DNA of 64,000 bases from an uncultured Chloroflexia bacterium (GCA_963741915.1 CAVUJW010000013.1:432245-496244), one strand, 5' to 3'. Shown: positions 1 through 64,000, numbered from the stretch's first letter. Notes: generated by a model from the letters alone, not told the origin. Program-made: numbers and translations.

Positions 1-709
1 GGCGTGCAGCGCGGACATGCTGCGCGAGTCCGCTGCCCTGGCGCGGGCCACCGGGGCGTACTGGCAGACCCACCTGTCCGAGGACCGGGCCGAGCTGCGG
101 GAGGTGGCGAGGCTCCACCCCGAGGCCATCGACTACCTCGACGTCTACGACCGGGCGGGCGGGCTGGGCCCGCGGACGATCATGGCCCACGCGATCCACC
201 TCTCCGAGCGCGAGATCGGCCGCCTGGCCGAGACCGGGACCGCGGTCGCCCACTGCCCGGCATCGAACCTGTTCCTGGCGTCGGGTGCGATGCCCCTCGC
301 GCGCTACCGGGCCGCCGGCGTCCGCGTGGGCCTGGGGTCGGACGTGTCGGCCGGCCCGGAGCTCTCGATCTTCGCCAACATGCGCGCCGGCGCCTATACC
401 CAGAGCGGGCTCCACGTCCTGGCGGACGGCGCCGGACCCGAACCGCTGGCACCGCTCGACTGGCTCCGGCTGGCGACCCTCGAGGGGGCGCGGGCGCTGG
501 GCATCGATGCCGAGATCGGCTCCCTCGAGGTGGGCAAGGAGGCCGACCTGATCGCGCTGGACCCGCGCCTGGTCGCGCCCGTCGAAGGGGTCGATTCCGA
601 CGACCCGGCCGAGATCATGTCGCGGCTCGCGTTCCGGCCCCACCCCGGAATGGTCCGCGCGGCGTGGGTCCGGGGGCGGCGGCTGGACGGCCCGCCGGGC
701 CCCGCCTGA
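1..709 (+). CDS. guaD: Guanine deaminase (amidohydrolase), 5'-truncated by the window edge
   Basis: QTHLSE, AHAIHL, HCPASNLFLASG, GLGSDV and GSLEVGKEAD motifs; purine-catabolic neighbourhood. Confidence 0.8.
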   Translation, partial: ACSADMLRESAALARATGAYWQTHLSEDRAELREVARLHPEAIDYLDVYDRAGGLGPRTIMAHAIHLSEREIGRLAETGTAVAHCPASNLFLASGAMPLARYRAAGVRVGLGSDVSAGPELSIFANMRAGAYTQSGLHVLADGAGPEPLAPLDWLRLATLEGARALGIDAEIGSLEVGKEADLIALDPRLVAPVEGVDSDDPAEIMSRLAFRPHPGMVRAAWVRGRRLDGPPGPA

Positions 710-725
710 GACCCGGGAGAGCTCG

Positions 726-2331
726 GTGACCACCCCCCGCGCCCTCGACCTGCTGCTCGACCACGGCACCATCGTCGACGGGACCGGTCAGCCCGGCTAC
801 CCGGGGCGCGTCGGGGTCGATGGCGACAGGATCGTGCCTGCCGGGTCCCGGCGAGGCGGTCCGCGCGCGCCGCACGATCGACGCCTCCGGACTCGTCGTG
901 GCGCCCGGGTTCATCGACCTCCACAGCCACGGCGGCCTGGTGATGCTCGCCGAGCCGCGCCACGAGCCCAAGGTCCGCCAGGGGGTGACGACCGAGCTGA
1001 TCGGCGTCGACGGCAACGCCTACGCGCCGTTCTCGGACCCGGACGACCTGAACGACTTCGTCGTCCTCAACGGCGGGCTCGACGGCCGCCCAGACATCGA
1101 CTACGACTGGACCACGGTCGCCGGGTACCTCGCCCGCTACGACCGTCGGGTGGCGGTCAACGTCGCCTACGTGGTGGGCAACTCGCCGCTCCGGATCGCG
1201 GCCCTGGGCTGGGACGAGATCGAGGCTGGCGAGCGGGCGGTCGCCGACCAGCGCGCGATGCTCCGGGAAGCGATGGAGGAGGGCGCCTTCGGGCTCTCCA
1301 CCGGGCTCGACTACCCGCCCGGCTCGTACGCCACGACCGCGGAGCTGGCGGCGCTGTCCGCGGAGGCGGCCAGGCTCGGCGGGATCTACCACACCCACGT
1401 CCGCTACCCGCTGGGCGATGGCTTCCTCGACCCGTTCCGGGAGGCGGTCGAGATCGGCCGCCGGAGCGGGGTGGCGGTCCACATCACGCACTTCTACCAC
1501 CGGGCGACGTTCCCGGGGCCGCCGCGGCAGATGCTGGCGCTCGTCGACGACGCCCGGGCCGAAGGGCTGGACGTCACCTTCGACCTGTACCCGTACGAAT
1601 GGGCGAGCACGCGGCTGCTGATCATGCTCCCCACGTGCGTCCAGGCCGGCGGGATCGGGCCGCTGCGCGAGCGGCTGGCCGATCGGGCCGCCCGGGAGCG
1701 GATCCGCGACGAGCTGCGAGCGCGCGGACGGATGTTCGCCGGCGACCGATCGTGGGACGAGGTGCGCCTGGGTGCGCTCACCCGGCCCGAGCACCTCGAG
1801 TTCGAGGGTCGCACCCTGGGCGACGTGATGCGGGCCACCGGGCGCGACGCGGTGGACGCCATCTGCGACCTGCTGCTGGCGGAGGACCTGCGCGTCAACC
1901 AGGTCACGCCGGGGCCACACCGCGACGGGATCCGCCGGTTCCTCCAGCACCCGCAGGCGATGATCGGCACCGACGGCGTGCTGATCGGGGCGAAGCCGTC
2001 CCCGCGGACATACGGCACGTACCCGCGGATCCTGGGCGAGCTCGTCCGCGAGGAGCGCTGGCTGGGGCTCGAGGTCGCCGTCCACCGGATGACCGGGGCG
2101 CCCGCCGCACGCCTGGGACTGGCCGACCGGGGCCGCATCGCCGAGGGCCTGGTCGCCGACCTCGTCGTGTTCGACCCGGCGACGGTCCGGACCCCGGCCA
2201 CCTACGACGATCCGCGCCGGTACCCGGAGGGGATCCCGTACGTGCTGGTCAACGGCGTGCCGGTCGTCGACGGCGGCGACCACACGGGCGCCACCCCGGG
2301 CCGTGTCCTTCGCCGCGGCCGGCCCGGCTGA
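726..2331 (+). CDS. N-acyl-D-amino-acid deacylase (D-aminoacylase) family amidohydrolase, one frameshift near 836-840
   Basis: N-terminus DLLLDHGTIVDGTG is in the frame of 726; the rest (APGFIDLHSH, GLSTGLDYPPG, YHTHVR, GTDG, PRTYGTYPR) is in the frame of ORF 820-2331. Confidence 0.8.
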
Positions 2332-2372
2332 CGCGGCCCACCAAGCCGCCCGGGACATCGCCGAGCGTCATG

Positions 2373-2891
2373 TCACCCGGCGTCCAGGTTCCACAGGTCG
2401 ATCTGCGGGAGGTCATGGCCCCCGAGCGTCTCGTTCAGCTCGGCGCAGTGATGAATGTCGTGGGTGAGCACCCGCTGGATGACCCAGCCCCGGGAGTGCA
2501 CCCAGGTGGCGTCCCACTCGGGGCGACGCAGCTCCTCGGTGAGCATGCTCATCGTCCACCGGTCCAGGCAACGGTCGACGATGCGGAACGTCGAATCCAG
2601 CGCCTCGGCGAGCTGGCTCGGGTCGAGGACGTGCTCGAGGTCGTCGTCCCCCGGACAGTCGTACCCGGCGTTCGTGAACCGGGTCGTCTCGGCGCCTGGC
2701 TCGCCCGCGAAGTCGCACAGCCAGAACACCCGCTGGCAGGCGAGGTGGCCGATCGTCGCCCACAGCGGCCAGCGCTCGGGCGACGGGCGGATCGCCAGCT
2801 GCTCGCCGCTCATCGCGGCGACGACGTCGCGCAGGCGCCGGTTGTACGCGGGCCACAGGCTGAAGGCCGGGCGAACGGTGGGATCGCTCAT
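2373..2891 (-). CDS. DinB/DUF664-like four-helix-bundle protein
   Basis: 3' part of ORF 2373-5201: MSDPTVRP...IGHLAC...VLTHDIHHCAEL His pattern; TACGGT lies 7 nt before the ATG, suggesting a leaderless transcript. Confidence 0.75.
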   Translation of the reverse strand: MSDPTVRPAFSLWPAYNRRLRDVVAAMSGEQLAIRPSPERWPLWATIGHLACQRVFWLCDFAGEPGAETTRFTNAGYDCPGDDDLEHVLDPSQLAEALDSTFRIVDRCLDRWTMSMLTEELRRPEWDATWVHSRGWVIQRVLTHDIHHCAELNETLGGHDLPQIDLWNLDAG

Positions 2892-2978
2892 GGCGCCTAC
2901 CGTACCCTGCGACGGCCGCTTGACACGGCGCGATGCCGGGTCCCAGGCTTGATTCGACTTCGACGGAGGCGCCCCACG

Positions 2979-5303
2979 TTGACGATCGAGACGCCCGCGC
3001 GGCGGCCGCCCGGCCCAAGCGGTCCCACCGGGACGCCGGGGCCGGCCGTCGCGCCGGCTCCGACCCGCCCGGGCCGCGCGCGTTCGCTGCCTGCCCGGCG
3101 AGAGGGCCCGGCGAAGCTGACCGGGACCGCGGCCTACACCGACGACCTCGTGTTCCCTGGCGCGTGGTACGGGGCCACCATCCGCGCCACCGACGCCCAT
3201 GCCCGGCTGCTCGGTATCGACCTCGACCCGGCGTTCGCCTGGGACCGCGTCGCCGTGGTCACCGCCGACGACATCCCCGGCCGCAACGTCGTGGCGAGCA
3301 TCGCCGCGGACCAGCCGATCCTGGTCCCGGTCGGCGGTGAGATCCGGCACCAGACGGAGCCGGTCGCGCTCGTCGCGGCCCCCGATCGCGACACCCTGCG
3401 CGAGGCCCGGCGCCGGATCCGGCTGCGGACGGAGCCCCTGCCGGCGGTGTTCGACCCGCTGACGTCGGACATGGTGTTCGCGCACTTCGACCTGGGTCGG
3501 GGGGACGTGGACGCCGCCCTGGCCGGCGCGGATGCGGTGATCGAGGGCACCTACCGCGTCGGCCACCAGGAGCAGCTGTACATCGAGAACAACGCGATGA
3601 TCGCGCTGCCGCGCGACGACGGCGGGATCACCGTCCACGGCAGCCTCCAGTGCCCCTTCTACGTGCACCGGGCGCTGATCGCCGGTCTCGCGCTCGACGA
3701 CGCGCGTGTCCGGGTCGTCCAGGCGGAGACGGGCGGCGGCTTCGGCGGCAAGGAGGAGTACCCGTCGATGATCGCGCTCCATGCGGCGCTCCTCGCCCGC
3801 CGCACCGGCCGGCCGGTGCGCATGATCTACGACCGCCACGAGGACCTGTCGGCCACGACCAAGCGCCACCCGGCGGTGATCCGCCACCGGACCGGGCTCA
3901 CCCGCGACGGGCGGATCGTGGCCCAGGACATCGAGCTCGTGCTCGACGGCGGCGCCTACACCACGCTCTCGCCGGTGGTCCTGTCGCGGGCGACGATCCA
4001 TGCCGGCGGTCCCTACGACGTGGCCAACGTGCGCATCCGGTCGCGGGCGGTGGCGACCAACACCCCGCCCAACGGGGCGTTCCGCGGGTTCGGGGCACCG
4101 CAGGCGGAGTTTGCCGCCGAGATGCAGGTCAACCGGGCCGCCGAGGCGCTCGGCCTGTCGCCGCTCGAGATCCGGCGCCGGAACGTGTACCAGCCGGGGA
4201 GCGTGACGCCGACGCGCCAGGTCCTGGCCGCCGACGTCGCGGGCCTCGAGGTGCTCGAGCGGGCGGCCGAAGCCGCCGAGTTCGAGCGGATGCGGGCCCG
4301 GACCGCCGCCGAGCGGGCGGCACGACCGGCCGACGCCCGCACGGCCCGCGGGATCGGCCTCGCGCTCGCCTGGCACGGCGCCGGGTTCACCGGCTCGGGC
4401 GAGGAGAAGATGGGCTCGGTGGCCAGCCTCGAGCTCACGGCCGACGGCCGGATCCGGATCCTGACCGCGTCGACCGAGATGGGGCAGGGGACGAAGACGA
4501 TCTTCCCCCAGCTGGTCGCGGGCGAGCTCGAGCTCGACATCGAGGGGGTCGAGATGGCTCCCCAGGACACCTCGATCGTGCCCGATTCGGGACCCACCGT
4601 CGCGTCGCGGACGGCGATGGTCGTCGGCGGCCTGCTGGTCCACGCGGCCCGCCGGCTCAAGGCACAGGTGGAGGACCGGACCGGGCGCCCGTTCGGGCTG
4701 TCCTACCGCGACGACGCCCGCGACCACGGGCCGACTCGGATCGACGAGCCGTTCGTGCCGTACCCGGGCCGCCACTTCGACGACGACACGTACACCGGCG
4801 ACGCCTACCCCTCGTACGGCTGGGCGGCGGCCGTGGCCGAGGTCGAGGTGGATCTCGACACGGCCGAGGTGACCGTCCTGTCGGTCGTGGCCGCCGACGA
4901 CGTGGGGCGCGTGATCCACCCGGTCCTGTGCGAGGGCCAGGTCGAGGGCGGCACGCTCCAGGCCGTGGGCTACGCCACCATCGAGGAGATCAAGCTGCTC
5001 GACGGCCGGTACCTCAACGACCGGCTCCAGACGTACCTCATCCCGACCTCGCTCGACGCGCCCCGGATCGAGACGATCCTGGTCGAGGCGCCGTTCGAGG
5101 ATGCGCCGCACGGCGCCAAGGGCATCGGTGAGCTGCCGATGGACGTCGGGGCGCCCGCCGTCGTCGCCGCGATCCACGACGCGATCGGGGCCTGGATCCA
5201 CGAGCTCCCCGCCACGCCGGAGCGGATCCTGGCCGCGCTCGCCGGCTTCGATCCGCCCGGCCCGCCCGGCGTGAGCGCGGTGTCGCCGGACGCGCCCGCG
5301 TGA
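2979..5303 (+). CDS. Xanthine dehydrogenase family molybdopterin-binding subunit
   Basis: TTG start after GGAGG (2965-2969); GGGFGGKEE, FRGFGAPQ, EMGQG, GQVEGG and KGIGELP motifs. Confidence 0.9.
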   Translation: MTIETPARRPPGPSGPTGTPGPAVAPAPTRPGRARSLPARREGPAKLTGTAAYTDDLVFPGAWYGATIRATDAHARLLGIDLDPAFAWDRVAVVTADDIPGRNVVASIAADQPILVPVGGEIRHQTEPVALVAAPDRDTLREARRRIRLRTEPLPAVFDPLTSDMVFAHFDLGRGDVDAALAGADAVIEGTYRVGHQEQLYIENNAMIALPRDDGGITVHGSLQCPFYVHRALIAGLALDDARVRVVQAETGGGFGGKEEYPSMIALHAALLARRTGRPVRMIYDRHEDLSATTKRHPAVIRHRTGLTRDGRIVAQDIELVLDGGAYTTLSPVVLSRATIHAGGPYDVANVRIRSRAVATNTPPNGAFRGFGAPQAEFAAEMQVNRAAEALGLSPLEIRRRNVYQPGSVTPTRQVLAADVAGLEVLERAAEAAEFERMRARTAAERAARPADARTARGIGLALAWHGAGFTGSGEEKMGSVASLELTADGRIRILTASTEMGQGTKTIFPQLVAGELELDIEGVEMAPQDTSIVPDSGPTVASRTAMVVGGLLVHAARRLKAQVEDRTGRPFGLSYRDDARDHGPTRIDEPFVPYPGRHFDDDTYTGDAYPSYGWAAAVAEVEVDLDTAEVTVLSVVAADDVGRVIHPVLCEGQVEGGTLQAVGYATIEEIKLLDGRYLNDRLQTYLIPTSLDAPRIETILVEAPFEDAPHGAKGIGELPMDVGAPAVVAAIHDAIGAWIHELPATPERILAALAGFDPPGPPGVSAVSPDAPA

Positions 5304-5818
5304 CCTGGCGGCTGATCGTCAACGGCGACCCGGTCACGGTCGACGCGCCGGGCATGCGCCGGCTGCTTGACGTGCTCCGCGAGGACCTCGGGCTCACCGG
5401 CACCAAGGAGGGCTGCGGGGAAGGGGAGTGCGGCGCGTGCACTGTCCTGGTCGACGGGGAGGCGGTGCTCGGGTGTCTCGTTCCCGTGTGCCAGGTCGAG
5501 GGCGCGCAGGTGCGGACGGTGGAGGGGCTGGCCCCCGCGCCGGGCCGCCTCGGCCCGCTCCAGCAGGCGTTCCTCGAGGCGGGCGGGGCCCAGTGCGGGA
5601 TCTGCACGCCGGGGATGCTGATGGCCGCCGAGGCGTTCCTGGCCTCGGGCGCGGCGCCGTCCGACGCCGCGATCCGCGAGGCGATCGCCGGCAACCTCTG
5701 CCGTTGCACCGGGTACACCAAGATCGTCGACGCGATCCGGCTGGCGGCCGAATGCAACGAACCTGACGGTGACGGACACGGCACCGGGCCCGTGGCAGCG
5801 GCCGGCGGGCCGGCCTGA
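5300..5818 (+). CDS. Xanthine dehydrogenase [2Fe-2S] subunit
   Basis: GTKEGCGEGECGACTV, QCGICTPG and GNLCRCTGY motifs. Confidence 0.92.
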   Translation: MTWRLIVNGDPVTVDAPGMRRLLDVLREDLGLTGTKEGCGEGECGACTVLVDGEAVLGCLVPVCQVEGAQVRTVEGLAPAPGRLGPLQQAFLEAGGAQCGICTPGMLMAAEAFLASGAAPSDAAIREAIAGNLCRCTGYTKIVDAIRLAAECNEPDGDGHGTGPVAAAGGPA

Positions 5819-6726
5819 TGCCCGTCGAGCCGCCGGTCATCTCGCCCCGGTCGCTCGCCGAGGCCTGCGCGGCGCTCGAGGAGCAGCCGTACCGTCCGCT
5901 CGCCGGCGGGACGGACCTGCTGGTCCAGCTGACGGGCGAGCTGGGCCCGCCGCCTGACCGCGTCCTCGACCTGTGGCGGCTCGACGAGCTGCGTGGGATC
6001 GGCATCCGGGACGGCGCGCTCGAGCTCGGGGCGCTGACCACCTATGCGGCGATCCGGCGCTCCGACGCCTGTCACCAGCACGCCCCGGCCCTGGCCGAGG
6101 CGGCGGCGACGATCGGCGCGGCGCAGATCCAGAACCGGGGCACGATCGGTGGCAACGTGATGAACGCCTCGCCTGCCGGCGACACGCTGCCGGTGCTGCT
6201 CGCGCTCGATGCCGTGCTCGTCCTGCGCAGCACGTCGGGCGAGCGCGAGGTGGCCGCCACCGACTTCTGGCCCGCCTACCGCCGGACGGCGGCCCGACCG
6301 GACGAGCTGCTGGCGCGCATCCGGATCCCCCTCGCCAAGGGCCGCCGGCAGCGGTTCCGCAAGGTCGGCACGCGACGCGCCCAGGCCATCTCCAAGGTCG
6401 TCGCGGCGCTCGCGTGGCGCGGCGAGGATGGCCGGCGCGACAACGATGGCTGGCACGACGTGCGGATCGCTCTCGGCTCGGTGGCGCCGACGCCGGTCAG
6501 GGTCGAGGCCGCCGAGGCCGCGCTCGAGGGCCGCCCACGAGACGCGCGATCGATCGAGGCGACCGTCGAGGCGCTGGGAGCGGCGATCCAGCCCATCGAC
6601 GACGTCCGGTCGACCGCCGGCTATCGTCGCGAGGCCGCCCGCCGGGTGGTCCGGCGGCTGCTGGCCGACGCGGCCGGGGCGGGCGGCGGCACCGATGGAG
6701 CCTCGACCCGGGGAGGCGCAACATGA
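5818..6726 (+). CDS. Xanthine dehydrogenase FAD-binding subunit
   Basis: AGGTDL, QIQNRGTIGGN, ASPAGD and PIDDVRSTAGYR motifs. Confidence 0.9.
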   Translation: MPVEPPVISPRSLAEACAALEEQPYRPLAGGTDLLVQLTGELGPPPDRVLDLWRLDELRGIGIRDGALELGALTTYAAIRRSDACHQHAPALAEAAATIGAAQIQNRGTIGGNVMNASPAGDTLPVLLALDAVLVLRSTSGEREVAATDFWPAYRRTAARPDELLARIRIPLAKGRRQRFRKVGTRRAQAISKVVAALAWRGEDGRRDNDGWHDVRIALGSVAPTPVRVEAAEAALEGRPRDARSIEATVEALGAAIQPIDDVRSTAGYRREAARRVVRRLLADAAGAGGGTDGASTRGGAT

Positions 6727-7571
6727 CCGAGCTCGGCCCCAACCGCTACGGCAAGCAGTCGATCCGCCTGGTACGGGTGATCCGGAGCCCCGTCACCAGG
6801 GTCCGCGACCTCACCGTCGACGTCTCGCTCGAGGGCGCGTTCGGGGCGGCGTACACCGACGGCGACAACGCGTCGGTGATCGCGACCGACACGATGAAGA
6901 ACACCGTCTATGGGCTGGCACCCGAGCACCTGGCGGGCGCCATCGAGACATTCGCGATCGCCCTCGCCCGCCAGTTCCTCGAGGCGGCGCCGGTCGAGCG
7001 GGCGACGGTCGCCATCCGCGAGCACGCCTGGGCCCCGATCGAGGCGTCCACGGATGGTGCGCCCGATGCCTTCCAGCGAACGGGAGGCGCGATCCGGACC
7101 GCGGTCGCCGTTGGGGACCGCGGCGGGGTCACGGTCGAGAGCGGGGTCGAGGACCTGGTGGTGATGAAGACCGCGCGCTCGGCGTTCTCGGGCTTCCCGC
7201 GCGACCGCTACACGACGCTGCGCGAGGTGCGCGACCGGATCATGGCCACCCGGGTCACGGCGACCTGGCGCCACGCCGACGCGGCACCCGACTGGGACGC
7301 TCGCCACGGCGCGCTGCTGGGGACGCTGCTCGCCACCTTCGCCGACCACGACAGCGAGTCGGTCCAGCATTCCATCTGGATCATCGGCAACGCGATGCTG
7401 GCGGCCGAGCCCGGGATCGACGAGGTCGCCATGCGCCTCCCCAACCTCCACCACTGGCTCGTTGATCTCGGGCCGTTCGGCGGCAGCAACGAAGGCGAGA
7501 TCTTCGTCGCCACGGCCGAGCCGTACGGCCTGATCGAGGCGACGATCCGTCGGTCGGCGGGCGGCGGGTGA
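6723..7571 (+). CDS. pucL: Cofactor-independent urate oxidase (uricase)
   Basis: [51 protein letters not shown] and PYGLIEA motifs; ATG overlaps the upstream stop. Confidence 0.92.
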
Positions 7572-9151
7572 GCCGACTCGCGCCGGGGGTCGACGTCATC
7601 GGCCCTACGGTGGACGGCGCCCGCGACGTGCTCACCGCGGAGGCTGCCACCTTCCTGGCCGACCTCGAGCGCCGCTTCCGCGACCGGCGCGCCGAGCTCC
7701 TCGGCCGGCGGGCGGAGCGGCACGCGCGGATCGTTGCCGGCGAGCGGCCCGACCTCCTGGCCTCGACCGCCGAGATCCGGGCCGCCAGCTGGCACGTCGC
7801 GCCGGTGCCCGCGGACCTCGAGGACCGGCGCGTCGAGATCACCGGTCCGGCCGAGCCCAAGATGATGATCAACGCCCTCAACTCGGGGGCGTCGGTGTTC
7901 ATGGCCGACTTCGAGGACGCCCTCAGCCCGGGCTGGGCGAACGTCGTGGGCGGCCAGCGCGCGGTCCGGGACGCCGTCCGGCGGACGCTCGGGTTCACGA
8001 CGCCCGAGAAGGCCTATCGCCTCGACGATCGCACGGCCACCCTGGTCGTCCGCCCCCGCGGCTGGCATCTCGAGGAGCGCCACCTGCTGGTCGACGGCGC
8101 CCCGATGTCGGCCAGCCTGTTCGACGCCGGGCTGCACCTGTTCCACAACGCCGCGGAAGCGCTCGCCCGCGGGACCGGGCCCTACCTGTACCTGCCCAAG
8201 CTCGAATCGCACCTCGAGGCGCGCCTGTGGAACGACGTGCTCGTCCATGCCCAGGCGGCGGTCGGGGTCCCCCGCGGGTCGGTCCGGGCGACCGTGCTGA
8301 TCGAGACCATCCTCGCCGCGTTCGAGATGGACGAGATCCTGTACGAGCTGCGCGAGCACGCCGCCGGCCTCAACGCCGGGCGCTGGGACTACATCTTCAG
8401 CGTGATCAAGCGGTTCCGCGACGATCCCGCGTTCGTGCTGCCGGACCGGGGCCAGGTGACGATGGCCGTCCCTTTCATGCGCGCCTACACCCGGCTGCTC
8501 GTGGCGACCTGCCACCGAAGGGGAGCCCACGCGATCGGCGGCATGTCCGCGTTCATCCCCAACCGGCGCGAGCCCGAGGTCACGGCCAACGCCCTGGCGC
8601 AGGTCCGCGAGGACAAGGAGCGCGAGGCGGGCGACGGGTTCGACGGGACGTGGGTCGCCCACCCGGACCTGGTGCCCGTCGCGCGCGAGGTGTTCGACCG
8701 GGTCCTGGGCGATCGCCCCGACCAGAAGGCCGCCCCGGGCGATCCGGCGGCCGGCGCCACCGCCCTGCTCGACGTGGCGGTCCCGGGTGGCCGGGTGACC
8801 GAGGCCGGCGTCCGCCAGGACGTCAGCGTCGCCGTGCGCTACCTCGCCGCGTGGCTGGGCGGCAACGGCGCGGCCGCCATCGACAACCTGATGGAGGATG
8901 CCGCGACGGCCGAGATCTCCCGCTCGCAGCTGTGGCAGTGGCGGCGCCACGCCGTGCCGCTCGACGACGGGACGCCGTTCACCGCCGGCCGCTACCGCGC
9001 GATCCGCGAGGAGGAGCTGCGCCGGATCGGCGCGTCGGGGGACGGCGGCGAGGCCCGGCTCGCCGAGGCGGCCGCGCTGCTCGATCGGCTGGTGCTCGAC
9101 GATGCGTTCGCGGAGTTCCTGACCCTCGAGGCGTACGCCCACCTCGACTGA
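7568..9151 (+). CDS. aceB: Malate synthase A
   Basis: [44 protein letters not shown] and [14 protein letters not shown] motifs. Confidence 0.95.
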
Positions 9152-9182
9152 CCGCGTGCCCGGCCCGGTCGGCGGCTACCAC

Positions 9183-10347
9183 CTAGTGTCCTGAGTCATA
9201 AGTAAGTGTCATAATGAGCAGCATCATCTACGCTCTGTCAGGCTTGGAGGATGCTGCCATGGCAAGGGGCCGACCGCTGGCGGTGCTGACGCTCGAGGAC
9301 CAGGATCGGGAGACGCTCACCCGCTGGACGCGGCGACCGAAGACGGCGCAAGCGCTGGCGCAGCGCGCCCGGATCGTGCTGGCCGCCGCCGACGGCCGCC
9401 CCAACGACGCGATCGCGCGCGAGCTGTCGATCACCCCCCACACCGTCGGCAAGTGGCGCCGGCGCTACCTCGAGCGCGGTCCCGACGGGCTGCTCGACGA
9501 GCCGCGGCCAGGCGCGCCGCGCACGATCGGCGACGAGCAGGTCGAGGCAGTGATCGTCAAGACGCTGGAGGAGAAGCCGACCGACGCGACCCACTGGTCG
9601 ACGCGCTCGATGGCCCGCAAGATGGGCCTGAGCCAGAGCTCGGTCAGTCGCGTCTGGCGGGCGTTCGGGCTGCAGCCCCACCGGGCCGAGAGTTTCCGCT
9701 TGTCGACCGATCCGCTGTTCGTGGACAAGGTCCGCGACGTGGTCGGGCTGTACCTCGACCCGCCCGAGCGGGCCGCGGTGCTGTGCGTCGACGAGAAGAG
9801 CCAGATCCAGGCCCTGGCCCGCTTCCAGCCTGTCCTGCCGATGCTCCCAGGCAGCCCCGAGCGGCGCAGCCATGACTACGTCCGGCACGGCACGACCAGC
9901 CTGTTCGCCGGTCTCGACACGCTCACCGGCAAGGTCATCGGCGCCCTTCACCGGCGCCACCGGGCGATCGAGTTCCGCTCGTTCCTCGAGCGCATCGATG
10001 CGGAGGTGCCGGCCGACCTCGCGGTCCACCTCGTGCTCGACAACTACGCCACCCACAAGACGCCCGCGATCCAGCGCTGGGTCCTGCGCCATCCGCGCTT
10101 CACGCTCCACTTCACCCCGACCGGAGCGTCCTGGCTCAATCTCGTCGAGCGCTGGTTCGCCGAGCTGACGACCAAGAAGATCAAGCGCGGGGCCCACACG
10201 AGCGTGCCCAACCTCGAGGGCGACATCCGTGGCTGGATCGCCACCTGGAACGAGGATCCTCGTCCCTTCGTGTGGGTCAAGACGGCGGATCAGATCCTTG
10301 CCTCACTCGCCCGATATTGCGAACGAATCTCGGACTCAGGAGACTAG
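9183..10347 (+). mobile_element. IS630-family insertion sequence, apparently intact
   Basis: Ends CTAGTGTCCTGAGTC (9183) and GACTCAGGAGACTAG (10347) are inverted repeats with 1 mismatch; CTAG/TA at both ends matches IS630 targeting. Confidence 0.92.
9259..10347 (+). CDS. IS630 DDE transposase
   Basis: N-terminal [27 protein letters not shown] and [10 protein letters not shown]; ATG 9259 follows GGAGG. Confidence 0.95.
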
Positions 10348-11741
10348 CGCATCGGTTCCAGCGCGCGCTCCACGAACTGCCCGTACCCACGCCGCCCGAC
10401 GAAGGCGCCGTCGCGCACGACGAATGCGCCGCGAACGATCGTCGACCGCACCGCGCCCCGGACCGGCCGCCCCTCGTAGGGCGTGTAGTCGCTCGCGTGG
10501 TGGAGGTCGGCGGCGCGGATCGTCCGCCGCGCGGCCGGATCGAACAGCACGAGGTCGGCGTCGCGCCCGACCTCGATCGCGCCCTTCGAGCGAAGCCCGA
10601 ACAGCCGCGCCGGCGTCGTCGCCAGCACGTCCACCAGCCGCTCGATCGGGATGCGGCCCGTTGCCACGCCCGCGTCGTACACGAGGGTCAGCAGCGTCTC
10701 GATGCCCGGACCGCCGTTCGAGATGCGGTCGAACGACGCGCGCCACGACTGCTTCTCGACCGCGACCCGGTCCGGGACGTGGTCGGTGGCCACCAGCGCC
10801 AGGGCGCCGTCGGCGACGGCGTCCCACAGCGCCTCGGGGTTGCCCGCCGGACGCAGGGGCGGGGAGATGACGAACCGCGCCGCCTCCTCGGGCGGGCCTT
10901 CGTACCGCTCGTCGGTCAGGGTCAGGTAGTGGGGGCAGGTCTCGGCGAACACCGGCTGCCCGCGGTCGTGGGCCTGGCGCAGCGCCGCCAGCGCCGCGGC
11001 CGACGACAGGTGGACCACGTACAGCGGCGCGTCCGCGGCGCGCGCCAGGGCGATCGCACGTGCCGTCGCCTCCGCCTCGACATACGGCGGGCGCGAGCTC
11101 GCATGGAACCGGGGCGCGACCTCCCCGGCCGCGAGATGGCGCGCGGTCAGCGATTCGAGGATGGTCCGGTTCTCGCAGTGGACCTCGAGCATCCCGCCGT
11201 GGTCGCCAGCGGCGGCAAGCGCCAGCAGCAGCGTCGCATCGTCGACGCCGAAGTCGTAGACCATGAACGCCTTGAGCGTCGGCACGCCGGCCTCGATCAC
11301 CCAGGGCAGCTCGCCGACCGGGTCCTCCTGGCCGGCCGTGATAACCAGGCTGAGCCCCACGTCCACCGCCGAGTCGCCGTCGGTCGCCGCGCGCCACTCG
11401 CGGAGCCCGGCGCCCAGCGACCGGGCGGCCGCCGGCGACGACCCCGTGCCGGGGTTGTTGAATGCGAGGAAGGTCGTCGTGCCCCCGAACGCGGCGGACA
11501 CGGAGTCCGTGAAGAAGCGGTCCGGCTCCGCGCCCGAGGCGACGCGCGTGTGGGTGTGGACGTCCACCACGCCCGGCAGGACCAGCAGCCCCGTGGCATC
11601 GACGACCTCGCGGGCCGTGGCCGACGGCCCCCGTAGGTCCGGCTCTACGGCGGAGATCCGGCCTCCGTCCACGGCGATGTCGGCGACCCGCGAGCCGGGC
11701 GCGGTGACGACCGTCCCACCGCGCACGATGAGGTCCGCCAC
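10344..11741 (-). CDS. Dihydropyrimidinase / D-hydantoinase-type cyclic amidohydrolase (possible allantoinase role)
   Basis: [20 protein letters not shown] (carboxy-Lys), VHCEN, VVHLS, ETCPHYL, SPPLR and ATDH motifs; GTG start. Confidence 0.85.
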
Positions 11742-11746
11742 CGGCG

Positions 11747-12166
11747 TCAGCCCTCGGTGATCTCGATGTCCTGGGCCCCGTCCCACAGGCAGCGCCGGCC
11801 GACCTCGCGCAGCCGGTCCTGCCAGCCGTCGTCGGGGACGATCGTGGCGAAGTGGTTCGCGGCCAGCTGCCCGACCCTGGACGAGGTCGTGCAGGCACCG
11901 TACGGGACGAAGATCTCGCATTCGCTGATGCCGCCCGGGTACAGCGCGAGCTGCCCCGGCACCGGGTGCGAGGTGTGGTGCTCCCAGCCCACGTCCGGGC
12001 GCAGGTCGCCGTACGGGATCCAGGTCGATTCCCCGCTCCAGCGGCAGTGGATCAGGCGCGCGCGCAGCGGCAGCATCGCGCGGATGGCCTCGATCGTGCG
12101 CGGGGCATCGGGCTCCCAGCGGGCGCTAAAGTGCAGGTCACCAGCCCGGATCGACAGCTCGCTCAT
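11747..12166 (-). CDS. DUF3830 family (cyclophilin-like fold) protein
   Basis: HCRWSGE, TSHPVPGQLALYPGGISECEIFVPYG, GQLAANHF and LWDGAQDI motifs. Confidence 0.75.
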   Translation of the reverse strand: MSELSIRAGDLHFSARWEPDAPRTIEAIRAMLPLRARLIHCRWSGESTWIPYGDLRPDVGWEHHTSHPVPGQLALYPGGISECEIFVPYGACTTSSRVGQLAANHFATIVPDDGWQDRLREVGRRCLWDGAQDIEITEG

Positions 12167-12180
12167 CGGCGGAGGATACG

Positions 12181-12510
12181 GTGCCGAACGGCCGTCCGAC
12201 CATCTCCACGCACGTCCTCGACACCGCCGCCGGCAGGCCGGCTGCTGGGATCGGGATCCGCTGCTGGCGCATCGACAGCGACGCGGTCGAGGCGATGGGC
12301 GGCGGCGTGACCGATGGCGACGGGCGGATCCGGGACCTGCTGGGCGGCGCCGAGCTGGTCCCCGGCCGGTACCGGCTCGCGTTCGACCTCGGGCCCGGGC
12401 GCTTCTTCGAGGCGGCCACGGTCGACGTCCGGATCGACGATGCCGGCCGGAGCCACCACGTGCCGCTGCTGCTCGCGCCATACGGCCTGACCACGTATCG
12501 CGGCTCCTGA
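12181..12510 (+). CDS. uraH: 5-hydroxyisourate hydrolase (transthyretin-like)
   Basis: ISTHVLDTAAGRPA, HHVPLLL and C-terminal YRGS signature. Confidence 0.92.
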   Translation: MPNGRPTISTHVLDTAAGRPAAGIGIRCWRIDSDAVEAMGGGVTDGDGRIRDLLGGAELVPGRYRLAFDLGPGRFFEAATVDVRIDDAGRSHHVPLLLAPYGLTTYRGS

Positions 12511-12513
12511 ACC

Positions 12514-13056
12514 GTGGGATCGCGCCACGCCCCCGACCGGGTGGCCCCGTCGGTCGCCGACCTCGACTCGCTCGACGCCACGGCGTTCGGGGCGGCCCTG
12601 GCCCCGCTGTTCGAGGGCGCACCGGCGTTCCTCGCCCGGCTCGCGGCGGCCCGGCCATTCGGCGACGCTGCCACGCTGTTCGCCCGTGCCCGCGAGCTGG
12701 CCCACGCGATGCCCGAGGCGGAGCAGGTGGAGCTGCTCGACGCCCATCCCCGCCTCGGGGCGCCGCCGGGGTCCGTCTCCCCCCTCTCGTTGCGGGAGCA
12801 GGGCTACGACGCCGAGACCGCCGGCGTCGAGGACGAGGCCGAGCGCGTCGGGGCCGAGCTCGCCCGGCTCAACGACGCGTACGAGCAGCGGTTCGGGTTC
12901 CGCTACTGCGAGTTCGTGGCCGGCCGCCCGCGCGCCGCGCTGCTGCCCGGGATGGAGTCGAGCCTGCACGCGGACCGCGCGACCGAGCTGCACCGGGCCC
13001 TGGATGCGGTGATCGACATCGCCGCCGACCGGTTCCGTTCCCGCGGCGCCCGCTGA
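12514..13056 (+). CDS. uraD: OHCU decarboxylase
   Basis: LFEGAP, AHPRLG, SLREQ and LNDAYEQRFGF motifs; adjacent to uraH. Confidence 0.85.
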   Translation: MGSRHAPDRVAPSVADLDSLDATAFGAALAPLFEGAPAFLARLAAARPFGDAATLFARARELAHAMPEAEQVELLDAHPRLGAPPGSVSPLSLREQGYDAETAGVEDEAERVGAELARLNDAYEQRFGFRYCEFVAGRPRAALLPGMESSLHADRATELHRALDAVIDIAADRFRSRGAR

Positions 13057-13081
13057 TGGATCGCATGGCGAGCGGGAGGTC

Positions 13082-13495
13082 GTGATCGTGGAGTTCCCCG
13101 CGCCCGGGATGACCCTGACCAGGCTGCTGGTGGTCTCGGACCTGCAGCGGTCGATCGCGTTCTACCGCGACGTCCTGGGCGCGCGCGTCGAGGGCGAGTA
13201 CGGGGGCACCTCGTGCGTGCTCCGCTTCCTCGACGCCTGGATCCTGCTGGTCACCGGGGGGCCGCCCACCGCGGACAAGCCGACGGTCACGTTCGAGCCG
13301 CCGGCCGATCCGGACCGGGCCGCCGCGGAGCTGATCATCGGGGTTCCTGACTGCCGTGCCGTGCACGAGCTGCTCTCGGCCCGCGGGGCGGCCTTCCTCA
13401 CGCCGCCCGTCGAGTACGAGTGGGAGATCCGGGCGTTCTTCCGCGATCCCGACGGGCACCTGTTCGAGATCACCGAGCGGCGCGGCGGCGGCTGA
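13082..13495 (+). CDS. VOC / glyoxalase family protein
   Basis: LVVSDLQRSIAFYRDVLG and FFRDPDGHLFEI motifs. Confidence 0.85.
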   Translation: MIVEFPAPGMTLTRLLVVSDLQRSIAFYRDVLGARVEGEYGGTSCVLRFLDAWILLVTGGPPTADKPTVTFEPPADPDRAAAELIIGVPDCRAVHELLSARGAAFLTPPVEYEWEIRAFFRDPDGHLFEITERRGGG

Positions 13496-13525
13496 GCAGC
13501 GGCCGCGGCCAGGCCCGGCCGCGCG

Positions 13526-13750
13526 TCAGCCGGCGGCGCGACCCAGGGCCGCCATGAGCTTGCGAGCCTGCTCGTGGTCCTTGTCGTTGGGGTGGTCGTG
13601 GTCGGCCATGATGCCGCAGTACACGTCGTGGATCGCCTGGCTCATCGTGTCCTCGTTGGCGATCGCGAGGCCCCGCTGCTGCAGCTCGCCCATCGCGGCA
13701 TCAGGATCGTCGCGGTGCATCGCATGGTCCAGGGCTTCGCGCATCGTCAT
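13526..13750 (-). CDS. Small His/Asp-rich hypothetical protein (74 aa)
   Basis: GGAGG upstream of ATG; protein-like composition, unlike a shadow ORF. Confidence 0.6.
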   Translation of the reverse strand: MTMREALDHAMHRDDPDAAMGELQQRGLAIANEDTMSQAIHDVYCGIMADHDHPNDKDHEQARKLMAALGRAAG

Positions 13751-13911
13751 GGCGGGACACCTCCGACGCGAATTTAGCGCCGTGCGGTGCCGGTGTCACG
13801 ATCTCGACGCACATCGAGCGCGCAAGCGCGCCTGCGCCTTCGCGCCATGGAACGGGTCAGGGCGACCTCGGCCGGTAGGCTCGCGACGTCCAGGCCCCTC
13901 GCCAGCACCGG

Positions 13912-14382
13912 CTACCAGATCGCTGGCTTGACCGTCATCAGGGCGACGAGCGCCGCGAGGCCTGTGCCGCCGATCGCGGCCAGGATCTCGGGCCGGCGGG
14001 TCCGCAGCCGCGCGGCCAGGGCCTCGTCGTCGAGCCGCGGGACCTTGGACGTGCCCTGGAGGCCGTCCCGCAGCCCGTAGTAGTACGAGCCGGCGATGGC
14101 GAACATCGCGACGAGGATGACGGCGAGCACGAGGTACGAGGCGACCACCCACGGAGCCGCCAGGAGGCCCGCGCTGGCCGCCGCCCCGAGACCCCCAACG
14201 CCGAGCAGCACGAGCCCGACGTACATCACCTGGTTGCCCCGCGTGGACATGGCGAGCAGGACGCGGATCACGTCGCGGTCGCGCTCGCCGCGGATCCGGA
14301 AGGCGACCCACATCGCGACGCCGTGCGAGACCAGGAAGACGACCATCCCGAGCACGTGGAGGGTGGCGAGCCACGGGTACAC
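13912..14382 (-). CDS. DUF2269-like membrane protein
   Basis: GTG start; LHVLG near the N-terminus, four hydrophobic segments, C-terminal LMTVKP. Confidence 0.65.
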   Translation of the reverse strand: MYPWLATLHVLGMVVFLVSHGVAMWVAFRIRGERDRDVIRVLLAMSTRGNQVMYVGLVLLGVGGLGAAASAGLLAAPWVVASYLVLAVILVAMFAIAGSYYYGLRDGLQGTSKVPRLDDEALAARLRTRRPEILAAIGGTGLAALVALMTVKPAIW

Positions 14383-14413
14383 CGATCGATCTCCGCGTGT
14401 CGTCCGGCGGGCG

Positions 14414-14983
14414 CTACGCGTCCGCAGCGGCGCTGCGCGCGCTCGGCTGCGCCGGTGCCGCCTGCCGCTGCAGGTGGCGGCCCAGCCGGTAGGCCCACAA
14501 CGGGTAGCCGACATAGAGTCCCGCGGCCACGCCCATCGCCGCCCCGTTCGGGAGGAGCCCACGCCGTCCGCCGACGTAGCCGACCCCGACGAACCAGGCG
14601 CCGAGGACGATGAACGCGACGGCGACGGGACCGATCTGCTGCTCGAACGTCAGCACCCCCATCACGAGCAGCAGCTGGAGCAGCACGATCGCGACGAGCG
14701 CGAGCAGCGCGATCGCCGTCGAGACGGCGAGGACGACCGGACGTGACCCGCGGAGGAGGACGTGGACGGCCAGAACGCCGGGCACCGCCACGAGGTACGC
14801 CACCAGCGTGAGGGTGTCGTTGATGCCGCCGAGCAGCCGTCCGGTCGAGGTCGATCCGACGGCGAAGGCGGCGTACATGGCGACGAAGAAGCAGACGGCG
14901 ACCCCGGAGATCGCGCCGCTCGCGAGCATCGCCGGTCCGGCAACGTCCGCGATCCACGTGCGCTGCGGGCTGGGCTGGGACAC
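14414..14983 (-). CDS. Hypothetical integral membrane protein
   Basis: GTG start after GGAGG; several hydrophobic helices. Confidence 0.6.
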   Translation of the reverse strand: MSQPSPQRTWIADVAGPAMLASGAISGVAVCFFVAMYAAFAVGSTSTGRLLGGINDTLTLVAYLVAVPGVLAVHVLLRGSRPVVLAVSTAIALLALVAIVLLQLLLVMGVLTFEQQIGPVAVAFIVLGAWFVGVGYVGGRRGLLPNGAAMGVAAGLYVGYPLWAYRLGRHLQRQAAPAQPSARSAAADA

Positions 14984-15013
14984 GGGGAGACCTCCTCTCT
15001 TCAGGGCCAATGA

Positions 15014-15640
15014 TCAGGACCAGCCCAGCAGCAGGGCGAGACCAACGAGCTGGGTGGGCAGGTAGACGACGGCGGGGATGATGTCGCCGGCCGCGACCAG
15101 CCAGCCGAGGACGAACACGCCGGCGATGGCGACGATCGCGGCCACCGGCGCGGCGAGCCCGCCGGTCACCAGCAGGCCGCCGCCGAGCACGGCCAGCGCC
15201 ACGCCGGTCAGGACCACGAACGCTCCGAACAGTCCGCCCGTGGCCGCGCCGACGAGCGTCTCCGCGGGCTCGGTGACCCTCCCGCCGGCCACCAGGTCGG
15301 CGAGGGCCGGCGTCGTCCGCGTGCGGATCGCGAGGACCGCCAGCCACAGGAAGCCGCCGGCGCCATATGCCATCGCCGTCGCGACCACCCAGGTCGCGGT
15401 CTGAGGGCTGGCCCAGGGGGCGCCGACCAGCAGGGCGAGCCCGATCGTCGTCGCGACCGTCGCGAGCCCGAAGCCGGCATTGAGCAGGGCCCACGCGCGT
15501 CGGTGGGCACCGACCGTTCGCAGGTGGTTGTCCCGGGTGGTGGTCCAGATGCCGAGCAGCGGCGGGTAGGCCACCGGGATGGCCCCGAGGAGCGGCCCCA
15601 CGAGGAGCAGCCAGCCCGCCGTCGCCTGGAGGTCACTCAT
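15014..15640 (-). CDS. Hypothetical integral membrane protein
   Basis: 208 aa with about six hydrophobic segments. Confidence 0.6.
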   Translation of the reverse strand: MSDLQATAGWLLLVGPLLGAIPVAYPPLLGIWTTTRDNHLRTVGAHRRAWALLNAGFGLATVATTIGLALLVGAPWASPQTATWVVATAMAYGAGGFLWLAVLAIRTRTTPALADLVAGGRVTEPAETLVGAATGGLFGAFVVLTGVALAVLGGGLLVTGGLAAPVAAIVAIAGVFVLGWLVAAGDIIPAVVYLPTQLVGLALLLGWS

Positions 15641-15815
15641 CGCGCGGCCGCTGCCTTCCCATCGATGAGCACTCCGAACGCGAGGATGGCGAACCCGTAG
15701 AGAAGCTGCATCGCAGGTCCCCGAGATCGTGAGCGACGATGGCGTCGCCCGGCGCGACGTGTTTTCCGGTGCTGCGACCAGCCTGCCGGCGGGCCTGTCC
15801 CGTCGTCATGGGAGC

Positions 15816-15863
15816 GGTGTCCCGACCGGTGTCCCGACCGGTGTCCCGACCGATGTCCCGACC
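15816..15863. repeat. 12-bp tandem repeat GGTGTCCCGACC, 4 copies (last has 1 mismatch)
   Basis: Read directly from the sequence. Confidence 0.9.
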
Positions 15864-15960
15864 GGCAACCAGGCCGGCACCCCGATGCCGACCCGCGTGC
15901 TACCTGACCGAAGCCGCCGAAGCCGCTTCCGGCTCCCTCGTCCTGGTTGCCTTCGGCTGG

Positions 15961-16359
15961 TCAGTCATACGCGACCAGCAAACCGCGGGGATCCTCGTCC
16001 CATTGCTCGCTCATGGACCGACACTCGGGACAGCGGGCCGGCGCGTGGTAGCGGAAGTGCCCGCCGCACGCGCAGGCGTCGAGCGTCGCCTCGGCCGCGG
16101 CGTGGTACTCCTTCCTCGTGAGCGGCTTGCCGGGGTACGTGGCCCTGATCTGCCGGTCGAGCCGCATCCGGCTGAGGGCGTACGGGCCAGGCAGCCCCTT
16201 CACGAACCCCAGGTGGATGTCGCCCAGGTCCTCGTGGCTCACCGACCGCGCGGTGCCGCACACGTCGCAATGGAGCAGGTCGAAGAAGAAGCCACCCCCG
16301 CGCCGAACCGTGAACTGCGTCCCGCACGCCCTGCAGATGAACCCTGATGCGCTGCCCAC
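15961..16359 (-). CDS. Cys-rich putative zinc-ribbon hypothetical protein
   Basis: CRAC, CDVC, CACGG and CPEC motifs; GGGAGG upstream of GTG. Confidence 0.65.
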   Translation of the reverse strand: MGSASGFICRACGTQFTVRRGGGFFFDLLHCDVCGTARSVSHEDLGDIHLGFVKGLPGPYALSRMRLDRQIRATYPGKPLTRKEYHAAAEATLDACACGGHFRYHAPARCPECRSMSEQWDEDPRGLLVAYD

Positions 16360-16392
16360 GTGGCGCCTCCCGCTGCCGCCGGCGGTCTCGGC

Positions 16393-16432
16393 GCCGGTTC
16401 TCCGACCAATAGGCCGGTTCTCCGACCAATAG
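16393..16432. repeat. 20-bp direct repeat GCCGGTTCTCCGACCAATAG, 2 copies
   Basis: Read directly from the sequence. Confidence 0.9.
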
Positions 16433-16525
16433 GAGGCGGCCTGTCAAGGAGGGTGGCAGCGGAGCTGCCCCCGGGCGCGCGCGCCGCTGCGCGCTCGCGT
16501 GCGCGGGCGCGCGTGAACATCTTGA

Positions 16526-16870
16526 AGAGATCAGTTTCGCGATGAGCTCCGCGGGATCCTCGTCGACGACGAGCGCCTCGCGCTCGAGGCGACCGACCGG
16601 ATGCGCCCGCGCGGCTCTTTCTTGAGGAACAACCACAGGATGGCGCCACCTTATGACGGCGAGCTGATCGAGCTGCCGCCGTCCGAGCGTGACAGCCGCC
16701 AGGTGCGCGAGTCCACGGGCCGCCGGACGATCGGATCCAGGTCCACGACCGTGCCCGCAAGCTGCTCGCCGACCACGACCTTCCGGCGCTTGCCGACGAC
16801 GCTGCACGGGAGCTTGCGACCATCGTCGAGCGGGCCGACCGGGCGGCCGCGGTGCGCTTATCGCGAGGGT
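16526..16870 (+). pseudogene. C-terminal remnant of an MttB-family (trimethylamine:corrinoid methyltransferase) gene
   Basis: LRGILVDDERLALEATDRMRPRGSFL...ERDSRQVRESTGRRTI, then after a frameshift near 16735 HDRARKLLADHDLPALADDAARELATIVERAD; this resembles the MttB C-terminus; in-frame TGA at 16523 and no N-terminus. Confidence 0.6.
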
Positions 16871-16953
16871 CAAGCGAGGGGCGAGCCCCTCGGCATTGCG
16901 TCGACTCAGGCCGACCGGGAGCGCGGCGGGTCAGCCGCGTGCGGTCCGCCGCG

Positions 16954-18180
16954 TCAGGCTGCGACCGCCTCGTCGCGCGTGACCAGCAGGCCGCCCACCG
17001 TGATCAGCAGGAGCACGGACAGGCCGACGAGCTCCAGCATCGGCACGGCGTAGGAGCCGGACCAGTCGCGCGTCGCACCCAGGGCGAGCGGCGTGATGGC
17101 GGCGATGGCGAAGCCCAGCGCGTTCATCCGCCCGGAGATGACCGATGCCTCGTTCGGGTCGCGCGCGATCTCGAGCACGACGGCGAAGGCTGCCGGGAAG
17201 ATGAAGCCGAGCCCGACCGCGGTCACCACGATCCCCGCCACGGTCAGCCCGGCGACCGCCGTGAGCGTCGTCCCGGCAGTGATCAGCAGCGCGGCGAGCG
17301 CGGCCTGACGGCGCGCGCCGCCCATCCGGGGTCCCGCCGCGAACGCCGAGAGGTTCGCGACGAGGGCGATCAGGTTCACGATCCCCACGATCGCCCCTGC
17401 GGACGCCGCTGGCCATCCCTGCTCCCCGAGGAGGTCGGGGGCCCACTGCGCGATGCCCTGGTAGACGGCCGCCTGCAACCCGAACGCCAGGGCGATGAGC
17501 AGAGCCGTTCGCCGCAATGGCCCCGCCGCTGGTGCCCGGTCAGGGAGGCGGACCGGCGTCGGGCCGACCTTCAAGGGGCGGCGCATCCAGCCGGCAGCCG
17601 AGAGCACGGTGAGCAGCCCGAGCGCGAGCACGGCCGCGCGCCATCCGCCCAGCGCCACCGCGAGCGGGGCCGCGAGCAACCCCGCGATGATCGACCCACC
17701 GATCATGCCCAGGGTGTAGGACGTCGAGCCGAGCCTGGCCGGCAGCTCGACGGCCGACATCCACGCGGGCAGGGCGGAGCTGGCGACGCCGATCGCCAGC
17801 CCGGCACCCACCGAGCCCGCGATCAGCCAGGCGATCGACGGCGCGACGGCCCGCATCACGATCGCGCCGAGCAGCAGCGCGAGCACGATCGAGACGGCGC
17901 CGGCCGGGCCCCGACGCCTGACGAGCCGACCGGTCACGGCCGCGCCGAGCGCCGTTGCCAGCAGCGCCGAGGTCGACACGAGGCCGAGCGTCGCGTGATC
18001 CGTGTGGAACTCGGCCGCGAGCCAGGGCACCAGGGGTCCCAGCAGCACGAGCTGCGGCCGGATGCCGAGGGCGGCGACGAGCGCCGCTGCCGCCCGAGCG
18101 TCGCCGCGCCCCGGGCTCAGGGAGCGGCTGGGCGGGGCCGCGCCGGGGTCGTCGGGGTGCGCACGCGGGCGCTCAGCCAC
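16954..18180 (-). CDS. MFS transporter, CynX/cyanate-permease-like
   Basis: About 12 TM segments; ALGIRP, LGGWR, FGLQAAVY and LGATRDWSGSY motifs. Confidence 0.75.
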   Translation of the reverse strand: MAERPRAHPDDPGAAPPSRSLSPGRGDARAAAALVAALGIRPQLVLLGPLVPWLAAEFHTDHATLGLVSTSALLATALGAAVTGRLVRRRGPAGAVSIVLALLLGAIVMRAVAPSIAWLIAGSVGAGLAIGVASSALPAWMSAVELPARLGSTSYTLGMIGGSIIAGLLAAPLAVALGGWRAAVLALGLLTVLSAAGWMRRPLKVGPTPVRLPDRAPAAGPLRRTALLIALAFGLQAAVYQGIAQWAPDLLGEQGWPAASAGAIVGIVNLIALVANLSAFAAGPRMGGARRQAALAALLITAGTTLTAVAGLTVAGIVVTAVGLGFIFPAAFAVVLEIARDPNEASVISGRMNALGFAIAAITPLALGATRDWSGSYAVPMLELVGLSVLLLITVGGLLVTRDEAVAA

Positions 18181-19465
18181 CGCTGCCGGCCCAGCGGCCG
18201 TGATCGCCGCCGCTGGGATCGGCCAGCACGAGGACGGCGTCGTGATCGAACGGCACGGACAGCTGGACCACGCCGCTGCGCGTGATCGTCGTCGTCGGCG
18301 TCCAGGTGCCGGCGACCGGATCGAACCAGCGAACGCTCGTGCTCCAGCCGGTCAGCGCGTCCAGGTCCACGCTGATGGTCCGGTCCGTGGGGACATAGGC
18401 GATCCCCAGCGTGCCGTCCGCGGCCCGCATCGCGGTCAGCCGATCGAGCCCGTTCTCCTCACCGAGGCCGCCCACGACGAGGCGGTGCTCGAGGTCCGGC
18501 TCCCCGGTCCACCAGGCGACCTCGGACACGAATTGGGCCAGCGCCGTCATGGCGCGGGCGCCGGGCGAGTCGAGCGCCGCCTGCCAGCCGGGGGCCATGA
18601 GCCACACGTGGAAGTTGCCCAGGAACTGTCCGGTCGCGCCGCAGGTGAGCGCCCACCATGCCTGGCGGCGCACCTGCAGTTCGGTCGCGTCATGCTCGCC
18701 CTCGTAGGTCGACTCGAACAGGACGAACGGCCGCGGGGGTGTCCGCCGCCAGTCGTCGATCAGCTTCCGATGGACGATCTGGTAGCTGTACGTCTGGTTC
18801 AGGGTGAGCCATGCATCGCTCTCGTACTGCTCCACGGGGCTGGTGTCCGGATGGACGTGGGCCGTCATCAGGTGACGGTCGTCGTGCTCCAGGATGCCGG
18901 CCACGAAGGCCCGCATGTGGGGCCGGAGGTCGCCCGGGTTGCGATCCCCGCCGACGACCCACACGAGGTTGTCCCGGTCGCGGTACCTCGCGCCCAGGAA
19001 CGCGCCGTACGCGCGGCATCCCGCCTCGCCGACCGCGCGGACGGCACCATGCCAGCCCTCCTCGCGCCGGGTGAATCCGAAGCCGGGAAAGTGCGGGTCG
19101 ATGTAGCCGAGGTAGAGCGGCGCGAGCAGGACGTAGCTCCCGTGGCTGGCGGCAACCTCGAGGAGGTCGTCCACCTTCGCCCAGTAGGCCGGGTTGGGAC
19201 GGGTCAGGGCCCCCGGCTCGAGGAAGGGATCGACGCCGTCGATCGTCCGGGGCGGGTCGGCCGTGAACAGGGCCTCGATGGCATTGACGATGACGGCGTT
19301 GAACCCGCGCGCGGCACGATCGGCGAAGTAGCGCTCCCACCCGTCCTCCCGCTCGCTCACGATGATCGACCACGCCGTATCGCCATTGAGGAACACGGGA
19401 CGACCGTCGTCGTCGACCAGGTGGCGGCCCGACGGACCTGGACGCAGTCGAGACGGGGACGGCAT
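18173..19465 (-). CDS. DUF4038 / GH140-like (apiosidase-like) glycoside hydrolase with C-terminal putative collagen-binding domain
   Basis: GRHLVDDDGRPVFLNGDTAW, RAARGFN, WVVGGD, LMTAH, FESTYE, VRRQAWW, WFDP and DAVLVL motifs; GGAGG upstream. Confidence 0.75.
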   Translation of the reverse strand: MPSPSRLRPGPSGRHLVDDDGRPVFLNGDTAWSIIVSEREDGWERYFADRAARGFNAVIVNAIEALFTADPPRTIDGVDPFLEPGALTRPNPAYWAKVDDLLEVAASHGSYVLLAPLYLGYIDPHFPGFGFTRREEGWHGAVRAVGEAGCRAYGAFLGARYRDRDNLVWVVGGDRNPGDLRPHMRAFVAGILEHDDRHLMTAHVHPDTSPVEQYESDAWLTLNQTYSYQIVHRKLIDDWRRTPPRPFVLFESTYEGEHDATELQVRRQAWWALTCGATGQFLGNFHVWLMAPGWQAALDSPGARAMTALAQFVSEVAWWTGEPDLEHRLVVGGLGEENGLDRLTAMRAADGTLGIAYVPTDRTISVDLDALTGWSTSVRWFDPVAGTWTPTTTITRSGVVQLSVPFDHDAVLVLADPSGGDHGRWAGSGG

Positions 19466-19487
19466 GCGACAACCTCCTGCTGGGGCG

Positions 19488-19547
19488 TTGACAGCCCGGG
19501 CTATCCTCGCACTGTAGCAATGTGGTCGACCGGTCGGCCAGTCGACC
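19488..19547 (+). promoter_or_regulatory. -35 box TTGACA and a triple GGTCGACC-like operator (motif A)
   Basis: TTGACA at 19488-19493; GGTCGACC-GGTCGGCC-AGTCGACC at 19524-19547, between divergent genes. Confidence 0.6.
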
Positions 19548-19565
19548 AACCACGTGGAGGAGGCC

Positions 19566-20804
19566 ATGGCAGATCCGCTGCGCCCGCCCCAGGGCGTGTA
19601 CTCCCGCCGGTTCTTCCTCAAGGTGTCCGCGGCGGGCGCCGTCACGGTTGCCGCCGGGGGCTTCCTGGCTGCCTGCAGCTCCGCTGTCAGCACCCTGGCG
19701 CCGACGACGCCGGGCGGCAGCTCCGCCTCGCCGGGCTCCGGCACCACGCCTGTCCCCAGCTTCGCCCCTCCGTCCCTCGGACCGGTGGGCGGAACGTACT
19801 CCATGTTCACCTGGGCCGGGTACGACGGCAAGGGCGTTCCCGAGATCGACGCCTGGTATCAGCAGAACAACATCCAGCTCGACGTCAAGTACATCTCGAA
19901 CGAGAACCTCGTGAACTTCATGAAGTCACCGGGTTCCGAGAAGTGGGATGCCAGCTCGGTCAACCAGGGCGACGCCCAGTACATCTACGAGGCAGGCGTC
20001 TCCTCGCCGGTGTTCGCGAGCGAGGTCCCGGCCTTCAACGACATGTACGACTTCTTCAAGAACGGGTCGTTCTTCAAGCTGGCGGACGGCGTCTACAGCT
20101 GCGTCCCCTGGACCTGGGGCCCGCTGGGGATCAACACCCGTCCGGACAAGGTGCCCGCCGATGCGCTCAAGTCCTGGGACGGCCTGCTCGACGCCAAGTG
20201 GAAGGGCCGCATCGGGACCTACGACGATGCGCTCAACATGATCTCGACGGCCTGCTGCGCGGTGGGCAAGGACCCGGCCGTGCTCACCACCGATGACCTC
20301 AACGGGCCGGTCAAGGACTGGCTGGTCAAGCTCAAGCCGCAGCTGAAGGTGCTGTCAACGTCGATCGGCGATCAGATCAACCTGCTCATCTCGGGCGACG
20401 TCGACATCGAGCTCATCGGCCTCACCTGGTTCACCGCGCAGGCGGCCAGCCAGAACGCGACGGTCGACTTCCGGATCCCCGACGAGGGGACCTACGGCTT
20501 CACGGACTGCCTGTTCGTGCCGCCGTCCGCACCGCACCGGGCGAACGCCATCGCCTGGGCCAACGCGATCACCAGCGGCACGACGGCCAAGGCGCTGCTC
20601 GAGTCCGTCAACCAGCTGTCGACGGTGACCAAGGTCAACGACACCATCAAGCCCGACGTGTTCACGTCGTATGCGATCGATCCGAGCGGTGTCGTCGACT
20701 ACGTCGGCAAGCTCAAGTGGAACAACAGCTGGTACAACCCCGGCCAGTACGCCACGATCGACGAGTGGCGAAAGGTCTGGGACGATGTGAAGGCGCTCGG
20801 CTGA
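19566..20804 (+). CDS. ABC transporter substrate-binding lipoprotein, PotD/PotF-like, Tat-exported
   Basis: SRRFFLK twin-Arg signal, LAAC lipobox, Pro/Ser linker, TWAGY, VPWTWG and IPDEGT motifs. Confidence 0.85.
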   Translation: MADPLRPPQGVYSRRFFLKVSAAGAVTVAAGGFLAACSSAVSTLAPTTPGGSSASPGSGTTPVPSFAPPSLGPVGGTYSMFTWAGYDGKGVPEIDAWYQQNNIQLDVKYISNENLVNFMKSPGSEKWDASSVNQGDAQYIYEAGVSSPVFASEVPAFNDMYDFFKNGSFFKLADGVYSCVPWTWGPLGINTRPDKVPADALKSWDGLLDAKWKGRIGTYDDALNMISTACCAVGKDPAVLTTDDLNGPVKDWLVKLKPQLKVLSTSIGDQINLLISGDVDIELIGLTWFTAQAASQNATVDFRIPDEGTYGFTDCLFVPPSAPHRANAIAWANAITSGTTAKALLESVNQLSTVTKVNDTIKPDVFTSYAIDPSGVVDYVGKLKWNNSWYNPGQYATIDEWRKVWDDVKALG

Positions 20805-20889
20805 CCCCCCACCGGTCCTGACGCGCCGCCAGCGCCCGCCTCCTCCAGGCGCTGGCGGCGCGTGACGTCCATCCTCGCCCGAGGCCCCG

Positions 20890-21753
20890 ATGCCCATCAA
20901 CCGCCGGCTGGAGACGTTCCTGCTCTCGCCGCTCGGGTTGTTCCTGACCGCCACCGTGGTCATCCCCGCGGTCATCCTGTTCGGCTACTCCCTGTTCGCG
21001 TGGCAGTTCCTTCAGCCCATCGGCGGCCTGACCGCGACCAACTACCTCGAGGCGCTGTCGGAGCCCGTAAACCGGCAGCTGGTCATCAACACCGTGATCA
21101 TCGGCCTCCCCACGACGATCGGGGCGATCCTCGGCGGCTACGCGCTGGCGTACTACACGGTGTTCGGCACCGGCCGGGGCCGGGGGCTCCTGTTCGCGCT
21201 CATCGTGACCGCCCTGATGGCCTCGTACCTCGTCCGCATCTATGCCTGGCGCACCCTGCTCGGCGAGAGCGGGATCATCAACTCCGGCCTGATGGCGCTG
21301 GGCGTCATCCAGGCACCCCTCGAGTTCCTGCTGTTCTCGAGGCCGGCCGCGATCCTCGCCGAGATCTCGCTGTTCATGCCGCTCGCGGCGCTCGCGTTCT
21401 ATGCGGCGCTGGCAGGCATCTCGCCCGACTACCGGGAGGCCAGCCGGGATCTGGGGGCCGGCCGGGCGCAGACCCTGCGTCGCGTCACGCTGCCGCTCAC
21501 GGGACCCGCCATCCTGTCCACCACGGCGCTGACCTTCTTCCTCTCGGCGGGCGACTACGTCACCCCGGTGCTGGTCGGCGGCATCGACTCGTCCACGGTG
21601 GGCACCACGATCGCCACCAAGATGGGACCGGCGGGCGACTACGGCTCGGGCGCCTCGATCTCGTTCCTGGTCCTGCTCGGGTTCGTCCTGCTGTTCCTCG
21701 GCCTCCGGGCCGCCATGCGCGTGGGCCGATTCCTCCCGGAGCGGGCGGCATGA
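20890..21753 (+). CDS. ABC transporter permease, PotB-like
   Basis: SYLVRIYAW, EASRDLGA (EAA loop) and DYVTPVLVGG motifs. Confidence 0.88.
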   Translation: MPINRRLETFLLSPLGLFLTATVVIPAVILFGYSLFAWQFLQPIGGLTATNYLEALSEPVNRQLVINTVIIGLPTTIGAILGGYALAYYTVFGTGRGRGLLFALIVTALMASYLVRIYAWRTLLGESGIINSGLMALGVIQAPLEFLLFSRPAAILAEISLFMPLAALAFYAALAGISPDYREASRDLGAGRAQTLRRVTLPLTGPAILSTTALTFFLSAGDYVTPVLVGGIDSSTVGTTIATKMGPAGDYGSGASISFLVLLGFVLLFLGLRAAMRVGRFLPERAA

Positions 21754-22566
21754 GCCGCCGCGGCGTCCCGTGGCTGGCGACCAGCTGCGTCCTGCTGATG
21801 GTCTTCCTGTATGCGCCGCTGGCCGTGGCGGCCCTGTACGCGTTCAACAGCGGGAGTCGGCTGGCCTGGCCGCCGGAGGGCCTCTCGCTGCGCTGGTTCG
21901 GCTCGATCTTCAACGACGACCTGTTCCGGAAGGCGTTCATTACCAGCATGATCGCGGCGCTCTCGTCCGCGACCATCGCCTCGGTCATCGGCACAGTCGC
22001 CTGCCTGGTGTTCACGCGTCGGTCGAGCCGCCTCTCGCGACTGGTCGAGGCGCTGGGACGGCTGCCTGTGATGCTGCCGCCGCTGTTCATCGGGATCGGG
22101 ATCGTGGCGCTGATGAAGGCCACGCAGTTCTCCCCGTCCCTGATCACGATCGTGGCCGGCCACGTCATCGTCGTCATCCCGTTCGTGATCCTCGTCATCG
22201 CCGCCAGGCTCCGGACGTATCGAGCTCGAGGCCGAGCAGGCGGCCCGGGACCTGGGCGCCACGCCGCTCCAGGTGATCGGCCGCGTGACGCTGCCGATCA
22301 TTGCTCCGGCGATCCTGGGGGCGTTCCTGGTCGCGTTCGCCTTCAGCTTCGACGAGATCCTGATCACGAACTTCACGTCCGGGACGCTGTCGACCGTCCC
22401 GATCTACGTGCTCGGGCGTCTCCGCCGGCTGGTCGACCCTGGGGCCAACGCCGTGGCGGTGATCCTGCTGATCATCCCCTGGATCGCCTTCGGGATCGGG
22501 CAGGTCGTGCTCAAGCGGCTGACCGGCAGCGGCCTGTCCGAGGCGCTCATGCGGCAGGGGCGATGA
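21750..22566 (+). CDS. ABC transporter permease, PotC-like, frameshift near 22220
   Basis: MSRRGVPW...FLYAPL...SLRWF in one frame; EQAARDLGA...FSFDE in the next. Confidence 0.8.
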
Positions 22567-22593
22567 GGGGAGGCGCAGTGGAAGGGTCAGGGC

Positions 22594-23742
22594 ATGGTCG
22601 GTAGCAATCGCGGGACGGCGGATTTGCCCGCCACGCCCGCGAGCGACGCCCTGTCGACGCGGCGGGTGACCAAGCGCTTCGGCAGCGTCACGGCGGTCGA
22701 CGCCGTCGACCTGGATCTTCCCGCCGGGTCGTTCTTCAGCCTGCTCGGGCCCTCGGGCTGCGGCAAGACGACGCTGCTCCGGATGATCGCCGGGCTCGAG
22801 CAGCCCGATTCCGGATCGATCCTGGTGGACGGAGCGGACATCACGCGCCTGCCCCCCGAGCAACGGCCGTTCAACATGGTGTTCCAGCGGTACGCCCTGT
22901 TTCCGCACCTGTCCGTCTACGACAATGTCGCGTTCGGGCTGACCACCGCTCGCTCCGAGCACCCGCCCCGCGACGAGGTGCGACGGCGGGTCGGCGACAT
23001 GCTGTCGCTGGTCGGCCTCCAGGGGTACGAGAAGCGCTGGCCAAGCCAGCTGTCCGGCGGCCAGGAGCAACGGGTCGCCGTGGCAAGGGCGCTCATCCGT
23101 CGGCCGCGCGTGCTGCTCCTCGACGAGCCGATGTCGGCGCTCGATCGCAACGTCCGGCACCAGGTGCGCGAGGAGCTGCTCCGGATCCACAGCGAGCTGG
23201 GTACGACCTTCCTGCTCGTGACCCACGACCAGGACGAGGCGCTGAGCATCAGCGGCATGGTCGGGCTCATGAACCAGGGCCGGCTGGAGCAGGTCGCCCA
23301 CCCCGAAACGCTGTACCGGCATCCGGCGACGCTGTTCGCCGCCCGCTTCATCGGGGCCGGCACCTTCCTCGACGTTCGGGCCGGACGGCCGGCTGACGGG
23401 GCGGTGCCCGTCGAGCTGGGCGCGATCCGCTTCGCGGCGGAGGATGCCGGCGTCACCGGCGGCGAGGCAACGGTGCTCCTGCGGCCGGAGGAGGTCCGCG
23501 TGACGGAGCCCGGCGAGGGGCGGGTCGATGCGCGGGTGCTCACCTGCGCCTTCTTCGGCTCGTACTACGAGCTCACGGCGTCGACCGATCGCGGCACGTT
23601 CCGGCTGCGCGATCCGCAGGTGCACGCACCGGGCGACGTGATCGGCGTCGCCTGGCCCGACAGCGCAGGCATTGCGTACACCCGGGCTGCCGGGTCGGAT
23701 CCCCCCGGCGGCCAGATCGATGAGGCGGCTGGACAACGATGA
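22594..23742 (+). CDS. ABC transporter ATP-binding protein, PotA-like
   Basis: GPSGCGKT, LSGGQ, LLLDEP and VTHDQDEA motifs; C-terminal TOBE-like domain. Confidence 0.92.
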   Translation: MVGSNRGTADLPATPASDALSTRRVTKRFGSVTAVDAVDLDLPAGSFFSLLGPSGCGKTTLLRMIAGLEQPDSGSILVDGADITRLPPEQRPFNMVFQRYALFPHLSVYDNVAFGLTTARSEHPPRDEVRRRVGDMLSLVGLQGYEKRWPSQLSGGQEQRVAVARALIRRPRVLLLDEPMSALDRNVRHQVREELLRIHSELGTTFLLVTHDQDEALSISGMVGLMNQGRLEQVAHPETLYRHPATLFAARFIGAGTFLDVRAGRPADGAVPVELGAIRFAAEDAGVTGGEATVLLRPEEVRVTEPGEGRVDARVLTCAFFGSYYELTASTDRGTFRLRDPQVHAPGDVIGVAWPDSAGIAYTRAAGSDPPGGQIDEAAGQR

Positions 23743-24287
23743 CGACCGACGGCACCGGAACGGAACCACGCGCCACGTCCCCCGCGACGCTCGCGCGCCG
23801 CCTGGATCACGTCGGCATCGTCGTCCGCGACGTGGGGGCGGCCACTCGCTGGTGGACCGAGCGGCTCGGTCTCGAGCTGGTGCACGTCGCCGACGTCCTC
23901 GACGGCTCGATCCGGCTCGCCTACCTCGATCTCGGCGATACGACGCTCCAGCTCGTCCAGCCGCTCGGCCCGGGACCGCTGACCGACTGGCTCGACGTGC
24001 ATGGCGAGGGCTTGCACCACGTCTGCTTCCTGGTGGACGACGTGCCGGCGACGCTCGATGCGCTCGAAGACCAGGGCCGCCGGTTCGTCTACCTCGGCGG
24101 GCGGGGTGCCGACGTCTGCTTCATCGGAGAGACGCCGTGCAACGTCCTGGTCGAGCTCACCGAGCCGACCGACGCCGCATGGGTCCCGGGCGGGACCACG
24201 CCGGTGACGGTGGTGGAGCCGGCGCGCCCGGCCGGTCCGGGCCCGACCGCCCGGCGACCGGACTCGGTGCGCATCGAGGCGAGCTGA
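23739..24287 (+). CDS. VOC family protein, methylmalonyl-CoA-epimerase-like
   Basis: LDHVGIVVRD, LQLVQP, GEGLHHVCFLVDD and LVELTE motifs. Confidence 0.8.
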   Translation: MTTDGTGTEPRATSPATLARRLDHVGIVVRDVGAATRWWTERLGLELVHVADVLDGSIRLAYLDLGDTTLQLVQPLGPGPLTDWLDVHGEGLHHVCFLVDDVPATLDALEDQGRRFVYLGGRGADVCFIGETPCNVLVELTEPTDAAWVPGGTTPVTVVEPARPAGPGPTARRPDSVRIEAS

Positions 24288-24355
24288 CTGGCGCTCGCGT
24301 CACGCGGCGTCAGGCCGGGCGTCCCCACGCCGTCGCCTGGCTGCCGGATCGGTCC

Positions 24356-25117
24356 TCAGGCGCGCGCCACCGCGTCGGCCGCATCTTCGCTTCCGAGCGC
24401 GGCCTCGAGCCGGCGATAGGCGCCGTCCATGTGGGCGTGCATCGCCGCGCGGGCACCATCGACGTCGCCTGCCTCGAGCGCGGCCAGGATGGCGGCATGC
24501 TCGGCCACGGACGGCGCGTAGCTGTCCGCGCTGTGCATCACGCGCGAGATCCATGCCTGGAGCAGGGATCGGATGCCGCCGATGACGCCGCCCAGCGTCT
24601 CGTTGCCCGCCGCCCGCGTCACGCGAAGGTGGAACGCGACATCGGCGGCGACGAAGGCGTCCGGATCCTCCGCGGCGGCGCGCATCTCGGCGAGCAGCCC
24701 GCGCAGCGCCTCGAGGTCCTCCTCGGTCCGGCGGGAGGCCGCCAGCCCGGCCAGGACCTCCTCGAGATGGCGCCGGGCCTCGACCAGGTCCCGGGTCCGC
24801 TTCTGCCCCAGCATGAGGCCCCACTCGACCGACTGGGGCAGGAACTCCGATTCCGTGGTGCGCAGGTAGGTGCCGTCCCCCTGGCGGACGTCGACCAGGC
24901 CCAGCAGGGTGAGGGACTTGAGCGCCTCACGCACCACCGACCGGCCGACGCCGAGGGCCTCGGCGAGCTTCCGCTCGGACGGGATCCGCTCGCCGGGCTG
25001 GACGTTGCCGGTGAGCAGGTAGCTGAGCAGTCGACGGGCGATCTCGGTGGAGACGGTCTCCCGGCGCGCGAGGTCGAGTCGCTCGAGCTGTGCGACGCCG
25101 GGTCGTTGCGTGGTCGT
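24356..25117 (-). CDS. GntR/FadR-family transcriptional regulator (start codon uncertain)
   Basis: PGERIPSERKLAEALGVGRSVVREALKSL wHTH; FCD domain DVAFH...AGN...EHAAIL...MHAH. Confidence 0.88.
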   Translation of the reverse strand, partial: TTTQRPGVAQLERLDLARRETVSTEIARRLLSYLLTGNVQPGERIPSERKLAEALGVGRSVVREALKSLTLLGLVDVRQGDGTYLRTTESEFLPQSVEWGLMLGQKRTRDLVEARRHLEEVLAGLAASRRTEEDLEALRGLLAEMRAAAEDPDAFVAADVAFHLRVTRAAGNETLGGVIGGIRSLLQAWISRVMHSADSYAPSVAEHAAILAALEAGDVDGARAAMHAHMDGAYRRLEAALGSEDAADAVARA

Positions 25118-25182
25118 TGCGGTCCCTCCCAGTCGGCGCGGGGTGCCGGCCCCGCTGCCGAAGGTCAGGATAGGGCTGATCT

Positions 25183-25262
25183 GGCTGACCTGTCGACCAC
25201 ACGCGTTGACACTGGCGATCGGATCGGCGTACGATTCCCGGCAACAGGTCGACCGGTAGACC
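25183..25262 (+). promoter_or_regulatory. Sigma70-type promoter flanked by two motif-A operators
   Basis: TTGACA (25206-25211), 18 nt, TACGAT (25230-25235); GGCTGACC-TGTCGACC at 25183-25198 and GGTCGACC-GGTAGACC at 25247-25262. Confidence 0.7.
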
Positions 25263-25289
25263 AATTTGTTCCGTCGGCGAGGAGGCCCG

Positions 25290-26342
25290 ATGAGCGACAC
25301 GTATTTCGATCGCGTGCGGGCCGCCACCGGGACCCGGTTCTGGGTCAACAACCCCACTTCGGCCGAGCTGGAGCTCGCCCTCGCGAACAGCGCGATGGGG
25401 TGCACCACGAACCCGGCCTACGGCGGGAATCTCGTGCGGCGGGCTCCCGACGAGGTCCTGCCGGTCATCGGTCCCGCGCTGGCGGCGAGCGCCAACGACC
25501 GCGAGGTCGCCGATCTCGTGCAGCAGGAGCTGGTCCGGCGCGTCGCCACCCGGTTCCTGCCCCTGTACGAGCGCACCGGCGGCACCGAGGGGTTCGTGTC
25601 GATCCAGGGCGCGCCCGAGGGGGACGACGATGGTGCCGTGATCCTGCACGAGGCCGAGACCGCCCGGCGGATCGCACCCAACGTCACGCCCAAGATCCCG
25701 GCCACGGCGGCCGGCCTCGAGGCCTTCGTTCGCCTCGTCGAGGCCGGCTCGCAGGTCATCGTCACCGAGGTGTTCAGCGTCGCCCAACTGGTCGAGGTCT
25801 GCGAGCGCTGGCTCGCCGTGACGCGCCGCACCGGCGCGCACCCGCCGTTCTTCATCAGCCCGATCACCGGCATCTTCGGCGACCACCTCAAGAAGGTCGC
25901 GGCGCGCGAGGGGCTGCAGGTCCCGGTCGCCGCCATGGAGATGGCCGGCGTGCTGCTGTCGCGCCATTGCTACCGGGTGGTCCGCGAGCGCGAGTATCCG
26001 GTGACCCTGCTCTACGGAGGGGCGCGGATCCAGCTCGACTTCACGGGGCTGGTGGGTGGTGGGATGGCCGCGACGATCAACTGGAGCACGGCGGAGGAGC
26101 TGCTCCGGGCGGACCTGCCGGTCGTGGCGACGATCACCGACCCCGTGACGCCCGACCTCGAGCAGCTGCTCGTGGCGACCTTCCCCGCGGTTCGGGCGGC
26201 GCTCCGGATCGATGGGCTCGGCGTCGGCGAGTTTGCCGACTTCGGACCGGTTCAACACTTCCGCGACGCGTTCGTCGCGGGCTGGAATGCCGTTCTCGGG
26301 ATGATCGCCGAGCAGCGTCGGGCGCTGGTGCCGGGAGCCTGA
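25290..26342 (+). CDS. Transaldolase-family protein with a divergent active site
   Basis: GCTTNP, GFVSIQ, PKIPAT and TEVFS motifs; GGAGG upstream. Confidence 0.78.
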   Translation: MSDTYFDRVRAATGTRFWVNNPTSAELELALANSAMGCTTNPAYGGNLVRRAPDEVLPVIGPALAASANDREVADLVQQELVRRVATRFLPLYERTGGTEGFVSIQGAPEGDDDGAVILHEAETARRIAPNVTPKIPATAAGLEAFVRLVEAGSQVIVTEVFSVAQLVEVCERWLAVTRRTGAHPPFFISPITGIFGDHLKKVAAREGLQVPVAAMEMAGVLLSRHCYRVVREREYPVTLLYGGARIQLDFTGLVGGGMAATINWSTAEELLRADLPVVATITDPVTPDLEQLLVATFPAVRAALRIDGLGVGEFADFGPVQHFRDAFVAGWNAVLGMIAEQRRALVPGA

Positions 26343-26361
26343 TCCCGGATCGGAGGGACGG

Positions 26362-27141
26362 ATGGACACTGTCGGGCGGCTGACCGGACGCCGGGCCCTC
26401 GTCACGGGTGCCGGCACGGGCATCGGACGATCCGTGGCGATCGCGTTCGCCCGCGAGGGTGCCCGGGTGGGCCTCGTCGGGCGGCGCCTGGAGCCGCTCG
26501 AGGAGACGGCGGAGCGGATCGCCGAGGCGGGTGGCGAGGCTCTGACCCTCAAGGGCGACGTGGGCCGCGAACCCGACGTCGAGGCTGCGTACGCGCGGGC
26601 GACCGAGGCGTTCGGCGGCGTCGACACCGTCGTGGGGGTGGCCGGGATCGAGCTGTACGGGCGCGGCGACGACCGCGTCGACCGGCTGGAGCTCGCGGCC
26701 TGGCAGCGCACCGTGGAGGCCAACCTCACCGGCATGTTCCTGACCCTCAAGCACGGGGCGCGGGCCCTGATCGCCAACGGGGGCGGATGCCTGATCGTCA
26801 CCGGGTCGCCGACCGCGATCCGCGGCCACGCCATGGGCGAGTTCGCGTACAGCTCGACCAAGGCGGGCACCCACGGCATGGTCCGCCAGGCGGCCGTCGA
26901 CCTCGCCGCCGAGCGGATCCGGGTGAACTGCGTGATCCCGGGCATGATCGACACGCCCATCAACGCCGGGTTCTTCGCCATCCCCGGGGCGCGCGCGGAG
27001 GCCGAGGCGAAGATCCCGATGCAGCGCGCCGGCGAGCCCGACGAGGTGGCCGGCATCTACGTCTGGCTCGCGTCGGACGAGGCCTCGTACACGACGGGGG
27101 CATTCTTCGTGATCGACGGCGGGCAGATCTCGCTGTGCTGA
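26362..27141 (+). CDS. SDR family NAD(P)-dependent oxidoreductase
   Basis: TGAGTGIG, YSSTK and PGMIDT motifs. Confidence 0.9.
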   Translation: MDTVGRLTGRRALVTGAGTGIGRSVAIAFAREGARVGLVGRRLEPLEETAERIAEAGGEALTLKGDVGREPDVEAAYARATEAFGGVDTVVGVAGIELYGRGDDRVDRLELAAWQRTVEANLTGMFLTLKHGARALIANGGGCLIVTGSPTAIRGHAMGEFAYSSTKAGTHGMVRQAAVDLAAERIRVNCVIPGMIDTPINAGFFAIPGARAEAEAKIPMQRAGEPDEVAGIYVWLASDEASYTTGAFFVIDGGQISLC

Positions 27142-27187
27142 GGCCGCTGGCACACGGGGCCGGCGGCAGGAAAGGACAGGTGGCGGC

Positions 27188-28135
27188 ATGAAGGTCGTCG
27201 TCGTCGGAGCCGGACAGATGGGCTCCATCTACGGCGCCGCGGCCCACGAGCTTGGGCATCAGACGTGGTTCGTCGACGCCGTGCCGGCGATCGTGGATGC
27301 GATCAACGAGCGCGGCTTGCTCATCGACCGCCGCGACGGTCACCGCGACACCTACTGGGTTCCCGCGACGCTCGATGCGTCGACGATCGACGGGCCGGCG
27401 GACGTGATCCTGTTCCAGACCAAGGGCTGGGCGACGCCGGCGGCCGCCGAGGGCGTCAAGCCGATCGTCGGTCCCGACACCGTCCTGCTCACGCTCCAGA
27501 ACGGTCTCGGCAACGAGGAGGTCCTGCGCGCCGCCTACCCGTCGAGCCAGGTCATGATCGGGATGTCGGTCCACACCGTGATCACGGTCGAGACCGCCCA
27601 CTACTCGCACACTGGGGTGCGCGACACGCATCTCGGCCCATCCGACGACCGGGTCCCGGGCGCGATGGCGGCGGCCGAGCAGGCGGCCAGCGCCTTCCGC
27701 AGCGACGGCTTCTCGGTGGAGGTCCTGCCCGAGCGCGAGATCCGGCGGTCGCAGTGGTCGAAGTTCGTCCTCAACTGCGGGTCCCTGCCGGTGTGCGCGC
27801 TGACCCGGCTGCCGACCGCCATCCTGTTCCACGAGCCGCTGCCGTTCGAGGTGATCGACGACCTGACCCGCGAGACGTGCCGCATCGCGGCGGCGGCCGG
27901 GGTGGAGCTCGATCCCGAGGAGCGGGTGGCCTTCCAGCACGACCTGTTCTCCACCGCGGGTGGCCGGGCATCGATGCTGGGCGACGTCCTGGCCCACCGC
28001 CGGACGGAGATCGACACCATCAACGGGGCCGCCCTCCAGTACGCCGAGCGATACGGTGTGCCGGCCCCCCTCAACCGCGTGATGTTCGACCTGGTGAAGG
28101 GCCTCGAGAAGGCCATCGAGTTGGGTGAAGCATGA
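27188..28135 (+). CDS. Ketopantoate reductase (PanE/ApbA) family oxidoreductase
   Basis: VGAGQMG, TLQNGLG, WSKFVLN, ASMLGD and TEIDTING motifs. Confidence 0.85.
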   Translation: MKVVVVGAGQMGSIYGAAAHELGHQTWFVDAVPAIVDAINERGLLIDRRDGHRDTYWVPATLDASTIDGPADVILFQTKGWATPAAAEGVKPIVGPDTVLLTLQNGLGNEEVLRAAYPSSQVMIGMSVHTVITVETAHYSHTGVRDTHLGPSDDRVPGAMAAAEQAASAFRSDGFSVEVLPEREIRRSQWSKFVLNCGSLPVCALTRLPTAILFHEPLPFEVIDDLTRETCRIAAAAGVELDPEERVAFQHDLFSTAGGRASMLGDVLAHRRTEIDTINGAALQYAERYGVPAPLNRVMFDLVKGLEKAIELGEA

Positions 28136-28986
28136 GCACGAGTCTGCAGTTCCTGGGCGCCTCGGGGTTCGAGGTCGTCGGCCCCCGCTTCCGGATCCTC
28201 ATGGAGCCGTTCCTGCGTGGCAACCCGGTCGCTCCGTACACGCCCGAGAACGTGCCCACCCCCGACCTGATCCTGGTCAGCCACGCCGCCTGGGATCACA
28301 TGGGCGATGCCGCCGAGATCGCCAAGCGCACGGGTGCTCCCGTCGCCTGCCCGGCGGACGTGGCCGAGAAGATGTACGACGAGGGCGTTCCGTTCGACCA
28401 GGTCCGGGCGCTGATCTGGGGCGTGTGCTACGCGTTCGGCGACGTCGTCGTCCGCCCCGTCGAGTGCCACCACTGGACGAGCCTGCAGCTCAAGGACGGC
28501 CGGCCGGTGTCGGGCGTCCCGATCGGCTTCATCGTCGAGACCGAGCCCGGGGTGCGGATCTACCACTTCGGCGACACCACGATCTTCCCCGGGCTCAAGC
28601 TGATCGGGGAGCTCTATCAGCCGACGGTGGGCCTCATCGGCTGCGCCCAGACGGACGGGCTGCCGGATCCCGGCGCGGGCCAGATCCTCACCGGCGAGAT
28701 GAACCCCGACGAGGCAGCCCGCGCGGCCGAGTGGCTGGGCGTCCGCCACCTCGTCGCGACGCACTACATGCACCCCGGCCCCGAGGTGGACGAGCTGCGC
28801 CGGCGTGCCCCCGTCTACGACTCGACCGGCCGCCGGATCGTCCACGCGCCTGCGGCCGGGGACGTGATCACGATCGAGCCGGAGCCCGGCGATCGCCCGT
28901 CGCTCACCTGGGGCGAGACCTCGGGCGCCTGGGACCACACCTACCGGCCGGCGCTCGTCGACGCGCCCATCCCCACCCACGCCTGA
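28132..28986 (+). CDS. Metallo-beta-lactamase-fold hydrolase (UPF0173/UlaG-like)
   Basis: PFLRGNP, SHAAWDHMGD, YHFGDT and ATHY motifs. Confidence 0.78.
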   Translation: MSTSLQFLGASGFEVVGPRFRILMEPFLRGNPVAPYTPENVPTPDLILVSHAAWDHMGDAAEIAKRTGAPVACPADVAEKMYDEGVPFDQVRALIWGVCYAFGDVVVRPVECHHWTSLQLKDGRPVSGVPIGFIVETEPGVRIYHFGDTTIFPGLKLIGELYQPTVGLIGCAQTDGLPDPGAGQILTGEMNPDEAARAAEWLGVRHLVATHYMHPGPEVDELRRRAPVYDSTGRRIVHAPAAGDVITIEPEPGDRPSLTWGETSGAWDHTYRPALVDAPIPTHA

Positions 28987-29002
28987 TCGGAGGAGCGGAA
29001 CC

Positions 29003-29917
29003 ATGCGCCTCGTCCAGTACCAGAACGGCGACCAGCAGGGCGTCGGGGTCATGCGCGGCGACGAGATCGTGTACGCCGGATACGGCGACATGCTCTCGTT
29101 CATCCAGGACGGCGAGCGGGCGATGGATGCCGCCCGCCGGGCGCTCGATTCGGGACGCCCCGTGCACCACGACCGGCTGCTGGCGCCTATCACCAATCCG
29201 GGCAAGATCTTCGGCTCCGGCCCCAACTACCTCGGCCACGGCCAGGAGGACCCCGATTGGGTGCCGGCCGACGAGCCCCAGTGGGACTTCATCAAGCTCA
29301 CCAGCTCGATCACCGGGCCCTATGACGACATCGTGATCCCGCCCGCCGACGACGTCATCAGGCGGGGTCCGGGCAGCAAGGCCAAGTTCGCCGAGGAGTG
29401 GGGGTTCGCCGTCGATTACGAGGTGGAGTTCGGCGTGGTCATGGGCACCACGGCCAAGAATGTCCGCCGCGAGGACGCCTACGACCACGTGTTCGGCTAC
29501 ACGATCATCAACGACGCCGGCTCGCGCAGCGTCCAGTTCTACTTCGGCCAGCGCGACCTGGGCAAGAACTTCGACACGTTCTGCCCGATGGGGCCGTGCA
29601 TCGTGACTCGCGACGAGATCCCCGACGTGCGCGAGGTGCGGGTGGAGGCGTACGTCAACGGCGAGCGCCGGCAGAGCGAGCTCATCGCCGATCAGCTCAA
29701 CCTGCCCGACGTCGCCATCGAATGGCTGAGCTCGATCATCCGTCTCGATCCGGGCGACGTCCTGTCGACCGGCACGCCCGCGGGCTGCGGCACGTTCATG
29801 GACCCGCCCCAGTTCCTCAGGCCGGGCGACGTCGTGAAGTGCACGGCGAGCGGCATCGGGTACATCGAGAACAAGGTCGTCGCCGGGACGGCTCGCACCC
29901 GGCCGGCCGGGTCCTGA
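29003..29917 (+). CDS. Fumarylacetoacetate hydrolase family protein
   Basis: GPNYLGH, DYEVE, ND, KNFDTFCPMGP and STGTPAG motifs. Confidence 0.9.
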   Translation: MRLVQYQNGDQQGVGVMRGDEIVYAGYGDMLSFIQDGERAMDAARRALDSGRPVHHDRLLAPITNPGKIFGSGPNYLGHGQEDPDWVPADEPQWDFIKLTSSITGPYDDIVIPPADDVIRRGPGSKAKFAEEWGFAVDYEVEFGVVMGTTAKNVRREDAYDHVFGYTIINDAGSRSVQFYFGQRDLGKNFDTFCPMGPCIVTRDEIPDVREVRVEAYVNGERRQSELIADQLNLPDVAIEWLSSIIRLDPGDVLSTGTPAGCGTFMDPPQFLRPGDVVKCTASGIGYIENKVVAGTARTRPAGS

Positions 29918-30018
29918 TGTCCCACGGCGACGGCGGGACGATCCGGTGACCGGGCCGTCCCCGGCGCCCCCCGCGCCAGGTGCCGGCCGGGCCGCGGACG
30001 ATGGATCAGGAGGGACCG

Positions 30019-31101
30019 ATGACAGGGTTCGATGCCAGGGGAGCCACCCGGGCCGAGCTCGCCCGACGCCTGGGCCGGCTGGAGCAGCTGGCGGGGATCC
30101 GGCTGGTCACGCTGGGCGACGAGCGCGAGCGGGGCGTGCGGGTGCTCGAGGTCCGCACCGGCGCGCTGTCGTTCGACATCCTGGTCGACCGGGCGTTCGA
30201 CATCGGTCGCTGCGACGTGCGCGGCATCCCGGTCGCCTGGGTGGGCCCGTCCGGGGTCATCGGTCCCTGGTTCGCCGAGCAGACCGACTGGGGCTGGCTG
30301 CGAAGCTTCGGCGGGGGCCTGATGGCGACCTGCGGCCTCGACCATGCCCAGGGTCCGGGCGAGGACCGGCTTCCCCACGCCTATGCGGCCGAGCTGGACA
30401 CGGAGCAGTACACGCTCCACGGTCGGGCCGGCACGATCCCGGCCCGGCTCGCCGGCTACGGCACGCGGTGGGAGGGCGAGCGCTGCACGTTCTGGGCCGA
30501 GGGCGAGGTTCGCCAGGCCGCGTTTTACGGCGAGCGCCTGGTCCTGCGGCGCCGGATCGAGGCCGATCTCGGGGGGACGGCCATCCGCGTCCGGGACGAG
30601 GTCGAGAACGTCGGGCTCGTGCCCTGGACCCACATGCTCCTGTACCACTGCAACGTCGGCTGGCCGATCGTGGAGGAGGGCAGCCGGCTCCTCGTGCCGA
30701 CCCACGCCGTGCGCGAGATCCACGACGACCCCCCGGGGAGCTACCGCGAGATCGGGGCACCCCAGCCGGCCGGGGTGGAGCGGGTCTACGAGCAGGAGGT
30801 CGACGCCGACGCTGACGGCCGGGTCGCGGTCGCGGTCGTCAACGAGGCCCGCCGCCTGGCCTTCGTGCAACGGTTCCGGGCGGACCAGCTCCCGATCCAC
30901 AACCTGTGGCGGATGCTGGCCGAGGGGTTCTACGCGCTCGGGCTCGAGCCCGCGACGAACCGGGATTCCGGCCGCTGGGAGGCGCGCAGGCTGGGCGAGC
31001 TGCGAACGCTGGCGCCCGGCGAGACCCGCCCCTACGAGCTCGACCTCGAGGTGGTCGAGGGCGAGGCCGCGCTCGCGCTGCTGGCGAGCGACGCCGACTA
31101 G
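30019..31101 (+). CDS. DUF4432 / aldose-1-epimerase-like protein
   Basis: LVDRAFDIG, GGLMATCGLDH, LHGR, HMLLYHCNVG and ALGLEPAT motifs. Confidence 0.8.
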   Translation: MTGFDARGATRAELARRLGRLEQLAGIRLVTLGDERERGVRVLEVRTGALSFDILVDRAFDIGRCDVRGIPVAWVGPSGVIGPWFAEQTDWGWLRSFGGGLMATCGLDHAQGPGEDRLPHAYAAELDTEQYTLHGRAGTIPARLAGYGTRWEGERCTFWAEGEVRQAAFYGERLVLRRRIEADLGGTAIRVRDEVENVGLVPWTHMLLYHCNVGWPIVEEGSRLLVPTHAVREIHDDPPGSYREIGAPQPAGVERVYEQEVDADADGRVAVAVVNEARRLAFVQRFRADQLPIHNLWRMLAEGFYALGLEPATNRDSGRWEARRLGELRTLAPGETRPYELDLEVVEGEAALALLASDAD

Positions 31102-31164
31102 CTACCCAGTCCGGCGGCGGCCCCGGTCGCCGGTGCGAGCATCCCCGGGGCGGAGGTTCGAGCG

Positions 31165-32181
31165 ATGAAGCAGGCCGTCACTGCCGCCGTCCGGCGGGTC
31201 GAGATCAGCGAGGCGCCCGAGCCGCCGGCGCCGAAGGAAGGCGAGGCGCTGCTCGACATCGCCGCGGTCGGCATCTGCGGGTCGGACATCGGCATGTGGA
31301 CCGGCACCGATCCGTACGCGGTGTTCCCGATCCGGCAGGGCCATGAGTTCTCGGCCCGCATCGCGAGCTTCGGGCCGGGCTACGGCGGCGAGCTCCGGGT
31401 GGGCCAGCTGGTCGCGGTCGAACCTCTGCTTCCGGACCACACCTGCATCGCGTGCCGCCGGGGCCACCCCAACTGCTGCCGCAACCTGCGTGTGTTCGGG
31501 GCCCACCTCGACGGCGCGTTCACCGAGCTGCTGGTCGTGCCCGCGGGCAACCTGTACGACGCGTTCGACCTGACCGCGGAGCTCGCGGCCTTCGTGGAGC
31601 CCATCTCGATCGGGCTCCAGATGGTGACCCGCAGCGGCATCGCGGCCGCCGATCGGGCCGTCATCTTCGGCGCCGGGCCCATCGGGCAGGCCGTCCAGGT
31701 CGCCGCGGCGGATCGCGGTGCCCGCCTGCTCTCGGTGGACGTGGTTCCCGGCCGGCTCGAGCGAGCCCTCGCCAACGCGGCGGAGGTCGCGGTCAACGGC
31801 CGGGACGAGGACGTCGCGGCGCGGATCCTGGCCTGGACGGACGGGGAGGGACCGGCCGTGGTGTTCGAGGCCACCGGTGTGGGCGCGGTGTTCCGCACCG
31901 CGATCGACGTCGTGGCCGCCTCGGGCACCGTGGTCGTCGCGGGCACCTCCAACGACGACGTCGCGATCCCGTCCCTGACCCTCGTGAAGAAGGAGATCAA
32001 CCTCCTCGGCTCGCGCAACAACGCCGGGCTCTACGGGCAGGCGGTCGACCTCGTCCGGCGGAACCGGGAGCGGTGCGAGGCGCTCATCACCCAGCGCTGG
32101 TCGCTCGACCAGCTCCAGGAGGCCATGGAGTTCGGGGACGCCAACCCGGCACTGGCCAACAAGATGGTCGTGGTGCTCTAG
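31165..32181 (+). CDS. Zn-dependent (MDR) sugar-alcohol/sugar-acid dehydrogenase
   Basis: GICGSD, GHE, CIACRRGHPNCC, GAGPIG and GSRN motifs. Confidence 0.88.
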   Translation: MKQAVTAAVRRVEISEAPEPPAPKEGEALLDIAAVGICGSDIGMWTGTDPYAVFPIRQGHEFSARIASFGPGYGGELRVGQLVAVEPLLPDHTCIACRRGHPNCCRNLRVFGAHLDGAFTELLVVPAGNLYDAFDLTAELAAFVEPISIGLQMVTRSGIAAADRAVIFGAGPIGQAVQVAAADRGARLLSVDVVPGRLERALANAAEVAVNGRDEDVAARILAWTDGEGPAVVFEATGVGAVFRTAIDVVAASGTVVVAGTSNDDVAIPSLTLVKKEINLLGSRNNAGLYGQAVDLVRRNRERCEALITQRWSLDQLQEAMEFGDANPALANKMVVVL

Positions 32182-32326
32182 CTCCCTCACCGGCGACCCT
32201 CAAGCTCGGGCGCCGCCCGGCGCCTGGGCCGCACGGCGCGGCGCCGCTTGGCCGCGGGGTCGCACGGCTCGGTGTCCAACGCCGCCCGGCGGTCCCACGC
32301 TGCCCGGGGTCGCGGAACGGCTGCCG

Positions 32327-33244
32327 CTACTTCAGCGCGCCTGCAGCGATCGCCCGCACCAGGTAGCGCTGGAAGATCAGGTAGACCGCGACCATCGGGA
32401 TCGACGAGATGAGGAGCCCTGCCATCAGGGCCGGGTAGTTGAAGAAGAACCGTCCCTGGAGTTGCAGGAGGCCGGGCGTCAGCGTCTTGACCGAATCGGG
32501 CTGCAGGAGCAGCAGCGCAAACACGAACTCGTTCCACACGTAAAGCACGTTGAAGATCACGATGGTCACGATGGCCGGGATCGAGAGCGGCGCCATGATC
32601 CTGAAGAAGATCCCGTGGATGCTCGCGCCGTCCACTCGGGCCGCCTCGAGGAGCTCGTCCGGCACCGCGCGGAAGAAGGCGGTCATCAAGTAGGCGTTGA
32701 ACGGCAAATTGATCGCCGAGTAGAGCAGCACCACCGACCAGTACGTGTTGATGAGCTTCAGGTTCACCATCTCGACGTAGATGGGCACCATCAGCAGCAG
32801 CGGGGGCACGGCCATCCAGGCGAGCAGGAAGAGGAACGTCAGCGTTCCGCCGCGCCAGTGCAGCTTCGCGAAGGAATACCCGGCGGTCGTGGCCAACGCC
32901 ACCGACACCAGGATGGTGGCGACGGTGACGATCACCGAGTTGATCACGTAGCCGCCGTTGTTGGACGCCGCCCACGCCGTCGCGAACTGGTCGATGTTCA
33001 AGCTGCCGGGCCACGCGAGCTTGCTCGCGGCCCATTCGTGGGGCGTCTTCAGGGCGTTGACGAGCATGAAGTAGAGTGGGAACAGCGCGGACAGCCCGAG
33101 CAGCGTCATGCCGACCAGGAGCGCACCGCGCCCGGGTACGGCCAGGAAGCGCCGGATGGTGCGTCCCGTGGCAGATCCCGAGGCGCGAGCCCCATCCGTC
33201 GCGAGGCTCGTGCGCGAGCCCCCGGACCCGTCCGCCGTCGTCAT
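32327..33244 (-). CDS. Carbohydrate ABC transporter permease (MalG-like)
   Basis: EAARVDGAS and WNEF motifs; start MTTADG overlaps the upstream stop. Confidence 0.9.
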   Translation of the reverse strand: MTTADGSGGSRTSLATDGARASGSATGRTIRRFLAVPGRGALLVGMTLLGLSALFPLYFMLVNALKTPHEWAASKLAWPGSLNIDQFATAWAASNNGGYVINSVIVTVATILVSVALATTAGYSFAKLHWRGGTLTFLFLLAWMAVPPLLLMVPIYVEMVNLKLINTYWSVVLLYSAINLPFNAYLMTAFFRAVPDELLEAARVDGASIHGIFFRIMAPLSIPAIVTIVIFNVLYVWNEFVFALLLLQPDSVKTLTPGLLQLQGRFFFNYPALMAGLLISSIPMVAVYLIFQRYLVRAIAAGALK

Positions 33245-34140
33245 CGGCGACCCCCGGTCAGCGCGCGAATGTAGAAGTAGCCCAGGACCGAGATGATCAG
33301 GGTCAGACCGAATCCCATCGCGCTCGCGTATCCCATCCGCTGGAACGTGAACGCGTTGTTGTAGATCAGGAACTCCGTCACGTACGTCGAGAAGCCGGGG
33401 CCGCCGTTCGTGATCGTGTAGATGTAGGTGAACATGTACGCGAATGCGGTGATCGTGTTGGTCACGAGCACGATCTCCATCACGCGTCGGAGGTCGGGCA
33501 CGTAGACGTGGAACAGGATGTTCCATTGTCCCGCGCCATCCATCCGTGCTGCATCAGGCAGGTCGGGGTCGATCGCGCTCATGCCAGCCAGGTACATCAC
33601 GACGTTGTAGCCGAAGTTGGCCCACACGACCACGAGCAGGATCGCGGGGATCGAGGTCGTCGTCGAAAGCAGCCAGTCCAGCTGGAGGCCGGTGAGGCCA
33701 AGCGCCCCGAGGGCCTCGTTCAGCGGGCCCTCGATGTTGAGCACGATCTTCGCCAGCAGGCCGACGACAACGGTCGAGTACACCGCCGGCAGGAAGTAGG
33801 TCCAGCGGTAGAAGCGCCAGCCCCGAACGTGCTCGTGGATCAGGAACGCGAGCACCAGCGGGATGACCAGCTGGATGGGAACCGAGACCGCGAACAGGAA
33901 GTTGTTGCGAAGGGCGAGGAAGAACTGCGGGTCGGAGAGCAGCGAGCGGAAGTTGTCGAGGCCGACCCAGACGGGCTCGGTATAGCCGTTCCACTTCGTG
34001 AACGCGTGATAGGCGATGCTGACCGCCGGGTAGCCGATGAACACCAGCACGACCAGGACCGCGGGCAGGGCATAGAGGGGCCCCCACCAAGCCTCGGCTC
34101 GGCGGAGGCCCCGATGCGGAGCTCTTCCAGCAGGCGCCAC
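33241..34140 (-). CDS. Carbohydrate ABC transporter permease (MalF-like)
   Basis: VGLDNF, DAARMDGAG, TNGGPG and GYASA motifs. Confidence 0.9.
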   Translation of the reverse strand: MAPAGRAPHRGLRRAEAWWGPLYALPAVLVVLVFIGYPAVSIAYHAFTKWNGYTEPVWVGLDNFRSLLSDPQFFLALRNNFLFAVSVPIQLVIPLVLAFLIHEHVRGWRFYRWTYFLPAVYSTVVVGLLAKIVLNIEGPLNEALGALGLTGLQLDWLLSTTTSIPAILLVVVWANFGYNVVMYLAGMSAIDPDLPDAARMDGAGQWNILFHVYVPDLRRVMEIVLVTNTITAFAYMFTYIYTITNGGPGFSTYVTEFLIYNNAFTFQRMGYASAMGFGLTLIISVLGYFYIRALTGGRR

Positions 34141-34143
34141 CGG

Positions 34144-35553
34144 CTACGGCTTCCCGCCCTGCTGGTCCACGTACTGCTGCACCGCCTCCATCACCTGTTC
34201 GGCCGTCTCCTGGCCCGCAAATCCGAGCTGGAGATGCTTGTACAGGAACAGCGCGGTGGCTTGTGACATGACGATGTCCATCTCCGGCAGCGTCGCGGTC
34301 TTGATCAGGTTGAACGCGGCCTGAACGTGCGGGTCATCGATCCCCGCCTGCGCCGCGACGTTACACGGAGGCGAGCCGAGGTCGTCGATCATGGACGCGC
34401 CGGCCGCCTGATCGGAGAACGTCTTGATCAGCTCCCACGCGAGCTGTGGGTTCTTGGCGGCAGCCGGGACGACCCAGTCGTCGCCCGACGACCCGATGAC
34501 GCCGGAGTTCAGCGGCCCGTTTCCCGAGCGCGGGAGCTTGGCCACCTGGACCTTGTCATAGATCGGCTTGAAGTAGGGAAGGAACTGGGGCTGACCCTCG
34601 AACATGGCCCCCTTCTCGGAGGTGAACAGGTCAGCGGAGTGGAGCTGCTCGAGCGTCGAGGCGTCCTTGTTCACGCAATTGTGGTCGCGCATCGCGAGGA
34701 TCGGCTTCAGGGCATCGACCCACTTCGGATCGGTGAACTTGAGCTGACCCTGTTCGAACTTCTGGACGTCGCCGGGCTCCCAGTACGAGATGATGTTGTC
34801 GACCAGCAGGTTGACCGTCGTGTAGCCATCCTGGTCGCCGTAGACGAACGGCACGATCCCCTTGCCGTCGAGCAGGGCGCAGTCCTGGTAGAGCTCGTCG
34901 TACGTGGCTGGCGGCCCGGAGATGCCGGCCTGCGTCAGGAGATCCTGGTTGTAGTACAGCAGGAAGGAGTAGGCATCGCTGGGCACGCCGTAGATCTTGC
35001 CCTGTCCGTTCTGGCAGTCGTAGTCCTGGCAGGAGAGATCCCACAGCGACATCGAGTCGTAGAAGCCCGGTGTGGCGTTCACGAAGTCATTGAGCGGCAT
35101 CAGGCCCGACTGGTACGCGAGCGTGTAGGAGCCCGAGTACAGCATCATCACGTCGGGGACGTTGCCCGCCGCGAACGCGGCCTGTACCTGCGCTGCAAGC
35201 TGATCGTTGTTGGGGGGCAGCAGCGAGATGTTCACGTCCGAGCCCGGGTTCGCCTGCTTGAACCGGGCGATCTGCTCATCGACCCACTTCCGGGCATCCG
35301 AGCCGGGGGTCGCCGTTGTCAGGATCCCGCCCAGCCACAGCTCGAGCGTGGCCGGCGCCGGCGTCGCGGGCGAGGGTGACTCCGCCGCCGTGCTGGCGGG
35401 GGCCTGGGACGTGGCCGGTGGTGCTGAAGCCGGCGGGGTCGAGGGTGCCGGCGTTGCCGCACTCCCACAGCTCGCCAGGACGGTGGCCAGGGCCACCAGC
35501 ACGCTGGCATGGCGTCGGAGCGTCCTGGGACGCCCCACATCTCCGTGAGCCAA
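34144..35553 (-). CDS. Carbohydrate ABC substrate-binding lipoprotein (paralogue 1)
   Basis: TTG start after GGAGGAGG; LASC lipobox, Pro/Ala linker, VPDVM, YGVP and YYNQDLL motifs. Confidence 0.85.
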   Translation of the reverse strand: MAHGDVGRPRTLRRHASVLVALATVLASCGSAATPAPSTPPASAPPATSQAPASTAAESPSPATPAPATLELWLGGILTTATPGSDARKWVDEQIARFKQANPGSDVNISLLPPNNDQLAAQVQAAFAAGNVPDVMMLYSGSYTLAYQSGLMPLNDFVNATPGFYDSMSLWDLSCQDYDCQNGQGKIYGVPSDAYSFLLYYNQDLLTQAGISGPPATYDELYQDCALLDGKGIVPFVYGDQDGYTTVNLLVDNIISYWEPGDVQKFEQGQLKFTDPKWVDALKPILAMRDHNCVNKDASTLEQLHSADLFTSEKGAMFEGQPQFLPYFKPIYDKVQVAKLPRSGNGPLNSGVIGSSGDDWVVPAAAKNPQLAWELIKTFSDQAAGASMIDDLGSPPCNVAAQAGIDDPHVQAAFNLIKTATLPEMDIVMSQATALFLYKHLQLGFAGQETAEQVMEAVQQYVDQQGGKP

Positions 35554-35778
35554 GTTGGCACCTCCTCCAACGTTGTCCCGGGTGACGGCTACGGTTGCCG
35601 CACCCGATCGGTCCACCCCGGTCCGGGGCCTCGAGCGGCGCGATGCGCCCAAGTGGGGAACTCGGGAATCGGGCCGGCGCACAGCAGCGCACCGTGCGGT
35701 TGAACCGCTGCGCTGATGCAGGCCGCCGAGTCCATCCACCTCCTTCCGGGACGCGTGCCAGGCTCGGTCCGGACATGT

Positions 35779-35823
35779 GGTCGACCGGTCTACCACTCTA
35801 GGCAGTCGGCTGATCCATGTCAA
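35779..35823 (-). promoter_or_regulatory. Sigma70-type promoter with motif-A operator over the start site
   Basis: Minus strand TTGACA (35823-35818), 17 nt, TAGAGT (35800-35795); GGTCGACC-GGTCTACC at 35779-35794. Confidence 0.72.
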
Positions 35824-35869
35824 CGCGCAGCGCGCTCACCGGCGCACGGCCCGGCTCGCCGAGATTATC

Positions 35870-35886
35870 GTTCATTATCCATGAAC
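35870..35886. promoter_or_regulatory. Motif-B operator GTTCATTATCCATGAAC
   Basis: Inverted repeat overlapping a TATCGT -10-like box upstream of the SDR gene. Confidence 0.62.
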
Positions 35887-35936
35887 AGCCCCGCGTCGAC
35901 GGGCAGGTTCGCGGCCCGACAGGAGGAATCGGAACG

Positions 35937-36671
35937 ATGCCCAGGAGCTCACTCGATGGGTCCGTCGCGCTGATCACCGGCGGCGGAAGCGGGATCGGTG
36001 CCGCGCTTGCGCGCGATCTCGCGGCGGCCGGCGCCGCCGTGGTCGTCAGTGGCCGGCGATCCGAGCCGCTCGAGGAGCAGGTCGCATCGATCGTCGCCGC
36101 CGGCGGGCGGGCATCCGCGGAGGTCGCCGATGTGCGCGACTTCGACTCGATCCGTCGGGCGGTGGATCACGCGGTGGAGCAGTTCGGGCGGCTCGACGTC
36201 CTCGTTGCCAACGCCGCCATCGCCGACTTCGGGCCCGTGGCGACCGCCGACCCCGGCCTCTGGGAGGACGTGGTCCGGACCAACGTCCTGGGCGTGCTGT
36301 TCGCGGTCCGGGCCGCGATGCCGACGCTCGTCGCCCAGGGATCCGGGCACGTGGTGATCGTCTCGTCGGCATCGGGCCGCGAGACGTATGTCGGCGAGCC
36401 CGCCTACATCGCGACCAAGCATGCGACGGTCGCGTTCGCGGAGAGCCTGCGAAAGGAGGTCGCCGCCAGCGGGATCCGGGTGACCGTCGTCGAGCCCGGG
36501 CTGGTCGAGACGCCGCTGATCCACGTCTACCCGGAGGCGGACGAGCTGGTGCCGGGGGTGACCCCGCTCGAGCCCGAGGACGTGGCGAGGGTCATCCGCT
36601 TCGCGCTCGAGCAGCCACCCAACGTGGACCTGTTCGAGGTCGTGGTCTGGCCGACCAGCCAGGTCCTGTGA
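35937..36671 (+). CDS. SDR family oxidoreductase (YdfG-like / sugar-alcohol dehydrogenase-like)
   Basis: TGGGSGIG, NAA, YIATK and EPGLVET motifs; AGGAGG upstream. Confidence 0.88.
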   Translation: MPRSSLDGSVALITGGGSGIGAALARDLAAAGAAVVVSGRRSEPLEEQVASIVAAGGRASAEVADVRDFDSIRRAVDHAVEQFGRLDVLVANAAIADFGPVATADPGLWEDVVRTNVLGVLFAVRAAMPTLVAQGSGHVVIVSSASGRETYVGEPAYIATKHATVAFAESLRKEVAASGIRVTVVEPGLVETPLIHVYPEADELVPGVTPLEPEDVARVIRFALEQPPNVDLFEVVVWPTSQVL

Positions 36672-36725
36672 GCGGAGCGCGGCTGGTTCCGCCACGACCC
36701 GCGCTGGTTCCGCGACCCACCGGCG

Positions 36726-36778
36726 TTGACATGGTGCACCCGGGGGCATAGAGTCGTGATCGTTCACATAGTGTGAAC
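36726..36778 (+). promoter_or_regulatory. Sigma70-type promoter and motif-B operator
   Basis: TTGACA (36726-36731), 17 nt, TAGAGT (36749-36754); GTTCACATAGTGTGAAC at 36762-36778. Confidence 0.75.
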
Positions 36779-36828
36779 AAGTGGTTTCGACACGATGCGG
36801 CGGCGTTCCCGCGCTCGAGGAGGCTTGG

Positions 36829-38250
36829 ATGCTTGGGTTCGACGTCCACGGCACCCGCAGCAGGAGGGCCGCCATCCTCGCGGCCGGCCTGGCGCTGGTG
36901 ATCGCTTCGTGCTCGGGTTCGACGGCCTCGCCGTCCGCGAGCTCGCAGGCACCTTCCGCCCCGCCCTCGACGGCGGCGCCGGGCGGGTCCGCTGCGGCCA
37001 GCCCCTCGGGCAGCGGCGCTGCAGGCGCGTCGATGCTGGCACCGGCGACGCTCGAGGTGTGGCTCGGCGGCGTGCTCACCACGTCCACGCCGGGGTCGAC
37101 CTACCGGCACTGGGTCGATGCCCAGATCGACCGGTTCAAGGCGGCCGTGCCCGGCTCGGATGTGCACATCACCCTGCTGCCGGCCGACAACGATCAGCTC
37201 GCAGCGCAGGTCCAGGCGGCGTTCGCGTCCCACACGGTGCCCGACGTGATCATGCTCTACTCGGGGAGCTACACCACGGCGTACCAGTCGGCGCTGCTGC
37301 CCCTCAACACCTACATCGACGCAACCCCCGGCTTCTACGACCAGTTCTCGGGCTGGGACGCATCCTGCGTGGATCTCGACTGCAAGGGCGGCCAGGGGAC
37401 CATCCTGGCGGTGCCCATGGACGTCCTGGCGTTCGTGATGTGGTACAACAAGTCGCTCTTCGGCCAGGCTGGGGTGAGCTCGCCGCCGACCACGTATGAG
37501 CATCTCTACGGCGTGTGCGACGCGCTGAACGCCAAGGGCATCACCCCGATGACGTACGGCGACCGCGACGGGTACACGACCGACAACCTTGTGCTGATGA
37601 ACCTGGTCTCGTACTTCGAGCCGGGCGATGTCCAGAAGTTCATCGCGGGCCAGCTGCCGTTCACCGACCCCAAGTGGGTCGAGCCGCTCAAGGCGGTCGT
37701 GGAGCTCCACGCACGCCACTGTGCCGAGAAGGACGCCTCGACCCGCGAGCAGCTCGACGCCAACAACGACTTCATCACCTCGAAGCAGGCGATCGAGGAG
37801 GCCGGGCCGTGGTTCCTGCCCAGCCAGGAGCAGGGCCTGGGCGACGCGCTCGGGGTCGCCAAGCTTCCCGTCTCGGGCAACGGCCCGTGGAAGGACAAGA
37901 CGGCCTCGAACTCGGGCGAGGACTGGGCGATCCCGAAGGATGCCGCCCACCCGGACCTGGCGTGGGAGTTCATCAAGACTGTCACCGACGCCACGGCCAG
38001 CGCGCAGTACGCGAAGGACGTCGGGTACCCGCCGGCGAACATCGCCGGGGCGGCAACCGTGCAGGACCCGTACATCCAGACGATCGCCGGCTGGACCAAG
38101 GACTCGCCCATGCCGCTCATGGACAACGTGATGTCCCAGGCGACCGCCCTGACCTACTACCGCTACATCCAGCAGGCGTTTGCCGGCGCGATCACGCCCG
38201 AGCAGGCGATGCAGTCGGTCCAGGACTCGCTTCAGGGAGGGACGCCGTAA
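36829..38250 (+). CDS. Carbohydrate ABC substrate-binding lipoprotein (paralogue 2)
   Basis: IASC lipobox; long matching blocks with 34144-35553 such as PATLExWLGG and NDQLAAQVQAAFA. Confidence 0.88.
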   Translation: MLGFDVHGTRSRRAAILAAGLALVIASCSGSTASPSASSQAPSAPPSTAAPGGSAAASPSGSGAAGASMLAPATLEVWLGGVLTTSTPGSTYRHWVDAQIDRFKAAVPGSDVHITLLPADNDQLAAQVQAAFASHTVPDVIMLYSGSYTTAYQSALLPLNTYIDATPGFYDQFSGWDASCVDLDCKGGQGTILAVPMDVLAFVMWYNKSLFGQAGVSSPPTTYEHLYGVCDALNAKGITPMTYGDRDGYTTDNLVLMNLVSYFEPGDVQKFIAGQLPFTDPKWVEPLKAVVELHARHCAEKDASTREQLDANNDFITSKQAIEEAGPWFLPSQEQGLGDALGVAKLPVSGNGPWKDKTASNSGEDWAIPKDAAHPDLAWEFIKTVTDATASAQYAKDVGYPPANIAGAATVQDPYIQTIAGWTKDSPMPLMDNVMSQATALTYYRYIQQAFAGAITPEQAMQSVQDSLQGGTP

Positions 38251-38277
38251 GGGCCATCGCCCCCGGGGGGCGATCCC
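38251..38277. terminator. GC hairpin between convergent genes (possible terminator)
   Basis: ATCGCCCC...GGGGCGAT stem just after the SBP stop; no U-tract. Confidence 0.35.
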
Positions 38278-38279
38278 GG

Positions 38280-39428
38280 CGGCCCGGCGGTCGGGGCGCG
38301 CGGACGCTGACGGCGTCCGCCGCTCGGCTGCCGGTCCCCGGATCTGCGCGACGCGCGCTGCGAACGCCTCGAGCTCCGCCGGGCCGTCGAGGGCGCCGAT
38401 CTCGAGGTCGTAGGAGCGTGCCTCGCCGGGCTCGAGCTCGATCAGGCGGCCTTGCCGGCGGGCCTCCGCCCGCGAGATCGCGGGGTTGGTGCCCGGTTCG
38501 AGGCCCACGGCGTAGGTGCCTTCCCCGGACATCCGCCACACCATGAAGTGGGGGAGCTGGCTGGCGTTGAACACCTGGTACACGCCGATGCCTCGGCGCC
38601 GGTTGATCACCCCGACCGGAACCTGGCCATCGGCCTCGGTCGCGAGCTCGTAGTAGAAGCACGCCTCCTGGGCATCCGCGACGGGCGGCAGGAGCGTCGT
38701 GTGCCCGTCCACCTCCAGCCGGGGTCGCCCGTCGCCGAGGAGAGGGCACCAGCAGCTCGGCGCCCTGCGTCGACCACCGGGAAAGCCGCAGTTGCAGTGG
38801 TACAGGAGCATGTGGCTGGTCCGGCTGAAGCCCACGTTCTCGACGGTGTCATGGATCCGGACGTGCTCTCCCGACCTGCGCCTCGATCCGCCGCCGGAGC
38901 TGGAGCTGCTCGCCGAACACGGCCGCCTGCAGGACGTGCCCTCGGCCCAGAGCGTGCAGGCGTCGTCCGTCCAGGTCTCGCCGTACCCGGCGAGCTGCGC
39001 GGGCAGACCGCCCACCCGGCCGTGGAGGCCGTACCGCACGCTCGTGAACATGTGCGGCTGGTGGAACTGCTCCGCGGTGTCCTCCTCGGCGACCATGGTG
39101 TGGTCGAGGCCGCAGGAGACGACCATCCCGCCGGCCCACGAGCGGAACCAGCCCCAGTCATCGGGCTCGTAGTACCACGGACCGACCGGGCCCGGGGGCG
39201 CAAGCCAGCTCAGGGGCCGTCCCGACAGCTCGCATCGCCCCACGTCGAATGCGCGGTCGACGAGGACCTCGAACGCGAAGCCCGTCCCCGTTCGGAACTC
39301 GAGCACCCGCACCCCGCGCCCGATGCCGTCGCCAGGGTCACCAGGCGCACGCCCGCGACCTGCTCCAGGCGGCCGACGCGCCGAAGCAGGTCGGAGCGGG
39401 CAAATCGATCGCCCCACAGGTCCGGCAT
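38280..39428 (-). CDS. DUF4432 / aldose-1-epimerase-like protein (paralogue 2), several frameshifts, 3' end uncertain
   Basis: MPDLWG...RLEQVAGVRLVTL, LVDRAFDVG, SCGLDH, LHGR, HMLLYHCNCG and GLEPGT are spread across frames. Confidence 0.72.
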
Positions 39429-40669
39429 CAGCCATCGTCCTCCGGCCGCGACGGCCGTGCCACCTGCTCTGGCGTGGTCGTACATCGCGGCGCCATGCCC
39501 CGGTGGCCGGGTCCCCGCGGCAGCACCGGCCATATGTCGACCACGATGCCCGCGTCGTCGCTCACGTGATAGGCGTCGAACCAGTTCACCGTGGACGGCG
39601 CATAGCCCGGGATGACGGCGACGACCTCGCCCAGTCTGGGTGCCGCGTCGGCGGCTGCGAACACGCCATGCTCCTCGTCGAACCGGAGCGCACGCTCCTC
39701 GTGGCCCACGATCCGGGACAGCTCGCCGTCGCCGATCGACTTGCTGCCGGCGTCGATGATCACCCTGCCGGGCGCACGGCTGATGACCGTGGCCGCAACC
39801 GTGAGCGCGTGCTCGAACCCGCCCACCATCCGGGCGTGGAACTGGTCCATGACGACGTAGGTGCCGGCCTGGATCTCGGTCACGCCCGGATAGGCCGCCG
39901 TCCAGTCCCAGGTCGCCGTCCCGCCCGCCGATCGGATCGCCACGGGGATCCCGTCGGCCTCGAGCCGATCGGCGATCGCGACGAACAGCGCCATCGCCTC
40001 CCGCTGGAGCGCGTGACGCCGCTCGCGCTCCTCGGTGAGCGAGCAGTGCCCCTCGTAGCCGGTGATGCCCATCAGGCGGATGCCGGGCAGCCGCACGACG
40101 TGCCGTGCCAGGGCGAGGGCGGCATCCGCGTCGTCCACGCCGCAGCGATCCATGCCGGTGTCGATCTCGATGCACACGCCGATCTCGCTGCCCGCCCGCC
40201 GGGCCGCAGCCGCCAGGTCGGCGGCGTTGGCCGGGTCGTCGACCGCGACCACGATCTCCGTCTCGCGAGCGAGCTCCGCGAGCGCTCGCACCTTCGCATC
40301 CCCGACGACCGTGTTGACCACGAACAGGTGGTCGAGGCCGAAGCGCGCCATGACGGTCGCCTCCCAGACCGTCGCCGTCGAGAGGCCGATCGCGCCGGCA
40401 TCGATCTGGAGCCGGGCGAGCTCGGGACTCTTGTGCACCTTGATGTGTGGCCGGATCGCGGCCGGGAGCGGGCGCATCGCCTCGGCCATCCGCTCGATGT
40501 TCCGCCGTGCGGCCGGCAGGTCGAGCACCAGCGCCGGGGTGACGAGCTCCGAGCGGTGGCGGCCGACGGCGGCGCCGTAGGCCCGCCGGACGTCCTCGTA
40601 CAGCGGACGGAACTCCGGAGGGGGCGGCGAGGCCGGCGGCAGCGCGCCGGGCCGAGCGTCCGTGGTCAC
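39428..40669 (-). CDS. DSD1 / D-threonine-aldolase-like PLP enzyme (alanine racemase fold)
   Basis: TPALVLD, RPHIKVHKSP, EIDTGMDRCG, GYEGH, GGT, EIQAGTY, DAGSK and EEHG motifs. Confidence 0.82.
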   Translation of the reverse strand: MTTDARPGALPPASPPPPEFRPLYEDVRRAYGAAVGRHRSELVTPALVLDLPAARRNIERMAEAMRPLPAAIRPHIKVHKSPELARLQIDAGAIGLSTATVWEATVMARFGLDHLFVVNTVVGDAKVRALAELARETEIVVAVDDPANAADLAAAARRAGSEIGVCIEIDTGMDRCGVDDADAALALARHVVRLPGIRLMGITGYEGHCSLTEERERRHALQREAMALFVAIADRLEADGIPVAIRSAGGTATWDWTAAYPGVTEIQAGTYVVMDQFHARMVGGFEHALTVAATVISRAPGRVIIDAGSKSIGDGELSRIVGHEERALRFDEEHGVFAAADAAPRLGEVVAVIPGYAPSTVNWFDAYHVSDDAGIVVDIWPVLPRGPGHRGMAPRCTTTPEQVARPSRPEDDG

Positions 40670-41426
40670 GCGGCGCCCGAGGCCGCCCGATCGGCGCCGG
40701 CGGCGCCCGCCTGCATCGCCGCGACGTTCGCCCCGACGTCGCCGCCGTCGAACACCGCGCTGCCAGTCACGATGATGTCGCGCGCCGAGCGACGCCACCT
40801 GCCGGATGTTCGCCCGGGTCACGCCCCCGTCCACCTCGACGAGGACCGGGCGGCGGGCGGCGGCGGCGAGCTGCGCGGACGCGCGCCACCCGTCGGGCGG
40901 TTGCGGGCAGGAACGACTGCCCGCTCCAGCCGGGATCGATCGCCAGCACCAGCACCAGCTCCAGCTCGTCGAGCAACGGCTCGATCGCCTCGAGCGGGGT
41001 GCTGGGGTCGAGCCCGACGCCGCGGACGATGCCGCGCTCGGGATCGTTGTGCGTTGGGCAGCCGACCCAGCACGCGCAGCACGCGATGCGGGTGACGACG
41101 CCGGCCGAGGTGGAAGGTGACGATGTCCGCGCCCGCGGCGACGAACGCGTCGACCTTGGCCAGCGGGTCCTCGACCATCAGGTGGACGTCCTTGAGCAGC
41201 GGCGTCCGGATCGCCTTGACGAGCGGCGGCCCGACCGTCAGCTGCGGGCAGAAGACGCCGTCCATCACGTCGATGTGGACGATCTCCGCGCCGGTCGCCG
41301 CAGCGGTCGAGCTCGTCGCCGAGGTGGAGCAGGTCGGCCGTGAGCATGCCCACGCTGAGCCGCGGTCCCGCCTGCGGCGCAGCCGCTCCGCGGACGCGCC
41401 GCGGGCCGGGGCTCGCCTCGCGCCAT
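40666..41426 (-). CDS. Ribulose-phosphate 3-epimerase family (LsrE/SgcE-like), frameshifted
   Basis: HIDVMDGVFCP, KDVHLMV, PGWSGQ, VEVDGGV and TGSAVF across frames. Confidence 0.78.
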
Positions 41427-41429
41427 GGC

Positions 41430-42334
41430 TCAGGCCGTGATCCTGGGCGCGGCGAACTCGCGCTCGCAGCGCCTGGAACACCTCGTACGCCTCCGCCGGC
41501 GATAGCCCTCGTGCACGACCTTGCGCACCGCCTGGATCATCGCGGCCGGTGACTCGCTCTGGAAGATGTTGCGGCCCATGTCGACGCCGGCGGCGCCCTG
41601 CTGGACGGCCTGGTAGGCCATGGTCAGCGCGTCGAGCTCGGGGAGCTTCTTGCCGCCGGCCATCACGATCGGCACGGGGCAGCCCGCGGTGACCTTCTCG
41701 AAGCCCTCGGCGCAGTAGTACGTCTTGACGACCTGCGCGCCCAGCTCGGCGCAGATCCGGGTCGCGAGCCCAGGTAGCGGGCGTCGCGGACGAGCTCCTT
41801 GCCGACCGCGGTGACGCCGAGCACGGGGATGCCGTAGCGGTAGCCCTCGTCGACGAGGCGGGTCATGTTCGTGACCGACTGCGTCTCGTACTCGCCGCCG
41901 ACGAACACCTGGACCGCGATCGCCGAGGCGCTCATGCCGCACGGCGTCCTCGACGTCCATCGCGATCCGCTCGTTCGAGAGCTCCTTGAGGATGCTCGGG
42001 CCGCCGCTCGCGCGCAGCACGAGGCCCTGCTGGATGCGTCGGCGGGACGACGACTGCGCAGGATGCCGCGCGTCAGCATCAGGGCGTCGGCGTGCGGGGC
42101 GAGCGGGCACGATGTTCAGGTCGACGCGCTCGAGGCCGGTGGTGGGCCCCTGGAAGTAGCCGTGGTCGATCGCGAGCATCACCGTCCGGCCGCTCTCGGG
42201 CCGGAAGATCCGCGCCAGCCGGTGCTGCATCCCCCAGTCGTAGGCAGCCGGCGCCCTTCAGGAAGAACGCCGTGTTCTGCTGGGGCACGTCCTCGTGGAA
42301 GTGCTTGCGTCTCGCTGCTGTCAGCCTCGGGCAT
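41430..42334 (-). CDS. lsrF: LsrF (3-hydroxy-5-phosphonooxypentane-2,4-dione thiolase), frameshifted
   Basis: [55 protein letters not shown] and [11 protein letters not shown] closely follow E. coli LsrF. Confidence 0.88.
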
Positions 42335-42351
42335 CGTCTTGGTCCTTTCCT

Positions 42352-43956
42352 TCAGGCGCGTGCCTGGCCGGCTCGTCGAGCGTCGGCCCCGGCCGGCCAC
42401 CACATCGGGCGGCAGCAGCCCGTCCTCCGAGAGCTCGAGGATTTGCGGGTAGAGCGCCTGCGCCACGCCGCGTAGAGCTCGTCGTAGACGGTGCGCGCGT
42501 CGGGCTGCGGCTCGAACGTGCGCTCGAACCGGACGAGCTCGCCGCGGCCTCGCCGAGGTCCCGATAGAGGCCCGCGCCGACGCCGGCGCAGAACGCCGCC
42601 CCGAGCGCGGTGGACTCCTTGACGACCGGGACCCGGACGGGCAGACCGAGCGACGTCGGCGACGATCTGCGGCCACAGCTTGCCCTTCGCGGCTCCGCCC
42701 GTGAACACGAGCTCGTCGTAGCTGACCGCCGGTCAGCTCCTCGACGATGTCGAGGTGGCCGCGAGCGCGGTGTACGCGGCCTGCTCCTCGATCGCGCGGA
42801 TGCACGCCTTGCGGCCGGACGCCTCGGGTCGGCGACGTCGAAGCCCGAGGAACGACGGGCGCCGCCTGCACCCAGCGCTTGGCATCCATGACGTTCGCGA
42901 AGATGCCGAGCACGCCGTTGGCGCCGGGTGGCACCGCGGCCGCCGCCTCCTCCATCACGACGTAGGCGTCGACGCCGCGCCTGCTCGGCCTCGGCACTCT
43001 CGAGCTCGCAGAACGCATCGCGGAACCAGCGCATGGCGATCCCGCAGTAGAAGCCGATCCCCTCGATCATCCATTGGCCGGGCACGGCGTGGCACAGCGT
43101 GCGCAGCCGCGCCTGGGGATCGATCAGCGGCTGGTCGGTGACCACCGTCAGCTGCCAGAAGCTGCCGCCGACGAGCGTCAGCCGGTCCGGGCGCACGACG
43201 CCGATGCCGACCAGGCCGAGCTGCGTGTCGGCGCCGCCGACGACGACGGGCGTCCCGGCCCGGAGGCCGGTCTCCTCGGCGGCTCGCGCGCTGACGCGCC
43301 GACCACCGTGCCCGGCTCGAGCACCTCCGGCACGATCGGCCGGCGACAGGTCGATGAGCTCGAGCGATGACGCCGACCAGGACCGCGTCGCGGAGGTCGA
43401 ACAGGTCCGAGCTCGAGCCGGACGAGGGGTCGGTCACGAAGCGGCCGGTCAAGCCGGTACAGGACCCAGTCGCTGAGCATGCCCGACGTGGGCGATGGCG
43501 GCGAAGACGTCGGGCTCGTGTGCCTGTGATCCACAGGAACCGGGCCGGCGAGGTGATCGACACCCAGTCGCCACCCTGCTCGAAGATCTGGCGGCGCGCG
43601 GCCGCTCTCGACGAGCTCGGTCGCCTCGGCGCGCCGCGCGCGAGTCGACGTTCGGGCAGGCCCAGATCTCGCGCCCCGCGCGCGTCGTACAGCACCATGC
43701 CCTCGCGCATGCTGGTGCTGCTGACGCGCCGCGATCCGTCGGCCGGGACGCCCGCCGTGGCCAGCGCCTCGCGGATGCAGTCGCAGATCAGCTCCCAGTT
43801 CCGGCGCCGTGTCGAACACCTGCGACCCGGGGACTCCGGGCAGCGCCGCGTGGGTCCACTCCCGCTGGCCGATCGCCGACCTGGCGTGCCGTCCTCGTCG
43901 AACAGGACCGCGCGGCAGCTGCCCGTGCCGAGGTCGATCGCGAGGAGGTAGCTCAT
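42352..43956 (-). CDS. lsrK: Autoinducer-2 kinase LsrK-like FGGY kinase, multiple frameshifts
   Basis: MSYLLAIDLGTGSCRAVLFD, VPGSQVFD, SMREGMVLYD, GGSFWQ, MRWFRDAFC, KGKLWPQIVAD and PVVKESTALG motifs. Confidence 0.8.
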
Positions 43957-45055
43957 CGGCCTGCGAGCGCCTCCGCGGCGACGCGTCCAGAGCCCGGCGG
44001 TTGGCGACGTTGACCAGCGGCTCGCCGGCCGCGAAGCGCTCGATCTCGTCCACGGCCATCTCGCCGCCGTGGCGGAGCGTCTCGAACGTCGCGCCCCCGA
44101 CATGGGCGGTCACGATCGACGTTCGGGTGGTCGCAGCAGCGGGTGACGGCCGCCCGGCGGGCGACGGGCTCAGACGTCGAGCGCGGCGCCGGCCAGGCGG
44201 CCCGGATCGCAGGCCCTCGAGGAGCGCCTCCTCGTCGATGAGCGTCTCGCGTGCGGTGTTGACGAAGTACGCGCCGGGCTTCATGGCCGCCGAACTCCCG
44301 GGCACCGATCATGCCGCGATTGTCGGCTGTCGCCCGCGCGTGGAGCGAGACGAAGTCGGAGGCGCCCAGGAGCGTCTCCAGGTCGGCCACCTCGGCCCCG
44401 CGCCGGCGCGCACCGGGTCGGCGTCCACGAACGGATCGAACACCAGCACCTGCATCCCGAACGCCCGCGGCGCGGGAGGCCACGCGCCGGCCCACCTGCC
44501 CGAATCCCACCAGGCCGAGCGTCTGGCCCGCGAGGTCGTGGCCGAACCACCTCGCCCCCTCGTAGTTGTCATGCCCGAACTCGCCGCCCTCGTCGATGTG
44601 GCTGGAGCACCTCGCGGATCCGGCGGGCGAGCATGACCAGGAACGCGATGGTCAGCTCGGCGACCGCATCGGCGTTCTTGCCCGGCGTCGTGGCCACGGC
44701 GATCCCGCGCTCGGTCGCGGCCGGAACATCGACGTTGACCGGTCCGCCTCGGGCGCACGCACACGAGCCTCAGGTTCGGATCGGCGTCCAGCACCACATC
44801 GGTCACCGGCGCCGCCTGGACGACGAGCACGTCATGGCCGTCGAGCGCGGCGATCACCTGGCTCGGGGTGCCCAGGTACTCGCGCAGCCGACGTTCGGAG
44901 GGGCTGGCCGGGACCCACGCGGGATCATCGGCAACGTCGAGGAACGACACCTGGTGTAGCGGGGCGATGCGGGTGAACGCCTCCTGCATCGCCGACGATG
45001 GGCAGTAGGAATCGCCGACGACCAGGATCCGGAGCGACGTCGTGGGGCGCGCCAT
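43953..45055 (-). CDS. D-isomer-specific 2-hydroxyacid dehydrogenase family, frameshifted
   Basis: ILVVGD, GFGQVG, DFVSLHAR, NTARETLIDEEAL and AHVGGAT motifs. Confidence 0.8.
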
Positions 45056-45208
45056 GATCCCGTGGACCTCCAGCATGTTCGACGGGCGGATGGCTCGCGC
45101 CCGATCGCCTGTGGAGGCGCCCGGGCACCGCCAGAAAGATTGTGCATCGTCAGTCAAGGCTGTGCGTCGTAGGATACGGGCGCTGCCCAGCACGCCACTG
45201 GAGGATGC

Positions 45209-46219
45209 GTGAGCCGCCGTCATCGGGCCCCTGCAGTCATCGAGACCAAGCCCGCGGACTTCCTGACCGACATCGCCACGCGGTACTACCTGCACGCCGA
45301 CTCGCAGGTCGAGATCGCCCGCGATCTGGGGCTCGATCCATCGACAGTCTCGCGCTATCTGAAACGGGCGCGGGATGAGGGCGTCGTCCACGTCGAGATC
45401 CGTCCCCCGAGGCACGAGGACCTCGAGCTCGGTCGAGAGCTGGCCGTGCGCCACGGGCTCGCACGGGTGGTGGTGGCTCCCGACGTCGATGGCGGCGCGG
45501 ATAGCGACGCCGCCCTCGATGGGGTCCTGCCGTGGGCCGCCGCGCAATTCCTCGAGGGACTGCTGCGCAACGGGATGCGGCTCGGGGTCTCCTGGGGGCG
45601 AACCCTCGCCAACACCGTCTCGGAGCTGCGTCCGGGCACCGTGTCCGGGCTGCACCTCGCCCAGCTCGCGGGTGGCGTCGCCGACCCGCAGCCGGGCATC
45701 CAGGGCCATGACCTGGTGCGCCAGATCGCGGAGCTCTATCCCGGCTCGACCGTCGACTACCTGCACGCCCCGGCGATCGTGGGATCCGACGAGACCGCGG
45801 TCGCGCTGGCCGCGGACCGCACGATCCAGGCCGCGCTCGGCGCGGCCCGTCGCAGCGAGCTGGCGCTGGTCGGGATCGGGCAGATGGACGAAGGCTCCAC
45901 CCTTTTCCGGGGCGGACACGTCCCGCCCGAGGACTGGTCCAGGCTGCTCGCGGAGGGCGCCATCGGCAACATCAACACCGGCTTCTTCGATGGGCGCGGA
46001 CGTGCCCTCGACTCGCTGCGGGCGAGAACGATCGCGGTCTCGCTCGAGGAGCTGCGCAGCATCCCGACCGTCATGGCCGTCGCGGGTGGGCGGACGAAGG
46101 TGGCGGCGATCGAGGGTGCGATCGCCACCAGCACGATCGACATCCTGGTCACAGACGAGGCGACGGCGAACCTCCTCCTGGCGAGCGCCGCACGCGGGCA
46201 GCGATCGCGAACCGCCTGA
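45209..46219 (+). CDS. SorC/LsrR-family sugar-binding transcriptional regulator
   Basis: ATRYYL..SQVEIARDLG...VSRYLKRARDEG HTH; GVSWGRT, ALVGIG and LVTDE motifs; divergent from the lsrK operon. Confidence 0.9.
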   Translation: MSRRHRAPAVIETKPADFLTDIATRYYLHADSQVEIARDLGLDPSTVSRYLKRARDEGVVHVEIRPPRHEDLELGRELAVRHGLARVVVAPDVDGGADSDAALDGVLPWAAAQFLEGLLRNGMRLGVSWGRTLANTVSELRPGTVSGLHLAQLAGGVADPQPGIQGHDLVRQIAELYPGSTVDYLHAPAIVGSDETAVALAADRTIQAALGAARRSELALVGIGQMDEGSTLFRGGHVPPEDWSRLLAEGAIGNINTGFFDGRGRALDSLRARTIAVSLEELRSIPTVMAVAGGRTKVAAIEGAIATSTIDILVTDEATANLLLASAARGQRSRTA

Positions 46220-46299
46220 CGGACGCGGATCCCGGACCCGGGAGGGGACGGATGGCCGCCGACGCGGCCGGCCCCATGGCGCGCCGACCCTGCGCTATT

Positions 46300-46316
46300 G
46301 TTCAGAGCTGATGAAC
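46300..46316. promoter_or_regulatory. Motif-B operator GTTCAGAGCTGATGAAC
   Basis: Inverted repeat overlapping a TATTGT -10-like box upstream of the amidohydrolase. Confidence 0.6.
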
Positions 46317-46366
46317 AGGACAGAGCCTCGGCGCGGCTTCTCCGTCGCGGCGAGGAGGGAGCAGCG

Positions 46367-47619
46367 ATGCGATTTGACCTCGTGATAAAGGGCGGAACAC
46401 TGATCGACCCGGCGGCAGGCATCGATGGCCCGCGCGACATCGGCATTGCCGGCGATCGTGTCGTCGCCGTCGACGCGGACCTGCCCACCGCCGAGGCTGC
46501 CCGGGTCGTCGTCGCGACCGGACAAATCGTGACGCCGGGCCTGATCGATATCCATGCCCACGTGTTCCTCGGGGCGGACTACTTCGGGATCGACGCCGAC
46601 AGCCTCGCCTGGCGCTCGGGTGTCACGACGTGGGTGGATGCGGGCTCGGCAGGCGGCTTCCGGATGCCGGCGCTCCAGGCCCAGGTGGTCGAGCGCTCGG
46701 CGGCGCGCATCCGCGCCCTGATCAACATCTCCTACCTCGGGCTGTCGGGTCTCAACTACGACGAGTACTGCAACCCCGCTGCGTGCAACCTCGAGGTCCT
46801 GGCGCGGGTCGCCGCCGCGTACCCCGACCTCGTCGTGGGCATCAAGACCCGGATGGGCAAGGAGGGGGTCTGCTACCCGGGGCTGCGCCCCCTTCGCCGG
46901 GCCGTCGAGTCCGGCGCGGCAACCGGCCTGCCGGTCATGTGCCACCTGAGCGGCACCCCGCCGACGGTGGAGCGCGTCCTCGCGCTGCTGCGTCCCGGCG
47001 ACATCGTCACCCACGCGTTCACCGGGGCCGGCGAGAACTCGTGGACGACCGGGGGAGGCTCCGCCCGGCCGTCGCCCGGGCCCGCGATCGGGGCGTGCGG
47101 TTCGACATCGGCCACGGCGCGGGCTCGTTCTCGTTCGCCTCGGCCGAGGCCCTGGTGCGCCAGGGCTTCTGGCCCGATACGCTGTCGACGGACCTGCACC
47201 AGCTGAGCGTCGCCGGCCACAACCTGGTCGAGGACCAGGCGTTCATCGGAGAGGTTCGGGGCGATGGGTCACCCGAGCTGACGCTGCTGACCGTGATGAC
47301 CAAGTTCCTCTACCTCGGCTGGTCGACCCGGGACGTGATCCGGGCCGTGACTTCTTCCCCGGCCGCGACGTTCGGTTGGAGCGACATCGGCACGCTCCGC
47401 GTGGGCTCGCTGGCCGATGTCGCCATCCTCGAGGTCGCCGAGGGCGCCCGCGAGCTGTACGACATCGAGGGCAACGTCCGCCCTTCGACCGTGGCTTCGT
47501 GTGCCACGCGACGATCGTGGGCGGGCGCGCCGATGGACCCGAAGCCGATCCCGGCGCCGCCACCCTGGATCCGCCTGGTCGACGTCGAGGCGGGTCGAGT
47601 CGAGCGAGCGTCCGCATGA
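46367..47619 (+). CDS. Amidohydrolase/deacetylase (dihydroorotase-like, Atu3266/EF_0837-type), frameshifts near 47035 and 47490
   Basis: PGLIDIHAHV, GVTTWVDAGSAG, GIKTR, VMCH, GDIVTHAF, DIGHGAGSFSF and STDLH motifs. Confidence 0.8.
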
Positions 47620-49693
47620 CCGGTGCCGGTGGGCGCGGCTCCCTGCGGGCACGCCCTGACCCGAGTTGGTTTCAGCTGTGGTACGGGCGAGACGAGCCGC
47701 CCGGCGGGACGCGAGCTCACGGCAGGTCCGCTGTCGGCCACCCTCGTTGGCGCCGATCTCGTGGGTATTCGCCTGGGTGATCTGGCCCCTGATCGACCGC
47801 ATCTACCCGTCGGTCCGCGACCGCGACTGGAACACCGTCGAGCCCGAGCTGTCGGCCGTGGCGATTCGCGAGGACGGCGGGGCCCTCAGCGCGACGTTCG
47901 ACGGCCGAAGCCGGGCGGACGAGATCGACCTCCGCTGGCGGGGAACGGTGACCGCGACCGCCGACGGCATCCTGACCTACGTCATGGACTGCGAGGCCGC
48001 CTGCGAGTTCGACTACTGCCGGATCGGCTTCTGCGTGCTCCATCCGGCGTCGACGGCAGCAGGCCGCCCGTTCCACGCCGACACGATCGAGGGTCCCGTC
48101 GACGGCGAGCTGCCGGGGCTCATCGCGCCCCAGTCCATCGTCGACGGCGTCGAGGTCCCGCTGTTCCCGGCCTGCCGTCTCCTCGCCGTCGACCTCGGCG
48201 AGGCGACGATCGTTACCGAGTTCGAGGGCGACCTGTTCGAGATGGAGGACCAGCGCAACTGGACCGACGCCTCGTTCAAGACGTACTGCACCCCGATCGC
48301 GCTCGGCTACCCCCATCACGCGCAGGCCGGGCAGCGGTTCCACCAGGTCGTTCGCGTGCTCGTCCGGCCGACGGCACCCGCCGGATCGCCTGGCCGGTCG
48401 CGTCCGTCCCGACGACGGGACGCGCGGACGATCGAGCTGGCGATGCCCACCACGGCGGGCGGGCCGGGTCCGAGGCTCGGGGTCGGTTCGGCATCCTGGC
48501 TGGGCCGATCGCTGTCGCCCAGAGAGGCGGCCCGGCTCCGGGCGCTCGAGCTGGATCACCTCCGGGTGGACGTCCGACTGTCGGCGGCGGACTGGCCGGA
48601 GCGCCTCGAGCGTGCCGCTCGCGATGCGCAGGCCGTCGGCGCCGGGCTCGAGGTGGCGCTCTTCGTCCGCGAGGACACGACGGCGCAGCTGCCGGCCCTC
48701 GCGGGACGGCTGGCCGGCGGCGCGGCGGCGCGCATCCTCGTGTTCCACGAGCCCACGGCCGGGACGCGATCGACGCCCTCCGGCTGGCTGCCGCGAGTGC
48801 GCGCCGCGCTCGCCGAGGCCGTTCCGGGCGCCTCGTTCGCGACCGGCACCGACGGGGACTTCGCGGAGCTCAATCGCGACCGGCCGGACCTCCGGAGCGC
48901 CGATGCCCTGACCTACGCCCTGAACCCGCAGATCCACGCCTTCGACGAGGCATCGATGGTGGACACCCTCGAGGTCCAGGCCACCACCGTGGCCACGGCG
49001 CGAGCGTTCGCGGACGGCCTTGACGTCGGGGTGAGCCCGGTCACCCTCCGCCAGCGCTTCAACCCGGCCGCGACCAGTGGGTCGCCGATGTCCGACGACG
49101 TGGCGCCCGGGCAGCTTCCCGCCGGGATCGATGACCGGCAGGCCACGCTGTTCGCCGCCGCCTGGACCGTGGGCAGCTACGCGGCGCTCGCCGACGCCGG
49201 CGCGGCCTGGGTGACCTACCACGAGACGATCGGCCCCCGCGGCCTGATGGGCGCCGCGGGACTGCGTCGCCGCTCGCACGACGTGGCCCCGGCCGGCGGC
49301 GTCTATCCCGTCTACCACGCGCTGGCGGATCTCTCCGGGGCCGCCGGCTGGACGTGCTCGCGGCTCGTGTCGAGCGCCGGCCCCGGGGCGGTCGCCGGCC
49401 TGCTCATGCGGAGCGGCGACGACATCCGGCTCGTGGTCGCCAACCTCCGGCCCGCGGCGCGCACCGTCGCGCTGCCGGTGGCGTCCTTCCGGGGGCTCCG
49501 CCTTCGGCTGCTCGACGAGCGCAACGTCCTGGCGGCGATGGCGTCGCCGGCGCGCCATCGGGCGACGTCCTGGCGCCCGCTGTCCGCGCGCGCGGCGGCG
49601 GCGCTGCGGCTCGAGCCGTACGCGATCGCGCGGATCGACGGACGGGTCCGAGTGCCGGGCGACGATGCGGCGGCAGCAGGGGACGGCGGATAG
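47616..49693 (+). CDS. D-apionate lactonase (ApnL)-like protein, frameshifts in the 5' part
   Basis: ELTAGPLSA, VRDRDWNT, RIGFCVLHP, FEMEDQRNWTDASFKTY, FAELNR and PQIHAFD motifs, as recalled for the ApnL family. Confidence 0.65.
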
Positions 49694-49785
49694 GGGAGCC
49701 GCCACCCGCTCGGCCGGCACTCGATGGGGCCCGCCCCGGCCTCGCGCGAGTCCTTGCCGGGCCTGGCGGGACGCTCGACCGACGA

Positions 49786-50703
49786 TCAGTATTCCGGCGC
49801 GCGACGCCCCGCGATGACGTCCTCCTGGACCTGGACGAGCGCTGTCGGGTCGACGGTGGCCCGGATGACCTCCCCGACCGCCTGGTCGCCCGCCCGGCCG
49901 ACGAACGCGGCGCTCGTGTTCGCCCCGGCCAGCACCCGCTCCGTCGCCGCCGAGAGCGGCCGGCTGGGCATGTCCGGGGGATAGCGCATCAGGGCATCCT
50001 CGACGTCGAGGATGGCGGCATCGATCCGGCCGGCCTCGATCTCGCGCACGGCCAGCAGGTAGTTGAGGGGCACGTACTCGACCTCGTCGCCGAACTCGAG
50101 GGTCGTCATCCGCTCGAAGTCGTACGAGGAGCGGTCGATCGCCACCCGCCGGATCGGACCGTCGACGGCGGTCCTGGACAGGAACACCCGGTGCTCGCGG
50201 ACGAAGGTGCCGGGCGGGAGCGTGAGCAGCACCTCGAACCGGTCGCCGGCCATGCCGTCGGCCGCGAGCCGGGACATCACCGCGACCTGGCAGCGTCCCT
50301 GCGCCAGGGCGGCGATGCGGGGCCGGGAGCCCCGGATGAACGACAGGAAGGCATCGATCCCGCCCGCCACCAGGCTCGCCCGGATCGCGGTCGCCAGGCC
50401 GTTGATGCGCTCGGTCGAGGGCAGCGACATCGCGATGAGGAGGGGGCCCAGGTCCGTGGCCTCGAACAGCCGGCCGATGTCCCGCCCGAGCAGGACGGCA
50501 CCGCGTCCCGGACGGCTGTCGAGGCTGATCGCGCCGTCCGCGGCCAGCGCCGCGAGCTCGATCTGGGTCGCCCCGACGCTCGCGTGGAACCGCGCCGCGA
50601 GGGTTCGCACCGGTGCGACGTTGTCGCCCGGTGCCACGGTAAGAAGGTGGCTCGCCAGCGCCCGGCGGAGCGCATCCGCCTTGCGCACGCCGCGCCTGGT
50701 CAT
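49786..50703 (-). CDS. YhfZ-like regulator (GntR-like HTH plus C-terminal ligand-binding domain)
   Basis: SVGATQ, AMSLP, GLATAI, IRGSRPRI, VMSRLAA and C-terminal VIAGRRAPEY parallel E. coli YhfZ. Confidence 0.72.
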   Translation of the reverse strand: MTRRGVRKADALRRALASHLLTVAPGDNVAPVRTLAARFHASVGATQIELAALAADGAISLDSRPGRGAVLLGRDIGRLFEATDLGPLLIAMSLPSTERINGLATAIRASLVAGGIDAFLSFIRGSRPRIAALAQGRCQVAVMSRLAADGMAGDRFEVLLTLPPGTFVREHRVFLSRTAVDGPIRRVAIDRSSYDFERMTTLEFGDEVEYVPLNYLLAVREIEAGRIDAAILDVEDALMRYPPDMPSRPLSAATERVLAGANTSAAFVGRAGDQAVGEVIRATVDPTALVQVQEDVIAGRRAPEY

Positions 50704-50860
50704 GGGCGCCCGGCGAGGGGCGTGACCCGACGCGAACCGGGGTACGACCGGCGGCCGGCGCCCACGTTCAGACTCCGTCGGACACCCAGCGCTCGATCCC
50801 TCAACCTTGCCTCCGTCCGCCCACCTGCCGGCACTCTACAACCCGCTCGATCCGCTTCCC

Positions 50861-50907
50861 TTGACAGCGGGCCACTGCGGTGGTTCGATTGTTCACGAAT
50901 TATGGAC
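50861..50907 (+). promoter_or_regulatory. Promoter and motif-B operator
   Basis: TTGACA (50861-50866), 17 nt, TTCGAT; GTTCACGAATTATGGAC at 50891-50907, divergent from the YhfZ-like gene. Confidence 0.6.
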
Positions 50908-50972
50908 GATACGCGGGGCCGCGACCGGGCCCGCGGGCAAGACCGTCACCCGAGCTCCATGGAGGATCGTGC

Positions 50973-52022
50973 ATGAGCGCTCCGTCGGCTGATCTGCCCG
51001 CCGGGATGGCGGGTCTTCGCTACGGCATCACGCAGGTCTCCCTCGCGGTGCGCGATCTCGACGCCACGATGGCCCGCTACCACCGGGCCTTCGGCTGGGC
51101 GCCGTGGCAGGTGTTCGACCACGTGCCCCCCATGCACCACAACACGATGCTCCGAGGGCAGCCCGTGCACTACGCCCTCCGGGGTGCGGAGGTTTACGTC
51201 GGCTCGCTCAACTTCGAGCTGCTCCAGCCGCTCGAGGGACCGAACCTGTGGTCGGAGTTCATGGACCGCCGGGGCGAGGGCGTGGCCTCGATCGCGACGA
51301 TGTTCCTGGAGCGCGAGGACGGCGACGCTGTCAAGGTCGCGTTCAAGGAGCGGTTCGGCATCGACGTCAACATGAAGGCCGACATCGGCGATCACATCGA
51401 GTACTACTACCTCGATACCGAGCGTCAGTTCGGGTGCCTGATCGAATCGGGGAGCGGCCACGCCATCGACTTCGTCAAGCCGGTGCAGGTCTACCCGCAG
51501 CCGGGCGCCCAGCCCGGCCCGTCGCCGGTGAGCGGGATCACATACCCCATCACCCAGGTCTCGACGACGGTGCGCGACCTCGAGACCAAGGTCCGCAACT
51601 ACCACGACGCCTTCGGCTGGGGCCCGTGGAAGATCTACGAGTCCGACGGCACGCGGGTCATGCACCACTCCCAGTGGAACGGGAAGCCGGCCGAGTTCAA
51701 GGTGCGCTGGGCCGAGACGATGGTCGGCGACCTGAACTTCGAGCTCATCGAGCCGCTGGCGCCGGGCAACCCGTTCCACGAGTTCCTGCAGACCAAGGGC
51801 GAGGGCATCTCGTCGATCGCCGTGATGTTCCAGACGGCCGAGGAGTCGGAGCGGGTCAAGGCGCAGTTCGCCGCCGACGGCATCGGGATCACCGCGATCA
51901 GCCACATCGGCGATCACATCGAGTGGTACTTCCTCGATACCGAGCCCGCGTTCAAGTGCGTCATCGAGTCGGGCAGCGGCCACGCCCACGACTTCGAGAT
52001 GCCGTACACGACGTACCCGTAG
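50973..52022 (+). CDS. Internally duplicated VOC protein (methylmalonyl-CoA-epimerase-like)
   Basis: Two homologous halves, each ITQVS..VRDL...FGW.PW...LNFEL..PL...GEG..SIA...IGDHIE...LDTE...IESGSGHA. Confidence 0.82.
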   Translation: MSAPSADLPAGMAGLRYGITQVSLAVRDLDATMARYHRAFGWAPWQVFDHVPPMHHNTMLRGQPVHYALRGAEVYVGSLNFELLQPLEGPNLWSEFMDRRGEGVASIATMFLEREDGDAVKVAFKERFGIDVNMKADIGDHIEYYYLDTERQFGCLIESGSGHAIDFVKPVQVYPQPGAQPGPSPVSGITYPITQVSTTVRDLETKVRNYHDAFGWGPWKIYESDGTRVMHHSQWNGKPAEFKVRWAETMVGDLNFELIEPLAPGNPFHEFLQTKGEGISSIAVMFQTAEESERVKAQFAADGIGITAISHIGDHIEWYFLDTEPAFKCVIESGSGHAHDFEMPYTTYP

Positions 52023-52124
52023 GCCGATCCACCCGCCCGGTGTCGCGAGGTCGGCGGGCGCGGGCGGCAGCCGCAGCTCGAGGCGAGCGCTGGTGGCACG
52101 GGTCGGACGACGCCCGATGACGAG

Positions 52125-53729
52125 GTGACAGTGTCGCCGGGGCGCGAGCGCTTCGATCTGGTCATCCGGGGCGGGTCGATCGTCGATGGCACGGGCTCGG
52201 CGCGCGCCGCGGCGGATGTCGCGATCGCGGGTGGCCGCATCCGCGCGATCGGCGACCTGTCGGTGGCCTCCGCGGCGGACGAGGTCGATGCGACGGGCCT
52301 GGTGGTGTGCCCCGGCCTCATCGACGTCCACAGCCACTCCGACTTCACGCTGCTCGTCGATGGCCGGGCGCAGAGCGCGCTGGCCCAGGGCGTGACGACC
52401 GAGCTCGTGGGCAACTGCGGGCACGGCTGCAGCCCGATGCGCGACACGCCGGCGTTCGCTGCCAACATCTTCGGGTACGACGCGCGGACGCCCCTCGACT
52501 GGCGATCCACCGCGGAGTACCTGGGACGCCTCGAGCGCGAGGCACCGTCGATCAACGTGGCCACCCTGGTGCCGCTGGGCAACCTCCGGATCGCGGTCAT
52601 GGACGATCCGGAGCGCTCGGCTTCGCGGGACGACCTGGACGCCATGGCGAGGCTGCTCGAGGAAGGCCTCGCTGCGGGGGCATTCGGGTTGTCGGCGGGC
52701 CTCTCGTACCCCGACTCGATCAACGCTGACCCGGCCGAGCTCGAGCGCCTCAACGAGCTCGTCGCCGGCCAGAACGGGCTGTACGCGATCTGCATGCGCG
52801 ACACCGGCGATGGGGCGGTGGGCAGCCTCGACGAGGGGCTCGAGACGGCGCGGGCGACCGGTGTTCGCCTCCAGCTGTCGCATGCGATGCCGGAAGCCGG
52901 CAGCCCGCCGGACATGATGGATCTCACGTTCGAGCGCGTCGCAGCGTGCCGGGACGACGGGTTCGACGTCGGGTTCGACATGCACACGAGGCCGTTCGGT
53001 GAGGTCAACCTCAGCATCGCCCTGCCGGTCTGGGCCCTCGAGGGGGGTCCGCGGGCGCTGGAGATACGTCTCCGCGACCGGGCGACGCGGGACCGGATCA
53101 AGGCCTACCCGAGCACGCTCAACCACTACCTGGCCGACCCCGGGCCGGAGCGGCTGACGATGGCGTTCGTCCACGACCCCGCCGTCCGCGGCCGAAGCCT
53201 GGCCGAGCTCACCCCGGATGGCGGCGACGCGCTGGACACGGTGCTGGACATCCTGGTCGACGAGGTGGACGAGGTCCATCGCCCGCTGGTGCTGATCTGG
53301 ATGTACCCCGAGGACGAGGTGGCCCGCTTCTATCGGCATCCCCTGTGCGCCATCGCCTCGGATGCCACGACGCTGAGCCCCGTTGGGCCGCTCGAGGACG
53401 CGATGTTCCACGGTGCCTACACCTGGGCGGCGTGGTTCCTCCGCCGGATGGTGAACGAGCGCACGGAGCTGCCGCTCGAGGAGGCCATCCGGCGCGTCAC
53501 GTCGCTGCCCGCGAGCCGGATCGGGCTGCGGGATCGCGGCGTGATCCGCGCCGGAGCATGGGCGGACCTGGCCGTGCTCGATCTCGGCCGGGTCGCCGAG
53601 CGTGGCACCGTCGAGGCCCCGAACCGACTGGCCGAGGGAGCGCGGCACGTGGTGGTGAACGGCCGCTTCGCAGTTCGCGACGGATCGTTCACCGACGAGC
53701 GGTCCGGGAGCGTCCTCCGGCGCGCCTGA
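52125..53729 (+). CDS. N-acyl-D-amino-acid deacylase family amidohydrolase (paralogue 2)
   Basis: IVDGTG, PGLIDVHSHSD, QGVTTELVGNCG, GLSAGLSYP, ASDA and DRGVI motifs. Confidence 0.82.
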   Translation: MTVSPGRERFDLVIRGGSIVDGTGSARAAADVAIAGGRIRAIGDLSVASAADEVDATGLVVCPGLIDVHSHSDFTLLVDGRAQSALAQGVTTELVGNCGHGCSPMRDTPAFAANIFGYDARTPLDWRSTAEYLGRLEREAPSINVATLVPLGNLRIAVMDDPERSASRDDLDAMARLLEEGLAAGAFGLSAGLSYPDSINADPAELERLNELVAGQNGLYAICMRDTGDGAVGSLDEGLETARATGVRLQLSHAMPEAGSPPDMMDLTFERVAACRDDGFDVGFDMHTRPFGEVNLSIALPVWALEGGPRALEIRLRDRATRDRIKAYPSTLNHYLADPGPERLTMAFVHDPAVRGRSLAELTPDGGDALDTVLDILVDEVDEVHRPLVLIWMYPEDEVARFYRHPLCAIASDATTLSPVGPLEDAMFHGAYTWAAWFLRRMVNERTELPLEEAIRRVTSLPASRIGLRDRGVIRAGAWADLAVLDLGRVAERGTVEAPNRLAEGARHVVVNGRFAVRDGSFTDERSGSVLRRA

Positions 53730-53825
53730 GCCCGCGCGCCGAAGTCCCTCCGCCACGCGCCCATGCGCCCGCCGACTCGGCGCTGCGGGGTTGTGGACTG
53801 CGATCGCGGGCTTGCCTCGCGGGCC

Positions 53826-54605
53826 TCAGATCGACGATTGCCCGCCGTCGACGACCAGGGCGGTCCCGATGCAGTAGGAGGCCTCCTCCGAGCACAGCCA
53901 GAGGATCGCGGCGGCCACCTCATCGGCCCGGCCGGCGCGACCGAGCGGGACCTGGTCGCTCCAGTATCGCAGCTGCTCCGGATCGCTCATCACGTGGCCG
54001 TTGATGGGCGTATCGATGAAGCCGGGGATGACCATGTTGACCCGGATGTCGTGTCGAGCGAAGTCGATGGCCATCACCTTCATCATCGCGAAGATGCCGC
54101 CCTTGCTCGCGCTGTAGGCGGGTTCGTTGTAGGCCATCCCGAGGTAGCCGCAGTTCGAGCCCAGGTTCACGATCGCGCCGCCCCCGGCCGCCTGCAGGTG
54201 GGGCAGGGCGTACTTGCAGGTCAGGAACTGGCCGTTGAGGTTGGTGACGATGACCCGGTTCCAGGCGTCGAGCGTGATGCGGTCCAGCCGATCGTCCTCG
54301 TCGGGTAGCTCGACGGCCGCGTTGGCCACGACGAGGTCGAGGCCGCCCATCGCTGCGGCCGCCGCGTCGACCGCCGCGCGGATCTCGTCCTCGACCGAGC
54401 AGTCGGCGGGCAGCACCACCGCCCGGCCGCCACCGGCCTCGATCTCCCGTGCCAGCGCATCGAGACCCTCACGCCCACGCGCGACGAGCGCCACCTGCGC
54501 GCCCTCCGCGCCGAAGCGCAGGGCGGTCGCCCGGCCGATGCCCTTGCTCGCCCCGGTCACCAGGGCCCCCTTGCCGGCGAACCGGTTCGGGATCGGCTTG
54601 ATCAT
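53826..54605 (-). CDS. SDR family oxidoreductase (paralogue of 26362-27141)
   Basis: TGASKGIG, YSASK and PGFIDTPIN; shares a DDRxDR segment with 26362. Confidence 0.9.
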   Translation of the reverse strand: MIKPIPNRFAGKGALVTGASKGIGRATALRFGAEGAQVALVARGREGLDALAREIEAGGGRAVVLPADCSVEDEIRAAVDAAAAAMGGLDLVVANAAVELPDEDDRLDRITLDAWNRVIVTNLNGQFLTCKYALPHLQAAGGGAIVNLGSNCGYLGMAYNEPAYSASKGGIFAMMKVMAIDFARHDIRVNMVIPGFIDTPINGHVMSDPEQLRYWSDQVPLGRAGRADEVAAAILWLCSEEASYCIGTALVVDGGQSSI

Positions 54606-54928
54606 GCTTTCGCCTCCTGTGCCTACGATCCACCTCGAGCAACAGCGCCTACGCGGCTGACCGCACCTAGTGGGTGGCGCCAGTGCGACTCATCGGCACC
54701 ACGGTCGCTCCCATTCGCCTGTGGACCTCGAAGCGACGAGATGGGGTCCCACGCCAGTCCTCAATGATGGCGTACCGGGCCGGTCCGGGAAACGGCTTCC
54801 AGCGTGGCCGAGGACGACCAGCCCTGGGATCGGCCCATTGGCGGGGGAGCCCAGCCTCCGCCGAACACCCTTGGGCCGAATCCCCCAAACGCTCCCGCAC
54901 GAATGGCAGCAGGGCGTACAGAACGATC

Positions 54929-54965
54929 TTGACGCCCACTAGAGAGTCGTTCACAGTGAGTGAAC
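54929..54965 (+). promoter_or_regulatory. Promoter and motif-B operator
   Basis: TTGACG at 54929-54934; GTTCACAGTGAGTGAAC at 54949-54965 covers the expected -10 position. Confidence 0.65.
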
Positions 54966-55042
54966 AACGTGTCTCGCCAAGGCTGGAAGCACGCAACCCC
55001 CAAGGGTTCCAAGCGCTGCATGGTCGGCCAGGAGGAGGAACG

Positions 55043-56437
55043 ATGACGCGCGACCAGGAACGTCAGGTCGAAGACCTCGCCAATGGGTTCATCACCGGGA
55101 AGATGCCTCGGCGGGTATTCATCTTTCGGCTTCTCGCATTGGGCCTGACGACCAGCGCCGCCGGCACCATTCTCGCAGCCTGTTCCAGCGCCGCGACCCC
55201 GACCCCCTCAAGTGGCACACCAGGCTCGCCGCTTCCCGTCCCATCTGGTGTCCCTACTGGACTGAAGGGTGAGATCAGGTTCCTCATTGGGCCATGGACC
55301 GACCAAGAGGTGCAACACCACCAGGTCATTCAGGCCGCTTTCAACAAACTGAATCCCGATGTCAATTTCACCTACAAGCTCTTTGATTGGGCGACAAGTC
55401 CCACCGAGATCAGCAACTCATTGGCCTCTGGCTCTCATGACATCTTCTACATTGAGGACCACAACTGGATTGCGTTCGCCGACCGGCTGGAGGACCTGAC
55501 GCCAAGAATCAACGACCCGGCCTTTGCCACGGACAAGGCGAACTATCTCTACTGGGATCGGCTTGCGACCTATGGCGGCAAGCTCGTTGGCATGCCGAAC
55601 AACTGGGCCGTCGTGGACATGCTCTACACGAACATGGACATGGTGAGGGAAGCTGGGTACGACGAGCATTTCGTTGACAGCTGGGACACCCTCGTCGCGT
55701 GCTGCACCAAGATGACTAAGGGAACCGATACGTACGGTCTTGGGATCGGTATCCAGCTCGGACCGACGTTCGGCGAATGGTATGAATGGCTTCGTGGCGC
55801 CGGTGGCAGCTTCCTCACTGATGATCAATCGGCGACAAACATCAATTTGCCGGCTGTCGTCGATATCACCAAGCGTGTGGCAGACCTCTACAAGCAGGGT
55901 GTTGCGCCGCCCATTGGTGCCTACACCTACGACACGGGCCCCGACGCCTTTGTAGCAGGGAAGATCGCGACCTACTCTTCCGATATGGCGCCAGCGCCCG
56001 GGATCCAGGCCAAGGATCCCAAGTTCGAGTGGAAGTTGCTGCCCTATCCGCCCGGAAGCGCGACACGACAGAACATGTTCTCGATTGTCGGCACATATAC
56101 GATGAGCCCGAAGACTCCGGACAAGGATCTTGCCTGGGAAGTCTTGAAGTTCTGGACCAACGCCGAGAACAATGCATACTGGTGTGATGTCTCTGGGCCC
56201 TATCCCGCCCGATCTGACGCGCTGCAGCACGGGTACCCCACGCAGGCCGCCCCGCAACTCGCCGATGCCTTCTCTGTCATGCACGACTACGCGATGGGCG
56301 CCGAACCCTTCGCGAAGTGGGATGACTGCGAAACTGCGGCAGAACAGCAAATCGGGAACGCGTGGACAGGACAGGCTACCCCTGAAGAGGCCGTCGCGAA
56401 CGTCGATGCCGCGGTGAAGAAGATCGTCTTCGGCTGA
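55043..56437 (+). CDS. Carbohydrate ABC substrate-binding lipoprotein, probably Tat-exported
   Basis: GGAGGAGG SD; PRRVFI twin-Arg-like signal, LAAC lipobox, KDLAWEVLKF motif. Confidence 0.85.
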   Translation: MTRDQERQVEDLANGFITGKMPRRVFIFRLLALGLTTSAAGTILAACSSAATPTPSSGTPGSPLPVPSGVPTGLKGEIRFLIGPWTDQEVQHHQVIQAAFNKLNPDVNFTYKLFDWATSPTEISNSLASGSHDIFYIEDHNWIAFADRLEDLTPRINDPAFATDKANYLYWDRLATYGGKLVGMPNNWAVVDMLYTNMDMVREAGYDEHFVDSWDTLVACCTKMTKGTDTYGLGIGIQLGPTFGEWYEWLRGAGGSFLTDDQSATNINLPAVVDITKRVADLYKQGVAPPIGAYTYDTGPDAFVAGKIATYSSDMAPAPGIQAKDPKFEWKLLPYPPGSATRQNMFSIVGTYTMSPKTPDKDLAWEVLKFWTNAENNAYWCDVSGPYPARSDALQHGYPTQAAPQLADAFSVMHDYAMGAEPFAKWDDCETAAEQQIGNAWTGQATPEEAVANVDAAVKKIVFG

Positions 56438-56515
56438 ACCTGCGTAGTCGACGGGTTGCAAACCAGCCTGCGTCGCGGGCGGTTGGGGTGACATGCCTCG
56501 ATCGGGTGTGAGTAG

Positions 56516-57496
56516 ATGAGTCTAGCCTCTGGGGCTACGCCTGCCGCGGCCGGGTCCGCCGTCCGTCAGGGTCGGCCACGCCGCGAGCGTTTGAGCCAAG
56601 CTGAGCATCGACGCCTCGCTCGAACCAATGGGCTGCGCCGCCAGATGACCGGTTGGATGTTCGTCCTGCCGATGTACATCTTCTTCGTTGTCTTTCTACT
56701 TGTTCCGGCGCTCGGGACTGTCTGGTGGAGTATGCAATCCGGCGGGTTAGTCGCTGGATCTGAGTTTGTCGGCTTGGACAACTTCGCTGGGCTGCCGCGA
56801 GAGCCGCTCGCGCTGACCGCGATCCAGAACACACTGCGGTTCACCCTCATGTCCGTGCCGCTCATTCTCGTGATTGCCTTGGGCATCGGGATGCTCCTCT
56901 CGCGCGTTCAGCGGGGCGGAGCGATATATCGGTTCCTGGTCTACTTCCCAGTCCTCGTGCCACCCGTCGTTGCGGCGCTCATCTGGATCTTTCTGACGAA
57001 CGTCGACTTCGGCCTGTTCAACACCGTCATGAAGTTCCTCGGGCTCAAACCGGTCGTCTGGCTCGGCGTCGGAACCGCCTTGCCGGTACTCGCCGCACTC
57101 GACGTCTGGCGCAACGTCGGCTATTGGGCGATCTTCTTCCTGGCGGCGATCATCGGCCTGCCTCAGGAGCTCTACCAAGCGGCGGAACTGGACGGTGCGG
57201 GATCGTGGCAACGCTTCCGTTTTCTTACTGTGCCGCTGCTCCGGCGAATCCTGCTGTTCGCGCTAGTCGTGTCGACGATCTGGGGGCTTCAAGTGTTCGA
57301 CACGCCGCTCGTACTGACCGATGGTGGCCCAGGCACGTCAACGGTCACCGTGGTCTACCAAGTGTGGCGATACGCGCTCAACAGCACCTTCCAGGCCGGG
57401 CTCGCGGCAGCTATCTCGCTGGTGCTAATGTTCGTGATCCTAGTCCTGACGGCCGTGCAGTTGCGCGCACTCCGTGGTCGTGAAGTGGCGTCCTGA
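56516..57496 (+). CDS. Carbohydrate ABC transporter permease
   Basis: FVGLDNF, QAAELDGAG and TDGGPG motifs. Confidence 0.9.
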   Translation: MSLASGATPAAAGSAVRQGRPRRERLSQAEHRRLARTNGLRRQMTGWMFVLPMYIFFVVFLLVPALGTVWWSMQSGGLVAGSEFVGLDNFAGLPREPLALTAIQNTLRFTLMSVPLILVIALGIGMLLSRVQRGGAIYRFLVYFPVLVPPVVAALIWIFLTNVDFGLFNTVMKFLGLKPVVWLGVGTALPVLAALDVWRNVGYWAIFFLAAIIGLPQELYQAAELDGAGSWQRFRFLTVPLLRRILLFALVVSTIWGLQVFDTPLVLTDGGPGTSTVTVVYQVWRYALNSTFQAGLAAAISLVLMFVILVLTAVQLRALRGREVAS

Positions 57497-57497
57497 G

Positions 57498-58393
57498 ATG
57501 AGGACCGAGATGCCGCGGGGGCGGACTGGCAGGCTGGCCGGGAGATTAGGAGAACGACCTAGTCCTCGTGTTTCAGGGCATCGATCGCTCGAACGAGCCT
57601 TCACGCACATCATTCTCTTGCTAGTGGCTGTGACGCTGGCGATGCCGTTCTTTTACGTCATCAGCGCGTCCCTTAAGGACAGCATTTCTATCTTTGAGTA
57701 CCCTCCTGGACTGGTCCCGCTGCCGCCCTACCTGGGCAACTACGAGCAACTGATCTCGGATACCGGATTCCTCCGATGGATGTTCAACACCCTCTTCGTT
57801 GCCAGCGTGGTCACCACTTGCAAGCTCATCCTGGATTCGATGGCAGGATACGCGTTGGCAAAGGTTTCATTCCGTGGCAGACGAGTCGTATTTGGATCCC
57901 TGCTCATCCTGCTGATGGTTCCATTGGGCGTATTGCTCGTTCCGTTGTGGTCCGTCGCGCACGCTTTGCACATTGACAATACGTATCTCGCTCTAATGCT
58001 GCCGCCGTTGGCCAACCCCCTCGGCGTGTTCCTGATGCGCCAGTTCATCCTGGGCCTGCCCAGGGATCTCGAGAACGCCGCCCGCCTCGATGGCGTGAGC
58101 GAGTTCGGGATCTACTGGCGGATCATCCTGCCGCTGATCAAGCCGGGCCTCGTGGTGCTGGCGGTGATCATCTTCACCGACCAGTTCATGAGCTTCGTGT
58201 GGCCGTTGATTTCGACGAGCAGCGATGACCTCCAGGTGCTGACTGTCGGTCTGGCATCGTTCCGCGCAAAGGGCGGCGTCAACTACGGGGTCTGGTCGGC
58301 CTCCGCCGTGATGTCCCTGGTCCCGATCGGAGTCGTGTTCTTCGTCCTCCAGCGCCAGTTCCTGGCCCGTTCCCTTGCCGGAGCCCTCAAGCA

Positions 58394-58397
<4 letters not shown>
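57498..58397 (+). CDS. Carbohydrate ABC transporter permease
   Basis: AGYALAK, ENAARLDG and FVWPLI motifs. Confidence 0.9.
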
Positions 58398-59562
<1,165 letters not shown>

Positions 59563-59566
<4 letters not shown>

Positions 59567-60531
59567 CGATGGATCCTTACGTGATGACCGTCACTGGACC
59601 GATCCCGGCCAGCAGTCTTGGCTTCACCTTGCCACATGAGCATACCGGCCTCGACGCGTCTGGCCATGAACCGGAGCACAGCCCGCACGATCACCCTTGG
59701 GAGTGGTGGGATGTCTTCAATGACGAGGAGATCATCGAGTCTGAACTCAGGCGATTCCAGGATCTCGGGGGTAGCTGTCTGGTCGACCTCACCAACCATG
59801 GCCTAGGGCGTGATCCGGAGCGGATCCGTCGCCTATCCCAACGGACCGGCTTGCCGATTGTCATGGGTTGCGGTTGGTATCGGGGGCCCATCAATACGCC
59901 GGAATCGTTCATTGATCGACGGACCGCGAACAACCTCGCTGACGAGTTGATCGGCGAATGGACTGACGGCGTCGGAGATACCGGCATTCGCCCGGGGGTG
60001 ATCGGCGAGATCGGAACCGATGCTGGGTGGTTAAGTGCCCAGGAGGAGCGGGTGTTCCGTGCGGTGGCTCGTGCCGCGAAGGCAACCGGCCTATCGGTTA
60101 TCACGCATGCCGCGCAGTCACGCGTCGGTCTCGCCCAACTCGACATGCTCGTCGAGGAAGGCGTTGATCCGACCCGCGTCGTGATCGGCCACGCCGACTC
60201 CTGCCCGTATCTCGATTATCACCTTGCTTTGCTGGAGCGGGGGACGAACATCGAGTTTGATCTGCTTGGCCTGAGATTCGGACCGGTGGATGAGGCTATG
60301 GAACCGCGGGTGATTGACCTCCTCATCGACCTCATCAACCGCGGACATGCAGAGAGGCTAATGCTGTCCCAGTCCGTCGGAATGGCCATGCAGCTCAAAG
60401 CCTTTGGCGGCACCGGGTTCGTGTACCTGCAGGAGGAGTTCCTACCACGGCTCCGCGAGCGCGGCGTCGGCGATGACGCAATTCATCAGATGACCGTGCT
60501 GAACCCGCGTCGGGTCCTGTCCCTGCACTGA
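59563..60531 (+). CDS. Phosphotriesterase-homology protein (Php/PLL family), copy 1
   Basis: MTVTGPI, LPHEH, GRDP, GVIGEIG, ITHA, IGHAD and NPRRVL motifs. Confidence 0.88.
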
Positions 60532-60543
60532 GGAGGATGGGAC

Positions 60544-61492
60544 GTGGAGCCCTTCGTACAGACTGTGACGGGCCCGATTCCCTCGGCGAGCCTCGGATTC
60601 ATCCTGCCGCACGAGCACGTCGGCATCGGCAGCTACTCTCGTCACGCCCGGGATCCCTGGGAGCTGTGGGCGGTGATCAACGACGAGGACCTGCTTGCGG
60701 ATGAGATTCGCCCGATTCCGAGCTGACGGGGGCTCCTGCATCGTTGATCTGACCAACATTGGCCTGGGTCGCAATCCCCAACGCATCTACGAACTCTCGA
60801 AGAGAACGGGGATGCCGATCATCATGGGCTGCGGCTGGTACAGAGGGTCATGGGGAGCGCCTGAGACGTTCATCGACCGGCGCACCACTCAGGCTTTGGC
60901 GGACGAGCTGATCGACGAGTTCGAGAACGGAATTGGGCCGGATCGAATCAAGCCCGGCGTCATCGGCGAGATTGGCACCGACAGGGCCTGGGTCAACGCC
61001 GAGGAAGAGCGAGTGTTCCGAGCTGTCGCCCGAGCCGCCCGCGCGACAGGCATGGCCATCCTGACCCATGCGATGCGACCGCGCGTCGGGGTTGCCGAAG
61101 TTGACATTCTGCTCGAGGAACGTGCCGATCCATCCCGGGTCGTTGTTGGCCATGTCGATCTCTGCCCACACCTCGACTACTACCTTGCGATGCTCGAGCG
61201 GGGCGCGAATATCGAATTCGATTTCCTCGGTCAGCACTCGGGTCACATGCAGGACGCCGTGGAGCCACGCATCATCGATCTTCTCTTCGAGTTGCTCAAC
61301 CGGGGATATGCGAATCGCATCCTCCTATCGCACGACTTCGGGATCCCGTTCAACCTGCATGCAGCGGGCGGCAACGGCTACGTATACGTGTCCAGCAAGT
61401 TCCTTCCAAGGCTTCGTGCCCGGGGGATCGACGAGGCGACGATCGAGCAAATGACGGTGCTGAACCCTCGCCGGGTCTTGTCGCTGTCGTGA
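60544..61492 (+). CDS. Phosphotriesterase-homology protein, copy 2, frameshift near 60705
   Basis: QTVTGPI...PHEH in the first frame; GEIG, LTHA, VGHVD, LLSHD and NPRRVL in the next. Confidence 0.82.
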
Positions 61493-61550
61493 TCAGGACG
61501 TCTTCGCGGTTGGCGCCACCCGCGGCCCAGCCTCCGCGGACTCTGCTTCC

Positions 61551-62312
61551 ATGATTTCAGTCCCTGGCTCCGCTGGACGATACCCCAGCCTCGGGGGTAG
61601 GCACGTTCTCGTGACCGGTGGCGCGACTGGCATCGGCGCAGCAATCACGACGCGACTGGTCGCCGAGGGCGCTCGAGTAGTGGCGGCGGCCCGCAATGCC
61701 GACCGAGGACTTGCCTTCGTCGAGCGGCTGGGCGGCGGCTCACTCTGGTACACCTTGGACATTCGCAACTCAAATGCTTGGGTTCGGCTGGTGGACGATT
61801 TCGCCGAAGATCCGTTTTCGGTGCTCATCAACAACGCCGGCGGCCTCCTATTCCCCAAGCGGCTGCACGAGTTAACCCCTGATGAGTGGAATACGGAGAT
61901 CGCGACGAACCTGTCCGGCCATTTCCTTGGGATGCGGGCTGTGATTCCCACCATGATCGCCGGCGGGGGAGGATCCATCGTCAACGTCGGATCCATCTCT
62001 GGGATGCGGGGACAGGATGATGCTGCTGGCTACCAGGCGGCGAAAGGCGGCCTGCGGCTGTTGACAAAGCACGCTGCCGTGGCGTACGCGCGAGATGGTA
62101 TTCGAGTCAACAGCGTCCACCCGGGGGCGATCTTCACCGAAGCGGTGGCACTCGAGCCGCCAGAGCGGGTTGAGCCCTTCGTCGAGCGCACGCCAGTTCG
62201 CCGGCAAGGTGATCCCGCAGAGGTTGCCGCCGTTGTGGCATTCCTGGCCAGCGACGAAGCTTCGTTCGTCACCGGAGCCGACTACACGGTCGATGGCGGC
62301 TATCTGGCCTGA
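61551..62312 (+). CDS. SDR family oxidoreductase
   Basis: TGGATGIG, NNAG, YQAAK and VHPG motifs. Confidence 0.88.
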   Translation: MISVPGSAGRYPSLGGRHVLVTGGATGIGAAITTRLVAEGARVVAAARNADRGLAFVERLGGGSLWYTLDIRNSNAWVRLVDDFAEDPFSVLINNAGGLLFPKRLHELTPDEWNTEIATNLSGHFLGMRAVIPTMIAGGGGSIVNVGSISGMRGQDDAAGYQAAKGGLRLLTKHAAVAYARDGIRVNSVHPGAIFTEAVALEPPERVEPFVERTPVRRQGDPAEVAAVVAFLASDEASFVTGADYTVDGGYLA

Positions 62313-62368
62313 AGTGAACCTGCCTGATGGGCCGGTGAATGTGAACTTCTTTGATCAGGAGGGACGAG

Positions 62369-63040
62369 ATGACAACGCCGTATGTTCCAGCTTCGGACCC
62401 CGAGGTGCGCGCGCGTCTGCGAACCGGGGTTCGTGCCAGCCTGCCCGAGGTCGACATGATCCAGGACGCGGACCTGCGTGACCGGACTGTCGAGGCCTGG
62501 GCCTACGCGCTCTCACAGACTGAATTCGAGCGGATCGAGGATATGCCGCGCGGCGATCCTGGGGAGGCGCGCATGCTCGACCTGAGCATGGCTGACCACC
62601 TCCGAGGGACCGCGATGATTGCGATCGGCATGGCCGATGGATTCGAGCGTGTTGCCGGAGCCAGTCGCATCAATCGAGACCTGCTGTTGGCGGCCGCCCT
62701 ATGCCACGATGTCGGAAAGCCTTGGGAAATGAGTCCGCGCAACGAGGCGCGCTGGAAAGCCGACCCTGCGGCAGCCGGTAGCCCGTCGTTCAGGCACTCG
62801 GGTTACGGTCTGCATATCTGCCTCACGGTGGGTCTTCCGGAAACCGTCGCACACACAGCTGGGTACCACTCGGGCGGAGGAGAAGGTGAGTGGATCCAGC
62901 GCAGTATTGAGAACACGATCGTCTATCTGGCAGATCTGGCGTTCTGGAAGCTGGTCGAGCGGCTGGGAATGACGGAGGGCGAGATCTTCGATCCGGCGAC
63001 GACAGTGATGAAAGTCGGTATCTATCACCCTAACCGTTGA
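62369..63040 (+). CDS. HD-domain (HDIG-like) metal-dependent phosphohydrolase
   Basis: DHLRG, ALCHDVGK, RH, HS and LAD motifs; AGGAGG upstream. Confidence 0.78.
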   Translation: MTTPYVPASDPEVRARLRTGVRASLPEVDMIQDADLRDRTVEAWAYALSQTEFERIEDMPRGDPGEARMLDLSMADHLRGTAMIAIGMADGFERVAGASRINRDLLLAAALCHDVGKPWEMSPRNEARWKADPAAAGSPSFRHSGYGLHICLTVGLPETVAHTAGYHSGGGEGEWIQRSIENTIVYLADLAFWKLVERLGMTEGEIFDPATTVMKVGIYHPNR

Positions 63041-63183
63041 TTGGCGCCGACTAACCGTTGATTGGCGCCGACTAACCGTTGATTGGCGCCGACTAACCGT
63101 TGATTGGCGCCGACTAACCGTTGATTGGCGCCGACTAACCGTTGATTGGCGCCGAATGATCGTTGATTGGCGCCGAATGATCG
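63030..63183. repeat. 21-bp tandem repeat CTAACCGTTGATTGGCGCCGA: 6 perfect copies, 1 variant, 1 partial
   Basis: Read directly; head-to-tail units with no spacers. Confidence 0.95.
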
Positions 63184-63196
63184 GCGGCGGTAGCGT

Positions 63197-64000
63197 CTAC
63201 GCGCGCAGGTCGAGCACCCAGTCGTCGTCGTCCGGTGCGTCGAACACCATCGCGTCGCCCGACTCATCGGGTTTCCCGACCGCCCCGTGCCAGGTGCCGG
63301 TCCGCGGATCGAACCAGCGTGCGTTCCGGCCCTCGGTCGCCGGGCGGGCAAGCCTGATCGACCCGCCGAGCGGCGTGTAGGCCGCGATCCAGCGGCCGTC
63401 GTCAGTGCAGGCAGCGGTCACGAAGCGCAGCACGTCGGCGTCGCCCGGCTGGTCGCGCAGCATCTCCTGGGCCGGCCGGAGGCGCCACCACTCGCCCGAC
63501 TCGAGGTAGCGACGCACCACGGTCATCGATCGCGCGCCCGGCGTGTCGAGGACCCTACACCACGGCTCGAGCATCTCGGTCGCCTGGGACCGGATTCCCT
63601 GGCCGACGGGCTCCGGCTCTGAGGCCCACGCCCACAGGCTGTAGTGCCCGTAGCTGACCCCGGCGGTCGGCGTCACCAGCAGGCTCCAGTAGCTCGCGCG
63701 ACGGACCTCATGGGCGGTGAAGCGGATGCCGGTGTCGTAGGAGGGGTGATCCTCGTAATTGGGTTCGAGGTTGATGATCGGCTTCGCCGGTGCGGTGCGC
63801 CAGTCGCGCACCGCGTCGCCGTCGGGCAGCCAGCGGACCTTCTCCGGCAGATCGGAGTGGCAGGACTGGTAGCTCAGGAAGGTGACCCAGGCCTCGTCGC
63901 GGAACTCCGAGCCCACCCAGGTCCAGCCCCGCGGATGCATCGTGACCAGTGGCTCGGGCGGATCCGAATAGGCGGCGCGGCCGATCGGCCAGAACCGCTC
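63197..64000 (-). CDS. DUF4038 / GH140-like glycoside hydrolase (second copy), 5'-truncated by the window edge
   Basis: TMHP, YQSCH, KPIINLEPNYE, VRRASYW, SYGH, WFDPRTG and DWVLDL motifs. Confidence 0.78.
   Translation of the reverse strand, partial: ERFWPIGRAAYSDPPEPLVTMHPRGWTWVGSEFRDEAWVTFLSYQSCHSDLPEKVRWLPDGDAVRDWRTAPAKPIINLEPNYEDHPSYDTGIRFTAHEVRRASYWSLLVTPTAGVSYGHYSLWAWASEPEPVGQGIRSQATEMLEPWCRVLDTPGARSMTVVRRYLESGEWWRLRPAQEMLRDQPGDADVLRFVTAACTDDGRWIAAYTPLGGSIRLARPATEGRNARWFDPRTGTWHGAVGKPDESGDAMVFDAPDDDDWVLDLRA

Follow-up and report, generated by a model that had tools for sequence, protein, structure and literature searches.

A 17-bp palindrome at five promoters as the probable operator of a YhfZ-type regulator

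Within a single 64-kb stretch of DNA (hereafter the window, 64,000 nucleotides analysed as a whole) five promoter regions share a 17-bp palindrome, and the question that this locus raises is which protein reads it and what this does to the adjoining genes. On the basis of sequence comparisons, we consider it probable that the palindrome is the operator of a YhfZ-type regulator encoded at 49786-50703, which would repress the five promoters until released by an effector.

The five sites and the sign of the proposed control

The palindrome has the form (A)TY-GTTCA-N7-TGAAC-R(AT). A first-pass annotation of this DNA had placed one pseudo-palindrome at five positions, and all five sites are indeed found there with the sequences given; four of them are exact (35870, 36762, 46300 and 54949), whereas the fifth (50891) carries one mismatch, in a TGGAC half. 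All are intergenic and precede + strand genes, as had been described, with a GGAGG-type ribosome-binding site and an ATG following at 50, 50, 50, 65 and 77 nt, in order of position along the window. Their description as AT-rich holds in a relative sense only, the 200-nt bins that contain them having 64-69% GC against 72% for the genome.

Profile searches recovered the gene sets that had been listed for the five downstream units. Candidate operator 1 (GTTCATTATCCATGAAC, 35870..35886, 27.0 bits with the weight matrix described below) lies 50 nt 5' of the start codon of a short-chain dehydrogenase (SDR; 35937..36671, +), and candidate operator 2 (GTTCACATAGTGTGAAC, 36762..36778, 29.7 bits) ends 50 nt 5' of that of an orphan solute-binding protein, SBP_bac_1 (36829..38250, +). 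Candidate operator 3 (GTTCAGAGCTGATGAAC, 46300..46316, 24.5 bits), whose position is retained in three of four close relatives, stands between a SorC/DeoR-type regulator gene (45209..46219, +) and an operon for an amidohydrolase/deacetylase-family metallohydrolase (46367..47619, +, in two frames with a change near 47030) and a 675-residue ApnL-like lactonase homologue (47666..49693, +). Candidate operator 4 (GTTCACGAATTATGGAC, 50891-50907) has the highest matrix score of the genome (31.1 bits) and occupies the divergent region between yhfZ and a double VOC/glyoxalase-fold protein gene (50973..52022, +), which adjoins yhfZ in all orthologous loci annotated and is followed on its 3' side by a second amidohydrolase, a D-aminoacylase-like Amidohydro_3 protein (52125..53729, +). 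An additional GTTCG half-site at 50883-50887 extends this operator region to 50883..50907, and both the additional and the degenerate half-site are retained in relatives. Candidate operator 5 (GTTCACAGTGAGTGAAC, 54949..54965, 26.5 bits) is found 77 nt 5' of the first start codon of an operon (55043..63040, +) with a GC content of 55-65%, below that of its surroundings, which encodes an ABC transporter (solute-binding protein, two permeases and a MalK-like ATPase), two PTE-family hydrolases, an SDR and an HD-domain protein. Taken together, this gene content suggests the uptake and oxidative catabolism, by a dehydrogenase and then a lactonase, of some sugar or sugar derivative.

The sites had also been placed at a -10-like box or immediately behind it, which the promoter scanner bears out at site 2, where the operator starts 7 nt after the end of the -10 of a promoter-like TTGACA-17-TAGAGT (36726..36754, +) with 10 of 12 consensus matches, in a scan of 19.5 kb that returned two sites of such quality against 0.5 expected. 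This is the only site with a promoter supported by the scanner and the one at which the operator clearly covers the core promoter and start; elsewhere there are -10-like hexamers, and starts are predicted only. The opening two bases of sites 1 and 3 also belong to a TAnnGT hexamer (TATCGT, TATTGT), for which a search gave no good -35, while at sites 4 and 5 a -35-like TTGACA or TTGACG is seen and the assignment of the -10 is ambiguous. Both in this genome and in others, many sites share their initial GT with a -10-like nAnnGT hexamer, and the ATY flank of the motif may stem from this overlapping hexamer instead of a protein contact.

In the mechanism that we propose, the regulator would act as a dimer that contacts both of the inverted GTTCA half-sites. 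At the five promoters these are predicted to cover the -10 hexamer at its 3' end together with the transcription start, and a dimer bound there would block RNA polymerase. The protein would leave the DNA once its C-terminal domain had bound a small molecule of the pathway, upon which the five units would switch on jointly. We infer repression from the position of the operators only and, as the promoter elements at sites 1, 3, 4 and 5 are weak or ambiguous, it is chiefly site 2, together with analogy, that favours the term repressor; most characterised GntR-family regulators of sugar or acid metabolism are repressors. It is unlikely, but of the alternatives it is the one that survives best, that YhfZ binds these sites as an activator or a dual regulator, either activating its own divergent promoter or requiring the extra half-site of operator 4 for a higher-order complex. 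The yhfZ promoter has a conserved TAGAGT as its -10, and operator 4 is placed about 55-70 nt 5' of it, where an activator of yhfZ would typically bind; the operators adjacent to yhfZ have a third or fourth half-site, and the poor promoter elements of sites 1 and 3 are of a kind often met at activated promoters. Against this, the promoter at site 2, of which the operator spans approximately +1 to +17, is close to the consensus and ought to work without an activator, and many orthologous sites overlap a -10-like hexamer.

The regulator and the inheritance of its candidate operator

The gene at 49786..50703 (- strand), divergent from site 50891, encodes a YhfZ-type regulator, as had been proposed, in which a predicted GntR-like winged helix-turn-helix is followed by a YhfZ_C domain. 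Pfam YhfZ_C (PF14503) is matched by residues 76-305 with 144 bits, above its cut-off of 35, and the domain has an E-value of 7.6e-24 against PDB 2OZZ (YhfZ). NCBIfam YhfZ_full (NF041241) aligns with residues 7-305 at 195.1 bits, and as this is below the equivalog cut-off of 260 we regard the protein as a homologue within the YhfZ family and not as an equivalog; its full-length identity to E. coli YhfZ is 32% (E 6e-39). In the AlphaFold model (pLDDT 93.4) residues 3-74 form a winged helix of helix-helix-helix-hairpin topology (N-terminal pLDDT of about 90), after which comes an alpha/beta domain, and the top structure retrieved with this model by Foldseek is YhfZ 2OZZ (target TM 0.84), the best neighbours outside YhfZ being LysR effector domains and amino-acid solute-binding proteins. 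The N-terminus itself scores under the Pfam cut-offs (HTH_41 16.2 bits, cut-off 25; GntR 13.5 bits, cut-off 27), but it aligns to residues 1-75 of E. coli YhfZ, and the orthologues of genomes G005 and G158 exceed both cut-offs (HTH_41 40.4 and 42.7 bits; GntR 40.0 and 42.8 bits).

The upstream regions of yhfZ in other taxa evidence a close association with the palindrome. A site with at most one mismatch is present within 300 nt 5' of yhfZ in 12 of 14 loci whose YhfZ is at least 41% identical, a count that comprises the window and 13 relatives (11 of them positive), and the remaining two loci (G065 and G091) have two-mismatch variants with TGAACAATGRAC; matches of the one-mismatch grade otherwise occur at a background of 26 per 4.0 Mb. 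Exact genomic sites are also concentrated close to the gene: 5/5 in G005 (within 15 kb), 4/5 in G166 (within 17 kb), 3/4 in G120 (within 4.6 kb), 2/2 in G158, one on each side of yhfZ, and 1/3 in the fragmented assembly of G148. Alignments of close relatives (77-91% protein identity) show invariant half-sites, whereas spacer and flanks diverge. In eight paralogue-type yhfZ loci (at most 39% identity) the recognition helix reads SSLSSIH, as against S[VIL]G[AT][TV][QH], and the nearby repeats differ as well, being of the TGTTCGCAAACGWTCRAC type. The motif is co-inherited with yhfZ and sited at the promoter region of this gene.

The same holds for a subgroup and not for the whole YhfZ_C family, since TTCA-N4..10-TGAA is absent 5' of the gene in twelve more distant YhfZ_C loci of the phylum. 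Moreover, in the bacterial family the 10-nt core by itself is also met away from yhfZ loci: at least one exact copy occurs in 73 of 201 genomes, and four genomes without a YhfZ_C match carry 4-11 copies (G020 6, G112 4, G184 11, G187 4), which in the annotated loci of G020 and G184 stand in unrelated contexts with GC-rich spacers. A GTTCACAGCNRGTGAAC-type site, in addition, recurs 3' of glpK in G166 and G020.

The occurrence of an identical core in genomes without yhfZ is one of the points in favour of a different binder, which could be the SorC/DeoR-type protein (45209-46219), the GntR/FCD protein (24356-25417) or an unlinked factor, an alternative that we regard as still less likely than activation by YhfZ. 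SorC/DeoR-type sugar-phosphate repressors control sugar catabolism genes in many bacteria, and in the window the SorC gene is directly 5' of operator 3; in G000, G166 and G005 the motif cluster encloses this gene, so that linkage by itself does not set SorC apart from YhfZ there. A GntR/FCD gene is likewise present in the window and close to the cluster of G005. Nevertheless, SorC orthologues are not accompanied by the motif, which speaks against a SorC/DeoR regulon: none of 11 non-self SorC-orthologue loci has a site with at most one mismatch within 1.5 kb, and exact sites are absent genome-wide from six genomes that have a SorC orthologue and no yhfZ match. Conversely, genome G120 (83% complete) has yhfZ and the sites and gives no match to PF04198 (SorC-type). 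SorC and GntR/FCD are each paired with a divergent operon that lacks the motif, and yhfZ is the sole gene flanked by a site in all clusters. These comparisons support the assignment of the motif to YhfZ over SorC or GntR/FCD.

Specificity of the motif as a DNA site

The palindrome could also act in RNA, as a GUUCA...UGAAC hairpin of the 5' leader that affects stability or translation, which we judge very improbable. The sites are probably at the extreme 5' end of the transcripts, and the minimum-energy fold contains the hairpin in three of the five leaders. However, the stem has just 5-7 pairs, the hairpin is absent from the folds of the leaders of sites 1 and 4, and the leaders fold no better than shuffled sequences (z = -0.42, 0.47, -0.79, -0.43 and -1.71); an Rfam search matched no family. 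Furthermore, the stem sequence is invariant across 20 sites, with no compensatory changes, and sites serve divergent promoters and are found 5' of yhfZ promoters as well.

The specificity of this candidate operator is supported by its distribution in the genome. A weight matrix trained on 15 sites from five other genomes, none of them from this genome, was scanned over some 4 million positions and placed the five sites at ranks 1-5 (24.5-31.1 bits), with the sixth rank at 19.3 bits. Allowing one mismatch, GTTCA-N7-TGAAC has 26 matches in the genome (4.0 Mb), six of which are in the window, where 0.46 ± 0.66 are expected and where six were reached in 0 of 100 shuffles. The sixth of these (59730, GATCA...TGAAC) falls within a PTE coding region with a matrix score of 11.8 bits and probably arose by chance. 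The palindrome is thus over-represented, specific and located at promoters, as a repressor-operator regulon would have it. Although short AT-richer palindromes are commoner in the intergenic DNA of GC-rich genomes, chance or a functionless repeat is scarcely credible as the source of the motif and is refuted as far as copy number, clustering and cross-genus conservation reach, as there are four exact copies in 3,995,770 bases where mononucleotide composition predicts 0.48, all of them inside 19.1 kb of the window (a probability of about 4e-7 for four random sites), and the motif is kept beside orthologous genes in several genera.

Relation to described systems

Because in this genome the motif marks five promoters and no other place, and follows yhfZ in relatives, it is very likely that the palindrome represents the first DNA target to be recognised for the uncharacterised YhfZ family of regulators. 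The earlier statement that no YhfZ operator had been described agrees with the available part of the literature on YhfZ and on its Pfam names and accessions, in which we found no operator or binding site.

GntR repressors of the FadR, HutC/NagR and AraR types have an N-terminal winged helix-turn-helix and a C-terminal effector domain, and their operators are palindromes with a GT...AC outline at or near the -10/+1 of catabolic and of their own divergent promoters. The predicted domain order, the GT...AC palindrome and the predicted placement at promoters are common to the regulator studied here. Its effector domain, YhfZ_C, has instead a type-II periplasmic-binding-protein fold, and not an FCD, UTRA, aminotransferase or AraR LacI-like one, and we know of no named GntR subfamily with a GTTCA half-site and a 7-nt spacer. 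In respect to the pathway, the ApnL lactonase is part of D-apiose/D-apionate catabolic clusters, and the 675-residue protein matches the D-apionate lactonase model with an E-value of 8.3e-65, yet with 219 bits against a cut-off of 750; genes for apiosidase-like glycosidases are present inside and close to the clusters, and Pfam and NCBIfam scans of the regulon genes named no other enzyme of this pathway.

In E. coli, as had been stated and in agreement with the K-12 annotation, yhfZ lies beside php and the PLP-fold yhfX. The two proteins share the two-domain architecture over their full length, YhfZ_full aligning end to end, and the recognition-helix pattern SVGxTQ, and php-yhfSTUVWXYZ shares with the window the association with PTE/Php-type hydrolases and an alanine-racemase-fold enzyme. 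An ABC transporter and VOC and ApnL-like genes are absent from the E. coli locus, whereas the window has no YhfS/T/U/W/Y. With slightly less belief than doubt, we suggest that YhfZ-type regulators with the recognition helix S-V/I-G-x-T/V-Q may read inverted TTCA/TGAA half-sites across phyla, which would take the form ATY-GTTCA-N7-TGAAC-RAT here and ATnTTCA-N6-TGAAnAT in E. coli K-12. If true, this would give the family its first operator and regulon, and would open the php-yhf locus to direct experiment. The palindromes of the E. coli yhfZ operon have the same TTCA/TGAA core; in these candidate sites the spacer is N6 and the outer G/C is missing, in contrast to the N7 spacer and GTTCA/TGAAC halves of the window, both sets being predicted operators. 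Three of the four chromosomal copies of ATnTTCA-N6-TGAAnAT in K-12 are at the yhfZ operon, two before yhfZ and one between yhfY and yhfX, and in divergent E. coli strains the half-sites are kept while the spacers vary.

A shared palindrome at five promoters

The first-pass annotation had proposed that one 17-bp pseudo-palindrome recurs at five promoters of the window, and a scan with the pattern GTTCA-N7-TGAAC confirms all five sites, four of them exact (operators 1, 2, 3 and 5, at 35870, 36762, 46300 and 54949) and one with a single mismatch, TGGAC (operator 4, at 50891). When one mismatch is allowed the window contains six matches, against 0.46 ± 0.66 in shuffled sequences, none of 100 shuffles reaching six; the sixth match, at 59730, was rejected as a site, as it lies within a PTE coding region and has a low matrix score. 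The whole assembly, G000 (3,995,770 bases in 24 contigs, ~72% GC and 61% complete by marker genes), was scanned as that annotation had advised, and the exact copies are confined to the window: base composition predicts 0.48 copies, four are found, and all four are window sites, the chance of four random sites falling within 19.1 kb being ~4e-7. Matches with at most one mismatch amount to 26 across the assembly, including the six of the window. Using a weight matrix trained on only 15 sites from five related genomes (G005, G166, G120, G158 and G148), the five window sites rank first in G000, with 31.1, 29.7, 27.0, 26.5 and 24.5 bits, the next position scoring 19.3.

According to the gene map, which is based on Pfam and NCBIfam matches, all five operators are followed by plus-strand genes: an SDR (operator 1; 35937-36671), an SBP (operator 2; 36829-38250), an amidohydrolase spread over two reading frames and an ApnL-like protein (operator 3; 46367-47619 and 47666-49693), a double-VOC protein and an Amidohydro_3 protein (operator 4; 50973-52022 and 52125-53729) and, under operator 5, a set comprising an SBP, two permeases, an ATPase, two PTE proteins, an SDR and an HD protein (55043-63040). 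The SorC/DeoR-type regulator gene (45209-46219, +) precedes operator 3, while the YhfZ-like regulator (49786-50703) and a further SDR (53826-54605) are on the minus strand, on which ABC permeases and an SBP (32327 to about 35735) have their own promoter, TTGACA-17-TAGAGT at 35823-35795, devoid of a GTTCA site. Directly after the -10 element of the latter promoter there is a GC-rich palindromic stretch, GACCGGTCGACC (35770-35795, -), which may be the operator of another regulator.

The distances from the end of operators 1 to 5 to the ATG are 50, 50, 50, 65 and 77 nt, and a GGAGG-type ribosome-binding site precedes every ATG. At operator 2 the promoter scanner identifies a TTGACA-17-TAGAGT element ending 7 nt ahead of the palindrome, so that this operator should span about +1 to +17. 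In operators 1 and 3, as well as in many orthologous sites, the GT of an nAnnGT hexamer (TATCGT, TATTGT, GATTGT, CATTGT or TATAGT) coincides with the operator's first two bases, and several other genomes have TTGACA or TTGACG 17 nt ahead of this hexamer. The earlier proposal that each site sits on or just after a -10-like box is borne out by the scanner for operator 2; operators 1 and 3 overlap -10-like hexamers, and the scanner calls no promoter element at operators 1, 3, 4 and 5.

Some of these genes have irregular features. The amidohydrolase at 46367-47619 changes frame near 47030, one frame matching positions 2-223 of its NCBIfam model and the other 219-351, so that either the gene is frameshifted or the assembly has an indel here; in relatives the gene is intact and encodes about 427 aa. 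The stretch at 38250-45170 (-), divergent from the SorC gene, yields only fragmentary domain matches (partial 2-Hacid_dh_C, FGGY_N and DeoC in different frames), has a poor codon-position GC contrast and includes a BhcC-like Ala_racemase_N/D-ser_dehydrat gene (about 39428-40570). A sugar-kinase/aldolase operon that has decayed, or whose sequence is full of errors, may lie here, probably as SorC's own target. The region at 55000-63000, whose operator is perfect, has 55-65% GC versus about 72% elsewhere, a difference which suggests that the operon under operator 5 was acquired more recently. Its second PTE gene (60695-61492) may lack its 5' end, since the profile match begins at position 42.

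The YhfZ-like regulator and its association with the motif

The window regulator matches YhfZ_C at 144 bits. Its end-to-end alignment with the NCBIfam model YhfZ_full scores 195 bits, short of the 260 that the model requires; identity to E. coli YhfZ is 32% across residues 1-305, and PDB 2OZZ is a further match. Its AlphaFold model (pLDDT 93.4, with a 22-row alignment as input) comprises a winged helix, with helices at 3-21, 32-38 and 43-55 and a hairpin at 59-74, followed by an alpha/beta domain whose best structural match is 2OZZ, with LysR effector domains and type-II solute-binding proteins coming next. Taken alone, the N-terminus is under the Pfam cut-offs, those of the G005 and G158 orthologues being above them. 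Homodimer predictions scored 0.61, 0.48 and 0.41 and one control reached 0.36, so that these scores are taken neither for nor against a dimer. In E. coli K-12 the protein is annotated as 'putative DNA-binding transcriptional regulator'. No YhfZ target, ligand or operator was found in the papers searched, and the first-pass annotation likewise knew of no YhfZ operator.

We have then compared the positions of yhfZ and of the motif among relatives. Within the taxonomic family 201 genomes were searched and 18, G000 included, have a yhfZ-like gene; none of nine genomes of the same genus has one. Genome-wide scans place all five exact sites of G005 in C2:78500-93520, around yhfZ (86287-87189), four of the five of G166 in C5:946386-962137, beside yhfZ (945347-946261), three of the four of G120 in C1:59-4642, around yhfZ (136-1050), and both sites of G158 on the two flanks of yhfZ; this clustering supports the assignment of the motif to the YhfZ-like protein. 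In G148, an assembly of very short contigs, one site of three is near yhfZ. The site between yhfZ and the VOC gene is present in all four closer relatives (77-91% identity), and an exact site precedes the amidohydrolase/ApnL-like operon in three of these. In the intergenic alignments of the closer relatives spacers and flanks diverge, but the half-sites are invariant, and so are an additional GTTCG half-site and the TAGAGT in the yhfZ promoter.

Considering the window and the 13 relatives with a protein of at least 41% identity in an alignment of YhfZ-type proteins (A3), a site with at most one mismatch is located within 300 nt upstream of yhfZ at 12 of 14 loci, the remaining two (G065 and G091) having GTCCG-N7-TGAAC-AA-TGRAC. 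Both A3 and this count leave out the split yhfZ genes of G004 (L016/L023) and G163 (L017/L022) and a 28% match, L018; composite sites are found on either side of the split gene of G004. In G102 and G050 two overlapping sites build a 24-bp perfect palindrome. The eight loci at or below 39% identity differ in the recognition helix and have other repeats in common; only one has a match with at most one mismatch, probably within coding sequence. In a second YhfZ group (L011, L013-L015 and L019-L021, from G132, G078, G200, G147, G091, G005 and G065; 34-39% identity, helix SSLSSIH) conserved repeats of type TGTTCGCAAACGWTCRAC follow, adjoining TTGACA; these repeats are probably the operator of this group.

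The motif could instead be bound by SorC, whose gene lies inside the motif cluster in G000, G166 and G005. However, the motif shows no tracking with SorC, orthologues of which (E 1e-88 or better) occur in 16 other genomes: none of the best 11 non-self loci has a site with at most one mismatch within 1.5 kb, and six genomes with an orthologue but no yhfZ match (G045, G140, G001, G143, G072 and G160) contain no exact site at all. Conversely, G120 (83% complete) has yhfZ and sites but no SorC-type domain match, and in G102 and G050 no SorC orthologue reaches E 1e-40. Binding by the GntR/FCD regulator (24356-25417) is at odds with its heading a separate divergent operon without a motif site. A role as an RNA element is a weak proposal, given the lack of an Rfam match, leaders that fold no better than shuffles and a stem that is invariant rather than co-varying. 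We therefore consider it likely that YhfZ is the protein that binds operators 1-5.

Reach of the motif and E. coli candidates

The core motif is not private to yhfZ loci: 73 of the 201 genomes contain it exactly once or more, most genomes having 0-2 copies and a reversed-pattern control giving mostly 0. Unpublished G082 and G139 each add one site to this tally, and no other result rests on them. Eight genomes have at least four copies, and four of these (G020, G112, G184 and G187) are without a YhfZ_C match. In G020, G184 and also G075, which are rich in the motif but have no yhfZ, the contexts of the sites are unrelated: xanthine-dehydrogenase/CoxE genes, MttB/sigma factor, Ni-SOD and glpK-plsY. 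The sequence GTTCACAGCNRGTGAAC recurs independently of yhfZ in several family members, at L030:5398 (G166), L035:5699 (G020) and L036:8213 (G075), in the first two downstream of glpK and before plsY. G184 has 11 copies and no YhfZ_C match, three GTTCA-N7-TGAAC falling within 190 bp (L034:3887-4070) next to Ni-superoxide-dismutase and signal-peptidase genes. At greater distance YhfZ_C genes are scarce, occurring in 14 of 401 genomes sampled phylum-wide, and none of 12 loci outside the family has TTCA-N4..10-TGAA upstream of the gene, the only two matches being within coding sequence; the idea of a motif common to all YhfZ_C proteins was therefore rejected.

In E. coli K-12 (L053, NC_000913.3) a perfect TATCTTCA-N6-TGAAGATA lies upstream of yhfZ at 3512374-3512393, with ATTTTCA-N6-TGAATAT 24 nt from it in the same region (3512350-3512369) and ATATTCA-N6-TGAATAT between yhfY and yhfX (3511008-3511027). 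The pattern ATNTTCA-N6-TGAANAT, drawn up once these three sites were known, has four copies in the chromosome, three of them in intergenic regions of the yhfZ operon. With up to two mismatches to the perfect palindrome 43 matches occur genome-wide, so that three within 1.4 kb are far above background. The half-sites persist in three divergent E. coli records, with spacer variation at 4/6 and 2/6 positions. E. coli YhfZ shares the SVGxTQ helix with the window protein, whereas the N6 spacing differs from that of the window motif. From sequence, the three palindromes are a candidate E. coli YhfZ operator; if this holds, the same question becomes open to study in the best-studied bacterium. A GTTCA-N14-TGAAC upstream of E. 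coli yhfZ was rejected as an operator, being inside what we take to be a REP/BIME repeat. PMC2965389 mentions a BIME located before yhfZ.

Content of the predicted regulon

Units recurring around yhfZ in other genera are CUT1-type ABC transporters, SDRs and PTE-type hydrolases, along with the ApnL-like protein, amidohydrolases and the double-VOC protein; elsewhere a cyclase-family hydrolase and apiosidase-like glycosidases are found. The regulon looks like a system that imports a sugar or sugar derivative and degrades it oxidatively via a lactone, the ApnL-like protein itself scoring far under the ApnL model cut-off. One co-regulated pathway would then unite the double-VOC protein, PTE/Php-type hydrolases, the ApnL-like lactonase, amidohydrolases and SDRs, and the sensor domain of the regulator would be a bait for the pathway substrate. 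As a kind of system a repressor-operator regulon is already known; the present one is predicted, as are binding, dimerisation, repression and an effector for the YhfZ-like protein. Judged from sequence comparison, it would give a YhfZ-type regulator its first credible operator and regulon, and a well-supported operator with a five-promoter regulon makes this uncharacterised family testable.

The operon divergent from the GntR/FCD gene contains transaldolase-like, SDR, ApbA-type reductase, metallo-beta-lactamase-fold, FAA-hydrolase, DUF4432 and Zn-ADH genes (24356-32181 overall), and two stretches, 18173-19858 and 63197-64000, hold apiosidase-like genes. Overall, the window has the look of an island for the catabolism of sugars or sugar acids, equipped with three separate regulators. 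At 9202-10347 a DDE_3 transposase with an N-terminal HTH separates malate synthase from purine-catabolism genes.
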